Of a stretch of DNA of 64,000 nucleotides, positions 1-64,000 are shown in pieces; position 1 is the stretch's first letter, and the number at the start of each line of letters is the position of its first letter. Under the pieces are notes generated by a model. That model worked only from the letters and a program-made list of their open reading frames with translations, searched no databases and was not told the origin of the DNA. This stretch comes from Octopus vulgaris (taxonomy: Eukaryota). The stretch lies in assembly GCA_951406725.2 (NCBI GenBank), contig OX597838.1, positions 10,974,001-11,038,000 of the forward strand. The letters are read 5' to 3'. The position numbers and the translations under genes are program-made.

Positions 1-126
1 TAACAGTAGTAGTAGTAGTAGTAGTAACAGTAGTAGTAGTAACAGTAGTAGTAGTAGTAACAGCAGTAGTAGTAGTAGTAACAGTAGTAGTAGTAGTAAC
101 AGTAGTAGTAGTAGTAGTAGTAGTAA
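1..126. repeat. (TAG)n microsatellite with TAACAG interruptions
   Basis: Directly visible. Confidence 0.95.
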
Positions 127-389
127 TCGTCCTTTCTAATACAGGCACAAGGCCTGGAATTTGGGGGGAGAGGGATAGTTGATTAGATCGACCCCCGGGG
201 ATCTTTTCGGTTTGAACGGCAGGATAGGACAGCACAGCCACAGCAGGAGATGTATTAGGACATGAAATGTAAAAGCCGGACTAGATTATTTTATGCGCAA
301 CTCCATTGTCTCCCGAGACAAAAAAGGATGCCAACAACAAGTTTCAATGGACGCAATACAAGTGGAAACTACAGGAACATAATTAATTG

Positions 390-793
390 TTTCTTTATTG
401 CCCACAAGGGGGGTAAACATAGAGGGGACAAACAAGGACAGACAAATGGATTAAGTCGATTACATCGACCCCAGTGCATAACTGGTACTTAATTTATCGA
501 CCCCGAAAGGATGAAAGGCAAAGTCGACCTCGGTGGAATTTGAACTCAGAACGTAAAGATAGACGAAATACCTATTTCTTTACTACCCACAAGGGGCTAA
601 ACATAGAGGGGACAAACAAGGACAGACAAACGAATTAAGTCGATTACATCGACCCCAGTGCGTAACTGGTACTTAATTTAATGAACCCGAAAGGATGAAA
701 GGCAAAGTCGACCTTGGCGGAATTTGAACTCAGAACGTAACGGCAGCCGAATTACGGCTACGCATTTCGCCCGGCGTGCTAACGGTTCTGCCA
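390..793 (-). mobile_element. tRNA-derived SINE family B, dimeric form
   Basis: Two tandem bodies (cccacaagggg...gaccccgaaaggatgaaaggcaaagtcgacc...tttgaactcagaacg); minus strand carries a box-B-like GAGTTCAAATTCC; many copies in the window. Confidence 0.85.
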
Positions 794-984
794 CAACCAC
801 ATTCAAAAATCAAGGATATTAGATAATCAAATAATAACTATGCTCATCAGAGTTGACCGATTAAACTTTTACAGGGAAAAGGTTTACAGTGACTGCGAAG
901 TTTCTGCTTATTTGCCTTCACTAATCTTCAAAGTTACTATTAACCATTTACATTAATAAATATGGATCATAGAGTGACCCACTG

Positions 985-1378
985 TTCTTGAGGAGACCTG
1001 TTGAGTCAAGTACGTCAACATCAAAATAAAAATTCAAATGGAAATTGTAGTTAAGACACCCGTGCCGGTGACACGTAAAAAGCACCGTCCGAATGTGGCA
1101 GATACTAGCGCTGCCTGACTGGTGTCCGTGTTGGTGACATGTAAAAAGCACCAACCGATCGTGGCCGTTTGCCAGCCTCCTCTGGCCCCTGTGCCAGTGG
1201 CTCGTAAAAAAACACCCACTACACTCATGGAGTGGTTGGTGTTAGGAAGGGCATCCAGTTGTAGAAACACTGCCAAATCAGACTAGAGCCTGGTGCAGCC
1301 TCCTGGCTTCCCAGACCCCGGTCGAACCGTCCAACCCATGCTAGCATGGAAAACGGACGTTAAATGATGATGATGATG
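985..1378 (+). mobile_element. Family C retroelement: RTE-like 3' tail ending (GAT)n, 3 internal tandem units
   Basis: gtgccggtggcacgtaaaaagcacc-type units, then ttaggaagggcatccag...aacccatgctagcatggaaaacggacgttaaatgatgatg. Confidence 0.85.
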
Positions 1379-1471
1379 TGCTGTATTCAAAGTACTTAGT
1401 AAATCCTTTAGTTTAATGCTAAATTGTATTTATATATAACCTGGTATAAGAACAAACATTAATACACACAC

Positions 1472-2874
1472 ACAAGATTTCTCTTGTCTTAGTTCTTCAG
1501 AACTGCTTAACAACTGATAGTTGTTTCTGTAAGAAAGCTGCCACCCATCACCTACTCTTACTTCTGTTCATCTCTGTTATTGTCCATTACTCTCCTCCTG
1601 TCTTTACTACAATAATACCATTGCTACCAGTTTCAGTCATTCAATGCGACCATGCTGGGGCACCAAGGCAGTGTCCCGGTATATAATCTGCAGAAAGTTG
1701 TAACTTTTTTGTCAGTTAAAGATTAGATATAAATTCGGTGCAGGTGGAAAAGCGAAGATCAATATTTTTGGAAATTGCAAAAACAGCCAAAGACAAATAT
1801 CATAAATATTATTACATTTCATCGTGTTTGGTTAATAACACATGCTATATCGCTATAAATATTATCACATTTTGTCGTGTCTAATCATATAAACATAAAG
1901 CCAAGCCTCTCAATGGTTGGCTGTGCAGCTAGAAATATCAGCTAAATCTCCTCTCAAAGGCGACACACTGGATATTGTAATCCTAGATATGTTTGTTTGA
2001 ATAAAGAATGGAACGGTCAAAGCTTGAGGGCATGATTTGAACTGACTTAGAGTTAAATAGCGGCAAGGAAACAAACTAAAATGATAAAAACATATTCATA
2101 ATAACAAGGCCGAGAACGAAAGAGGCGGAAAGAGATTATGCATCTGTGTGTGGACAGTGATGATGATGATGATGAATGTCAGTCTAGATTGAGCAGACTT
2201 AGAATCAAAGGCAATCTAGCCCTGACCATCCCATGTTGCTGTGCATCATTTATCCAAATATGTCTTTATCTAAAATGTATTTAAAATTGTATTGACTCAG
2301 TACTGTGTTATATAGAGAGGGTAACAAGTCCTCGCGAGAAAGAACAAAATGTACCTCTCATCCTTGCTTTTTCTCTACTTGTTTAACAATCATTCTAGAG
2401 GGTGGGACATTTTTCTGTGGCAATAGTATAAGAATGGGGTGCCTGGTAGGCTGTAAGAGTAGAGTCATGGGCAAACTGCAGCCCCAGAACTTTCTGAATG
2501 ATATGGCTAAATGAAAAATTACCTTGAAGTTTTTTAATAGTGCAACCTACCTGATAATGAGAAAAAGATTGCCCATATTTGGTGTAGAGAGTACTCAGCA
2601 CTCAAAGAAGTGTACATTCACTCAGATAATGTGACCAAGGAGGAGAACAAAGAAGAGAGTGAAAACTATGACATCGGAAAGGCTGAAATGGGTGAACGGA
2701 AGAAGTAAGAATATGCTGGTAGTGATAGTGTTATTGTAGTAAAGACAGGAGGAGAGTAATGGGCAATAACAGAGATGAACAAAAGTAAGAGTAGGTGATG
2801 GGTGGCAGCTCTCTTACAGAAACAGCTATCAGTTGTTAAGCAGTTCTGAAGAACCAAGACAAGAGAAATCCTGT
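1472..2874. repeat. Long inverted repeat, ~159-bp arms (1472-1630 / 2716-2874), ~1.1 kb spacer
   Basis: acaagatttctcttgtcttagttcttcagaactgc...ctaccag is the reverse complement of ctggtag...gcagttctgaagaaccaagacaagagaaatcctgt with few mismatches. Confidence 0.9.
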
Positions 2875-2974
2875 AAACTAACCACCAAAATAACATATTC
2901 TCCTCTGCTTCTCGAAAAATTGAGTACTTTCATATCCATGTGTTATCTTTCCACCCCACTAGAAATACACCATG

Positions 2975-3014
<40 letters not shown>

Positions 3015-3786
3015 ACACACAAGTTTGGTATAATTGGCCCATGAGTACATTTCCACACATTAACATAGGAAAAACAAAAGTCATAAATGAGACAAAAAAA
3101 AAAAAAAAAAAAAACCAGTTGGACTTGAACTCAAATTCAACTCTATGAAAAAAAAAAAAGCAAAAAGAAGAAAAACAGAGCGAGAAAAAGAAGAAGTGTG
3201 TGTGTGTGTATGTGTGTGTGTGAGAGAGAGAGAGAGAAAGAGAAGAGTGCCAACTAAGCTTATTGATTCTTTACGAGATGTGTAATTAAAACCTTTACTA
3301 TTAGCAGTAGATCGAATGAAAAAAATACAACAAAACAAAATAATCAAAGATGAAGAAAGCTCTTACTATGGAACCGACCAACACAAAAACACAAACAGGG
3401 CGAAAACGGCAGCGGTGGTGAGGTGAGGGTGTTGATGGTGAAGATGTAGTGGTAGCAGTGGTGATGATGGTGTGGTGGTGAAAAATGATGATGAGAGGCT
3501 GGTGATTTCTATATTTGACAAAAGGGCAACATACACTCAAAACATTACAATGCAATAATGACGATAACGACTGATCAATAAACCCAAACAGCAACAAAAG
3601 AAATAATTAATTAAACACAAAATGATTTCTTTATTGCTACCTAAAGTGTGCAATATAAGGGGCTATTAAAGGGACAGATTACAAAATCGTGTGCGCCTGA
3701 GAGGGGTAACAGAACACTGCGCTGAATGAAAAATGATGTTTTATACACACACAATATATACACAAAAACATACATATAAGCATTCC

Positions 3787-4103
3787 GTGGCACCTTGGGC
3801 AAGTGTCTTCTACTTATAGCCTCAGGCCGACCAAAGCCTTGTGAGTGGATTTGGTAGACGGAAACTGAAAGAAGCCCGTCGTATATATGTATATATATAT
3901 GCGTGTGTGTGTTTGTCCCCCTAGCATCGCTTGACAACCGATGCTGGTGTGTTTACGTCCCCGTTACTTAGTGGTTCGGCAAAAGAGACCGATAGAATAA
4001 GTACTGGGCTTACGAAAGAATAAGTCCCAGGGTCGAGTTGCTCGATTAAAGGCGGTGCTCCAGCATGGCCGCAGTCAAATGACTGAAACAAGTAAAAGAG
4101 TAA
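3787..4103 (+). mobile_element. tRNA-derived SINE family A, 5'-truncated
   Basis: ggcaccttgggcaagtgtcttc...internal TA/TG microsatellite...gactgaaacaagtaaaagagta. Confidence 0.9.
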
Positions 4104-4317
4104 CACTCGTTTTCTATGCTGGCATAAGATAGACAGTTTGATGGGAGCTGGCTAGGCCGAGGGTCACACCAGGCTCCACTTATCTGTTCTGGCATGGTTT
4201 TTATGGCTGGACATCCTTCCTAATGCCAACCACTTTACAGAATGTACTGGGAAATTTTTATGTGACACCCAGTGGTTGGCTACATACACATACACAAAGA
4301 TATATATATATATATAT

Positions 4318-4476
4318 AATTCATAATTAAGGGCAAACGAAAAAATTTCTAATGCCAGATATGCCGAAAAATTGGACATATTGTCCATTAACCTTATAAT
4401 TTTTAATGGACAATATGTCCAATTTTTCGACATATCTGGCATTAGAAATTTTTTCGTTTGCCCTTAATTATGAATT
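4318..4476. repeat. Near-perfect fold-back: 74-bp arms, 11-nt loop, next to (TA)n
   Basis: 4318-4391 is the reverse complement of 4403-4476 with one mismatch. Confidence 0.95.
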
Positions 4477-4493
4477 GTTTATAGATTTAACCT

Positions 4494-4720
4494 TTAACCC
4501 TTTAGTGTTTAAACCAACCATATCCGGCCTAAATAATCTACCTGTTTTCTGTTAAAACTGCCCAGATTTGGTATCTCACACCAACCTATAATATCAATCT
4601 AAAAACAGGTGATAACATCATCGAAATTTTAAAGCTATGAAATAATGCATGATTAGCTTAAAACAATATGGATGAATAAATATTATATTTGACAGAATAA
4701 TCTGAACGCTAAAAGGTTAA
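4494..4720 (+). mobile_element. piggyBac-like MITE (TTAA target, CCCTTTAG...CTAAAGGG-type ends)
   Basis: ttaaccctttag ... ctaaaaggttaa; homologous copies at 9897-10480, 41511-41739, 58091-58671. Confidence 0.75.
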
Positions 4721-5239
4721 AGGTATTTTTTGATATGCTGGCCATTGATAAAATTTTTTTGAAAAAGAATATATTTTTTTCGAAAAAAATTTTATCCTTC
4801 ATTAGATATATATATATATACACACACACACACGACAGGTGTTTTCAGTTTCGATCTAGCAAATCCACTCACAAGGCTTTGGTCGCTATAGTGAAAGACA
4901 CTTGCCCAAGGTGCCATGCAGTGGGAATTAATCTAATTAACCTGGACCTATGTGGTTGGGAAACAAGCTTCTTACTACAGAGCCATGCTTGTTAAATCGA
5001 TGATGATGATGATGACAATGATGTGTGTGTGTGGGGGGGCATATATATGTGTGTTTTTTTTTTTTTTCTGCACCAACCCTTCCTTGTCATCGTTCCTCCT
5101 TACCCAACCTTCCCCACTGGTGCTTCCCTATATTACCTGCACCCCCACCCCCCACTATCTCTCCCTCTCTTTCCACTGGTGGAACCTTTCTCAGCTAGAC
5201 CCCCCCCCCCCCAACTCAACTCTAGAAAAGCTCGAACCA

Positions 5240-5464
5240 ATCGTGACCGATGCCGGACCCCCCGGCCCCTGTGCAGGTGGCACGTAAAAAGCACCCACTC
5301 CACTCGCGGAGTGGTTGGCGTTAGGAAGGGCATCCAGCTGTAGAAACTCTGCCAGATCAAGGTTGGAGCCTGGAGCGGCCTCTGGCTTCCCAGACCCCGG
5401 TCAAACCGTCCAACCCGTGCTAGCGCGGAAAACGGACGTTAAACGATGATGATGATGATGATGA

Positions 5465-5468
<4 letters not shown>
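5240..5468 (+). mobile_element. Family C retroelement, 5'-truncated
   Basis: One hairpin unit plus RTE-like tail and (GAT)n, followed by a long (TA)n. Confidence 0.85.
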
Positions 5469-5539
<71 letters not shown>

Positions 5540-5825
5540 TGTTAGTACAAGCAAAAGGAAACAGTAGTTATTACATGAAGAAGAGCTAATTATAATAACA
5601 ACAACAGCAACGGTCAAAGAACTGGGATTTCAACATTTATCTACTCTGAGTGTCTTGTCTGGCCACTTAACAAATCAAGAAAAGGTGAAATGTTTTCATA
5701 AGTGGCAATGAATGCCAAACTATTAAAAGCCCACTGTTACTGCTGTTGCACACACAAACACAGAATAATGGATTAATGTTTATTTTTAAGAATGTGTGTG
5801 TGTGTGTGTGTGTGTGTGTATTATA

Positions 5826-6308
5826 GGCACAAGTGTGGCTCTGTGGTAAGAAAGTTGTTTCCCAACCACATGGTTTCGGGTTCAGTGTCATTGTGTGACA
5901 CCTTGGGCAAGTGTTTTCTATTATATTCTCAGACTGACCAAAGACTTCTAAGTGGATTTGGTAGACGGAAACTGAAAGAAGCCCTGCCACATATATGTGT
6001 GCGTGGGTTTATCCCTACCACGCTGGTTGATAACTGGTGTTAGTGTGTTTACATCCCTGTAACTTAGCGATTTGGCAAGGAAAAGAGACCAGGTTTAATC
6101 CCCCACCCATAATAAATATGTACTGGGGTCAATTTATTTGATTTAAAATAATTGGTGTTAGTGTGTTTACATCCCTGTAACTTAGCAATTTGGCATAATA
6201 AATATATACTGGGGTCAATTTATTTGATTTAAAATTCTTCAAGGCAGTGCCCCAGCATGGCTGCAGTCTAATGATTGAAACAAGTAAGAAGTGAAAGATA
6301 AAAAGATA
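5826..6308 (+). mobile_element. SINE family A, older copy with internal duplication
   Basis: tRNA-like head gtggctctgtggtaag...ggttcagtg; segment tggtgttagtgtgtttacatccctgtaacttagc occurs twice. Confidence 0.8.
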
Positions 6309-6313
6309 TATAC

Positions 6314-6523
6314 TTTATTTGTGGGTTAACAAAGCGACCGATTGTTTCATGTGAAAAGAGTTTCACAGTTGTTGAATCATATCACATAGAAGTGTTGGTA
6401 CTTGTCTCCCTTTCTGGATGAGAATACCAAATGGAGTACCAGCACTTCCATGTAGTATGCGTGAACAATTGCGAAGATCTTTTCACATGAAACCATTGGT
6501 AACTTTGTTAATCCACAAATAAA
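6314..6523. repeat. Degenerate fold-back, ~90-bp arms
   Basis: tttatttgtgggttaacaaag...ggtact (6314-6402) vs agtaccagc...ctttgttaatccacaaataaa (6435-6523). Confidence 0.8.
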
Positions 6524-6989
6524 AAAACATTTATCCACTTATGCAGTGTTGAGCACTAATTCTCACTGTTCGATATTAGCATGTATGTGTGTTTATATAT
6601 ATATTAATGATAGAAAATGATGTAAAAAATTTGTTGAAACAATTGTAGTGGATTTAAATAAAGAATATCATTCATTCTATTTTCTATCATTTATCTACAT
6701 TATTTCTATGAATATTACGGAATTCTCAACGTACAGCTGCAGGAGCATTTTCACTGCATGGTGACATCAGATAACCAATAATTGTGGATGAGCTTTGCAT
6801 AGCATTCTACAAGGCTTTTACCTAAATTTTTTGTAACTATACAGGTTGGGCCAAAAGTCACACACAAAGTAAGTCTAATATGCTCCGGAATTGTCAAAGA
6901 CATGCTTCAACGTTTCTAAAGTTGAATAAAATAGACAAAATAATGATGAATAAACACATACTTGTACATGATGAACAAAATGAACAAAA

Positions 6990-7049
<60 letters not shown>

Positions 7050-7051
<2 letters not shown>

Positions 7052-7265
7052 CCTTTCTATGATAGGTACAAGGCCTGAAATTTGGGGGGAGGGGGATAGT
7101 CAATTACACTGACCCCAGTACTCAACTGGTACTTATTTTATTGACTCTGAAAGGATGAAAGGCAAAGTCGGCCTCAGCGGAGTTTTAACTCAGAATGCAG
7201 CAACAGGTCAAATACTGCGAACCATTTCGTCCAGCATGCTAACAATTCTGCCAGCTCACTGCCTT
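7050..7265 (-). mobile_element. SINE family B, older copy between (AAT)n tracts
   Basis: gaccccagtactcaactggtactta...gaaaggatgaaaggcaaagtcgg...ctgccagctc. Confidence 0.8.
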
Positions 7266-7418
7266 AATAATAATAATCATAATAATAATAATAATAATGA
7301 TAATAATAATAATGATGATATTAATAATAATAATAATAATAATGGTAAGGCAAATTCCAGGATCTGGCCATTGAGTTATAGGGGCTATGGAAAGTGCAGC
7401 TAAAATGTATCTCCATAA

Positions 7419-7627
7419 GGAACTATCCTTAAAGATCTGAACAGATGGATAAAAGAAAGAGGCATAAAATCTAGTTTAGTGCAGCTTCAGAAAACAGTGT
7501 TATTAGAAACAGCCAGAATACTTAGGAGGGTTCTTGGCATGTAAGGTTAATTGTAGTCGTCTCATGTTAGAAATTTCTCTTTTCCAACAGTTTTATCTGT
7601 TGCATGTATATGAAATAATAATAATAA
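7419..7627 (+). mobile_element. 3' end of an R4/Dong-type RLE non-LTR retrotransposon (relic)
   Basis: 7419-7544 translates to GTILKDLNRWIKERGIKSSLVQLQKTVLLETARILRRVLGM*, matching the LQK.vLLgTArILRrvL C-terminal motif of R4/Dong; short UTR then (AAT)n tail. Confidence 0.75.
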
Positions 7628-8383
7628 TTTCTAACAATGATAGGAGACCATGAATTTGTAGAAGAGGAACAGTCAAGTACATCAGCCCCTGGTACTTGAC
7701 TGGTACTTTGTTTTATAAGCCTCGAAAAGATGAAAGCTGACACTGACTTCGGCAAGATTTGAACTCACAACATAAAGTGCTATAACTAAATACACCAAGG
7801 TATCTAGTTACCTGTTGCTGCAACGATTCTATTGCCCTTTAATAGTTGTTTCGTATGGAATTGGTGGGGTTGTGCCAGAGAACAGTCGATTATATATCAG
7901 TTGCAGTATTTGACTTATGCTTTATTTTATCGACCCTGGGGGGGATTAAAAGACATGGTTGACCTCAGTAGGGTTTGAACTCAGATTGTTCAAAGTCAGA
8001 ATAAATACTGTGAAGCATTTTATTCAAAGCTCTAACAAATTCTGCTAATCCATCATTCTAATAATGATGATGATGATGATGATGATGATGATTACAAATA
8101 ACCAAATATTGCTGTAACAGCAGCAATATGAGCTGCAGCAGCAACAGCATCAGCACCACCATCATCATCATCATCGTCATCATCATTGTTATCAGCAGCA
8201 GCAGCATCCGTAAGAGGAGCAGCAACAACCATGTAGCATCTTGATGGCTGGCGGCATCGGAAGGACAAACCTACATTGAATAGATTTATTGTGTCTCTTC
8301 TACGGAAGAAGGTAAATAAATGGATAAATAGATAAATAAATAGATAAATAAATAAATAAATATATATATATATAGGTAAATAA

Positions 8384-8415
<32 letters not shown>

Positions 8416-8569
8416 AAGCTTTCCTCCCATCAAGTTGCTTAAGAAAATAAGTGAAGCTTAAGATTATTGAGTTATTTCATGATTACCATCATTGCTTGTG
8501 TTACATCCCTGCTGAAGCAATGGTTGTGAATCGATAAGACTGAGTGTGTGTGGGTGTGGGGGGGTGGGG

Positions 8570-8713
8570 TGTATGTGCATGTGTGTGTGTGTGTGTGCAT
8601 GTGGCATGCACATGTATGGTGTATAGATATACGTGTGTATGTGTGTGGGCACATGTATGTGTGGCAGGTAGCATGTATTAGACACATGTGTATGAGATAT
8701 ATAGATGTGAGAC

Positions 8714-8746
<33 letters not shown>

Positions 8747-8883
8747 AAGTGCATGTGTATGTGTGTTCATGTGGCATGCACATGTATGGTATATAGATAT
8801 ACGTGTGTATGTGTGTGGGCACATGTATGTGTGGCACGTAGCGTGTATTAGACACGTGTGTATGTGATATATAGATGTGAGAC

Positions 8884-8914
<31 letters not shown>

Positions 8915-9053
8915 AAGTGCATCTGTGTATGTGTGTTCATGTGGCATGCACATGTATGGTATATAGATATACGTGTGTATGTGTGTGGGCACATGTATGT
9001 GTGGCACGTAGCGTGTATTAGACACATGTGTATGTGATATATAGATGTGAGAC

Positions 9054-9091
<38 letters not shown>

Positions 9092-9402
9092 TGCATGTGT
9101 ATGTGTGTTCATGTGGCATGCACATGTATGGTATATAGATATACGTGTGTATGTGTGTGGGCACATGTATGTGTGGCAGGTAGCATGTATTACACACGTG
9201 TGTATGTGATATATAGATGTGAGACTATATATATGTGTGTGTGTGTGTGTGTAAGTGCATCTGTGTGTGTGTGTGTGCATGTGGCATGCACATGTATGGT
9301 GTATAGATATACGTGTGTATGTGTGTGGGCACATGTATGTGTGGCAGGTAGCATGTATTACACACGTGTGTATGTGATATATAGATGTGAGACTATATAT
9401 GT
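8570..9402. repeat. Minisatellite, ~5 copies of a ~170-bp TG/TA-rich unit
   Basis: atagatgtgagactatat recurs at 8701, 8871, 9041, ~9213, 9381. Confidence 0.9.
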
Positions 9403-9990
9403 ATGTGTGTGTGAAAATGATGTGTGTGTGTGTGTGCGATGTATATATATAAATATGGGTTTGTGTATTGAATGGAGGATCTTGTTTTTAACCTTCTGTA
9501 AAACAGTGCAGGAAAGAAAAAAAGAAAGCAAATCTGGGGGAGAAACAGAGTTTTGTATAAGAGAGAAATGGCGGAGGATGGAGGGGGAAAGAAATGGAGG
9601 TAAGAGAAATACACAGATAATGACAGACTAGGAAGCAGAAAGTCAGGTATCCCTTTAAGTTTGGAGCTGTGAACAACACACATATGGCAGACATCAAATT
9701 ACATATTTAAAAAAAGTGGTTTCCAGTTGAGTGCAACCTATCTAAGGGTACTATAGATAATACCCTAAAAAAGGGGCAAGTTTGCGAAATTGTGTGTGCA
9801 GAGTTTTTAGAAAAGGTATATTATAATATTTTTGTCTGTCATAAAAAATTATTAAAAGGGTGGTGTCAAGAAGGGCACCTCCATGTAAAGTATGACCTCA
9901 ACCATTTAGCATTTAAGCGGGCCAGATCTGACCTATCACACTTAATCTACAATGTCATTCTAAAAATTAACAATCACATCATTGAGATCT

Positions 9991-10394
9991 CAGGAGTGGC
10001 TGTGTGGTAAGTAGCTTGCTAACCAACCACATGGTTCCGGGTTCAGTCCCACTGCGTGGCACCTTGGGCAAGTGTCTTCTGCTATAGCCCCGGGTCGACC
10101 AATGCCTTGTGAGTGGATTTGGTAGACGGAAACTGAAAGAAACCCATTGTATATATGTATATATATATGTGTGTGTGTGCGTGTATGTTTGTGTGTCTGT
10201 GTTTGTCCCCCCAGCATTGCTTGACAACCGATGCTGGTGCGTTTACGTCCCCGTTACTTAGCGGTTCGGCAAAAGAGACCGATAGAATAAGTACTAGGCT
10301 TACAAAAGAATAAGACCCGGGGTCGAGTTGCTCGATTAAAGGCGGTGCTCCAGCATGGCCACAGTCAAAATGACTGAAACAAGTAAAAGAGTAT
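9991..10394 (+). mobile_element. SINE family A, full length, nested in a piggyBac-like MITE (9897-10480)
   Basis: Box-A-like gtggctgtgtggt and box-B-like ggttcagtccc, full body and tail; MITE halves on both sides. Confidence 0.9.
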
Positions 10395-11204
10395 ATATAT
10401 ATACACACACATGATTAATTTTTAACAGAATGAATAAATAAGCAATACATTTGACAGTAATCTGGACACCAAAGGGTTAAAGATGTTCTGTCTGACTTAT
10501 ACCAGCAGGAAAAGTAAATATAAACTGATGGTAGTAATGATAAGAAATTTAAATCATCATCATCAGCAGTATTTTATTTTTGTTCTTTTCAAGACTGCAT
10601 GGGTTGTATGGATTTTTTTCAGGTAGTGATTTTTCTTATGGCTCGATGACCTCCCTGTCACCAATGCTTTTAGTCCCCTCCTACAACATATTGAGACAAT
10701 ATGTAGCTAGTTCAAAACAGGGATACACACAATAAGATTAAAACACTAAGGTAAGGAGTTATAATAATGAACTGTGCCATCCATACAAAAACAAAAGTGG
10801 CCTTAGACAAACAGATTGTTGCAAACTCAGTCGCTGGCACATTACAAACTCTGATCCTCAGACAAGCCACCACTCCTCTACATCTTCCTTTACTATAGTT
10901 GCTTCAGCTCCTCCGATGAATACCACTTCCATTCAGACCAAATTAATACATCATCTACCTGTCCTCCTTCTCTAACCCACGCCCACCACTGTCATTTCCT
11001 ACACCATTGTTCCCCACCAAAATATCAACAATGTCTGAAATTCCTTTTGCAGTCAATCCAACAAAGGTCAAACTTAATGTCAACTATATTAATCCAACCA
11101 GTTTCAAAGGGACTCACAAATACACACACACACACACATACATATATACACACACACACACACACACATATATAAATATGTGTGTGTGTGTGTATAAATA
11201 TATA

Positions 11205-11395
11205 TTCGCCATGATAGATTGCTAGCCACTACACATACTTTATTTTCTCTCCTTGTTTCTTTCTGTGTTCCTTTCTGTGGAAGAGCATAGGCTCGAAATG
11301 TTAAAGACTTTTTCACTTCCCAAGTGTTATACTAATATATCTGTTTGTTGTCTACCCACCAGTCTTCTTCTTTTGTTTTTTTCTGAATTCACCTG
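11205..11395 (+). mobile_element. Short Penelope-derived/retrozyme-like element with degenerate hammerhead motif (11271-11306)
   Basis: CTTT-CTGTGGA-A-GAGC(ATAG)GCTC-GAAA-TGTT-AAAG; flanked by (TA)n. Confidence 0.55.
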
Positions 11396-11443
<48 letters not shown>

Positions 11444-12428
11444 ACATACACACATGCACATACAACAGATTTCATTCACTGACAAGGCTTTGGTCGACCC
11501 AAGGACATGTATAAGACACTTGCCCAAGGTGCTGCACAATGGAACTGAACCTGGAACCACATGGTTGGGAAGCAAGTTCCTTACCACACAGCCATGCTGT
11601 GACTATAACAAAGCAAAATAAAAAAAAAATATCTTTAAAAAATCCCTGTCACATTTTTATTGATTGAGAGTCAGATTACATCACCTCAATGTCAATTACA
11701 TCATCAAAACATTTCCTTGTATTCTTTATATATTTAAGATTTATCAAAACATTAAAAAAATTTTTTTTCAATTCTATTCCTGCCATCAGGTGTAAATTGA
11801 TCTCTCGATAGACAATAGATTTGAAACTTGATGAAATTCTTTCAATTGAATGTTTTGTCTGGATAAAGCCAGGCTTTATCAATGAAGACACACTGAAGCA
11901 ACGGAGCTCTAACAATCAATAAATAGCGCCTGCTTTTATACCTCAAAGTCTCAAGTTAACTTCATTAAATTTAAATATTCCAACCAAGTAAAAAAAATCA
12001 AAACAAAAACAACACATTAATGGTTGCTTTTAATTGAAGAATTTCATTATCATTAGACAAAGTTGCAACATGCATCTACTTCATGTTTCAATTCATCCAT
12101 TCTTGTAGAATCTACTTTCATATGGTGCTAATAGGTTTTTCTGGAAGCAAGGGTTACAGTATGAGAACTCCAATAATGGTCTGTACTTTAGAACATCTCT
12201 CTCTCTCTCTCTCTTTCTCCACATGCATACAACACCCTCCTCCTACACATCATCATCCTTTAACATCTGTTTATCCATGCTGCCATGGGTTTGACAGTTT
12301 GACCAGAGCCAGTAAGCCTGATTTAACCAATTTCTACTGCTGGATGTCTTCCTAATGTGAACCACTTTACAGTATTTGTTGAGTGCTTTTAGTCAAGGCT
12401 ATGGCATGTTAAATATATATATATATAT

Positions 12429-12546
12429 ATATGAATAAAAAAATGGAGTTAACGCAGGTGTAATCAAATATTTTTACTTTCGAAACATGTGTCGAAAGTA
12501 AAAATATTTGATTACACCTGTGTTAACTCCATTTTTTAATTCATAT
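12429..12546. repeat. Fold-back hairpin, 55-bp arms, centred on CGAAACATGTGTCG
   Basis: 12429-12483 vs 12492-12546, one G-T pair and one mismatch; part of an AT-rich element between (TA)n tracts (12429-12693). Confidence 0.95.
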
Positions 12547-12691
12547 TATTCAAAATATTCAACGTAAACACGAAGTTTCTACCTTTATAAACAAGGAGTT
12601 ACAACACCTTTACTTGTGAGATTTTTGCTGCCCTGGTAACTATTTATTTATTTTTTCAGTGTTAATTGTTAACGAGGTAAAAATACACTCA

Positions 12692-12721
<30 letters not shown>

Positions 12722-12728
<7 letters not shown>

Positions 12729-12973
12729 TAAAAAACACCATCCGAGCATGGCCGTTCGCCAGCCTCGTCTGGCACCTGTGTCGGTGGCACATAAAAAGCA
12801 CCCACTACACTCACAGAGTGGTTGGCGTTAGGAAGGGCATCCAGCTGTAGAAACACCACCAGATCTGACTGGCCTGGTGCAGCCTTCGGGCTTCCCAGAC
12901 CCCAGTTGAACCGTCCAACCCATGCTAGCATGGAAAGCGAACGTTAAATGATGATGATGATGATGATGATGAT
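12722..12973 (+). mobile_element. Family C retroelement
   Basis: Internal units plus RTE-like tail and (GAT)n. Confidence 0.85.
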
Positions 12974-13137
12974 ATACGTGTATATTTAGGGCTAAAAACC
13001 ACTATGTGGACAGCCATATGCTAGAAGATAACATATGATCTAACTACAAAGAAAGAATGTTCTCCAAATTGTATGATCTTTTTCTAGCATATGGCTGTCC
13101 ACATAGTTGTTTTTTATCCCTAAATAAACACATGTAT
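12974..13137. repeat. Inverted repeat, ~55-bp arms, ~55-nt spacer
   Basis: tatttagggctaaaaaccactatgtggacagccatatgctagaa vs ttctagcatatggctgtccacatagttgttttttatccctaaata. Confidence 0.9.
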
Positions 13138-13322
13138 TGAAATTTTCTCTGATTTTTCAGATTTTTTATATGCTAGGCAACTGGTTTTAAATTGATATTA
13201 ATTAAATTAATATTCAATTTATCTCACTCATTATTTAAATGTATATATATATATATGGCGGTGCCCCAGCATGGCCACAGCTTGTGAGCTGAAACTAGAT
13301 GAAATAAAAAAAAAAAAAAAAT

Positions 13323-13510
13323 ATGTACCGTTGGCGATTTTTTTTCCCTCTGTCTTCCCTTCCATGGATCTTTCCTTCTCCTATGTTTCCGATGAAGAGC
13401 TCCGCTCGAAACGTTAAACCCTCCTTCTTTCCTTCTTTCCTGTGCGTCCAATAATACTACATTTGTTACACGTTCTCGCGTTGTGTTTTTTTGTGCTTCC
13501 ATGTTTGGAT

Positions 13511-13515
<5 letters not shown>
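13323..13515 (+). mobile_element. Short Penelope-derived/retrozyme-like element with hammerhead motif (13385-13419, U4>C)
   Basis: GTTT-CCGATGA-A-GAGC(TCC)GCTC-GAAA-CGTT-AAAC; homologous to 52483-52676; ends in (TA)n. Confidence 0.65.
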
Positions 13516-13560
<45 letters not shown>

Positions 13561-13685
13561 TAAATTAGAGACAAAACCACTATTAGGCAAATCAAACAAT
13601 GAAAAACTTAAGCCAATACATAAGATTATTTAATTTATATTATTTAGATATATAACAAAATTATTAAAAGAATATAATTAATATC

Positions 13686-13751
13686 ACACTACGATCGTTT
13701 CATGGCTGTTAATTTCTTCAAATTTTTGAGTCACAGTCATTCATCAGGTGT
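13686..13751 (-). ncRNA. Minimal type-I hammerhead ribozyme, intact core, inside an AT-rich element (~13556-13822) flanked by (TA)n
   Basis: Minus strand reads ACAC-CUGAUGA-AUGACUGU(23 nt)ACAGCCAU-GAAA-CGAUCG-UA-GUGU: helix I 4 bp, helix II 7/8 bp, palindromic helix III ACGAUCGU. Confidence 0.75.
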
Positions 13752-14078
13752 TTTAAATATTTATCTTGGCGAGGTTTAAACAATTTTTCCCTGTAAGTTT
13801 GGATTTATTCCCTAATATTTATTATATATATATACATATATATCCATTAGTTTAAAATGTAGAGCAATCTTCAGCTGCATAAAAATATAGGTATTGGTTG
13901 ACCTGGGGCTATAGTAGACACTTGTCCAAGGTGCCATGCAGTGGGACTGAACCTGAAACCACATGGTTGCAGAGTGAGCTTCTTAACCACACAGCCATGC
14001 CCGTGCTTATGTATTCGTTTTAATTTACCTTCTTTCTGTTTTTTTAGTGAAAGCTTGCTGTGTGTGTGTGTGTGTATG

Positions 14079-14116
<38 letters not shown>

Positions 14117-14562
14117 CGTGCGTGTGTATGCGTGCGTGTGCACGTTGGGGGTGATACCGAAGAATAAACTACTGGAATGCTATCTGAAAATATTGATTAT
14201 TATCAAATAGTCTTAAAGTTTATTGAGAGAGAAGACTGAAGAATAAAAAATAAATGAATTATGAAAAAAATATCTAAAAAAAAAATAAAAAAGTAAAAAT
14301 AAATAAAAGTAAAAAATAAAATAGAAAAAATAAATATAAAAAATAAAAAACCAAAGATAAAAACCCCAAAAAAAGGGGAAGAATAAAACTAAAACTATCA
14401 TCCACACATCTCATAAAACAGAACATGGATCATATTACAACTGCACTGTAGAAAGCATCCGGAAAATGCTTTAATGTGCCGCCACCACCACCACCACTAC
14501 TACACAGCTTTTATCTCCCTCCACCACCATCTCTCCCATCTTCATTCTCTTACACACACACA

Positions 14563-14599
<37 letters not shown>

Positions 14600-15284
14600 C
14601 ATACATGTAGTGTCCCTTTTCCCTTTTCTTTTTTTTCGTTGATGGTTGATAATAAAAATGATTTTTAGTTATCTTCTCTGTTTAATGTCATTATCTTCCC
14701 CCCCACCACCACCACCAGCACCATCACAAAATATAGGCCACCCCACAGGCCCGACAACTTCCCCAACATTTGTCACCCTTTACCAGATATTTAAAACAAG
14801 CAAACAAACAAACACCACCACCACCATCAACAACGACAACAACCATCCTTTCTACTATAGACACAAGGCCTGAAATTTTCGGGAGAATGAGATAATCGAT
14901 TATGTTGACCCCCCCCCCAGTACTTCGCTGGTGCTTATTTTATCGACCCCTGAAAGAAAGAAAGGCAAAGTTGACCTCGGCGGAATTTGAACTCAGAATG
15001 TGTGTGCATGCGTGTGTGTGTTTCTGACTTGGTATTGCGTAACAGTTGTAGATAAGCATCGCTATGAAGCTAGTGACGATGTTCATTTGCAGTTTTCTAC
15101 AAAAACATGTCTGGCCATGAGGAGGCATTATTTTTGCTTGGGAATAGAGGAGGTTTTACGACAGAAAAGGTGTCTAACCATAAAAAAACAAAAAAACAAA
15201 GAAACCCCTACCAGTTTACTTCAATGAATTCCATCTGATGTACGAGGACAGAGGTCATTAGAACCATCTTACATGATAGTCTTT

Positions 15285-15622
15285 TATTCTTTTACTTCTT
15301 CCAGTCCTTAGACTGTGGCCAGAATTTTAGTCAGAATGAATTGACCTCACTACTTTTTAAAAAAAACTTTCAACTTATTTTATCAGTCTCTTTTGCTGAA
15401 CAGCTAGGTTATAGGGACACAAACATACACACATGCATACACACAAACACATTTATATACAACAGGCTTCTTTCAGTTTCCATCTACCAAATCCACTCAC
15501 AGGGTTTTGGTCAGCCCAAGGCTATAGTAGAAGACACTTGCCCAAGGTGCCATGCTGTGGGACTGAACCCAGAACCATGAGGTTGGGAAGCAAGCTCCTT
15601 ACCACACAGCCACTCCTACACC
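15285..15622 (-). mobile_element. SINE family A, degenerate
   Basis: ctaccaaatccactcac...gaagacacttgcccaaggtgcc...accacacagccactcct. Confidence 0.8.
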
Positions 15623-15737
15623 TATATATATATATATATATATATATATGCATACTGTGGTTTGGGATTCTATTTCACTGCTTGGGTTGGACTGACCAAT
15701 AGGAAATTTAGTTGACTGAAACTCTGTGTGTGTATGG

Positions 15738-15779
<42 letters not shown>

Positions 15780-16888
15780 CCATGTATCCTTCTACTGACA
15801 CCGTTTAAGCAAAAACATCAACCAAGAGTGTTTTGCTTTCTGGATGCTCCAAAGAATAGTGACCAAAAAATTTCTTTTATGTGGGCTGCTGATATATATT
15901 GCTTTCAAATTTTGGCACAAGGCCAGAAATTTCAGGGGCCAACAATTTCAATGTAAGTCAATTCCATTGACCCCAGCGCTCAAATGGTACTTCTTTTATC
16001 GAACCTGAAAGGATGAAAGACAAAGTTGACCATAATGGAATTTCAACTTGGAACACAAAGACAGATGAAATGCTGCAAAGCCTTTTTGCCCAGTGTGCTA
16101 ATGATTCTACCAGCTTGCTGCCTAAGAGGCTGAAAATATTCTAGGAGCTAAGAAATGTCAGGTTTTCATCACAGAATGGGGGCAAGTTTTACCACAACCA
16201 ACATCAGTGAATGGACTGGAAAACTCAAATTCCCCCTAAAATGTCACGGTGTCACATGTTGAATCATCTGGAGGTCTGACATCCTGTGTTGGTGACAACA
16301 TTGAAACGAGTTAACAGTATGGTTCTGTGAAAACAGACAACCGATTACTGATTAAATGGGAAATAATATGCAAATTAATCATGGTTCTGTTGATAAAATC
16401 ATTCATGCAGGAGTTGGCTTTAATCAAATTTATTCAAAGATGGAACTCAACAAAACACACAGAACAGCATAAAGAAAATTATTATTTTGACTACTGGCTC
16501 ACAAATCCATGCCAGCATGGAGAATGGTCATTAAAAGAGGATGTTTCAGTCATTGTACTGTGGTCATGCTGGGGCATTTGCCATGAAGCGTTAAGTAGAA
16601 CAAACTGGCTCCATTACTTATTTTGAAGTCTGGGACTGATTCTATTAACCAAACCGCTAAGTTACAGGGATGTAAACTAACCAACACCATTTAAGAGATC
16701 GTGGTGGTGGTGGTGGACAAACACAGAGACACACATATGCCTACACACATGCAGACATACATATATACATATAGACACATATATTCATACACACATACAC
16801 AATATATATATATACACAGACACACTCACATATACACACACATAGACACACACACAAACACACTAATACATATATATATATATATATA

Positions 16889-17195
16889 TCTCTCTAGATA
16901 TAAACGGCAGTTTGTCTGTGTGTGTTTCTGTGTGTCTGTTAGGTTGTACCCTCACCCTGACCACGGCTTTCAACCGATTCTGATGAAACTTGACACACAC
17001 ACATAGCCCAATGTCATAATTCAAAACTAACGCAGCGAAAATTTTGAAAAGTTCCCCAGTTCTGAAAAATCGATAATAATCGACATGGGGTCGAGAATCA
17101 GAAACACTAACCACAGACTGTGGAATACGCAACTCGACCTTTTAACTATTAAATTTAGTATCTATTCTTCACCATTTTTTGCTAATTAATTTTAT
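16889..17195 (+). mobile_element. Non-autonomous Helitron-like element, 5' part
   Basis: TC...TATAAA start, GT-rich microsatellite, then ccacggctttcaaccgattctgatgaaacttg, the layout typical of Lep1/DINE-1-like non-autonomous Helitrons; 3' CTAG hairpin not seen. Confidence 0.5.
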
Positions 17196-17198
17196 AGT

Positions 17199-17236
<38 letters not shown>

Positions 17237-17420
17237 GAGCAGGCTTTTTTCAGTTTCAGTCTACCAAATCGACTCACAAGACTTTGGTTGACCTTAGCCT
17301 ATAGAAGACACTTGCCGAAGGTGCTGCGAAGTTAGACAAACCCCAAAAGCCATGTGGTTTAATAAGCCAACTTCTTACCACAGCCAATCCTAAAAACAAG
17401 CAATACTATCATTTTAAATC

Positions 17421-17680
17421 ATGAAGGCATGTGATGTAGTGGTTACAGTATTCAACCATGAGTTCAATTCCCTGTGAAGTGTTGTGTCCTTGAGCAAGAC
17501 ACTTCATTTCACATTGCTCCACTCCACTCAGCTGGCAACAATGAGTCGTACCTGTACTCGAAAGGGCCAACCTTGACACACTGTGTCATGCTGAATCTCT
17601 CTGAGAACTACATTAAGGGCACATGGGTCTGTGGAGTGCTCAGTCACATACACATTAATTTTACGAGCAGGCTGTGTTCT
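17421..17680 (+). mobile_element. SINE with CORE-like head and family E tail
   Basis: gtgtccttgagcaagacactt (CORE-like), then gagaactacattaaggg...cgagcaggctgt as in 21904-22270. Confidence 0.7.
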
Positions 17681-18195
17681 TCTGGTTATAAACCATGGAT
17701 ACATTACAAACCAGAGAGTAAATGCTAGAACATGGAGAGGGAACATCCACAAGTGTCCATCATGGGAAAGTTAATAATTCAACAAGTAGCAGGGAAAGTG
17801 GTGCTGAGAAGGTTTTAGCTGAAGAAATTGACCCCAGAACTAATTCTTTGTAAGCTTAGTATTTTTTCTATCAGTATCTTTTGCCGAACCACTAAGTTAC
17901 AGAGATGTAAGCATGCCAACATCGGTTGTCAAGTAATGGTGGAGGAACAAACACAGACACAAAGACATACACACACAAATATATATATATATATATACAT
18001 ATATATACGGTGGCACGTAAAAAACACCATCCGAGCATGGCCGTTCGCCAGCCTCGTCTGGCACCTGTCTTCGGGCTTCCCAGACCCCAATTGAAACGTC
18101 CAACCCATGCTAGCATGGAAAGCGGACATTAAACGATGATGATGATGATGATGATGATATATATATATATATATATATACATACATACATACATA

Positions 18196-18235
<40 letters not shown>

Positions 18236-19214
18236 GGGCATCTTTCAGTTTCCATCTACTAGATCCTGTCACGAAGCTTTGGTTAGCTCAACCCTATAGT
18301 AGAAGACACTTGCCCAAGGTGCCATGCAGTCGGACCGAACCTGGATCCATGTGGTTGGGAAGCAAGCTTCTTACCACACAGCTATAAAAAAAAAAATTGA
18401 TATGTTTGTACTTTTAAAATCTTTATACATCATTATCATTTAATGTCTGTTTTCCATGCAGGCTCCAACTGTTTCTATGGCTGGATGCCCTTCCTAATGC
18501 CAACCAATTTTACAAAGTGTACTGGGCACTTTTCATGTGGTACTGGCATGGGTGCTTTTACATGGCACCAGAACCAGTGCTTTGTACGTGGCACCAGCAC
18601 GAGTGCTTAGTACGCCTCCCTGACACCAGTACTGCTCATGTTGCACCAGCACAAGTGCCTTTTGTTTGGCACTGGTGCAATGGTATGTACTTTTTATGTG
18701 GCACCAGCAGGCACACTTTCCCCATGGCACCAACACAAGTGCTTTTTACATGGCACCAGCAATTGTGGTTGCAATAATTTTTTTTTTTAAGAGCAATACC
18801 AGAAAAAGAAAGGAAAAGAAACAAAAAAGAAAATGGATAACTGAATGTGAAATTTCTTGGGGGTAGGGTCGGCAAACAGAAACTGGAACAGCCATGGTTG
18901 ATGTGATAACAGCAACTTAATTGACATTTCAAGCACAAACCTGCATCACAGTGACCAAGAGGTAACAATGCCTAGTGATGCATACACAACTACTTTTCCC
19001 CACCAATGGAGAGAATAATATATGTACATTGCAAATAATTAATGACTTTTGCGAGCAAGTGTATATCGGCACTCCATCAGTTACAACAACGAGGGTTAAG
19101 GTTGCCAGGAATCAAACTCATGACCTTGCAGTTGTGAGTCAAATACCCTAACCACTAAGCCATATGCCTTCACTCGAGTGTGTATATATATATATATATA
19201 TAGGGCGACATGCA

Positions 19215-19745
19215 ATGCTTGAGGAGACCTATTGAGTCAAGTACATCAACATCAAAACCAAATAGAAATTGTATTTGTGGTCCCTGTACCGGTGGCATGT
19301 AAAAAGCACCATGCAAAAATGGTTGATCCCAGCCCCATTGCCCTGACTAGCTCCTGTGCTGGTGGCATGTAAAAATCACTATCCTAACGTGGTCGATGCC
19401 AGCCCCCTTGCCCCGACTGGCTTTCGTGCTGGTGGCACGTAAAAAGCACCATCCGAATGTGGCTGATGCCAGCGCTGTCTTGACTGGCTCCCGTGCTGGT
19501 GGCATGTAATAAGCATCATCCAATCATGGTCGATGCCAGACCCATCTGGCCTCTGTGCCAGTGGCACGTAAAAAGCACCCACTACACTCTTGGAGTGGTT
19601 GGTATTAGTAAGGGTATCCATTTGTAGAAACACTGCCAGATCAGGCTGGAGCCTGGTGCAGCCTCCTGGCTTCCCAGACCCCAGTTGAACCATCCAACCC
19701 ATGCCAGCATGGAAATCGGACGTACGATGAGGATGATGATGATGA
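19215..19745 (+). mobile_element. Family C retroelement, 5 internal tandem units
   Basis: Units at ~19284, 19354, 19425, 19492, 19554; shares leader cttgaggagacct.ttgagtcaagtac with the copy at 985. Confidence 0.85.
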
Positions 19746-21903
19746 ATGTATTTAGACAACGGGGAAGAGCTAGATATGTTCAGTATTGGAAACACACAAT
19801 AGTGATCAACTGAATTTGAACTGAAATTTTAAATTCTTGGGGCTTGCCCTAGATGAAGAATTCAGAGTTGAACACTTTAGCATTTGGATTACTCATATGA
19901 TGTCAAGACAAAGACACGATCATAGTGGTTAATAAAGTATCTTGTGAATTCCGTTTTCTTTCTTTTTCTCTCATATCTTATAAACTCTACAGACACGAAG
20001 AAATTCCTGAAGTAAATCCAGTGGATATGCTTTATGACATCAGATAGCCAAATACATTGAGTGAGCTTTACACAGCATACTGCAAGGTGTATACCCAAAT
20101 TTAAAATTATTACTTAAATATAAATTTGTATATATATACACACACACACACACACACATCATCATCATCATCATCATTTAGTGCCCACTTTCCATCATAG
20201 CCTCTTTTTAACCATGTACCAATGTACTCAGAGATACTCTGTTCAAACAAACATCTACGTCAATAACATAAAATTAAATCTAATGCATCTCTAAAATGTT
20301 AAGGAACATTTTTAGGGATCAATAAATTCTGTAGGCCCTTAGGCAAAAAACCTGATGTGTTTCATAATACCTCCTTGCCTATTGTACTTTTATTCTATCA
20401 GGTTTATATAAATATTTGAAAGTTCTAAATCAAACATTTCTATTTATGCTATCATGTGTGAACAGGGACCAATATAAAATAAGAATTACTGGAAAAAATA
20501 TTTACAGTTAAAAACAACAGTTTTTACCTAACATCACATGATAAAGCATAAATATCTAAAGCTTACACTGTTGCTGAAATTTAATTCTGATCACACAATA
20601 TCAACAAGATGCTTACAAATGCAGTTTTATGGAACATTTAAATTGATTTTTAAATTCTTGTCTTCAAGAGCAAAAAAAATAAAATAAATAAATAAATAAA
20701 AAGATAAATTTTAAAACAAAAAGAAAACAAGTAAAAAAAACAACCCAACCTACATATTGAATTCTGGAAAAGGTCATAAATTCTAAAATCTTTGCAGCAG
20801 AAAACTATTTCAATAAATTTTTGTTTTATTTTATATCTGCTATTCGACATTCAATTTTTTTTTTTTTATCCCCACCAAGTTAGTCTGAATGGCAGAAATT
20901 TTCTGTTGGAGCAATTGTTTCTAAATCTAGATCTTTGCTCATTCCTGCTGTTAACCATTCACCTATGAAGCAGAAATAGAACCTGTTGTCAGCCAGGTAA
21001 AGTGAAACAAAAATGATATTAATGCTTTTACCCAGGGCAAAAAACTATTGTGGTTCTGGTGCTTGATTCCACTGCACAGCATCTTGGTCAAGCATCTTAT
21101 GATGACACAGGCTGGAATCAGCAGACCCAAGCCTTGTGAATGAAAGTGAGTTGATAGAAACTGTGCCGAAGCCTACCAAAATAACTCTACTTGTTCTTAG
21201 GTGAAGGAATTAATCTTTATCCTGATTTAACACGTCTATTCAACCCCTGGGTATCCACTCTTGCAGTAAACTGGATAAAAAAAAAAAAGGAACTTTTTTC
21301 ATACAGTCCTTTAGAATATTTACTCTGCACCATGTTGCTAGCACTCCCTTCTTATCCTAGCCATCAGAAATCTGACAGTCTTTGGATCAAGCTTGAATCA
21401 CGAGTTGTGATTACTTGCCCCTTTAACTCACATCAAACTTGGATGGAGATTAAAGGAGGGGGGGGGCTGCCCTTCCTGCTTTGAGTAAACTACAGAAAAA
21501 GTAAGGTTTGAACTCCTGACTAGACTGGCAATAGTTCAGTACCTTAACTCTCATATCTATTGAATAATAACCACACAACCAATGTAGAATAAAAGAAGAA
21601 ATGGTAAAGAACAAACAGCAAAACCTATGGGAAGAACCGTTCCCATTTTCCGCCTCTTATCCTATACATCATTTTGCCTATTCTTTTTGTAACTATTCTG
21701 TCTTCCCAACCGTGTCTTCCATTTTTATATATTTTGAAAAACACCGTCTCACTGATATTAAAAAACATTTTTTTTTGTATTTTCAGTGTTTTCCCATTTT
21801 GTTTTTCTTACTGGTAGCAGCTTGTCAAAAATTGATTTTATTTTTCGAGCAAACATTAGGCGAAAAAGTGTTTGGGTTTGGTGTTATCCTATAAACCCTC
21901 AAG

Positions 21904-22270
21904 TGGAGGCGCAATGGCCCGGTGGTTAGGGCAGCGGACTCGCGGTCGTAGGATCGCAGTTTCGATTCCCAGACCGGGCGTTGTGAGTGTTTATTGAGTG
22001 AAAACACTTAAAGCTCCACGAGGCTCCGGCAGGGGATGGTGGTGATCCCTGCTGTACTCTATCACCACAACTTTCTCTCTTACTTCCTGTTTCTGTTGTA
22101 CCTGTATTTCAAAGGGCCGGCCTTGTCACGCTGAATATCCCCGAGAACTACGTTAAGGGTACACGTGTCTGTGGAGTGCTGAACCACTTACACGTTAATT
22201 TCACGAGCAGGCTGTTCCGTTGATTGGATCAACCGGAACCCTCGTCGTCGTAACCGAGGGAGTACTTCCA
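21904..22270 (+). mobile_element. tRNA-derived SINE family E, full length with 13-bp TSD
   Basis: Head tggcccggtggttagggcagcggactcgcggtcgtaggatcgcagtttcgattccc; TSD ataaaccctcaag at 21891-21903 and 22270-22282. Confidence 0.9.
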
Positions 22271-22284
22271 TAAACCCTCAAGAA

Positions 22285-23040
22285 TTACATCAATGCTGCG
22301 TCCTCGACCAGCACGTTTCTTGATTTCTTTAATGCTCTTTTAAATGTATCCACAGACCTTTCTGCTTGCCCGTTAGATCTTGGGTGATATAAAATAGTAA
22401 TATGTTCAATTGAGTACATCTTGCAAAAATTCTTAAATTCATTCGCCATGAATTGTGTACCATTATCGGAGACTATGGTATCCGGGACACGATGCCTAGC
22501 AAAAAGTTTGTGTAGAAATATGACCGTTACTGTGGATGTAGGTTTGCTACATTTACACATTTCTGGCCATAGAAAGGGCATCCAGCTGTAGAAACACTGC
22601 CAGATCTGACTGGGCCTGGTGCAGCCATCGGGCTTCTCAGACCCCAGTTGAACCGTCCAACCCATGCTAGCATGGAAAGCGGACGTTAAACGATGATGAT
22701 GATGATGATGATCTATCACTATTAGATAATATGATCGGTTTAATGGTCCTGCAAAGTCTATGTGTATTCTAGACCATGGAATATTGGTTTGGGGCCAAGG
22801 CTGAAATTTTATAGGTGGTGACTTTGCTGCAAGAGCAGGATTTTACCAACTTCTCAATATCTAGATCCATTTTTGGCCAGTAAACATAACTCCTAATAAG
22901 TGACTTCATTCTAGAAATTCCTGGATGACCTGTGTGGAATTCCTTTAGCATTCGACCTTGTAGTAAGGTAGGCATTATAACCCCCTATGCATACATAAGC
23001 ACTTTATCACATATCGAATACAAATTCAAAACCGTGTTAC
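22285..23040 (-). mobile_element. Gypsy (Mag/K02A2.6-like) LTR retrotransposon integrase relic, frameshifted and interrupted
   Basis: Zn domain LKEFHTGHPGISRMKSLIRSYVYWPKMDLDIEKLVKSC; core PWSRIHIDFAGP...VSDNGTQF...YHPRSNGQAER (D,D,E); family C fragment inserted at 22569-22711. Confidence 0.9.
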
Positions 23041-23159
23041 GTCCAGCCACATGTATTTTTTTCATTTGTTTCTTCTGATCTCATTAAGTAGCGGAGGTTT
23101 AGTCAATGTATTCACACGATGTACTTCATGAGACTACCAAAACACTTTCTCCGACTACT

Positions 23160-23388
23160 ACCTATTTCTTTATTACCCACAAGGGGCTAAACACAGAGGG
23201 GACAAACAAAGACAGACATAGGTATTAAGTCGATTACATCGACCCCAGTGCGTAACTGGTACTTAATTTATCGACCCCGAAAGGATGAAAGGCAAAGTCG
23301 ACCTCAGCGAAATTTGAACTCAGAACGTAGTGGCAGACGAAATACCGCTAGGCATTTCACCCGGCGTGCTAACGGTTCTGCCAGCTCG
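23160..23388 (-). mobile_element. SINE family B monomer with TSD
   Basis: Complete body; flanking repeat cgactactacc at 23152 and 23387. Confidence 0.85.
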
Positions 23389-24027
23389 ACTACTACCGAC
23401 CACTACTCTTTATAAGAGTTCGGCTAGTCCATTCTTCCAATCCACCAGGGGTGTCAATGACTCTTGCCACAACAGTTTTATTTGTAGAAAAACAGTTGTT
23501 TTGAATTGGATGCAGAAAGTGGTGGTCAGTAGGGTGGGGTGGGGGGCTAGGAATGTAGCCTGGGTGCCAAGGGGGTAGCAGCCTAAAAAAACTTTGGGAA
23601 CCACTGCAATAAACAAACATGGTGGAGTAACAGAAATGGTAGAGCACTGTAACAAAGTATTATATGATTTTGGTCTTCTTCATTTTAAATTCAAATTCCA
23701 ATGGAGTTGACTTAATCAGTTATCTTCCCCAAGGTCAATAAAATAAGTACCAGTTATGTATTGAAGAGACAAGTGAAGCATGAAATTATAAAGGGCAAGT
23801 ACAATGGGCTTGGAGGCATTCATGTCTATTTACAGTTAATTGCTTTGGATTTGAGAGAAAATGGTGGCTAATTGAAAACATCGAAAGAGCATAGCCTATT
23901 TAACATGTAAGGGAAGACTCTAACCAAGTCAATACAAGATTGCATAGCATGTCCAAAAGTCATCAAATACAACAGTCTTAAATGTATTTACAGCATACAA
24001 AAAAAAAATTGCTTCACTTTATATAGT

Positions 24028-24204
24028 GGAGTGGCTGTGTGGTAAGTAGCTTGTTTACCAACCACATGGTTCCGGGTTCAGTCTCACTGCGTGGCACCTT
24101 GGGCAAGTGTCTTCTACTATAGCCACAGGCCGACCAAAGCCTTGTGAGTGGATTTGGTAGACGGAAACTGAAAGAAGTCCGTTGTATATATGTATATATA
24201 TATA

Positions 24205-24246
<42 letters not shown>

Positions 24247-24447
24247 TGTTTGTCCCCCTAGCATTGCTTGACAACCGATGCTGGTGTGTTTATGTCCCCG
24301 TTACCTAGCGGTTTGGCAAAAGAGACCGACAGAATAAGTACTGGTCTTACGAAAGAATAAGTGCCGGGGTCGATTTGCTCGACTAAAAGGCGGTGCTCCA
24401 GCATGGCCGCAGTCAAATGACTGAAACAAGTAAAAGAGTAAAGAGTA
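24028..24447 (+). mobile_element. SINE family A, full length
   Basis: Matches 9991-10394. Confidence 0.9.
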
Positions 24448-24460
24448 TATATTTCCTATT

Positions 24461-24600
24461 TATGAGTAGAGGCGGAAAAGTTTGTAAGCTGACTATGAAG
24501 GAGCAATGCTAAAGCCGTGACATCTTGCATTCATTAATTCCAATGCTTCTTATTAAATAACAGCATTGTTTCTTTCCAGATAAATTTACATCTGACTGAT
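24461..24600 (+). mobile_element. Probable mariner 5' end fragment
   Basis: TA-start degenerate TIR tatgagtagaggcggaaaagtttgtaagctgac resembling mariner TACGAGGG...TGAAAAGT ends; no transposase seen. Confidence 0.4.
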
Positions 24601-25720
24601 TCCTAATGCCAACAACTCTACAGAGTGCACTGGGTGTCTTTTATGTGTCACCATCACAGGTGACACAGTCATTATACATGTCAAATACATTTTAGACTAT
24701 ATTATCCAAAATGTGGCATTATGGTCCTATCAAGTGCTTGCAGAAAAAAGGGTTCAGCTCTGAAGGACATTCATAAGTTTCAGATTTTCTTGGAAACATT
24801 GTGACCCTGAAAGTTTGCTCTTTCATAATCTATGTAGCACTGGCATAAATACTTTTTAAGTGACATTGGCACGGGACTCTTTGCAGGCCAATCCTCTTCA
24901 CCAGGAGGAGTGGCCTCAAAACTTTTGCTGGGAGGGGAAAAAAATGAATAACAAATTCAGTAATTTTCTTGGCGAATGTACCCATCTCTACACAACTGTA
25001 CCATTCTTGTATATTTTTAGTAACAACAGTATTTCAGGTTTGAAAAATTATTTTTTGTGCAAGAAAACTTAAGTCAGTTCAAAATGGCCAAAATTTCAAA
25101 TTCCTAACAGATGCATGCACACTGCAAATGGCAAGTTTTTTGCCCATTAAAGAAGTTGAACATTTTTACGTACTAACAGTTACATAATCTCTTATGTGAA
25201 TTATTTCAGAATAGTTTGGTGCAACCATGTGAATAATTCTGAAGAATTTTAACAGTAAGTTGGACAGAATGAGGCAAAATTCCAAATTTCTTCACTACAC
25301 CAGACGCCTACAAATTTGTAGTCTTGTGCAATGTGAGAAACTGAAGTGTGTGTGTGTGTGTGTGAAGGAAAGCCACAGAAAACAGATGAAATTTGGAATC
25401 GATATTATTGTTGGCCTTATATTACCAGTCTATGAACAAATACATCTGTCTTTCTGTGTGTGTGTGTATATATATATATACACAATACTGGATGAACCAG
25501 CAGACTGACATGAGGTACGGATGAAGGCAGCGGAATCAAACTCCCTTATACATTAAATGGGTCAACAGCTGGGACAAAGGCACATACAGGAGTGGTGATG
25601 TGAAACACCTCAGACTGAGGAAATCAAGAAGACCATGGTGGTGCCCCAGCATGACTGCAGTTGCATGGCAGTAACAAGTAAAAGGATAAAAGTGTGTGTG
25701 TGTGTATATATATATATATC

Positions 25721-26122
25721 CGTTTGTGGCCGTTGCCAGCCTCACCTGGCCCCCGTGCCGGTGGCACGTAAAAAGCACCATCCGTTCATGGCCATTGCCA
25801 GCCTCGCTTGGCCCCCGTGCCAGTGGCACGTAAAAAGCAGCATCCGTTCGTGGCCATTGCCAGCCTCGTCTGGCCCCCGTGCCGGTGGCACATAGAAAGC
25901 ACCATCCGATCATGGCCGTTTGCCAGACTCGTCTGGCACGTAAAAATCACCCACTACACTCATGGAGTGGTTGGCGTTAGGAAGGGCATCCAGCCGTAGA
26001 AACATTGCCAGATCAAACTGGGCCTGGTGCAGCCTCCATGGCTTCACAGACCCCAGTTGAACCGTCCAACCCATGCCAGCATGGAAAGCGGACGCTAAAC
26101 GATGACGATGATGATGATGATG
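25721..26122 (+). mobile_element. Family C retroelement, 4 internal units
   Basis: Units at ~25754, 25815, 25878, 25934; (GAT)n tail. Confidence 0.85.
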
Positions 26123-26372
26123 TATGTATATATATATATTTCTTTTGCTTGTTTCAGCCATTTAACTGTGGCCATGAGGGATTACAGCCTTGAAGGGTTT
26201 TGGTCAAACAAAAATCAACCACAAGACTTTTTTTTTCTTTTAAAACCTAATACTTATTCTATCAGTCTCTTATGCTGAATTGCTAAGTTAAAGGGACATC
26301 AACACACCAACACTGGTTGTTAAACAGTGATAGGGAGACAAAAACAGATACAAAGACACACATGCATATACA

Positions 26373-26418
<46 letters not shown>

Positions 26419-27147
26419 ACAGGCTTCTTTCAGTTTCTATCTCCCAAATCTATTATTGCCTGAGGCAATAGTGGTTTGGTCAGCCTGAGGCTATAGTAGA
26501 AGACACTTGCCCAAGGTGCTGTGCAATGGGAGAGAACCTGGAAACATGTGGTTCAACAACAAGCTTCTTACCACACAGCCACGCCCATCACCAATTAATG
26601 TCCATTTTCAATGCTGGCATAGGTTAGATAATTTGAATGGAACTGGTAAACCGGAGAGCTGCACCAGTCTCCAGTTATCTGTTTTGGATTGGTTTCTACA
26701 ATTGGATGTCTTTCTAAATGCCAACCACTCTATAGAGTGTACTGGGTGTCTTTTACATGTCACCATCATGGCTGCCCTTTGTGTGCCACTGGCACAGGTG
26801 CATTATATATGTGTGTGTGTGTGTGTGAATGAATAATCTATCTATCTATCTAAGCACCAACCGATTGTGGCCGTTTGCCAGCCTGCTCTGGCCTATGTGC
26901 CGGTGGCACATAAAAAACACCCACTACACCCATGGAGTGGTTGGCGTTAGGAAGGGCATCCAGCTGTAGAAACACTGCCAAATCAGACTGGAGCCTAGTG
27001 CAGCCTCCATGGCTTACCAGACCTCGGTCAAACCGTCCAACCCATGCTAGTATGGAAAACGGACGTTAAATGATGATGATATATATATATATATATATAT
27101 AATCCTTTGTCTCCCTGCCTGTCTGTTCCCAATGCATTCTCAAACAG

Positions 27148-27176
27148 CTCAACCAAATCAAATTAAATTTTACACA
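27148..27176 (+). CDS. Candidate 29-nt coding exon (xQPNQIKFYT) of an unidentified plus-strand gene
   Basis: Long pyrimidine tract ending caaacAG, GTGAGT donor; phase 1 to phase 0 joins 29064 in frame. No homology support. Confidence 0.4.
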
Positions 27177-28052
27177 GTGAGTGTCAACATAATTTTTTTA
27201 TCATTTGGAATAAACAATCCATCATTGGCACTGGTTCAGTATTACATGTCAAAAGTCAAGAATAAAAGTGAAAGAATAAGATCTATATTGTAAAGTGATA
27301 TATTGTTTCACTTTTATACATTTACTTTTAATTGTAACCATGACAACATCGTCACATTGTGTATCTGTCTTTCCGTATTAGGTACTTTATTATGTATGCT
27401 ACATGTATGTGAGGGCGGGATCAGTGTCAGTACAAAATTTTATTTTCATTTCAGTTAAAACAATTTAACATTTCATAGAGATAATCTTTCTGTTGTCAAC
27501 AGGACACTTTATACCACAACGACATCACATTTTGTATGTGACTGTCTATCTGTCTGTGTGTAAGTGGATGAGTGTATATATGCTTTATAGTGTGTTATGG
27601 TGGTGTGTGGTGTGGTGTGGTGGTATGTGGTGTGGTGGTGTGATGTGGAAGTGTGGTGGGGTGGTGTTGGGGTATGGGAGAGGCGAGAGTAGGAGAAGCA
27701 AGGGTGGGGGGTCTAAGGGATGGGGTGGGTTGGAATGTATAGGGATAGTGGGGTTGGAATGTGTAGGGGGTGGGGGTAACAAGGGAGGGGGTGACAATGA
27801 AGGGAGTAACTTCGAAGTTACTGTTAATGACTTGTAGATAAGTGGTATTTAGTAATGCAACCATAATATAATATAAATTATATTAAACGCTTTTATAAGC
27901 TTGATGTCCTGCATGTTTGATGTCTTGCAACAAACATCAGTGCTGGCCATAATTTCTATAGAATATCTGTAAAGATAACCTTAACTACATCACTGGCACC
28001 TGACAATTGGTGCACAGAGGCATAAACCAGTTATGAAGCAGTAACATGCATA

Positions 28053-28196
28053 TGTTTCTTTATTACCCACAAGGGGTTAAACACAGAGTGGACAAACAAG
28101 GACAGACAAACGAATTGTCGATTACATCGACCCCAGTGCGTAACTGGTACTTAATTTATCGACCCCGAAAGTATGAAAGGCAAAGTCGACCTCGGG
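28053..28196 (-). mobile_element. 5'-truncated SINE family B with 16-bp TSD
   Basis: agcagtaacatgcata at 28037-28052 and 28197-28212. Confidence 0.85.
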
Positions 28197-28312
28197 AGCA
28201 GTAACATGCATAGACAGCCAACATACAATGGGCTTCTGCACAGTTTCCACCAACCAAATTTACTCATAAGATATTGGTCAGCCGGGGGGCTGGAGAACAC
28301 ATTTGTCTAGGA

Positions 28313-28531
28313 CAGTGCTTTTCAACATTTTTGCTGGAGCGGAACCCCAAGGAAACATTCCACTGGCTCGAGGAACCCCTGTGCAATAATTTAATAGTCT
28401 TTTGCACACATATCTGCACAAGAGAATTAAAAATTACTGCCGATTTTAGCAGTTTTGTAACTTCTTGCGGAACCCCTGGACTGTACTGGCGGAACCCTAA
28501 GGTTACGCAGAACCCTGGTTGAAAACCACTG
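28313..28531 (+). mobile_element. hAT (Charlie/Buster-like) MITE with 8-bp TSD
   Basis: TIRs cagtgcttttcaac / gttgaaaaccactg; TSD gtctagga on both sides; nested in an old family A SINE. Confidence 0.9.
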
Positions 28532-28644
28532 GTCTAGGATACCACATAATAAGACTGAACCCCAGACTATTTGGTTTTGAAATGGACTTATTAACTAGAC
28601 GACCATACCTGTATTTGTTTGTATAAGGTTTTGGTTTTTTTTTA

Positions 28645-28680
<36 letters not shown>

Positions 28681-29063
28681 ACTATACTTTAGAATTTTTT
28701 GTCTACATTTCGTTCTTTCCAAACTAAACTTGTTCTAGTGAAGGGAATTAACATATTACCAATTTTGGAAATTACATAGTCAGCTTATCCAATGGAGCTT
28801 GAAAATGGAAAAATATAGTAAAAGTCACAAAAGTAGCACTCTAACTGAGAAAATAAAAATCCGACATAGTACAGAATAATCTGTTATCAGAGTAATCCGC
28901 CCAACACCATCACACACACACACACACACAAACAAGCACGTATGCACAGGTACACACACATACACCCACGCTTATTTGTTCACTCTCTTAGCACTTTTGC
29001 TCTCATGTTGGCTTACACACACACACACACACACAAACACATAATTTTTTTCCACTATTTCAG

Positions 29064-29117
29064 AAGGTTGAGAAGGACAAAGTTCTTAAAATTGCTATCT
29101 CTTCTGAACAACGATAA
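29064..29117 (+). CDS. Candidate terminal coding exon (KVEKDKVLKIAISSEQR*)
   Basis: ttttttttccactatttcAG acceptor, open phase-0 frame to TAA, unique UTR-like sequence with AATAAA downstream. Confidence 0.45.
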   Translation, partial: KVEKDKVLKIAISSEQR

Positions 29118-29754
29118 AAGAAAAAAAAAAAAGAAATAAATACAACGGGAAAAAAAATTATGAAGAAATAACACATACACACACCATGCAAAAAAAAAAA
29201 AAGAAATATAAAAAAACAAAAACAGAAAAAGAACGAAGAGGCTGCGTTAATATGTACTGGTGTGACAGAAATCAATATAAGAGCTAATGATTTTGAAGTA
29301 GAAAGAAGCAGAGATGGTAAAATAATATATAACATATAGTCATTATAACAGGATTGCTTGGATTTCACTGAAGAATTGTCTGTGATTGGTAAGGAATTAT
29401 AATATAAGATTGCAAACACTTAAGGTATAAACTTGTTAAGGCTGCCAGTCTTTTAATGTATGGTTCCACTACCTCCAGAGACATTTGAAAGAGTTGAGAT
29501 TCAGGCCCACATACATACAAAAAGAATAAAAGCTTAGACACTGAACAAGTCCAAAGTATCCCTCTGTCACCGTTTTCCCATAATCAACTGTCTTCTGTTA
29601 CTTTAAAGAAGAAACAGACACAGACTGACATTCTTGCTGATAAAGTGTACATCATATTTATAGGTCGTCACTGAAATTTTGAATGTATAGAAATTTGGAA
29701 GAGGTAGAATGGAAAACCTAGAATAAGAAACTACTGCATATGGATAAAAGAAAA

Positions 29755-30098
29755 TGCCGTAGTCAGTACCGCATTGACTGGCCTCCATGCTGGTGGCACG
29801 TAACAAACACCATCCGATCGTGGCCGTGCCAGCCTCGCCTGGCCTCCGTGCCGGTGGCACGTAAAAAGGCACCATCCGAGTGTGGCCGTTCGCCAGCGTC
29901 GTCTGGCACCTGTGTCGGTGGCACATAAAAAGCACCCACTACACTCACGGAGTGGTCGGCGTTAGGAAGGGCATCAAGCCGTAGAAACACTGCCAGATCT
30001 GACTGGCCTGGTGCAGCCTTCGGGCTTTCCAGACCCCAGTTGAACCGTCCAACCCATGCTAGCATGGAAAGCGGACGTTAAACGATGATGATGATGAT
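29755..30098 (+). mobile_element. Family C retroelement, 3 internal units
   Basis: Near-identical to 58165-58547. Confidence 0.85.
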
Positions 30099-30438
30099 AC
30101 AGAATGAAAAAAATCCACAATAAGTATTACATAGAGTTACAATTTGGAGCAGGTGCCTGGCTTAACCTACAGGTAACAATATTTTTCATGCTGGGGCAGC
30201 AGCTGTATGAAACTTTCACTGAACCTCTATTAAAAAGTTTCCTATACCTATGGCTACCAGGGAAATGCTTATATAGCAAGGCAAGGAATGTTCTACCTAT
30301 GTTACTCTTAACAGTTCAAAAGAAAGGTGGGGACCATATCATCTTTTAGATTTATTTTCAGGCTTCATACTTTTGTGATAAGAGTGTAAGGTATATTCCT
30401 GTTGAAGCCATTGTAAGTACCCTACTATTAGATATCCT

Positions 30439-30749
30439 TAGTGAAGGCACATGGCCTAGTGGTTAGAGCAGCAGACTTGTGGTCGAGGGATCACGGGTTC
30501 GAATCTCAGACTGGGCGATGTGTGTGTTTATGAGCGAAAACATCTAAGCTCCACGTGACTCCGGCAGAAGGTAATGGCGAACTTCTGCTCTTTTGCCACA
30601 ACTTTCTCTCACTCTTTCTTCCTGCATCTAGCAGCTCACCCGCGACGGACCGGCCTCCCGTCCAGGCAGGAACCTATACGCCAATGAAACCGGGAAACCG
30701 GCCCTTATGAGCCAAGCATGGCTCGAGAAGGAACAAACAAAAAAACAAA
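30439..30749 (+). mobile_element. tRNA-derived SINE, E-type head with a different (V-domain-like) body, 9-bp TSD
   Basis: tggcctagtggttagagc...ggttcgaatc head; cgcgacggaccggcctcccgtccagg body; TSD agatatcct at 30430 and 30750. Confidence 0.8.
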
Positions 30750-30978
30750 AGATATCCTATTGCTGATACTAAGATTTTTAAACACTATAGTGGAATGACA
30801 AGACTTATGTATTCATGTGAGCTTTTCATTAAGTTTATGGTAGGGCATAAAAGAGCACAGTGCTGGGATACATGTGTGTGTATGTCACTGTGTTTTTGCC
30901 TTGATATCATGTGATGGTTGTATCACCCACATGAAAGCAGTGTCCTCCATTTCCACATTTCCAAAAAAAAAATATGTA

Positions 30979-31391
30979 TGGCGCAGGAGTGGCTGTGTGG
31001 TAAGTAGCTTGCTAACCAGCCACATGGTTCCGGGTTCAGTCCCACTGCGTGGCTTCTTGGGCATGTGTCTTCTGCTATAGCCCCGGGCCGACCAATGCCT
31101 TGTGAGTGGATTTGGTGGACGGAAACTGAAAGAAGCCTGTCGTATATATGTATGTATATATATATATGTGTGCATTTGTGTGTCTGTGTTTGTCCCCCTA
31201 GCATTGCTTGACAACCGATGCTGGTGTGTTTACGTCCCCATCACTTAGCGGTTCGGCAAAAGAGACCGATAGAATAAGTACTGGGCTTACAAAGAATAAG
31301 TCCCGGGGTCGATTTGCTCGACTAAAGGCGGTGCTCCAGCATGGGCCGCAGTCAAATGACTGAAACAAGTAAAAGAGAGTAAAAGAGAGTA
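30979..31391 (+). mobile_element. SINE family A, full length, nested in an older SINE tail
   Basis: Matches the other family A copies. Confidence 0.9.
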
Positions 31392-31768
31392 TGGTTGTAG
31401 GGGGGAAATATTACCCTACTTGGAAACGAGTGAAAGATGGCAACAGGAAAGATATCTTACTGTAAAATATCTGCTCCAACAAAATAATATAGCATAGCAT
31501 GCATAGAGAGACAGATGGATAGATATATACATATATGATTAGCTGAAGTAAGTAATTTCGCTGTGCTCAGAACAATATGATACAGAGCAGCAAGCATTGG
31601 TGATATGGTAAATTGTATTCTTCTCATGTTTCAAATAAACATCTACAGTTTCAACAATAACAGAAAAACGATTCCTTCATTCTTGCCTATGAAGAAGACT
31701 TTCCAAGAAGTGTCTCAATGTCATGATGGAAATATGGAAATGATGAAAACGTAGAGTACTGCTTGTAA

Positions 31769-31797
31769 TTAAGAATCGGTTTTCTGTGACGGACAAG
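31769..31797 (-). CDS. Probable terminal coding exon ((A)CPSQKTDS*) of the minus-strand coiled-coil gene
   Basis: Minus strand tttttatatattttAG acceptor; phase 1 matches the donor at 33486; TAA at 31771-31769. Confidence 0.5.
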
Positions 31798-32290
31798 CTA
31801 AAATATATAAAAATTGCAGACACAGAACAGTTTGTCTGCTTCAATATGAGGTCAGCCATTGACTTAACTATTTGATGGCTGGGTTTTAAAAAAAAATTTT
31901 TTATTAACCCTTTATATGCTGCACAATATGGCAGTATTGCATAGCGACTGGTGAACTAATTAATTTTACTGCCATTGCACAGCATGTGGTCAAATACATT
32001 CAATCTGTGTGTGCATACCACGTAAAAAAAAACCCAAAAACATACTTTTTACACACATATACAATACCTGACATACATTCATATTACAAGTACAATATCT
32101 TGATAAATACCAGAATATTGAAACAAAACAAAATTGTGATTCTTTTTTAAAAATTTACTAAACTAAAGATATGTTATAAGTTTTATACAGCCATTAATTT
32201 TTTCTTTAATTATATTTTGTGCAAATAAGAATATAATTATAATGTTCAGGAAACTCTGTTCAGCCCCTTAGATAATTCCCAACACTATAC

Positions 32291-32491
32291 TGGCACCTGT
32301 GCAGGTGGCACGTAAAAAGCACCCACTACACGCTCGGAGTGGTTGGCGTTAGGAAGGGCATCCAGCTGTAGAAACTCTGCCAGATCAGACTGGAGCCTGG
32401 TGCAGCCTCCTGGCTTCCCAGACCCCGGTTGAACCGTCCAACCCGTGCTAGCGCGGAAAACGGATGTTAAACGATGATGATGATGATGATA
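32291..32491 (+). mobile_element. Family C retroelement, truncated
   Basis: One unit plus tail and (GAT)n. Confidence 0.85.
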
Positions 32492-33485
32492 CTACATAGT
32501 TATCAAGCTAACTAGAGGGTCTTTATGAAATTGTTAGATACTATATAAACGGCTGTTAAATCCCCTTAAATCATTCCTATTGCCTAAAAAAAAAAATATT
32601 GAGGGGTAAGATGTACTGAACAGTGTGATCCTAGATGTAAAAAAAATGCTGGGAAGGTTATGGATGGAGAGCCTTATTGATGGTTTGTTCAATCAGGACT
32701 GATCTAGAGCTAAACAACAACAATAAACTTTATCCATTTTGCAATTCTTTCCTGTGAGGTTCTAATTTCATGCCTTAAGTGCTGGAGCTGTGACCACTCA
32801 ATACAGAGAAGAAGTTATTTAGGGTCAACCAAACGAACCTCTAATTGATGAAATCAGTTATCATCGTTGTTTTTATGCCACTTTTTCCATACTACAACAG
32901 GCAGGACATAGCTGAGTGGAGGCTATCTACACTGGTGGCCCCAAAGGCTGTGAGTATAAATCTGTGGAAGGCATTTTGTCATATTTCTTAATAGGAGAGT
33001 TCATCCTTTTAATATTGGTTTCAAATTTTGGCACAAGGCCAGCAATTTGGGATAGGGGGTAAGTCAATTACATTGACTCCAGTACTCAACTGGTACTTAT
33101 TTTATCAACTCTGAAAGGACGAAAGGCAAAGTCAACCTTGGCAGAATTTGAACTCAGAACATAAAGATGAACGAAATGCTGCTAAACATTTCGCCTGGTG
33201 TGCTAACGATTCTGCCAACCCACCAGCTTTAATCCTTTTAATTTTAACCCATCTAGCATGCAGTTATGATCAGAGACAGTATTGAGTAACTTCATAGAAA
33301 AAGAGTAAAGGACTAAGATCTTTGGCAGTCAAAAGCCTCAGTTGTTCAAAACCCTCCTTCAGTTCTCTGCCAGTAAAATAGATTTTTACAACAGGCATCT
33401 ATTTAAAAAAGATGCTATCATTTACTTCATTTCGCCAGTCCTTGACATAATTGCACTCCTTCACAAATGAAAAATAAGGACTTAC

Positions 33486-33606
33486 CTGATTTGGGGGCAT
33501 TGATAGCTGCTTGCCTTTGATCTCGTAACATTGTCAACTCTATGTTCAATTCCTCTTGTTTCAGTTCTTGCATCCGGTATTTGTGCTCCAGTTGTCCTAG
33601 TTGTGA
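33486..33606 (-). CDS. 121-nt coding exon, coiled-coil protein (SQLGQLEHKYRMQELKQEELNIELTMLRDQRQAAINAPKS)
   Basis: Acceptor ttttctaatttcAG, donor CAG/GTAAGT, open phase-0 frame with heptad-like L/E/Q/K composition; gene not recognised. Confidence 0.75.
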
Positions 33607-34026
33607 CTGAAATTAGAAAACAGTAGGATATGTAAGAAATTGAGATGGCAAACGAATAAGGAATTATTTTATGAACTTCATCAGCTTACAGTTGTTCCTG
33701 CTATAAAATGCAATGCACTCCCAGATGAGTGGCTGAGAATCACCTTATGGTCTTATCAGAGTCTCAAACATGAAGTGCACTTCATATGTGTGTGTATGTT
33801 TGATACTGTTTATATATAAGTATTTGTAAATAAACAATATCAAACACATATACACAAGGTATGCATTTTGCTATTTTGTGGCTAGGCTGCACTTATAGGC
33901 ATAAGAGAATATATTCTCTTACACCTACTAGTAAAGCCTACCCATGGACTAACAAAACACATAACTTGTGTATGAGTGTTCGGTATTGTTTACTTCCCTA
34001 AACTGCTTTTAATTCATATAGATATA

Positions 34027-34338
34027 TATCACCGTGATCACCATGACCGACCAGGCTATCAGATGTTGCTACACATTACTGGTCACAATGCGCTTCACAT
34101 TGTTTTAGCCTTCAAATAACACCACCCTGCTGGCCAAGTGAGCAGGCTTACAGAAGAAAGAGTGAGAGGAAGTTGTGGTGAAAGAGTACAGCAGGGATCG
34201 CCACCACCCCCTGCCGGAGCCTCGTGGAATTTTAGGTGTTTTTGCTCAATAAACACTCACAACGTCCAGTCGGGGAATCAAAACCGCGATCCTACGACCG
34301 CGAGTCCACTGCCCTAACCACTGGGCCATTACGCCTCC

Positions 34339-34340
<2 letters not shown>
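34027..34340 (-). mobile_element. SINE with family E head and alternative tail
   Basis: Head as in 21904; tail region (plus-strand reading) ccaggctatcagatgttgctacac...; same element as 52157-52460. Confidence 0.85.
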
Positions 34341-34371
<31 letters not shown>

Positions 34372-34654
34372 GACACACACACACACACATGCATATGAAT
34401 GCAAGCACACACACACTGATATTCAAGTATATTATACAACTATTATACATCTCTGGGGAAAAGAAGAAATTTGAACATTTGAATTTTTGGTGACCTAACA
34501 ATGGTTAAAAAGAATAGCAGAGAATATTATTTCCTCCGTTATTAGGTCAAAAATTTCAGTCACTATCCAGTATTAAAGACAAACAGTTGATTTAAAAGAT
34601 GTAATTATAAAAAGAATGTTTTATAGTCATAAGTACGTTATACATGTGTGTGTG

Positions 34655-34695
34655 TCATGCTGATGACATCAACTGAGGCAGAAACATGTCCATGA
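34655..34695 (+). ncRNA. Minimal type-I hammerhead ribozyme candidate, damaged helix II
   Basis: UCAUG-CUGAUGA-caucaacugaggca-GAAA-CAUG-UC-CAUGA: 5-bp helix I, palindromic ACAUGU helix III, GUC triplet. Confidence 0.55.
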
Positions 34696-36930
34696 AATGT
34701 TTCATTATCTCTAGACAATAAACCCTTAACAGCATGTCAGTTTTGAAGAATTCTTAAATCTTGAGATTATATCTATCCCGTTCCCAAGTAGAGCAGGCTA
34801 TTATGGCTGTTTAGTAATTATGATACATCCTCTAGGGGTGAAGATAATTTCAATAATTCAAGAATTTATGTTGTATAGTATTTGATATGCTTATATTTGT
34901 CTGTGTGGTTCAAATACATGCCAATAGCCACTTTGACATACATCTCTTGGTTTGTTTTTGTTCAATAGGATAAAGTGGGACTGAAGATAACTAAGGATCA
35001 AGATATCTGGTGCCTTGCTGTACTCAGGAAGACTTGTCCACCACAGCAGAATTGACACCGGTGTTGGTGCTACATAAAAATAGCACCCAGTACTCTCTGT
35101 GGATTGGTTAGCATAAGGAGGCGCATCCAGCAGCTCTAGAAACCACGCCAGAATAGACAATGGAGCCTGGCATGACCCCTAGCTTTACCAGCACCAGCCA
35201 GACTGTCCAACTCATGCCAGCATGGAAAACAGGTGTTAATTAAAAAAAAAAAAAAAAATCTCAGTTCATCTCCAATATCTTTTAGTGAGTCAGTGAAATG
35301 CTTGAATGGTCACACACTGTTGCCCAAGTCCTTCTTCCTTCCTCTCCACATTCTCTGTCTGTCTGTCTGTCTCTGTCCTTGTCTCTCCCTCCATCTGTCT
35401 GTCTGTCTGTCTCTGTTCTTGTCTCTCCCTCCATCTCTCTGTCTCTCTTTCTAACAGTAAAGATGGTTCAACTTGATTTCTTCTTTATTTTTTATCAATT
35501 TTCTTTTTGTGTGAGCTTACTTACTTTCTCTCCCACTCCTCCCCACTTTGATGTTAAAAGGTGCAAAAAAAAAAAAAAAAAGGCCGACCCCCCGCTCCCA
35601 CTTCCCCAACTACCTCACCTGACATTCATTAGCATCTTCTGCCCCCACTTTTTTTCTCATTACAATATCTTCCACCTTCCTTCTCTTTCATAAGTTTCTT
35701 CATTCCAGTGTCTCACAGGTAGACATCACCCCCACCCACCACCCCACCACCACCACCACAATTCCATAATGATATTAAAAAATTGCTTTGATGAAGCTTT
35801 CTGTTCTTCTCTCTCTCTCTCTCTCCCTCCCTTCCAATCTCTTTTTCCTTCACTGTCAGGTTCTCTCTCTCTCTCCCTCCTTCCCTCCCTCTCCTGCCAC
35901 TATTCCTCACTTTGATGTCCACAAAATACATGCATTTTCATGTTTGCATTCACAAAGTTGTCATTAAGATAACAGCGGGAGGCGGCGGCGGAGGGCAAAA
36001 AAAAAAAAAAAAAAAAAAAGAACACCGACCGTCAATGTGCACAACTTTTATTTAACCAGAAACATTGATGGAGCAATGTTAAGAAAAACGAGACAGTAAA
36101 AAAAAAAGAGAAGAAAAAGAAAAAAAAAAGGAAAAAAAAAAACAAAAACAAATGAAAAAACAAACAAACAAACACACAGACAACAACAAAAGAAAAATGA
36201 AGTAATACTCAAAAAAAAAAAAATAAATAAACTACTTCTCTACATAACTTATAATTCTTGCAGTGAAAAGATGTCTTGGAGTAAAATAACTCTAGATCTT
36301 AACTCTAAAATAATTATTTCTTACATGAAAGCTGAAGATATTTCTTTCTCAGAAACAAATGGGAAGCAACAATATTCATACCTAGTTTTTTTTTTTTTTG
36401 TTTTATATTTGCTTGTTTCTGTTCTCCTTGTATTAATAACACCAATCAATCAACAGAGAAAAACCTATGGAAACCAGAGGTGCACAGCGAGAGATGTAAT
36501 GTCTCTCTCCCTCTCTTTAGATCTTCTCCAGTCGTCAGACAACTTCAAGAGTTTTTCCTCCCCTCTTCAATCCATCGCTCTGCTCAACCACCTTCCTTCA
36601 TAGTCTGCCGTTAACTCTTTCACCAAGATTTTTGACCAGGTATGATTATTTTTGCAAGATTAATGGTTATCTAAGTATGCGATGAATTTATAAAAAGACA
36701 GGTTTTGTATAATAGGTGCCTGCATGGCTCTGTGGTTAGGAAGATTGTTTCCTAACCACATGATTTCAAGTTCAGGCCCACTTTGGGGCACCTTGAGTAA
36801 ATGTCTCCTACTTTAGCTCCAGTCTGACCAAAACCCTAAGAGTGGATTTTGTAGACAGAAACTGAAAGAAGTCCACCAAATATGGGTGTGTATCTATCTG
36901 CAGCCAGATGTCACAACTATAACTGTTTAT

Positions 36931-37163
36931 CTATTTCTTTATTGCCCACAAGGGGTTAAACATAGAGGGGACAAACAAGGACAGACATAGGTATTAAGTC
37001 GATTACATCGACCCCAGTGCGTAACTGGTACTTAATTTATCGGCCCCGAAAGGATGAAAGGCAAAGTCGACCTCGGCGGAATTTGAACTCAGAATGTAGC
37101 GGCAGACGAAATACCGCTCAGCATTTCGTCTGGCGCGCTAACGTTTCTGCCAGCTCGCTGCCT
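36931..37163 (-). mobile_element. SINE family B monomer with ~17-bp TSD
   Basis: aactataactgtttatc at 36915 and 37171. Confidence 0.9.
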
Positions 37164-37239
37164 AAACTATAACTATAACTGTTTATCGCTTTGAGATGAC
37201 TTGAGAAGCTTTCTCCATACTGGTCGGGTTTTAGCTTGG

Positions 37240-37445
37240 GCTTGCTGGCAGAATCATTAGCATGCTGGGAAAAATGCTTAGCAATATTTACGTTCTGAGT
37301 TCAAATTCTGCCAAGGTCGACTTTGTCATACATCCTTTTAGGGTCAATAAAATAAGTACCAGTTATGTACTGGGATCAATGTAATCGACTATATCCCTTT
37401 TTTCTTTTTAAATTTCAGGCCTTGTGCCTATAGTAGAAAGAATTT
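37240..37445 (+). mobile_element. SINE family B, older copy, opposite orientation
   Basis: gctggcagaatcattagc...gagttcaaattctgcc...ggtcaataaaataagtaccag. Confidence 0.8.
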
Positions 37446-37454
37446 ATTACGATC

Positions 37455-37545
37455 AATTCTTTTCCGCTTCTTGTTACTGTTTGCAATATCTTTGAATCTT
37501 AGTCTAGGTCTTCCATGGGTTGCTTTTACCCCATTGAATAGTTAG
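37455..37545 (-). mobile_element. RTE-type LINE C-terminal relic
   Basis: Minus strand translates to LFNGVKATHGRPRLRFKDIANS, with the GRPxLRF/YKD motif typical of RTE ORF ends. Confidence 0.5.
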
Positions 37546-38194
37546 GAGTGAAGGATTTTTTGTGGAGGATCTGTTGTTGTCCCTCCATTGTAAGGGATCC
37601 AACCTATGTAAATTTCAGTCAATGAGGATCTCCATCATAAGATGTAGTATCTATACACACACATCTAAACACACACACATGTATATATGTACACACACAT
37701 ACACATGCATATGTTTATGTCACATTGTCTTGATATCAGGTTATGGTTATAAATGTGTCACACTCATAAAAACAATGTCCAGTTTTTTAGGAAAATATAT
37801 CAAGCCACAAGGAAATATTACGTTGCTTGCAAACAGGTGAAGGTTGGCAACAGGAAGAGCATCAAGTTGTAGAAAATCTGCCTCAACACATTTCTATTTG
37901 AGTAATGCAATCATGGTAAAGAGAACATTAAATCAATGATGATGCGGATGAGATGAGGTTTTAAGAAAACCAACCCTAGCACATTGATATCAAACTTTGG
38001 CAAAAGGCCAGCAATTTCAGGAGAGTATGTTAAGTCGATTACCTTCACCCCAGTGCACAACTGGTGCTTATTATATTCACTATGAAAAGATGAAAGACAA
38101 AGAAAACCTCAGCAGAATTCAAACTCAAAATGTAAAGATGGATGAAGACAGACCACTCTTGTAAGCCATAATAATAATAATAATAATAATAATA

Positions 38195-38345
38195 CATTAT
38201 TTACAATTAATGGATATTTTGTCCTCATCTTACGTGTTGCTAACACATTTCGGCTGATACACCCTCCAGACTTCATCAGGTGTCTTGGGGGAAATTTTGA
38301 ACCTGGGTTTTTTTTATTCCTAAGGTATTTTTCGATGTTTTTGTT
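38195..38345 (-). mobile_element. Short Penelope-derived element with degenerate hammerhead (38243-38283)
   Basis: Minus strand ACAC-CTGATGA-A-GTCTG(gagggtgtat)CAGCC-GAAA-T-GTGT; helix III deleted; abuts (AAT)n. Confidence 0.5.
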
Positions 38346-39229
38346 GTATCACTCTGTAAAAACAAGCTTATCTGGAGCCAACCCATGGATTTACGATACA
38401 GAATTGTGATGAACCATAACCTTGGACCCTACCAAAAGATTACCTGGAGTTCTTCACTAATCTAAGTAATATTGTTAACCTGGTGTGCCAACAGAGAGCT
38501 TATGAAGTATTTTGCCTGGATTGATAATGCCTCACTACACACACACACAAATGCATATCTGTGTGTATGTATGTGTGTGTCTGTTACTATCTCTTAGCCT
38601 TGGCTTTAGGTACTGGCTGTAAATGGGGGTATCACCACAATGCAAACAGTGGTCCTTTGTTTTCAATCTTCCATGGAAAATCTGTTTGGTCATGGGGAAA
38701 TATTACCTTACTTTGAAAAACACCTGAGGGTTGGTGACAAGAAGGGCAACTGGTTGAAAAATAATCTGCTTCATCAAATTCTATCGAACCCATGCAAGCA
38801 TGGAAACGTAGAAGTTAAAACTATGACAACGACGATGACGAAGTCGATTCCGCTCACTGGAAATGCATCTTCAGCCTATAGGTTGATGCATTTTTCCTAA
38901 AGGCACACACACCACACACACACGTGTATCTGTATGCATGTATATGTGTGCACACATACGCATGCAGTGAACATACAAAGAAGCTCTGGGTAAAAACCGC
39001 TTGAAACATCAGTTTTTGAATGAAAAATTGAAAGACCTTACCACAGGCATTGAGTATTTTTCCCCACTTCCTACACTCAATCACACATGCATGCATGCGC
39101 GTGTGCATGCATGTGCATAAGAATTTGGGGATCCAATAAATTGTTGATTGAAGATTCACATCTCCACTTATCAACAATGATAACTAATAATGTTTAAAAT
39201 TCTTATTCACCAATAAATGGAAATTGCAG

Positions 39230-39435
39230 TGCGTATGTATGTGTGCATGTATATACACATACATACATACAAACATAGACACACACACACACATACATAA
39301 GCCATACGCATGTACGTAATCATATACATACAAGCACCACACACACATGTACATACATATACACATACATGTCCACATGCATAGACAAATATGCACATAC
39401 ACACACATATATACATACATACCATATATACACAA

Positions 39436-39466
<31 letters not shown>

Positions 39467-39584
39467 CATATACACAAATGTATATATATAAACACATATA
39501 TAAATACTTATACATACAGAAATGTATATACACACACACACGCACACATATATATATATACAGACTATATATACATATACACAA

Positions 39585-39623
<39 letters not shown>

Positions 39624-39776
39624 TAAATACTTATACATCAGAAATATATATATATATATACACATATATAAATATATACATATGCATGTATACATACACA
39701 CACATATATATATGTATATATACACACACACATATATGTATACAAACATAAATATATATATACTTCACACACACAT
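39230..39776. repeat. Compound (TA)/(CA) microsatellite array
   Basis: Directly visible; explains the Y/I/H/T-rich ORFs. Confidence 0.95.
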
Positions 39777-41068
39777 CTCTGAAGACATGAAGAGAAGGTA
39801 AAATAATCTATAATGCCATTGCCAAACCATGGAAACACATCACATTATAGAAGTGTGCATGCCAGCTATTCTTATATTGAACACTGGAGCTAGAATAGGT
39901 AATTAATAATCAATCAACACTTCAGAGAACATGAAGAGGGGGGGGGAAACACCCCAAAAAACATAAAAAGCTAAACAAGATCTATTACAGAAAGAAACTG
40001 AAATTTTGATGGGTGAGAGAAATGGTCTTGAAAATAAAATGATTTTTCAAGGAAAATAATAATTTCTTTTGGTTTTTTTTATAAATTTATGCATAATTTA
40101 TGATATTTTTGAGGCTAGCTTTATGAATTTATTTATCAGTTTTTATAAACAATATCTATTATCTTCTATCGTTTATATCTTCTACTTGTTTCAGTCATTA
40201 GACTATGGCCATGCTGGGGCACCACCTAGAAGGAATTTAGTTGAATAAATCAACTGCAGTAATTATTTTCGTAAGCCTGGTACTGAATTCTTTTGCTGAA
40301 CCAATAAGTTATGGGGACATAAACACACCAACACTGGTTGTCAAGCAGTGGAGGGGGGACAAACACTGACACAAAGATCACACTGGTTGTCAAGCAGTGG
40401 AGGGGGGACAAACACTGACACAAAGATCACACACACACGATGGGCTTCTTTCAGTTTCCGCCTACTAAATACACTCACAAGGCTTTGGTTGGCCCAAGGC
40501 TATAGTAGAAGACACTTGATCAAGGTGCCATGCGGTGGGACTGAACCTGGAACCACGTGGTTGAGAAGTAAACTTCTTCTTTATATTTTTTACTTGTTTC
40601 AGTCCCTGGGACTGCAGACACATCACACTGCTTGGTCCAGGAATGGAAACCACAAACTCATGATCAAGAGTCCAACACCTTAACCACGAAGCCATTCACC
40701 TCCACAATGCCTAATAATTAATATTCATATTTTTTCTTAATTACTGAATAACTATAATTAATTATAATTTAAAGTTTATTTTTATTACTGAATGATAATT
40801 ATAATAAATAATTCTTTAGAAGTTTGGGAATTTATGAATTTATGTAAAATAAATGACTTTATATCACAAAATAATTTCAAGATATGGTTATGCCAAACTA
40901 TATGAAAAGCCTCCATGTGGTTATTCAAAATGCAAGAACTAGCAGGCAAATCTCTCCTCACATCATACCCTACTGCCTTGAACAAAAGACTCATTGGATA
41001 ATGTGATCTTAGATACAGCAATGTGGGATGTGCACCACCAGAGCCTTGGCAACCATGTTCTTCTATTG

Positions 41069-41291
41069 CAGTGCTTTTCAACCTTTTTGCTGGAGCAGAA
41101 CCCCAAGGAAACATTCCACTGGCTCGAGGAACCCCTGTGCAATAATTTAATTGTCTTATGCAAACATATCTGCACAGGAGAATTAAAAATTACTGTCGAT
41201 TTTAGCATTTTTGCAACTTCTTGCGGAACCCCTGGACTGTACTGGCGGAACCCCTGGACTGTACTGGCGGAACCCTGGTTGAAAACCACTG
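41069..41291 (+). mobile_element. hAT MITE, second copy, 8-bp TSD
   Basis: Homologous to 28313-28531; TSD ttctattg at 41061 and 41292. Confidence 0.9.
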
Positions 41292-41510
41292 TTCTATTGT
41301 GACACAATGGAAGTGGGTATTTTGGAGAAAAGACACTGTATGTGGTTACTTGACAATTGACAAGTCCCTCAACCCTTTGGAGGTCATTGAGGTGTTGCAG
41401 CCATGCAGTGTATCTAGAGCATGAAAGCCTGGTAGGGGCCATCCCTCACCAGGCTAAATGAATTTCTACAGCTGAACAGACTGGAGCAACATGAAATGAA
41501 GTGTTTTTGT

Positions 41511-41739
41511 TTAACCCTTTAGCATTTAAACTGGCCATATCTGGCCAAAAGTATTCTGTCTGTTTTATGTTCAAACTGGCCAGATCTGGTCAACCACACC
41601 AAACCTACAATATCGTTTTAAAAATTAACAGCTACCTCATCAAAATCTCATACCTACAAGATAATGCGTGATTAGTTCAAAACAATGTGGATTAAAAAGC
41701 ATTAATTTTGGCAGAATAATGCGAACACTAAAGAGTTAA
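41511..41739 (+). mobile_element. piggyBac-like MITE nested in a CORE-like SINE
   Basis: ttaaccctttagc...ctaaagagttaa splits the SINE motif gtgt..tg/..gaacacaac. Confidence 0.8.
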
Positions 41740-42815
41740 GAACACAACGGATTGCCTGGTCCAGAGATTGAAACCACAATCTTATAGTCATGAATCCAGC
41801 ACTCTAACAACTAAGTGACGTGCCTCCACTAGTGGTACACATTTCTACAGCTGAGTGGATTGGAGCAATTGCTCAAGAACACAATGTATCGCTTGGTCCA
41901 GGAATCGAAACCACAATCTTACAATTGTGAGTCCAACACCCTAACCACTAAACCACACGATTCCACTTACTTACAGCCTTTTTTTCTTCACCGTCCCATG
42001 CAACCGATTCTGAGAGAGAGAGAGAGAGAGAGAAAGAGGGTGAGGGAGAGAGAGAGAGAGAAAGAAAGAGAGGTGGGTGATTTAATTCTAGTATTTGACA
42101 AGTACTAATATTTAAATGACCTCAGAAAGATGAAAGGCAAAATGGATGTGGTGAGATTTGAACTCAAAATGCCATGAGCCAGAACAAATAGTACAAACCA
42201 TTTGCTCATCATTCTGATGATTCTACCAACCGACTGGTGATGATGATGATGATGTGGCCTGGCAGTTAGGATGTTACACACATGGTCTTATGATGATGGT
42301 TTCAAATCCTAGACTGGGAAATGCATTGTTGGATGGGCAACAAACCATAGAACTCATCCCAAAACAGACAATTGGAGCACGGTGTAACTCTCCAGCTCCT
42401 GTCAAACAATCCAACCCATGCCAGCATGGAAAAATGGACATTAAATGATGATGATGATGATGATGTTGACAGCTACACCTGATTTTCTTTTGAAATTTTT
42501 TACCAAATCTTTTACATCACACCAAATTCTGAAGGGAAAATATTTCCGTTAGGATTTAAGAATTTCAGCAACTCTTCGACAATAGAAAAACAATATTTTT
42601 CTTTTTCTCTCTCCTTCCGATTCATTTTATTTTTATAGTTTGTTATTCAATTTTTCCTTTTTTTTTCTTTTTTTTTTCTCCTGCACACCTTTACGCTTCA
42701 CCAGTCTAATTCAAGTAAGTGACTTGGCATCAACTGATGAAGTGTTATGTTGTCTTGATACAACTACACATGCTTTGGCATTGGAGTGGTGGTGTGGTGC
42801 TGGCAAAGAAATGCG

Positions 42816-42891
<76 letters not shown>

Positions 42892-43275
42892 TTGAAGGGA
42901 GAGAAACAAAGATAGGGAAGAAGCGATTTTGCTTTATGCTGGCACCGATTCCGTTTCCTTTGATATCCACTGCCTGCAATGTTTTAAAACACTGTTATAT
43001 GGCTGCAAAGGTGAGATGATGAGATTAGGAATTTTGTTGAACAACTGTTGCTGCCATGACCCTCTGGTTGATAGGAAAGTGTGGTGAGGTGGTGGTGGTG
43101 GTGGTGGTGGTGTATGGTGGCATGGAGTTGCTGGTCACAATGATACTTAGCTCGAAAAACATTTTTTAAAATTTTATATATAAACACATACATACATTAA
43201 TAAACATATATATACATACACATATAAACATACACACATATGTACATCTTTATATATACATATCTCTCTCTCTCT

Positions 43276-43315
<40 letters not shown>

Positions 43316-43619
43316 ATACATACGTGTGTGTGCTGATATATATATGTATATATATAAACATATATACATATGTGTGCTGACATTATATATATATATATAT
43401 ATACATACATATATTTACATATACATGCATATATAAACACACATTCCTAGGTGTGGTGACATGGATGTGTTGGTTACAATGATACTAAGCACAAGACATT
43501 TTTTCTATTACATATCTATGAACACAAACATACATACACATCTTTACCCTGAGCTATGGTCTCCTAGACTATTTACACACATATAAGATATATATATGTG
43601 CAAATGCATATGTATGTGC

Positions 43620-43653
<34 letters not shown>

Positions 43654-43825
43654 GTTTATGTATCTACCATTGACCTGTTTATGAATCACACTGTTTATGT
43701 ATAGTTAGAAATACAGTAGTTGACGGTTTGGAATTATGTAGGAATCTGGAGGGGAGGTCAGTGGAGCAGAATAGTAACAGAGAAAATAGTATTTATCATA
43801 TACACCATGTGATGATATACATAGT

Positions 43826-44346
43826 GTGAAGGCACAAGACTCAAATGGTTAGAGTGTTAGGCTCACAATCATGAGGTAGTGAGTTCAATTCCTGGACCAG
43901 GCAGTGTGTTGTGTTCTTGAGCAAGACACTTCATTTCACCTTGCTCCAGATCGCTCACCTGTAGAATTGAATTGCAGCATCACTGGTGCCAAGGTTGATC
44001 GGTCTTTGCCAGTGGTATGGAGAGTGGAGGCTGGTTTGCATGGGTGACTGCTGGTCTTCCGTAAACAACCATGCCCAGGGTTGTACCTCGGAGGAGAACT
44101 CTCTAGGTGCAATCTCATGGTCATTCATGACCAGGCTCCAGATCGCTCACCTGTAGAATTGAATTGCAGCATCACTGGTGCCAAGGTGGATCGGTCTTTG
44201 CCAATGGTATGGAGAGTGGAGGCTGGTTTGCATGGGTGACTGCTGGTCTTCCGTAAACAACCATGCCCAGGGTTGTACCTCGGAGGGGAACTCTCTAGGT
44301 GCAATCTCATGGTCATTCATGACCAGATGGGGTCTTTACCCTTTAT
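43826..44346 (+). mobile_element. CORE-like tRNA SINE with internal 192-bp tandem duplication
   Basis: Head plus gtgttcttgagcaagacactt; units 43943-44134 and 44135-44326; unduplicated relative at 57738-58090 (minus). Confidence 0.85.
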
Positions 44347-44374
44347 CCTGATATGAAGGAAGGAAGCTTTAGAC

Positions 44375-44611
44375 CAGTGATTCTCAGCCATTTTTGGCCC
44401 CTATGAATCCCTTTGATTCCTAATTTATTCTACTGGACCCTACACATTTGGTGTATATTTTTAAAGAATCTTACTGTATTTCCATAATTGAATATTATTA
44501 GGAATTGTATACATAAACTGAAATAATTTGGTTATTGTAGAATTATGTGCAATTTATTGCACATAAATTTTAACAACAAAATCTTGTGTGGACCCCAGTT
44601 AAGAACCACTG
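44375..44611 (+). mobile_element. hAT MITE, different family
   Basis: TIRs cagtgattctcagc / gttaagaaccactg; imperfect TSD ctttagac / ctttggat. Confidence 0.7.
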
Positions 44612-44809
44612 CTTTGGATGGAGGGGGAGGCAAGGAAGGATGGGGATGTGTATGGAGGAAGAGGGTAAGAAAGAAAGATAGGGAAGGAGGTGAAAGAGAG
44701 GTGAAGGGGTTGAATAAAAAGGGAGAAAGAAAGATAGAAGAGAAGAAAGGAAGACAATGGAAATGAAGAGAGAGGGAGAAAAATGGGAGAAGAAAAAAAC
44801 AAGAATAGA

Positions 44810-44849
<40 letters not shown>

Positions 44850-45516
44850 AAGAGATAGATAGATATATAGATAGATAGAGAGAGAGAGAAAGAGATAGAT
44901 AGATATATAGATAGATAGATAGAGAGAGAGGTGAGAGATATCAAGGTATTGTCCAGCATTTTGATGATATAAGAGGGATATTTGTTTGAAGTAAGTTTGG
45001 ACAATAAAACAGCTGATTGCTTCAAAGAATAACAATGGACCCTCCTCCACCCCCCAACACTGGTGCAAGCCCAAATGAGGCAACCATTACAGAACCTACT
45101 GAACCAGCTCGTTTTTTTTGTTTTTTTTAAAAATATTTATTTTATGTTTGTGACAGTTGTTCATCATCAGAGAAGCGATGCAATGTTGGTAGCAGAACAA
45201 GGCTGGTCAAGGTATGTTCTGGCTGCTATAGATATTGTGCTAACACAGTCCATTTTGCCTGGCATGCTAACAATTCTGCCAGTTCATTGCCTTAATAATA
45301 ATAATCCTTTCTACTGGAAGCACAAGGCTTCAAATTTGGGGGAAGGGATTAAGTCAATTACATCGACCCCAGTGCATAACTGATACTTGTTTAAACGACC
45401 CCAAAAGGATGACAGGTAAAGTCGACCCTGGCAGAATTTGAACTCAGAACGTAACGGCATACGAAATACTACTAAGCATTTTGCCTGGTGTGCTAACAAA
45501 TAATAATAATGATAGT

Positions 45517-45895
45517 AGAGGCGCAATGGCCCAGTGGTTAGGGCAGCGGACTCGCGGTCATAGGATCGCGGTTTCGATTCCCAGACCGGGCGTTGTGAGT
45601 GTTTGAGCGAAAACACCTAAAGCTCCACGAGGCTCCGGCAGTGATGGTGGTGATCCCTGCTGTACTCTTTCACCACAACTTTCTCTCACTCTTACTTCCT
45701 GTTTCTGTTGTACCTGTATTTCAAGGGGCCGGCCTTGTCACTCTCTGTGTCACGCTGAATATCCCCGAGAACTATGTTAAGGGTACACGCGTCTGTGGAA
45801 TGCTCAGCCACTTACACGTTAATTTCACGAGCAGGCTGTTCTGTTGATTCGGATCAACCGGAACCCTCATCGTCGTAACCGATGGAGTGCTTCCA
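45517..45895 (+). mobile_element. SINE family E, full length
   Basis: Near-identical to 21904-22270; inserted in (AAT)n. Confidence 0.9.
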
Positions 45896-46469
45896 ATAAT
45901 AATGATAATAATTATAACAAAGCTTCCTTATTTTCTCAAACCTGGAAGAATGAAAACTGCATCCAGAGAGATTCCAATTCAAAGGAGTAAAATATGAACT
46001 AGAACAGGCAAACTGAATCAGGGTTAACAAGATCTATCAAACAAGATTAAATGTAACCCCATTAAATAAAAATCATACAGATAAATCCATCATCACCTCA
46101 TCTTCCACTCCCTGCCTCAATGAAAAATTTGCACAAAGCTTAAATGCAATTCAATTATATGACCCCAAATCCCCTCCACTATCTTGTATCGTAATGGCCA
46201 GTTAATGGCATCTGGAAGAAAAAAAAAATTCATCAAGAAAAAAAAAAGAACTTTTACCTTTAGTGTTTCAATTGTGTCGTTATGTTGATGCTCTATCACA
46301 TTTTTAGCCTGTAAAGGAAACCAAATGGAAGATATAAATATTTAAGTGGAATACCAATTAATCAATCAAAAATAATGAAAAACGGCCTCGCTTTTTTTTT
46401 TCATCTTTATTCTTTTTCAATAAAAATAATCCTCGCGAGAGCATTTGTGATAGCTTTAAAGCAAACGTT

Positions 46470-47221
46470 TTCCAGGTAGGGATACAAAGGTTGGAAAAGG
46501 GAGTAATTTATAGTCTGCAGGGTTTTTTTTTTTTTTTTATATTTTAAGAAGCAAATTTATTGGTGGTTAATGTTTTTTTTTAGGGCCTATCAACCTGAGG
46601 TTGCATATTATTCCATTAGTGATAAAATGTGTCTAAATAACAAATTTCCAATGGCAGTGTAAAGCAGGTAACATAGGGAGTGACAGACAATCTGCTGTAG
46701 ACATCAGGAATATTGTAAAGGCTAAGATGGGCATAGAGGGAGAGGAAGAGGGATGATTATAAGTGAAAAGGCCTTTGGAATCTGTAGTCTTGTAAGCACA
46801 CACACATACACACACACACACACACAAGGATGCTGAAAAGTTCCAGGTAGGGATACAAAGGTTGGAAAAGGGAGTAATTTATAGTCTGTGGTTTTTTTTT
46901 ATTTTTTATATTTTAAGAAGCAAATTTATTGGTGGTTAATGTCTTTTTTTAGGGCCTATCAACCTAAGGTTGCATATTATTCCATTAGTGATAAAATGTG
47001 TCTAAATAACAAATTTCCAATGGCAGTGTAAAGTGGGTAAAATAGGGAGTGAAAGACAATCTGCTGTAGACATCAGGAATATTGTAAAGGCTAAGATGGG
47101 CATAGAGGGAGAGGAAGAGGAAGAGGGATGATTATAAGTGAAAAGGCCATTGAAATCTGTAGTCTTGTAAGCACACACACGTACACACACACACACACAA
47201 AGGATGCTGAAAAGTTCCAGG
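46470..47221. repeat. Tandem duplication, ~371-374-bp unit
   Basis: Units 46470-46840 and 46841-47214; TTCCAGG at all three boundaries. Confidence 0.95.
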
Positions 47222-47418
47222 CTTTAAGGGTATTGCGAAGGGCTTGGTTGGAGGCCCAACATTCTCAGTTCTTTTACAGGGCTTGGAAAAATTGAAGGAC
47301 TGCTGCAATGAGTCTGTGAATCTGAGAGGGGAATATGTTGGATAAAATCATAATTAACTGATCATCATATATTTTTTTTTATACCCAAACCCAGGAACTT
47401 TTCAGCATCCCCTCATGT
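47197..47418. mobile_element. mariner-like MITE
   Basis: TIRs ggatgctgaaaagttccagg / ccaggaacttttcagcatcc. Confidence 0.7.
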
Positions 47419-48744
47419 GTATGAGTGTGTATCACCGTGACCGACCAGGCTATCAGATGTTGCTATACATCACTGGTCACAATGCACTTTGCATTGTTTT
47501 AGCTTTCAAATGACGCCACCCCACTGGCTAAGCATGCAGGCCAACAGAAGAAATATATATATATATATATATATGTTTGCAGAAGAATGGCATCTTGTCC
47601 AGACAAGGAGATATCTCACAGAGATTTTGTAACCAAGTACAAGGTTTCAAGTGGTGAAACATCTACATAAAATAGACCAATATGTTAAAAATGTCAACAA
47701 ACTAGAAAAAAAAATCTGAGGAATAGAAAAATTTCAGTAACTTTCAAACAATTGCAATAGAATCGTGTCAGTAGGCAACATATTTTGAAAATTCAAGAAA
47801 TAAATGAAAAATGAATTTCACCCTTTAACCATGAAATTGAATTTCATGGTTATTCCAGAAATATTGTTAAATGTCTACCAAAAATTGGAATTGGCATTTT
47901 CTTACAAGTCGTATTGCTTCAATAAACTTGGCATATCTCAACGAAAAATAGCTTCAGTCATGGCATTCCACAGCGAAAGATAGATTGGTACGTTAAACTG
48001 ATTTCTGCAGTTAAGAGTAATGAGGTTTTGAGTGGCCATATCTGATTTCCGCAATAAAAGGGTTAAGAGATTTTGTTTATTCTTAAACGGTTAAAAATGC
48101 GCTTCTGCAATGTAATTTAAAGATGGACAATTATGAAAGCTTTCAAACTCAAGTTGCTTCTGCATCATAAATCAACTTTTCAACATTGACAATCATATCT
48201 CTATACACTCCATCACGCTCTGTTATTTTAACATTAAAATTCAAAGGATGTTTGATCACTAAACAGAAATGATGTAATTTTAATTATTAATAATTTAATT
48301 TTTGATATCACATCTGATTACTATCTTAACTGTTCTTGTAACCTAGCAGTTTGAAAGTAGAGAATGACAAACCAAGTATCAGTTTGGAATGAATATCAAG
48401 ATCGACAATCCTTGATAGTGTTGTCCTACCAGAGCCACAATCTAATGACTAAAACCAGTAAAAGAATAACTCTCAAGGCTTTGGTCAGCCTTGGGCTATA
48501 GTAGAAGACACTTGCTCAAGGTGCCAAGCAGTGGGACTGAGTCTGAAGCCATGTTACGAAGTAAACTTTTTAAGCACACAGTCCATAGCCATACTTGCAC
48601 ATACAATGTGTGTGTGTGTGTGTCTGAGGGAGATAGAATGAGTGAATGTATTTTTCTGTGTTAATGTTTACATTGGCTTTTTCAAAAAACGTTCTGTTGT
48701 TAATGTCTCATAATTAGCACTTTAAAAACATTAAGAGAATAAGA

Positions 48745-49150
48745 AGGCAACGAGCTGGCAGAAACGTTAGCATGCCGGGCGAAGTTCTTAGCGGTATTTC
48801 ATCTGCCATTACGTTCTGAGTTCAAATTCCGCCGAGGTCGACTTTGCCTTTTATTCTTTCGGGGTCAATAAATTAAGTACCAGTTATGCACTGGTGTGTG
48901 TATGTATCTTCTGGTCTTGATACAGCATGACAGTTGTAAATGGTTATCACTGTCATAGAAGCAGTGTCAGTCATTTCCAATATTCTGCGAAAACATTTCT
49001 GACCATGACGAAATATCACCTTGCTTGGAAACAGGTGAGAGTGAGTGACAGGAAGGGCACCTGGCCATAGAAAATCGACTTAATTGACTTAATCTGTTTG
49101 CCCTTGTTTGTCCACTCTATGTTTAGCCCCTTGTGGGCAATAAAGAAATA
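48745..49150 (+). mobile_element. SINE family B with 15-bp TSD and foreign internal segment
   Basis: agaataagaaggcaa at 48736 and 49151; 48896-49075 derives from another SINE tail. Confidence 0.8.
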
Positions 49151-50367
49151 AGAATAAGAAGGCAAATGAAATAAGTAATGGGGTTATTACAAGCATAACA
49201 AATCCTTTGAAACCCCATGCCCCAGCATGGCGACAATCCAATGACTAAATCCAGTAGCCCCCCCCCCCCTGCCACCAAAAACAAAACCCCCCGAGGTGTT
49301 AGCATGGTGAAAATGATGTTAGTGATGGTGGTGGTGGTTGGGGGAGTGAGAGAAGACTTCCAAGATTATTTTGACCAATAGAATCAAAGCTTGAAATTTA
49401 TCAGTTGTATCGAGTGCAAACCACCCGATAGTATGAGATGGTAATCTATTTTAACACTTTCACTGCCAGTCACTTAGAGTAATTGTCTGACTGGTATTAA
49501 GAGAGTGAATCGGTAGAATCTTTTTTTTTTTTTATAAAATCAAAGGAAACTTCATGAGGATAAGTAATATTACTACAGCTTTTACAGCCAGTATATATAG
49601 ATTGTTATCACACATGAAAATGATATTGGATGATATTGGGTGCAACATAAAGCATGTTAGCATTTTGTGATTTAAAGTTGTTGGGGTTTTTTTTTTTTTG
49701 GTTGTCTACTATTTTTATTTACAACTAAACCTTTTTGTTAACATGTTTCTATTGAAATATAATACCTTTTTTTTTTCAATTAATTTTGAAAATGATCTTT
49801 ATCCTTATTCTTTCATCTTCTACTTGTTACAGTTATTTGACTGCGACCATGCTGGAGCACTTCTCTAAAGGGATTTAGTTGAAATGAGTCAACCCTGGTA
49901 CTTACTTTTAATTTTAATATTCATTTCAAATTTTGGCATAAGGCCTGCAAGTTTGCTGGAGGGGTAAGTCAACTGCATCAACCCCAGTACTCAGCTGGTA
50001 CTTATTTTATTGACCCCAAAAGGATGAAAAGCAAAGTCAACCCCAGTGGCATTTGAACTCAGAATGTGAAGCTGGAAGAAATGCCACTGGTTTTCTGGTG
50101 TGGTAACCATTCTGCCAGCTCGTCGCCTTATTGCCCACTCTATTATTCCTCAGTTGAGTTCCAGACCACCTTTGCAATTTCGGCTGGTTATACTCGAGAT
50201 TGCTCCTATCTGGCCAGCCCCAAGGAAAAAACTAAGCTAAGAGCATTAGACTCCATGGAAGAAAGCAGCAAATGTACAAAAAAAAACAAGGACGCTAACC
50301 CCCCCCCCCCCGGAAAAATGTTATACAAATACAAATAACAGGACATAGCAACGGATGTCTTTCGACT

Positions 50368-50428
<61 letters not shown>

Positions 50429-50624
50429 TACACACACATATATAAATATAACATATATACATACACATACATATATACATATATACATACACATACATAT
50501 ATATATATACACATACATATATACATACACATACATATATATATACACATACATATATACATACACAAACATATAGATACACATACATATATATATATAT
50601 ATACACATACACACACACACATTC

Positions 50625-50656
<32 letters not shown>

Positions 50657-51172
50657 ACCAATATGAACTAAAAATGGCAGAGATCATGAACAGAGCAAAT
50701 GGAGATGCATCAAAATCTAAAGTGAAAACCTTTGTAATGAGAATATCTAAATATGAGTTTATCGAACAAACACATCGGTGGCAGTTTCAGTGTAGACAGG
50801 CTACAGGATAAAAATGGGTGCTTAGTGACCAACGCTGGTTCATGTCAACATTTGTTCAGCTTTAAGCGAGGGCATAAGGAGATATGTGCGCATTAGAAAT
50901 TTATGCACACGGTAAATCCAAAGTCAACACGAAATCTGCAGTGAAGCTATCCACAGCTCGATATAAACACATTTGTTTGACAGCTGGAGAGCAGTTATAT
51001 GATTGCAGAATAAGTTTTTTAAAACTCTGTAGAAAATAAATCCATTGGACTGAGTTAGCCATTAAGTAATGCAAACAAATTAGAAGCTACAACTGTTAGT
51101 AGTTTCTATGTAAGGCAACTATAAACAGCAACAGTGGGAACAAGTTTCTAGTTGGTTCTGTTAAAGAATATC

Positions 51173-51567
51173 TAGGGGCTAAACATAGAGGGGACAAACA
51201 AGGACAAACGGATCAAGTCGATTACATCGACCCCAGTGCGTAACTGGTACTTAATTTATCGACCCCGAAAGGATGAAAGGCAAAGTCGACCTCAGCGGAA
51301 TTTGAACTCAGAATGTAACAGCAGACGAAATACCTATTTCTTTACTACCCACAAGAGGCTAAACATAGAGGGGACAAACAAGGACAGACAAATGGATCAA
51401 GTCGATTACATCGACCCCAGTGCATAACTGGTACTTAATTTATCGACTCCGAAAGGATGAAAGGCAAAGTCGACCTCGGCGGTATTTGAACTCAGAATGT
51501 AACAGCAGATGAAATACGGCTACGCATTTCGCCCGGCGTGCTAACGGTTCTGCCAGCTCGCCACCTT
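51173..51567 (-). mobile_element. SINE family B dimer with 18-bp TSD
   Basis: gttctgttaaagaatatc at 51155-51172 and 51568-51585. Confidence 0.9.
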
Positions 51568-52156
51568 GTTCTGTTAAAGAATATCAAGATCATGCAGGTA
51601 ACCAATTTGTACAGTTAAGATTAATAACACTTACATCTTGAACACAAGATATATTGAGCCTGCTTGGTTACTATGTAGTATGTATGCTCTGCTGTGCAGC
51701 TAACAGTACCATGCTGGGTGCGGTTTTTAAATTTTATTTAAGATCTACTGATGATTGATGGGTAAAAATGGACACAGATGTATTAAAGTATTTAAGTATT
51801 AAGGGCATGTGGGTATTTTGAAAATACCTCATGGAGTGACAACTGTGCCCGCATAGTTATGAGCAGCCATGGCAAGGCATAGCATATGTTCAGCCACTCT
51901 ACCATGGATACGGTGAAGTCATGGCACTGAAGCATGGTAGATTGTGAAGAGGTAGCAGAAGAGCTCAACTGAACCACTGGTGCTTTTTACATTGATGCTG
52001 AGCGGGAGAATCCAAGAAGATCATTGGTCAAGATCAAGCTCTATCAAGAGAGTAACTGCAACACATCTATAGGGGAGGCGTCCATGGTTGTGTAGAAAGT
52101 CTTTGATTACAACTCAACTTTATCATGGCTGGCTTGGGCTATGTATATGTATATAT

Positions 52157-52460
52157 ATCACCGTGATCGACCAGGCTATCAGATGTTGTTACACATCGCT
52201 GGTCACAATGCGCTTCACATTGTTTTAGCCTTCAAATGACGCCACCCCGCTGGCTAAGCGAGCAGGCCAACAGAAGAAAGAGTGAGAGAAAGTTGTAGCG
52301 AATGAGTACAGTAGGGATCGCCACCATCCCCTGCCGGAGCCGCATTGAGCTTTAGGTGTTTACGCTCAATAAACACTCACAACGCCCGGTCTGGGAATCG
52401 AAACCGTGATCCTACTACTGCGAGTCCACTGCCCTAACCACTGGGCCATTGCGCCTCCAC
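52157..52460 (-). mobile_element. SINE with family E head and alternative tail
   Basis: Homologous to 34027-34340. Confidence 0.85.
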
Positions 52461-52482
52461 ATATGTGTATATATATATATAT

Positions 52483-52783
52483 TGACCGCGTGTGTACTGT
52501 TGACGATTTTTTTCCTCCGTCTTCCCTTCCTTGGATCTTTCCTTTTCCTATGTTTCTGACGAAGAGCTCCGCTCGAAACGTTAAATCCTCCTTCTTTCTT
52601 TCCTTTCGTGAGCATCCAATAACACTATGCTTGTTCCACGTCCTTGTGTTGTTGTGTTTTCATGTTTGGATTAACTTATATATATATATATAGTTAATCC
52701 AAACAAGAAAACACAAAAAAACACAACACGAGGACGTGGAACAAATATAGTATTATTGGACGCTCAGGAAAGAAGGAAAGAAG
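52483..52783 (+). mobile_element. Penelope-derived/retrozyme-like element (52483-52676) plus inverted partial copy (52692-52783) around (TA)n
   Basis: Homologous to 13323-13515; ...tttggattaact(TA)n agttaatccaaa... arranged tail-to-tail. Confidence 0.7.
52552..52586 (+). ncRNA. Minimal type-I hammerhead ribozyme motif, intact core
   Basis: GUUU-CUGACGA-A-GAGC(UCC)GCUC-GAAA-CG-UU-AAAU; palindromic ACGU helix III. Confidence 0.65.
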
Positions 52784-53348
52784 ATATATATGACAGAATT
52801 CTTTCAGTTTCCGTCTACCAAATCCACTTATAATGTTTTGGTTGACCTGGGGCTATAGTAGAAGACACTTGCCCAAGGTACCATGCAGTGGGATTGAACC
52901 TGGAACCATGTGGTTGGGAATTATTACACGGCTATGTCTGTGCTGACAGCAACAAAAACAACAACAAAATTAAGGGAAAGAAATTAATTAGAAGCAAAGA
53001 GAGGAAGGTAATTTATTCTAATTAGCGTGAGAAGTGGGTCTTCTTCCGTCTCCAGCGCAACAGGTTTCCAGATGGACCTAATATCCTGAGATGCTATGAT
53101 GTAAAACAAACAGGAAATTAATTCCGGACACCTAAGGCGATTGAGGGATGGGATAGGAGGGTGTTTCTATGTGGACGGACAAAATGCTAGAAACAACAAG
53201 GATCCACTGGATAATGTAGCCATGGATATGCTATTACTAGTGATGAGGAACTGATGGAGGGGTGGGGGCGGTACTATCATTGATTGAATGCATTTGATCA
53301 CAGCCTGATCTGCCAGGGCAGATTTGGGAGTTGAACAACAACAACAAC

Positions 53349-53390
<42 letters not shown>

Positions 53391-53630
53391 CTTTTTCTTC
53401 TTCTTTTTTCAAATTTGCTTCCATTTCTTGCCGAGTGTCTTCCCGACTTCTAGGGCAAAGAAACTCATAGTATACATTGGTAGGCCATTAAACTAAACTC
53501 ACTAGTTCGTTCATTTTTTTTTTTTTAAATTAAATTAAAATACATGGGTAGTAATAGTTCTCACATCGACAATGCTCTTCTCAATACGTGTGATGTACCA
53601 GTTAAGACAATCTTGGCTATGGCAATGATG
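53349..53630 (-). mobile_element. 3' end of an R4/Dong-type RLE retrotransposon
   Basis: 53620-53561 translates to IAKIVLTGTSHVLRRALSM*; UTR then (AAT)n tail. Confidence 0.7.
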
Positions 53631-53960
53631 GCCGTCTCCCCGCGAGCCACTCAAAGCTCAAAAATGATAACATTATCGTGGCACCAAAATGTTTTTGGAA
53701 ACTAAAAGGAAAACTAAATCAGTATATCAAATTGCTTGTCCTATGGTTAATCTGGAAGCGCGTCCCCCAGGGAAGAGCCAACCTGGGATTGAAAAGTCAT
53801 CAACTGGCACAAACTCTTCTCCGAATACGGACATGGATGGTCACTTGAACAGGAAATTCACCAACTTGAGCCCTCCAAGTTCACCACCACAGAAAGAAAT
53901 ATGTAAGTGGAATAAATGGACCCGAGAAGAATATAAAGAAGTAATATACGCTTATTATTA
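53631..53960 (+). mobile_element. 5' fragment of an R4/Dong-type retrotransposon ORF
   Basis: ORF 53689+ contains KWTREEYKEVIYAYY, resembling the N-terminal KWTxEE..xx.cYY motif of R4/Dong proteins; runs into (TAT)n. Confidence 0.6.
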
Positions 53961-54370
53961 TTATTATTATTATTATCATTATTATTATTTAAGGCAGGGA
54001 GCTGGCAAAACTTAGCATTCCAGGCAAAATGATTAGCAGTATTTTGTCAATCTTTACATTCTCCATTCATATTCCGCTGATGCTGACTTTGCTTTTTATC
54101 CCTTTATCCTTTTTGTCGATAAAGATATGAGATTTGAACTCAGAAAAAAGGGAGAACAAATACTGGGAAAGTATTACGGAATCTTTTGATACCCCACATG
54201 TCAAAATGGGATATCAAAAGATTCAGTAATCTTTCAGCTAACAATTAAACTTTATTTTCATTTACATAATTTGCATTAACAAAAATTTAACATTATAATC
54301 TTTCTATAATTCAACTATTCTCAACAACATTTTATACCAAGACATCACATTTTCTATATGAGTGTGTACC

Positions 54371-54599
54371 TTAACCCTTTCGTTACTGTATTTCTGTTGA
54401 GATTCTCTGTGTTTCTTTCAATTACTTTAAATATAACAAAGAATTTACTAAAATAACTTAGTTATCATTAAGCTAGTGTTAGGAATATAAATTGTGACTA
54501 AGGTTTGGTGGAAGATTTTAATTAAAAACTTATGAAAACAAGACATTTGTACTCAAGAGCCAGAGCCGGTTTCAGGCAGGTTGGTAATGAAAGGGTTAA
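54371..54599. mobile_element. piggyBac-like MITE, second family
   Basis: ttaaccctttcgttac ... gtaatgaaagggttaa. Confidence 0.75.
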
Positions 54600-55044
54600 A
54601 AGACAACCATTTCTCGATATGTTATGAGGAAATACAGTCACTCACTTTCTTTCTCACATGCACAAGCATGAATACAAACAAAAAAGATGTATGTATTTCT
54701 ATTTATGTACGTGTATATGAAAGATGTGTGTGAGAGAGAGAGAGAGTGAGTGAGTGCCACCTACAAAAAGTACATACATGACAACACACAATTTCACTCA
54801 CTCTCTCTTTCACACACACATGCATGTCCATTTCACATACGTGTACATATATCTTTCACTTTCTGCTCTCACTTCAAAACAAATGTCGCCTTTTCACTTT
54901 CACCTATCTTTCAATTTCTGCTCTCTTCAAAGAATAAAGAAATGGAAAAATTTTTATGGAAATTATCGAACAATAATATGAGCCCATATGATCAAGTTGA
55001 CAACTTTGCTGCTTCAAATGAAAGAATACCGTAAAATAACTTCT

Positions 55045-55078
<34 letters not shown>

Positions 55079-55179
55079 AAGCTAAAATTTCTGTATGAAC
55101 TATGCTATTTCTTGCTATGTGCACACACAAAATTATAGCTCAAATCTAATTGAAATCATCTTTTTCTATTCTGTAATTC

Positions 55180-56110
55180 ATGTTTGCGATGGGTATAAAA
55201 AAAACCTGATCTTCAATATAAATTTAAAAGGAAGTTCTCCCAGAAATTCTGTCCTTTAACCATTGTTTCTAGCATGTCTGAGGTGACATTTGTGACCTCT
55301 GCACCAATTGTTTTTCCTAAATTTCTTCAAATCCCTATGTTTTCAATACAGGAGATTAGGATTTTGCCCCCAAAACATGTTCTCAATAATTTAATTTTCT
55401 CCTTCCCCCATCTCAATTTCTTCATTTTTTTTTCAAATATTTTCCTCAATAGTCCATGGAGAGAAAAACAGAGTCCGAATCTTTAATAATTTTCTTCTTT
55501 CTTTTTTCTTAAAGAAACACTAAAATCTCCTTCCCAAACATCCACCCATCACCTCACCCCTTTCAAAAAGCTACAAACTCCCAATGTTTCACTTTTAGCT
55601 TTTTGGAAAGCAAGGAAGTTTCTTCAGAAATAATGTCATTTACCTGTTGTTTCTAGCATGTCAGCTTTTCTGGTGGTACTCTAATATTTTTTACGTCTGT
55701 TATTTCAGTACAATTCTACGCATGGGTGAAACATCATACGAAAGTGAAACATTGGGTGTTTTTAGCTTTTTGAAAGGGAGTAGGTGATGGGTGGGTGAGG
55801 TGAGGGAAGGGGTTTCTTTAAGATGAGGTGAGTGTTTCTTTAAGAAAAAATTAAACTTTAAAGGGAAATATATTTCCCAGATTCGTAATTTCTGTATTTT
55901 TCTACATGGATAAAAAAAAAAAACAATCTGTAAAAAAGTTACAAATTATGAAATTGCGGTGGAGAAGGGTGGGGGGAAGGGGACTAAAATTTTTTTTAAA
56001 TGTGATTTTGAGGCAAAATCATATTAATCCCCTTTCATATGATGAAATAATACATAGTTTATGATCCTTGTTAAGGACAGAAAGTACTTTCATACAAACC
56101 CATGCAAATT
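55180..56110. mobile_element. Old fold-back element with long (~400 bp) degenerate inverted arms
   Basis: Best core: cccatcacctcacccctttcaaaaagctacaaactcccaatgtttcacttt vs aaagtgaaacattgggtgtttttagctttttgaaagggagtaggtgatggg; further paired blocks outward. Confidence 0.65.
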
Positions 56111-56266
56111 GTATCCAACCCCTCCTTCACTGTTAAGCAAACAAGTTCCATCACACCGGTAATCCAGTTCACTAGATATCAGCTGTGTTGATTCTGCCCG
56201 TAAGGAACAAATAATATGATATGGCTGTAGGGCATAACACTCAGGTAATGCCAGGATGCAATGCTA

Positions 56267-56300
<34 letters not shown>

Positions 56301-56757
56301 GTGTGTGTATATATCTGTGTGTGTGTGTGTATATATATATGTGTGTGTGTATATATATATATGTATAATATATGAGTGTGTGTGTATGTATATATATATA
56401 TATGTATAATATATGAGTGTGTGTATGTATATAAATATATATATATATATATGTATAATATATGAGTGTGTGTGTTTGTATATATATATATATATATATG
56501 CATAATATATGAGTGTGTGTATATATGTGTATATATATATCTGTATATATATGTGTGTATGTATGTGTACATACATGTGTATATATCTGTGTGTGTGTGT
56601 ATATATATATACACACACACACATATACATATGTACACATACATACACACACACACATATATACACGCACACTCATATATTATGCATATATTTACATATA
56701 TAATTACATACATACATACATTCATGTACATATATATATACACACACACACACACAC
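56267..56757. repeat. Compound TG/TA/CA microsatellite array
   Basis: Directly visible. Confidence 0.95.
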
Positions 56758-57737
56758 CAACAATATTAAGAGATAAAAAAAAAAGGGGGAAAGAAGGGAG
56801 AAGGCAACATGGGAGAACTAAAAATAAATGAAGGAGTATAAAAAAGGAATGAAAACATAAGACTATTAAGTAAAAGCTGGTTAAAGGGAGCCGTGAAATG
56901 TGGTTCGTGCAATGCTAAATGTAATTATCACCTTTGGTAGCCATGGTATCAGAGATAAAGAGATTACGTATCCCCATGGTGATATTAGCCATGGAATAAA
57001 CAATCCTGCAGGAAAGCTAATGAGAAAGGCTGTGTGTCACTCAACCTGCTAGAAATAGCAGCAAAATTCTCCCAACCTTGTGTAATGTATACACCATAAG
57101 ATCTTTTATCTTTCATTTGTTTCAGTCATTGGACTATGGCCATTGGCCATGCTGGGGCACTGACACGAAAGGCTCTAGTTAAACAAATCGACCCCCAGTA
57201 CTTGTTTTTTTTTTTTTTAAGTTTGGTACTTATTCTATCAGTTTCTTTTGCTGAACTGCTAAGTTTTTTTTAGAGATGTAAATAAACCAACACCAGCTGT
57301 GAAGGATAGGGAGTGGTGAGAAATACACACACCTGGTGAGCTATCTAACAGCTTTCATTTACAAAATTCACTCACAAAGCATTGGTTGACCCAGGACTAT
57401 AGTAAAAGACACTTGCCCAAGGTGCCACACAGTGGGACAGAACCTGAAACCATGCGGTCACAAAATGAGCTTCTTAACCATAGTGTCATGTCTAACATGT
57501 TAGCAAAACCTAAAACAAAATAGTGTAGGGTTCAATGGATAAGGTGGTCCTAGATACATCTGAAGAAGACAGATAAAAACTTGGTTACAACCGGATTGTC
57601 TTTGAGCTAGACCTCAGAATTGTCAAAGCATGGAATAAACTACCCGAGTCCCATCTTAGCTATCCTAACACTACACCTTTCAAATATTCCATGCTCCCCA
57701 AAATTCACCAACTCTAAGCAGCCTTTCTTTATTGTGA

Positions 57738-58090
57738 CCCTTTTACAGCTAACTTTTTCCCCTTCATTCATGAACGACCATGGTCCTGCACTTAGAAATT
57801 TCCTCTCTGATGCACAAGTCTGGGCAAGGTTGTTTATGGAAGACCAGCAGTTACCCATGCATACCAGCCTCCCCTCTTCATGCCACTGATGTTATCTAAG
57901 AGAAAGGCAAAGATCAATACAACTTCGCATCAATGACGACGCAACTCATTTTTACAGCTGAGTGAACTGGAACAATGTGAAAATAAAGTGTATTGCTCAA
58001 GAACACAACACACGGCTCAGTTCGGAAATTGAACTCATTACCTCATGATTGTGATCCCAATACTCTAACCATTGAGCCACGAACCTTCAC
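57738..58090 (-). mobile_element. CORE-like tRNA SINE, full length
   Basis: Reverse-complement homologue of the 43826-44134 element. Confidence 0.8.
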
Positions 58091-58164
58091 TCTGTTAAAT
58101 GTAATACTTATTTATTCACATTGTTTTGAATTAACGATTCATTATCTTGTAGCTTTGAAATTTG

Positions 58165-58547
58165 GAATCAACTCAAATTCGAAATCGATCAACATCAATG
58201 GAATTTGTAGTTTGCGGTACCAGTGCCGGTGGCACATAAGAGAACCATCTGAACGTGGCCGTAGCCAGCACCGCATCGACTGGCCTCCGTGCTGGTGGCA
58301 CGTAACAAACACCATCCGATCGTGGCCGTTCGCCAGCCTCGTCTGGCACCTGTGTCGGTGGCACATAAAAAGCACCCACTACACTCATGGAGTGGCTGGC
58401 GTTAGGAAGGGCATCCAGCCGTAGAAACACTGCCAGATCTGACTGGCCTGGTGCAGCCTTCGGGCTTCCCAGACCCCAGTTGAACCGTCCAACCCATGCC
58501 AGCATGGAAAGCGGACGTTAAACGATGATGATGATGATGATGATGAT
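58165..58547 (+). mobile_element. Family C retroelement nested in a piggyBac-like MITE (58091-58671)
   Basis: 3 units plus tail; MITE halves on both sides, ending aaaggttaa. Confidence 0.85.
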
Positions 58548-59235
58548 GTGACTGTTTAGTTTTAGAATGGCATTGTAGGGTAGGTGTGAGAGGCCAGATG
58601 TTGATGGTTTGAACATAAAAGAGGTAGAATATTTAGATTGGATATGGCCAGTTAAAATACTGAAAGGTTAACTGTACCAATGCTAAAAGAGTCGTTTGTT
58701 TTACACACACACACACACGCACACACGCACACACACACACACACGTACACACACACACACATGTACACATACACACAGACACACATGCACACACACACGT
58801 ATATTAATCTATGTATGTTTGTGTTTGTCTTCCACCATCACTTGACAACTGGTGTCGGCTAGTTTACATCCCTGTAACTGAGCAGTTCAGCAAAAAGCAA
58901 CTGATAGAACAAGTATCTTGCCGAAAAGGAAAAGAAAGTACTGGGGGGTCAATTTGCATGAGTAAACCCTTAAGGGCAGTGCTCCAGCCTGGTTGCAGTT
59001 CAAAACTGACATAAAAGATATATTAAAATACTGACTCCACTTGATAGACAAAAGTCTCTGAGTTAAAGATAGCAATGCTGTGAATTTGCCATATTCCATT
59101 AGGAACACAAGACAGAGGGACATAATTTTATATAGAATCTGCTGTCATGGCAGAAATCCAATACTGGTAGAAAGACAAATGAGTAGTAAGGTTATAAAGT
59201 ATACATATAATGAAAGCATATATAAATAATAATGC

Positions 59236-59600
59236 TCTCTCTTTTACTCTTTTACTTGTTTCAGTCATTTGACTGCGGCCATGCTGGAGCACCACCTTTA
59301 GTCGAGCAAATCGACCCCGGGACTTATTCTTTGTAAGCCCAGTACTTATTCTATCGGTCTCTTTTTGCCGAACCGCTAAGTGACGGGGACGTAAACACAC
59401 CAGCATCGGTTGTCAAGCAATGCTGGGGGGACAAATACGGACACACAAACACCACACACGTATATATATATATATACATACATATATACGACAGGCTTCT
59501 TTCAGTTTCCGTCTACCAAATCCACTTACAAGGCATTGGTCGGCCCGGGGCTATAGCAGAAGACACTTGCCCAAGGTGCAACGCAGTGGGACTGAACCCA
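59236..59600 (-). mobile_element. SINE family A
   Basis: Reverse complement of the family A body and tail. Confidence 0.9.
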
Positions 59601-59602
59601 GA

Positions 59603-59635
<33 letters not shown>

Positions 59636-60525
59636 GTAGGTTTGGGTGTAATAAAAGCGAAAGTTAATTAGAAACACAAATATGAATAGAGAGACAAAAT
59701 AAGTACAAGACTGAAATATATAGTGGGGTTAGCATGATTGATAAAAACCCTTGATGGAGATGACCCAACATGTCAATAGACTACTTTCAGACACCATCAT
59801 CATCATCATTTAATGTCTGCTTTTCATGCTGGCATGGGTTGGAGAGTTTAACCAGAGCTGAAAAAGGCCAAAGGTCACACCAGGCTGCATTGTCTGTTTT
59901 TGGCAATAGTTTCTATGGTTTGATGCCCTTCATAATGCCAACCACCCTGCAGTGTACTGGGTGCTTTTTATGTGGTGCTAGCACCAGTGCTTTTAATGCG
60001 ATACCAGCACAAACATGGAACCAGAACCGACAGAAGAATAATCCCTACAGCAGGCATGGGCAACCTTTTTTGTGAAGTGGGCTAATGAAACATGGGGGTC
60101 ACCATCAGGCAGGCTGCAGTACTAAGAAACTTCAAGGCAATTTTTTTGATAGGCCATTCAGAAAGACCTGCAGGCTGCAGTTTGCTCATAATTGCCCCAC
60201 AAGATGATACTTTATAATTTAATCTGTGTATCCTGGTTTTAAAATAGGGGTACACCACATTCCTGTGTATCATAATAGCCAATTACAAAGGTTGCCAACA
60301 GCAAGGGCATCCAACAACTTCAGAAAACCCATGTACCCATGCAAGCATGGTGTAGCTGTGTGGTTAAATAGTTTGTTTCTCAGCCATATGGTTCTAGGTT
60401 CAGTACCATTGCGTGGCACCTTCTGAGGAAGAGTTATCTACAGTAGGCAGTTGAATAATGGGGGTCGATGTAACTGACTCATCCCTTCTCCCAAAATTAC
60501 TGCCCTTGTGGCAAGTTTTGAAACC

Positions 60526-60916
60526 AGGAGTGGCTGTGTGGTAAGTAGCTTGTTTACCAACCACATGGTTCCGGGTTCAGTCCCACTGCGTAGCACCTTG
60601 GGCAAGTGTCTTCTACTATAGCCTCGGGCCGACCAAAGCTTTGTGAGTGGATTTGGTAGACAGAAACTGAAAAGAAGCCCGTCATATATATGTATATATA
60701 TATATATATATATATGCGTGTGTGTGTTTGTCCCCTAGCATTGCTTTACAACCGATGCTGGTGTATTTATGTCCCCGTTACTTAGCGGTTTGGCAAAAGA
60801 GACCGATAGAATAAGTACTGGGTATACAAAAGAATAAATCCCGGGGTCGAGTTGCTCGATTAAAGGCGGTGCTCCAGCATGGCTGCAGTCAAATGACTGA
60901 AACAAGTAAAAGAGTA
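60526..60916 (+). mobile_element. SINE family A, full length
   Basis: Matches the other copies. Confidence 0.9.
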
Positions 60917-61189
60917 TTATTATTATTATTATTATTATTATTCATTTTGTTTATCAGGTACATGTGTATTCACCACTACTTTAGAATAATTGAAGCATGT
61001 CTGACAATCTTGGAGTGTATTGAGTGTCTCTTGGTGTGACCTTTGTCCCCCACCCCACCCCATGTGTGCATGTACATGTGTGTTTGTGTATTTTTATGTA
61101 TATTTTCCACCATTGTTTGACAACTAGTGTTAGTTTGTTTACATCTTTGTAACTTAGTGGTTCAGCAAAAAGTGTTGATAGAATACTCC

Positions 61190-61582
61190 CTCTTTTACTC
61201 ATTTACTTGTTTCAGTCATTTTACTGTGGCCATGCTGGAGCACCGCCTTTAGTCAATCAAGCAAATCGATCCCAGGACTTATTCTTTCTAAGCCTAGTAC
61301 TTATTCTATCGGTTTCTTTTGCCAAACCACTAAGTTATGGGGATGTAAACACACCAGCATCGGTTGTCAAGCGATGTTGGGGGGACAAACACAGACACAC
61401 AAACATACACACATATATATATGACAGGCTTCTTTTAGTTTCCGTTTACCAAATCCACTCACAAGGCATTGGTCGGCCTGAGGCTATAGCAGAAGACACT
61501 TGCCCAAAGTGCCAGTAGTGGGACTGAACCCGGAACCATGTGGTTCGTAAGCAAGCTACTTACCACACAGCCACTCCTACGT
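61190..61582 (-). mobile_element. SINE family A, full length
   Basis: Reverse complement of the family A copies. Confidence 0.9.
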
Positions 61583-62220
61583 CTGAGTACCAGACTTAAA
61601 AAAAAATGTAAGTACAGGAGTTGAGATGTTTGACTAAACCCTTCCAGGTAGTGCCCCAGCATGGCCGTAGTCTAATGACTGAAACAGGTAAGAGGTAAAA
61701 ACTGGTAAAACCGATGTAAGCCATGGTGATGATGGTGATGCTGATATTCAGTGATGAAGAAACTAAAAGAATTGTACATGAAAATCTGCTGGAGCTGAAT
61801 AAAGAAAACAACTCTTTTTTTTTTGCTAGAAGGCAAACTTAAAGAGATAACGATTGACGAGCCATTGAATAATTAGCAATTAAATGAAATTAAATAACGA
61901 TCATTATTATTAAATGAATGCAACAAGCTGTTGGGTCAGCGAAAGAATATTAAGCCAGAAAGAAGAGCAACAAAGACCAAATTCTAAATGCATTAACTGG
62001 GGTCTGTTTGTGCAGAGGGTGACCCCGGAACTCACACACCGACAGGGAAGGGTGACAGGACCAGAGGAACGGTGGGGTGGGGGGGTTCTTTCCACCACGT
62101 GGTGGGGTGGGGGTGGGGTGGTGGTGGTGGTGGAAGGAAGGAATGAAGGAAGGAGAGTAAGAAGGAAAGAAGAAAGGAAGAAAAGAGAGAAAGAAGCAGA
62201 AACAAAAAGAAAGAAATAAA

Positions 62221-62251
62221 AATAGATAGACAGACAGACAGACATAGATAG

Positions 62252-62282
<31 letters not shown>

Positions 62283-62311
62283 GATAGATAGATAGATAGA
62301 TAAATAGATAA

Positions 62312-62358
<47 letters not shown>

Positions 62359-62459
62359 TACAGATAGATAAATAGGTATCAAAATACATAGATAGACAGA
62401 TAGATAAACAGACAGATATAAAGATAGATAGATATAAAGATAGATAGACAGATAGATAT

Positions 62460-62495
<36 letters not shown>

Positions 62496-62496
62496 G

Positions 62497-62532
<36 letters not shown>

Positions 62533-62537
62533 CAGAC

Positions 62538-62571
<34 letters not shown>

Positions 62572-62656
62572 AGACAGATAAATATAGACAGATACATAAA
62601 TATATAAAAACAGATAAAGACAAACAAAAATAGATGGATAGCTAGATTGATAGATA
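62221..62656. repeat. (GATA)n/(GACA)n microsatellite array
   Basis: Directly visible; source of the YLSI-repeat ORFs. Confidence 0.95.
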
Positions 62657-62920
62657 AAATATTGGTTTCAAATTTTGGCACAAAAAGCCAACAATTGAGT
62701 GGGATGGGGTAAGACCATTACATTATCCCCCAGTGTTTAACTGGTACTTATTTTATCAACCTCAAAAGGATGAAAAGCAAAGTTGACTCCTGTGAAATTT
62801 GAACCCAGAAAACGTAAAGATGGATGAAATGCTGCTAAGTATTTTTCCCTGCATGCTAACCATTCAGCCAGCTCACCACCCTACAGACAGACAGAATATT
62901 GGTAAGTCCAATCCCAATAA

Positions 62921-63336
62921 CTATTTCTTTAATACCCACAAGCGGCTAAACACAGAGAGGACAAACATGGACAGACAGACGATTAAGTCGATTATATTGA
63001 CACCAGTGCGTAACTGGTACTTAATTTACCGACCCCGAAAGGATGAAAGGCAAAGTCGACCTCGACGGAATTTGAACTCAGAACGTAACGGCAGACGAAA
63101 TACCTATTTCTTTACTACCCACAAGGGGCTAAACACGGAGAGGACAAACATGGACAGACAGATGGGTTAAGTCGATTATATTGACCCCAGTGCGTAACTG
63201 GTACTTAATTTACCGACTCCGAAAGGATGAAAGGCAAAGTCGACCTCGGCGGGATTTGAATGCAGAACGTAACGGCAGACAAAATACCGCTTAGCATTTC
63301 GTCCACCATGCTAACGTTTCTGCCAGCTCGCCGCCT
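62921..63336 (-). mobile_element. SINE family B dimer with 13-bp TSD
   Basis: tccaatcccaata at 62907-62919 and 63337-63349. Confidence 0.9.
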
Positions 63337-63570
63337 TCCAATCCCAATACCAGGTAGTGTGATACGAATAATGGGAAAGATCTGCTGCCATCCTGAGTTG
63401 CATGAAGAGTATGGTATAGCGAATAGAAAACAGTGAGTGAAGGTGGAGAGATAAGACACACACACACACCTTGAAGTCTCATATCAACACAAGGTTGAAA
63501 TATTTTTAAAGGTAGAAGTATAATTGATTAAATTTAGGGTTGGTTAACATAAATATTGAATGTTGACCAT

Positions 63571-63771
63571 AGGCGCAGGAGTGGCTGTGTGGTAAGTAGC
63601 TTGCTGACTGACCAAATGGTTCGGGGTTCAGTCCCACTGCGTAGCATCTTGGGCAAGTGTCTTCTGCTATAGCCTCGGGCTGACCAAAGCCTTGTGAGTG
63701 GATTTGGTAGACGAAAACTGAAAGAAGTCCATCGTTCCAAATTAATTAATTTCACCCTTCATTATTACGGG

Positions 63772-63804
<33 letters not shown>

Positions 63805-64000
63805 GCATGTGTGTGTTTGTATGCCTGTGTTTGTTCCTCTAGCATTGCTTGACAACCGATGATGGTGTGTTTACGTCCCCGTCACTTAGCAGTTCGGCAA
63901 AAGAAACCGATAGAATAAGTACTGGGCTTACAAAAAATAAGTCCCGGGGTCGATTTGCTCGACTAAAGGCAGTGCTCCAGCATGGCCGCAGTCAAATGAC
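63571..64000 (+). mobile_element. SINE family A running off the window end
   Basis: Full head and body; ~40-bp AT-rich insert at the internal microsatellite. Confidence 0.9.

Follow-up and report, generated by a model that had tools for sequence, protein, structure and literature searches.

Minimal hammerhead motifs in dispersed repeat families and Penelope-like elements of Octopus vulgaris

The window, i.e. the whole stretch of 64,000 nucleotides from Octopus vulgaris analysed here, contains six hammerhead-shaped motifs, which are real, yet they are not six intact ribozymes. Sequence comparison indicates that they are copies of five dispersed short repeat families, named A, BF, C, D, and E. 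We consider it probable that these non-coding minimal-hammerhead families, two of which share homology with the termini of intact Penelope-like elements (PLEs), have all been copied in trans by Penelope RT/GIY-YIG proteins; homology and insertion structure make such a mobilisation of the short families by the PLE protein likely. The proposal of an earlier note on this DNA that several dispersed families without autonomy carry minimal hammerheads of the Penelope type is supported.

Hammerhead motifs and repeat families in the window

Inspection of the window sequence showed that each of the six positions given in the earlier note coincides with the helix I start of a hammerhead-shaped motif. 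The core CUGANGA, which had been ascribed to all of them, is present in copies C (13747-), D (34660+), E (38279-), and F (52556+), but not in A (11275+, CUGUGGA, an A6U change) or B (13389+, CCGAUGA, a U4C change). A strict minimal-hammerhead pattern fits two of the six motifs, and four if one core change is allowed, D and E being decayed; as four copies deviate from the strict pattern, the implication of six working ribozymes is not supported. Helices I and II, GAAA, and U16.1-H17 are present in A, B, C, and F as well as in the family consensuses of D and E; the full set is missing from the D and E copies of the window. The palindromic helix III is ACGU in B, F, the E consensus, and the intact elements PLE-1 and PLE-2 described below, ACGAUCGU in C, and ACAUGU in D.

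The A element (~190 bp, 11205..11393, plus strand) is followed by (TA)n and is homologous to the PLE-2 pLTR. Its minimal hammerhead (11271..11306) has the helix I CUUU/AAAG, the lineage-wide A6U, and a putative cut after 11302; in this copy, the palindrome 15.2-16.2 has decayed to U-G. Copy B of family BF (13322..13515, plus strand), likewise followed by (TA)n, is homologous to the PLE-1 pLTR and carries a minimal hammerhead at 13385..13419 (helix I GUUU/AAAC). The C element (~222 bp, 13560..13781, minus strand) has its 3' end on a (TA)n tract shared with copy B; its type I hammerhead (13686..13751, minus strand), with canonical core, helix I ACAC/GUGU, a long helix II, and a GUA triplet, is the best candidate for activity. 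The old D element (34650..34884, plus strand) is 5'-truncated in the window, and other D copies are 71-82% identical to it. In its decayed hammerhead (34655..34695, plus strand), helix I and core are intact; the motif fails the descriptor because helix II is unpaired. Family E is represented by a tail at 38192..38337 (minus strand), which ends at a (TAT)n tract. Its defective hammerhead (38243..38283, minus strand) has retained CUGAUGA and has lost the cleavage triplet through a 3-nt deletion that some other E copies also have: GAAA and helix I are separated by a single base, which leaves no U16.1-H17 and makes the motif fail the descriptor. Copy F of family BF (52483..52676, plus strand) is full length, has (TA)n tracts on both sides, and contains a minimal hammerhead at 52552..52586 (core CUGACGA, helix I GUUU/AAAU, GUU triplet); an inverted partial BF copy (52693..52783, minus strand), comprising the 3' half without hammerhead, lies tail-to-tail with F across (TA)n. 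The five or so sequence contexts described earlier were borne out, but B and F, which are 83% identical, constitute one family, and A is homologous to BF. Minimum-energy folds of monomers or dimers gave a full hammerhead for none of the six copies, and only the C monomer came near. The lone genomic copies in the window are probably inert, and the window's own copies can be regarded as ordinary repeats, mostly without activity.

Family E combines a tRNA-like head with a PLE-type hammerhead tail and has an internal (AAT)n. The head, which is absent from the window copy, was found upstream of 27/50 E tails; it contains A and B box-like motifs, gave an ARAGORN match only at a lowered threshold, and had no tRNA match in Rfam. 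A first look yielded 4967 candidates for A, 1906 for BF, 1253 for C, 3780 for E, and 23 for D; the majority of loci were chosen for similarity to the window copies. The proposed intron setting of the motifs rests on a single apparent minus-strand exon (33486-33606), for which an Atlas look-up gave no name. A Pfam search with 30 of the 172 candidate window ORFs detected integrase fragments only.

The hammerhead descriptor was composed after the motifs had been seen. In its strict form it matched the window twice (13747-, 52556+), compared with a mean of 0.05 and a maximum of 1 in 40 local dinucleotide shuffles; with one core change allowed, there were five matches (shuffle mean 0.475, maximum 2), namely four of the six motifs and 19992-, which is probably a chance match. 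In 71 other 10-kb stretches, 18 strict matches (seven of them in one tandem array) were found versus 0-1 in five shuffles. Motif frequency, a point on which the earlier note depended, is well above that of shuffled sequence in both samples. When positions 4 and 6 of the descriptor were freed, only the combinations U/A (47), U/U (33), C/A (6), and U/C (1) occurred. Rfam reported for the window no hammerhead at gathering score and none among the matches listed (150 of 236 by E-value). The density elsewhere is 34 hammerhead-spanning copies in 710 kb, i.e. about one per 21 kb instead of the one per ~10 kb claimed before.

Intact Penelope-like elements and variants of the hammerhead core

The 950-aa ORF of full-length PLE-1 encodes RT, CX4CX2C, and GIY-YIG/CCHH motifs; the element is bounded on either side by a hammerhead pLTR and occurs in 6.2-kb tandem arrays. 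Assembled contigs aligned to a PLE-1 junction revealed no joints and do not bear on RNA ends. In both PLE-1 and PLE-2, a single ORF (RT, Zn-finger-like linker, C-terminal GIY-YIG/CCHH) lies between direct pLTRs, which is the organisation of autonomous EN+ PLEs. Both are intact PLEs of the Neptune/Nematis type; their Pfam RVT_1 and GIY-YIG matches fall under the curated cut-offs, and a PDB sequence search with PLE-1 gave no match. The PLE-2 protein is 64-68% identical to that of PLE-1. An identical 146-aa endonuclease region was found in 105 of 150 scored loci, the query being counted in. The very young PLE-1 carries U4C together with a U-U mismatch in helix I in 27/30 cases, and PLE-2 has CUGUUGA (A6U) in all 13 motifs at eight long-ORF loci, five of which contain it at both ends. 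The changes of window copies A (A6U) and B (U4C) are therefore also present in intact PLEs.

Identity to the PLE-1/PLE-2 pLTRs is 71-75% for the three window copies A, B, and F; individual values are 72-74% for A versus PLE-2 (~195 columns) and 75% for B versus PLE-1 (162 columns). At a divergence of 25-29% from BF and A, PLE-1 and PLE-2 are relatives and not direct templates. PLE-2-type short copies occur as well (L184, L187). The suggestion that family ends match autonomous PLE pLTRs was thus confirmed for A and BF only: for C, D, and E, no parent was found by tblastn with PLE-1 over the fetched loci or via a related element, nor did a partner element for the 3' end of E turn up. Two loci (L298, L306) have longer upstream sequence in common with the E-type tail and no PLE protein match.

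Among seven lineage consensuses, positions 3, 5, 8, 9, GAA, A15.1, and U16.1 are invariant; every base occurs at N7, and U, A, or C at N17. In the tree, A6U forms one branch with 100/100 support; U4C is not a single branch, and U4 and C4 in BF could interchange through CpG decay. The earlier note had described helices maintained by different sequences; a reading of this variation as covariation is not supported. Most of these differences are between unrelated families, and the sole double-sided base-pair change is a C-G/G-C swap in helix I within the homologous A/BF group; helix II has none. In D, helix I alternates between CATG/CATG and CGTG/CACG, which looks like covariation but was put down to CpG decay. 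Two intact PLE families carry core changes which are predicted to weaken self-cleavage. In the literature searched, which did not extend to Lunse et al. 2017 (variant hammerheads of PLEs) or Arkhipova et al. 2017 (Terminons), no earlier description was found of core variants fixed in intact PLEs, which either paper may list, or of the union of a tRNA-like head with a PLE-type hammerhead tail. Neither the family-wide core variants nor the tRNA-like head of E had been recognised in the earlier note.

Insertion structure and alternative explanations

A TA run was found 3' of 13/14 complete ends of BF, 10/12 of C, 5/8 of A, and 0/3 of E, the background being 5.7%. Of the claimed microsatellite targeting, the (TA)n bias of A, BF, and C stands, and the part concerning D and E is unsupported. 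Among 109 E arms, there were 31 head-to-head pairs (22 of them with unequal 3' ends), no tail-to-tail and no same-strand pairs; C had 12 head-to-head pairs among 48 arms, and A and BF had only two each (among 97 and 104 arms, respectively). The combination of an inverted, 5'-truncated second copy and a one-sided tail, which marks PLE derivatives (PMC8557442), is thus found in E and C and is rare in A and BF. Same-strand tandem neighbours were not detected in A, C, or E; three such rows of BF represent two places, one being a BF copy next to a PLE pLTR.

It is quite improbable that autonomous PLE subfamilies, now extinct, left A and BF (and perhaps C and D) as 5'-truncated remnants of their 3' ends, in which case these would not be elements in their own right. 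5' truncation is common in PLE insertions, and PMC4209133 so interprets single motifs; the scattered profile positions at which A arms begin (2-106) and the PLE-2-type short copies point the same way. However, 9/17 BF arms in a 710-kb sample begin at profile position 1-3, with the tblastn cut-off applied, the top 30 A loci show no continuation into PLE coding sequence, and the top 30 BF loci show one, at L026, where a separate PLE-1 with its own pLTR lies beside BF; moreover, a PLE 3' end would not provide the tRNA-like head of E. Another reading, which we regard as unlikely, is that the hammerhead of A, BF, PLE-1, and PLE-2 has ceased to cut and is retained solely as a protein-binding or RT-positioning structure. 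The fixation of A6U on one branch, the occurrence of U4C plus a helix I mismatch in the youngest family, the low activity of CUGA-turn single mutants (PMC9901934), and the in vitro insertion of an anole PLE without cutting (PMC11167929) would agree with it, but C3, G5, G8, A9, and the GAAA strand are invariant and N17 avoids G in the lineage consensuses, both of which catalysis would require, and some activity remains with U4C in a viroid (PMC3088659) and A6C in a phage (PMC7151607).

Size range and type I hammerheads would suit non-LTR retrozymes spreading via small circular RNAs from tandem arrays, as the earlier note had considered, and at another place in the genome (L139) there is a genuine 359-bp tandem array whose core is canonical. 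This unrelated array is the only case of head-to-tail units each with a hammerhead: A, BF, C, D, and E form no tandem arrays and are therefore not retrozymes, and the element ends do not match the cleavage site, which makes such an origin very unlikely. An origin of the motifs by chance in AT-rich repeat DNA, for which the post hoc descriptor and the Rfam result might speak, is exceedingly improbable; it is contradicted by the shuffle counts, by the few combinations seen at positions 4 and 6, and by hammerheads in the PLE-1/PLE-2 pLTRs, their location in the literature.

For copying in trans by PLE proteins, we propose that the protein would bind RNA containing a pLTR-like unit, nick AT-rich or (TA)n DNA, and start reverse transcription at a fixed site ~90-130 nt downstream of the hammerhead. 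The outcome would be 3' ends at a constant position on (TA)n and, in C and E, a second arm which is inverted and 5'-truncated. Cutting by the hammerhead is likely weak and dependent on a dimer or on protein; the motif would be kept in master lineages without being rate-limiting, which would explain the continued spread of A6U and U4C lineages. A further-reaching proposal, which we hold only tentatively, is that intact, recently mobile PLEs spread with an altered 'invariant' core (A6U; U4C plus a broken helix I), their hammerheads being either catalytic variants rescued by the protein or RNA handles for the RT that do not cut, and that their machinery carries a tRNA-headed SINE. If this is true, E represents a SINE class partnered with a PLE and not with a LINE.

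Comparison with known systems

PLE minimal hammerheads and their short derivatives are of a published kind. The minimal hammerheads of metazoan PLEs have weak activity, restricted to dimers, according to Cervera and De la Pena 2014 (PMC4209133); they share with ours type I, a helix I of 4-5 bp, an extra base between 9 and 10.1, G10.1-C11.1, a palindromic 15.2-16.2, and the occurrence in pLTRs plus many dispersed singles. The core variant named there is U3-A8, whereas A6U and U4C are found here; helix II in A and BF is shorter (4 bp), and the copy number of ~1e5 is an estimate obtained by methods differing from those behind the 2,000-9,000 per genome given there. As CUGANGA searches miss the A6U and U4C families, published counts may be low.

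Hammerhead SINE-like elements of schistosomes are known as SM-alpha. E has in common with the schistosome elements (PMC6765202) a promoter-like head followed by a hammerhead and differs in that its minimal hammerhead and its inverted insertions are of the PLE type and (AAT)n lies inside the element. Animal non-LTR retrozymes (PMC7229834; bioRxiv 10.64898/2026.07.22.740005) are likewise short, non-coding, of type I, and pLTR-related, but by definition consist of tandem repeats containing two or more hammerheads, whereas the window families are dispersed monomers or inverted pairs.

Neptune/Nematis PLEs (PMC8557442) share with PLE-1 and PLE-2 the C-terminal GIY-YIG, the CX2-5CxxC linker, CCHH, and pLTRs, and, together with derivatives such as MRC1, the tandem or inverted insertions, one-sided tail, and microsatellite bias; short derivatives with a shared 3' end are found there as here. 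According to that source, canonical hammerheads occur in these clades, in contrast to the cores of PLE-1 and PLE-2. The anole Poseidon element PAc (PMC11167929) also has a pLTR hammerhead, AT-rich targets, and a tail from two RT start sites. Its active, protein-assisted hammerhead, with C3 and G8, overlaps the ORF start, unlike here, where the ORF starts ~450 nt (PLE-1) or more downstream; in vitro, insertion of PAc does not depend on cutting, which itself requires the protein. What the hammerhead does in PLEs has been described as unclear (PMC8557442). With two intact PLEs that differ in their core substitutions, plus canonical relatives, this genome offers a natural matched set, which bears on A6U tolerance, protein rescue, or loss of cutting, and on whether PLEs need to cut.

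Hammerhead motifs and their repeat families

The earlier note had located six hammerhead-shaped motifs, and each of its positions is indeed the first base of helix I of such a motif; the strict descriptor, which was composed only after the motifs had been seen, is passed by motifs C (core at 13747, minus strand) and F (52556, plus) only. Motifs A (11275, plus) and B (13389, plus) pass with one change each in the core CUGANGA, A6U and U4C, respectively. Motifs D (34660, plus) and E (38279, minus) fail, the window copies having lost helix II and the cleavage triplet, respectively. In 40 shuffles of the window, the mean number of matches was 0.05 for the strict and 0.475 for the relaxed descriptor. 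Among 71 comparison stretches (10 kb each, from round coordinates on 29 large contigs), 18 strict matches (seven of them in one array) and 41 relaxed matches were found, versus 0-1 and 1-6 in five shuffles. An Rfam search gave no hammerhead among the matches listed. Folding favoured the full hammerhead in no window copy, which is expected, since such motifs are reported to need dimers or protein; this outcome is no positive evidence. An inverted repeat pair (1472-1630 and 2716-2874; 159 bp, 94% identical, 1.1 kb apart) encloses CUGAAGA motifs that do not pass the descriptor.

Each of the six motifs sits inside an interspersed repeat; B and F (83% identity) are copies of one family, BF. First-look candidate counts in the 2.8-Gb genome, lower bounds for all five families, were at least 4967 (A), 1906 (BF), 1253 (C), 3780 (E) and 23 (D). 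A profile search of a 710-kb sample yielded 52 arms scoring 30 bits or more, spread over 31 of the 71 stretches; 34 of these arms cover the hammerhead (13 from BF, 10 from A, 8 from E and 3 from C). Copies show 73-96% identity to the profile consensus. The density of about one per 10 kb proposed before is thus replaced by one hammerhead-spanning arm per 21 kb, which extrapolates to about 1e5 copies per genome. A TA run follows the complete 3' end in 13/14 cases for BF, 10/12 for C, 5/8 for A and 0/3 for E, compared to 5.7% of random positions. BF arms start at profile position 1-3 in 9 of 17 cases; the starts of A are scattered.

Unrelated hammerhead-shaped motifs with a long helix II and a palindromic helix III occur elsewhere in the genome (L143:199- and 658-, L198:4440+, L216:7715-, L175:9471-, L112, L051, L284); hence, hammerhead families exceed the five of the window. 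A true non-LTR retrozyme-like array (L139:2097-4768, G000:C1) consists of 359-bp tandem units, 98-99% identical, whose hammerheads (five on the plus strand, two on the minus strand in an inverted arm) have a canonical core and a 6-bp helix I.

Some 56% of the window has matches in other fetched loci. It includes three or more further short interspersed families, very abundant and lacking hammerheads (390-793, 1037-1378, 3786-4103, with many copies), local duplications in tandem whose periods are 170, 192 and 369 bp (8584-9413, 43943-44326, 46470-47221), and a broken LTR-retroelement integrase fragment (22288-22984, minus; Integrase_H2C2, rve) interrupted by another repeat. An apparent internal exon of 121 nt (33486-33606, minus) with a good acceptor and a GTAAGT donor encodes a coiled-coil-like peptide.

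Autonomous relatives and core variants

One BF locus (L026) abuts a Penelope-like element (PLE), and two intact autonomous families, PLE-1 and PLE-2, are present in this genome. The full PLE-1 at L199 (~6.3 kb) consists of a terminal repeat (pLTR), an ORF, a CA-rich 3' region, a second pLTR and (TA)n. Intact copies encode 950 residues with RT motifs, CX4CX2C and GIY-YIG/CCHH; Pfam matches to RVT_1 and GIY-YIG are below threshold, and Atlas places the protein (0.98) among RT/HTH_animal/GIY-YIG clusters. The family is young: of 150 scored loci, 105 share an identical 146-residue endonuclease region, and a tandem array repeats at about 6.2 kb. PLE-2, recovered starting from L181, shares 64-68% identity with PLE-1; of eight long-ORF loci fetched, seven carry the three marker motifs in a single frame and five a hammerhead at both ends. 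By the linker criterion of PMC8557442, both would fall with Neptune or Nematis. Identity to the PLE-2 pLTR is 72-74% for window copy A, and identity to the PLE-1 pLTR is 75% for B and 71% for F; with these values, PLE-1 and PLE-2 are relatives of A, B and F, not direct templates.

In PLE-2, position 6 is U in 22/22 motifs from 30 loci, eight of which had no motif in range (20 motifs read exactly CUGUUGA), and in 13/13 motifs at long-ORF loci. Of 78 copies from the wider A lineage, 76 carry U6. The same holds for 22 of the 23 copies that neither an A nor a PLE-2 query had picked out, among which the variable position N7 is G in 4, C in 5, A in 9 and U in 5. In a tree of 23 rows computed with positions 4 and 6 blanked, the nine A6U rows are separated from the others by a branch with 100/100 support. 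Of 30 PLE-1 motifs, 27 have the core CCGACGA and 29 a helix I with a U-U mismatch. Among 18 independent BF copies, seven also have U4C; these do not form one branch, and CpG decay can revert the change. The remaining core positions are invariant over seven lineage consensuses, whose flanks differ widely. Helix pairing in 14 homologous motifs is 90% versus 17-44% when slid; as to the covariation proposed as a check, helix I offers one C-G/G-C swap and helix II none.

A block resembling UUCCUGAGCG lies ~20-40 nt downstream of 11306, 13419 and 52586, likewise at L253 and L328, and is conserved in 7/7 A/BF/PLE lineage consensuses. It can pair with the hammerhead GCUC-GAA strand; its role may be that of an inhibitory fold or of a site bound by protein.

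Families C, D and E

Family C has a canonical core and a perfect palindrome, with 12 head-to-head pairs among 48 arms. Family D is old; in its consensus, helix II is restored. The E consensus core is canonical, a 3-nt deletion being limited to a subset. An upstream head followed by (AAT)n precedes 27 of 50 E tails with intact start, and 4 of 8 outside the query loci. The head contains A-box- and B-box-like motifs; ARAGORN calls it a tRNA at lowered threshold only, and an Rfam search of the head gave no tRNA match. Outside the query loci, 8 of 16 head matches are linked to a tail; the head can therefore also stand alone. Among 109 E arms there are 31 head-to-head pairs and none in other orientations; 22 of the 31 combine one long and one short 3' end, and many carry head fragments on both arms. 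A search for autonomous parents of C, D and E found none. A diverged element (L136:1036-1204, L306) with the E 3' tail, a different hammerhead and no tRNA-like head is possibly a decayed parent lineage of E.

Probable mobilisation and comparison with known systems

A and BF are homologous to pLTRs; A, BF and C have fixed 3' ends on (TA)n, C and E form PLE-type inverted pairs, and the intact parents carry variant cores. We consider it probable that PLE protein mobilises these families in trans, that hammerhead cutting would be weak and dependent on dimer or protein, and that lone copies would be inert. In the literature, minimal hammerheads are described as poor cutters that do not cleave as monomers (PMC4209133), and the anole PLE hammerhead as one that cuts only with protein and is unnecessary for insertion in vitro (PMC11167929). 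CUGA-turn single mutants have low activity (PMC9901934), and U4C and A6C are rare natural variants of reduced activity (PMC3088659, PMC7151607). A fully non-catalytic hammerhead in the A/BF lineage, which would be compatible with mobilisation in trans, seems unlikely to us; simple truncation is somewhat less likely still, and an origin as retrozymes is very improbable.

The system as first framed is of an already known kind; what seems new are the core variants fixed in intact elements, and family E. The literature searched, with few subscription papers and no repeat databases, contained no account of A6U PLE hammerheads and no tRNA-headed PLE-type element; motif families are tabulated in the supplements of PMC4209133 and PMC8557442, which may matter for this question. 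Penelope-like families are recorded as recently active in a 2026 octopus repeat annotation, in whose main text the words hammerhead, ribozyme and retrozyme do not appear. The anole PLE tail is described in PMC11167929 as the product of two RT start sites. The inverted pairs of family E correspond to the inverted-copy-plus-tail signature described for PLEs.
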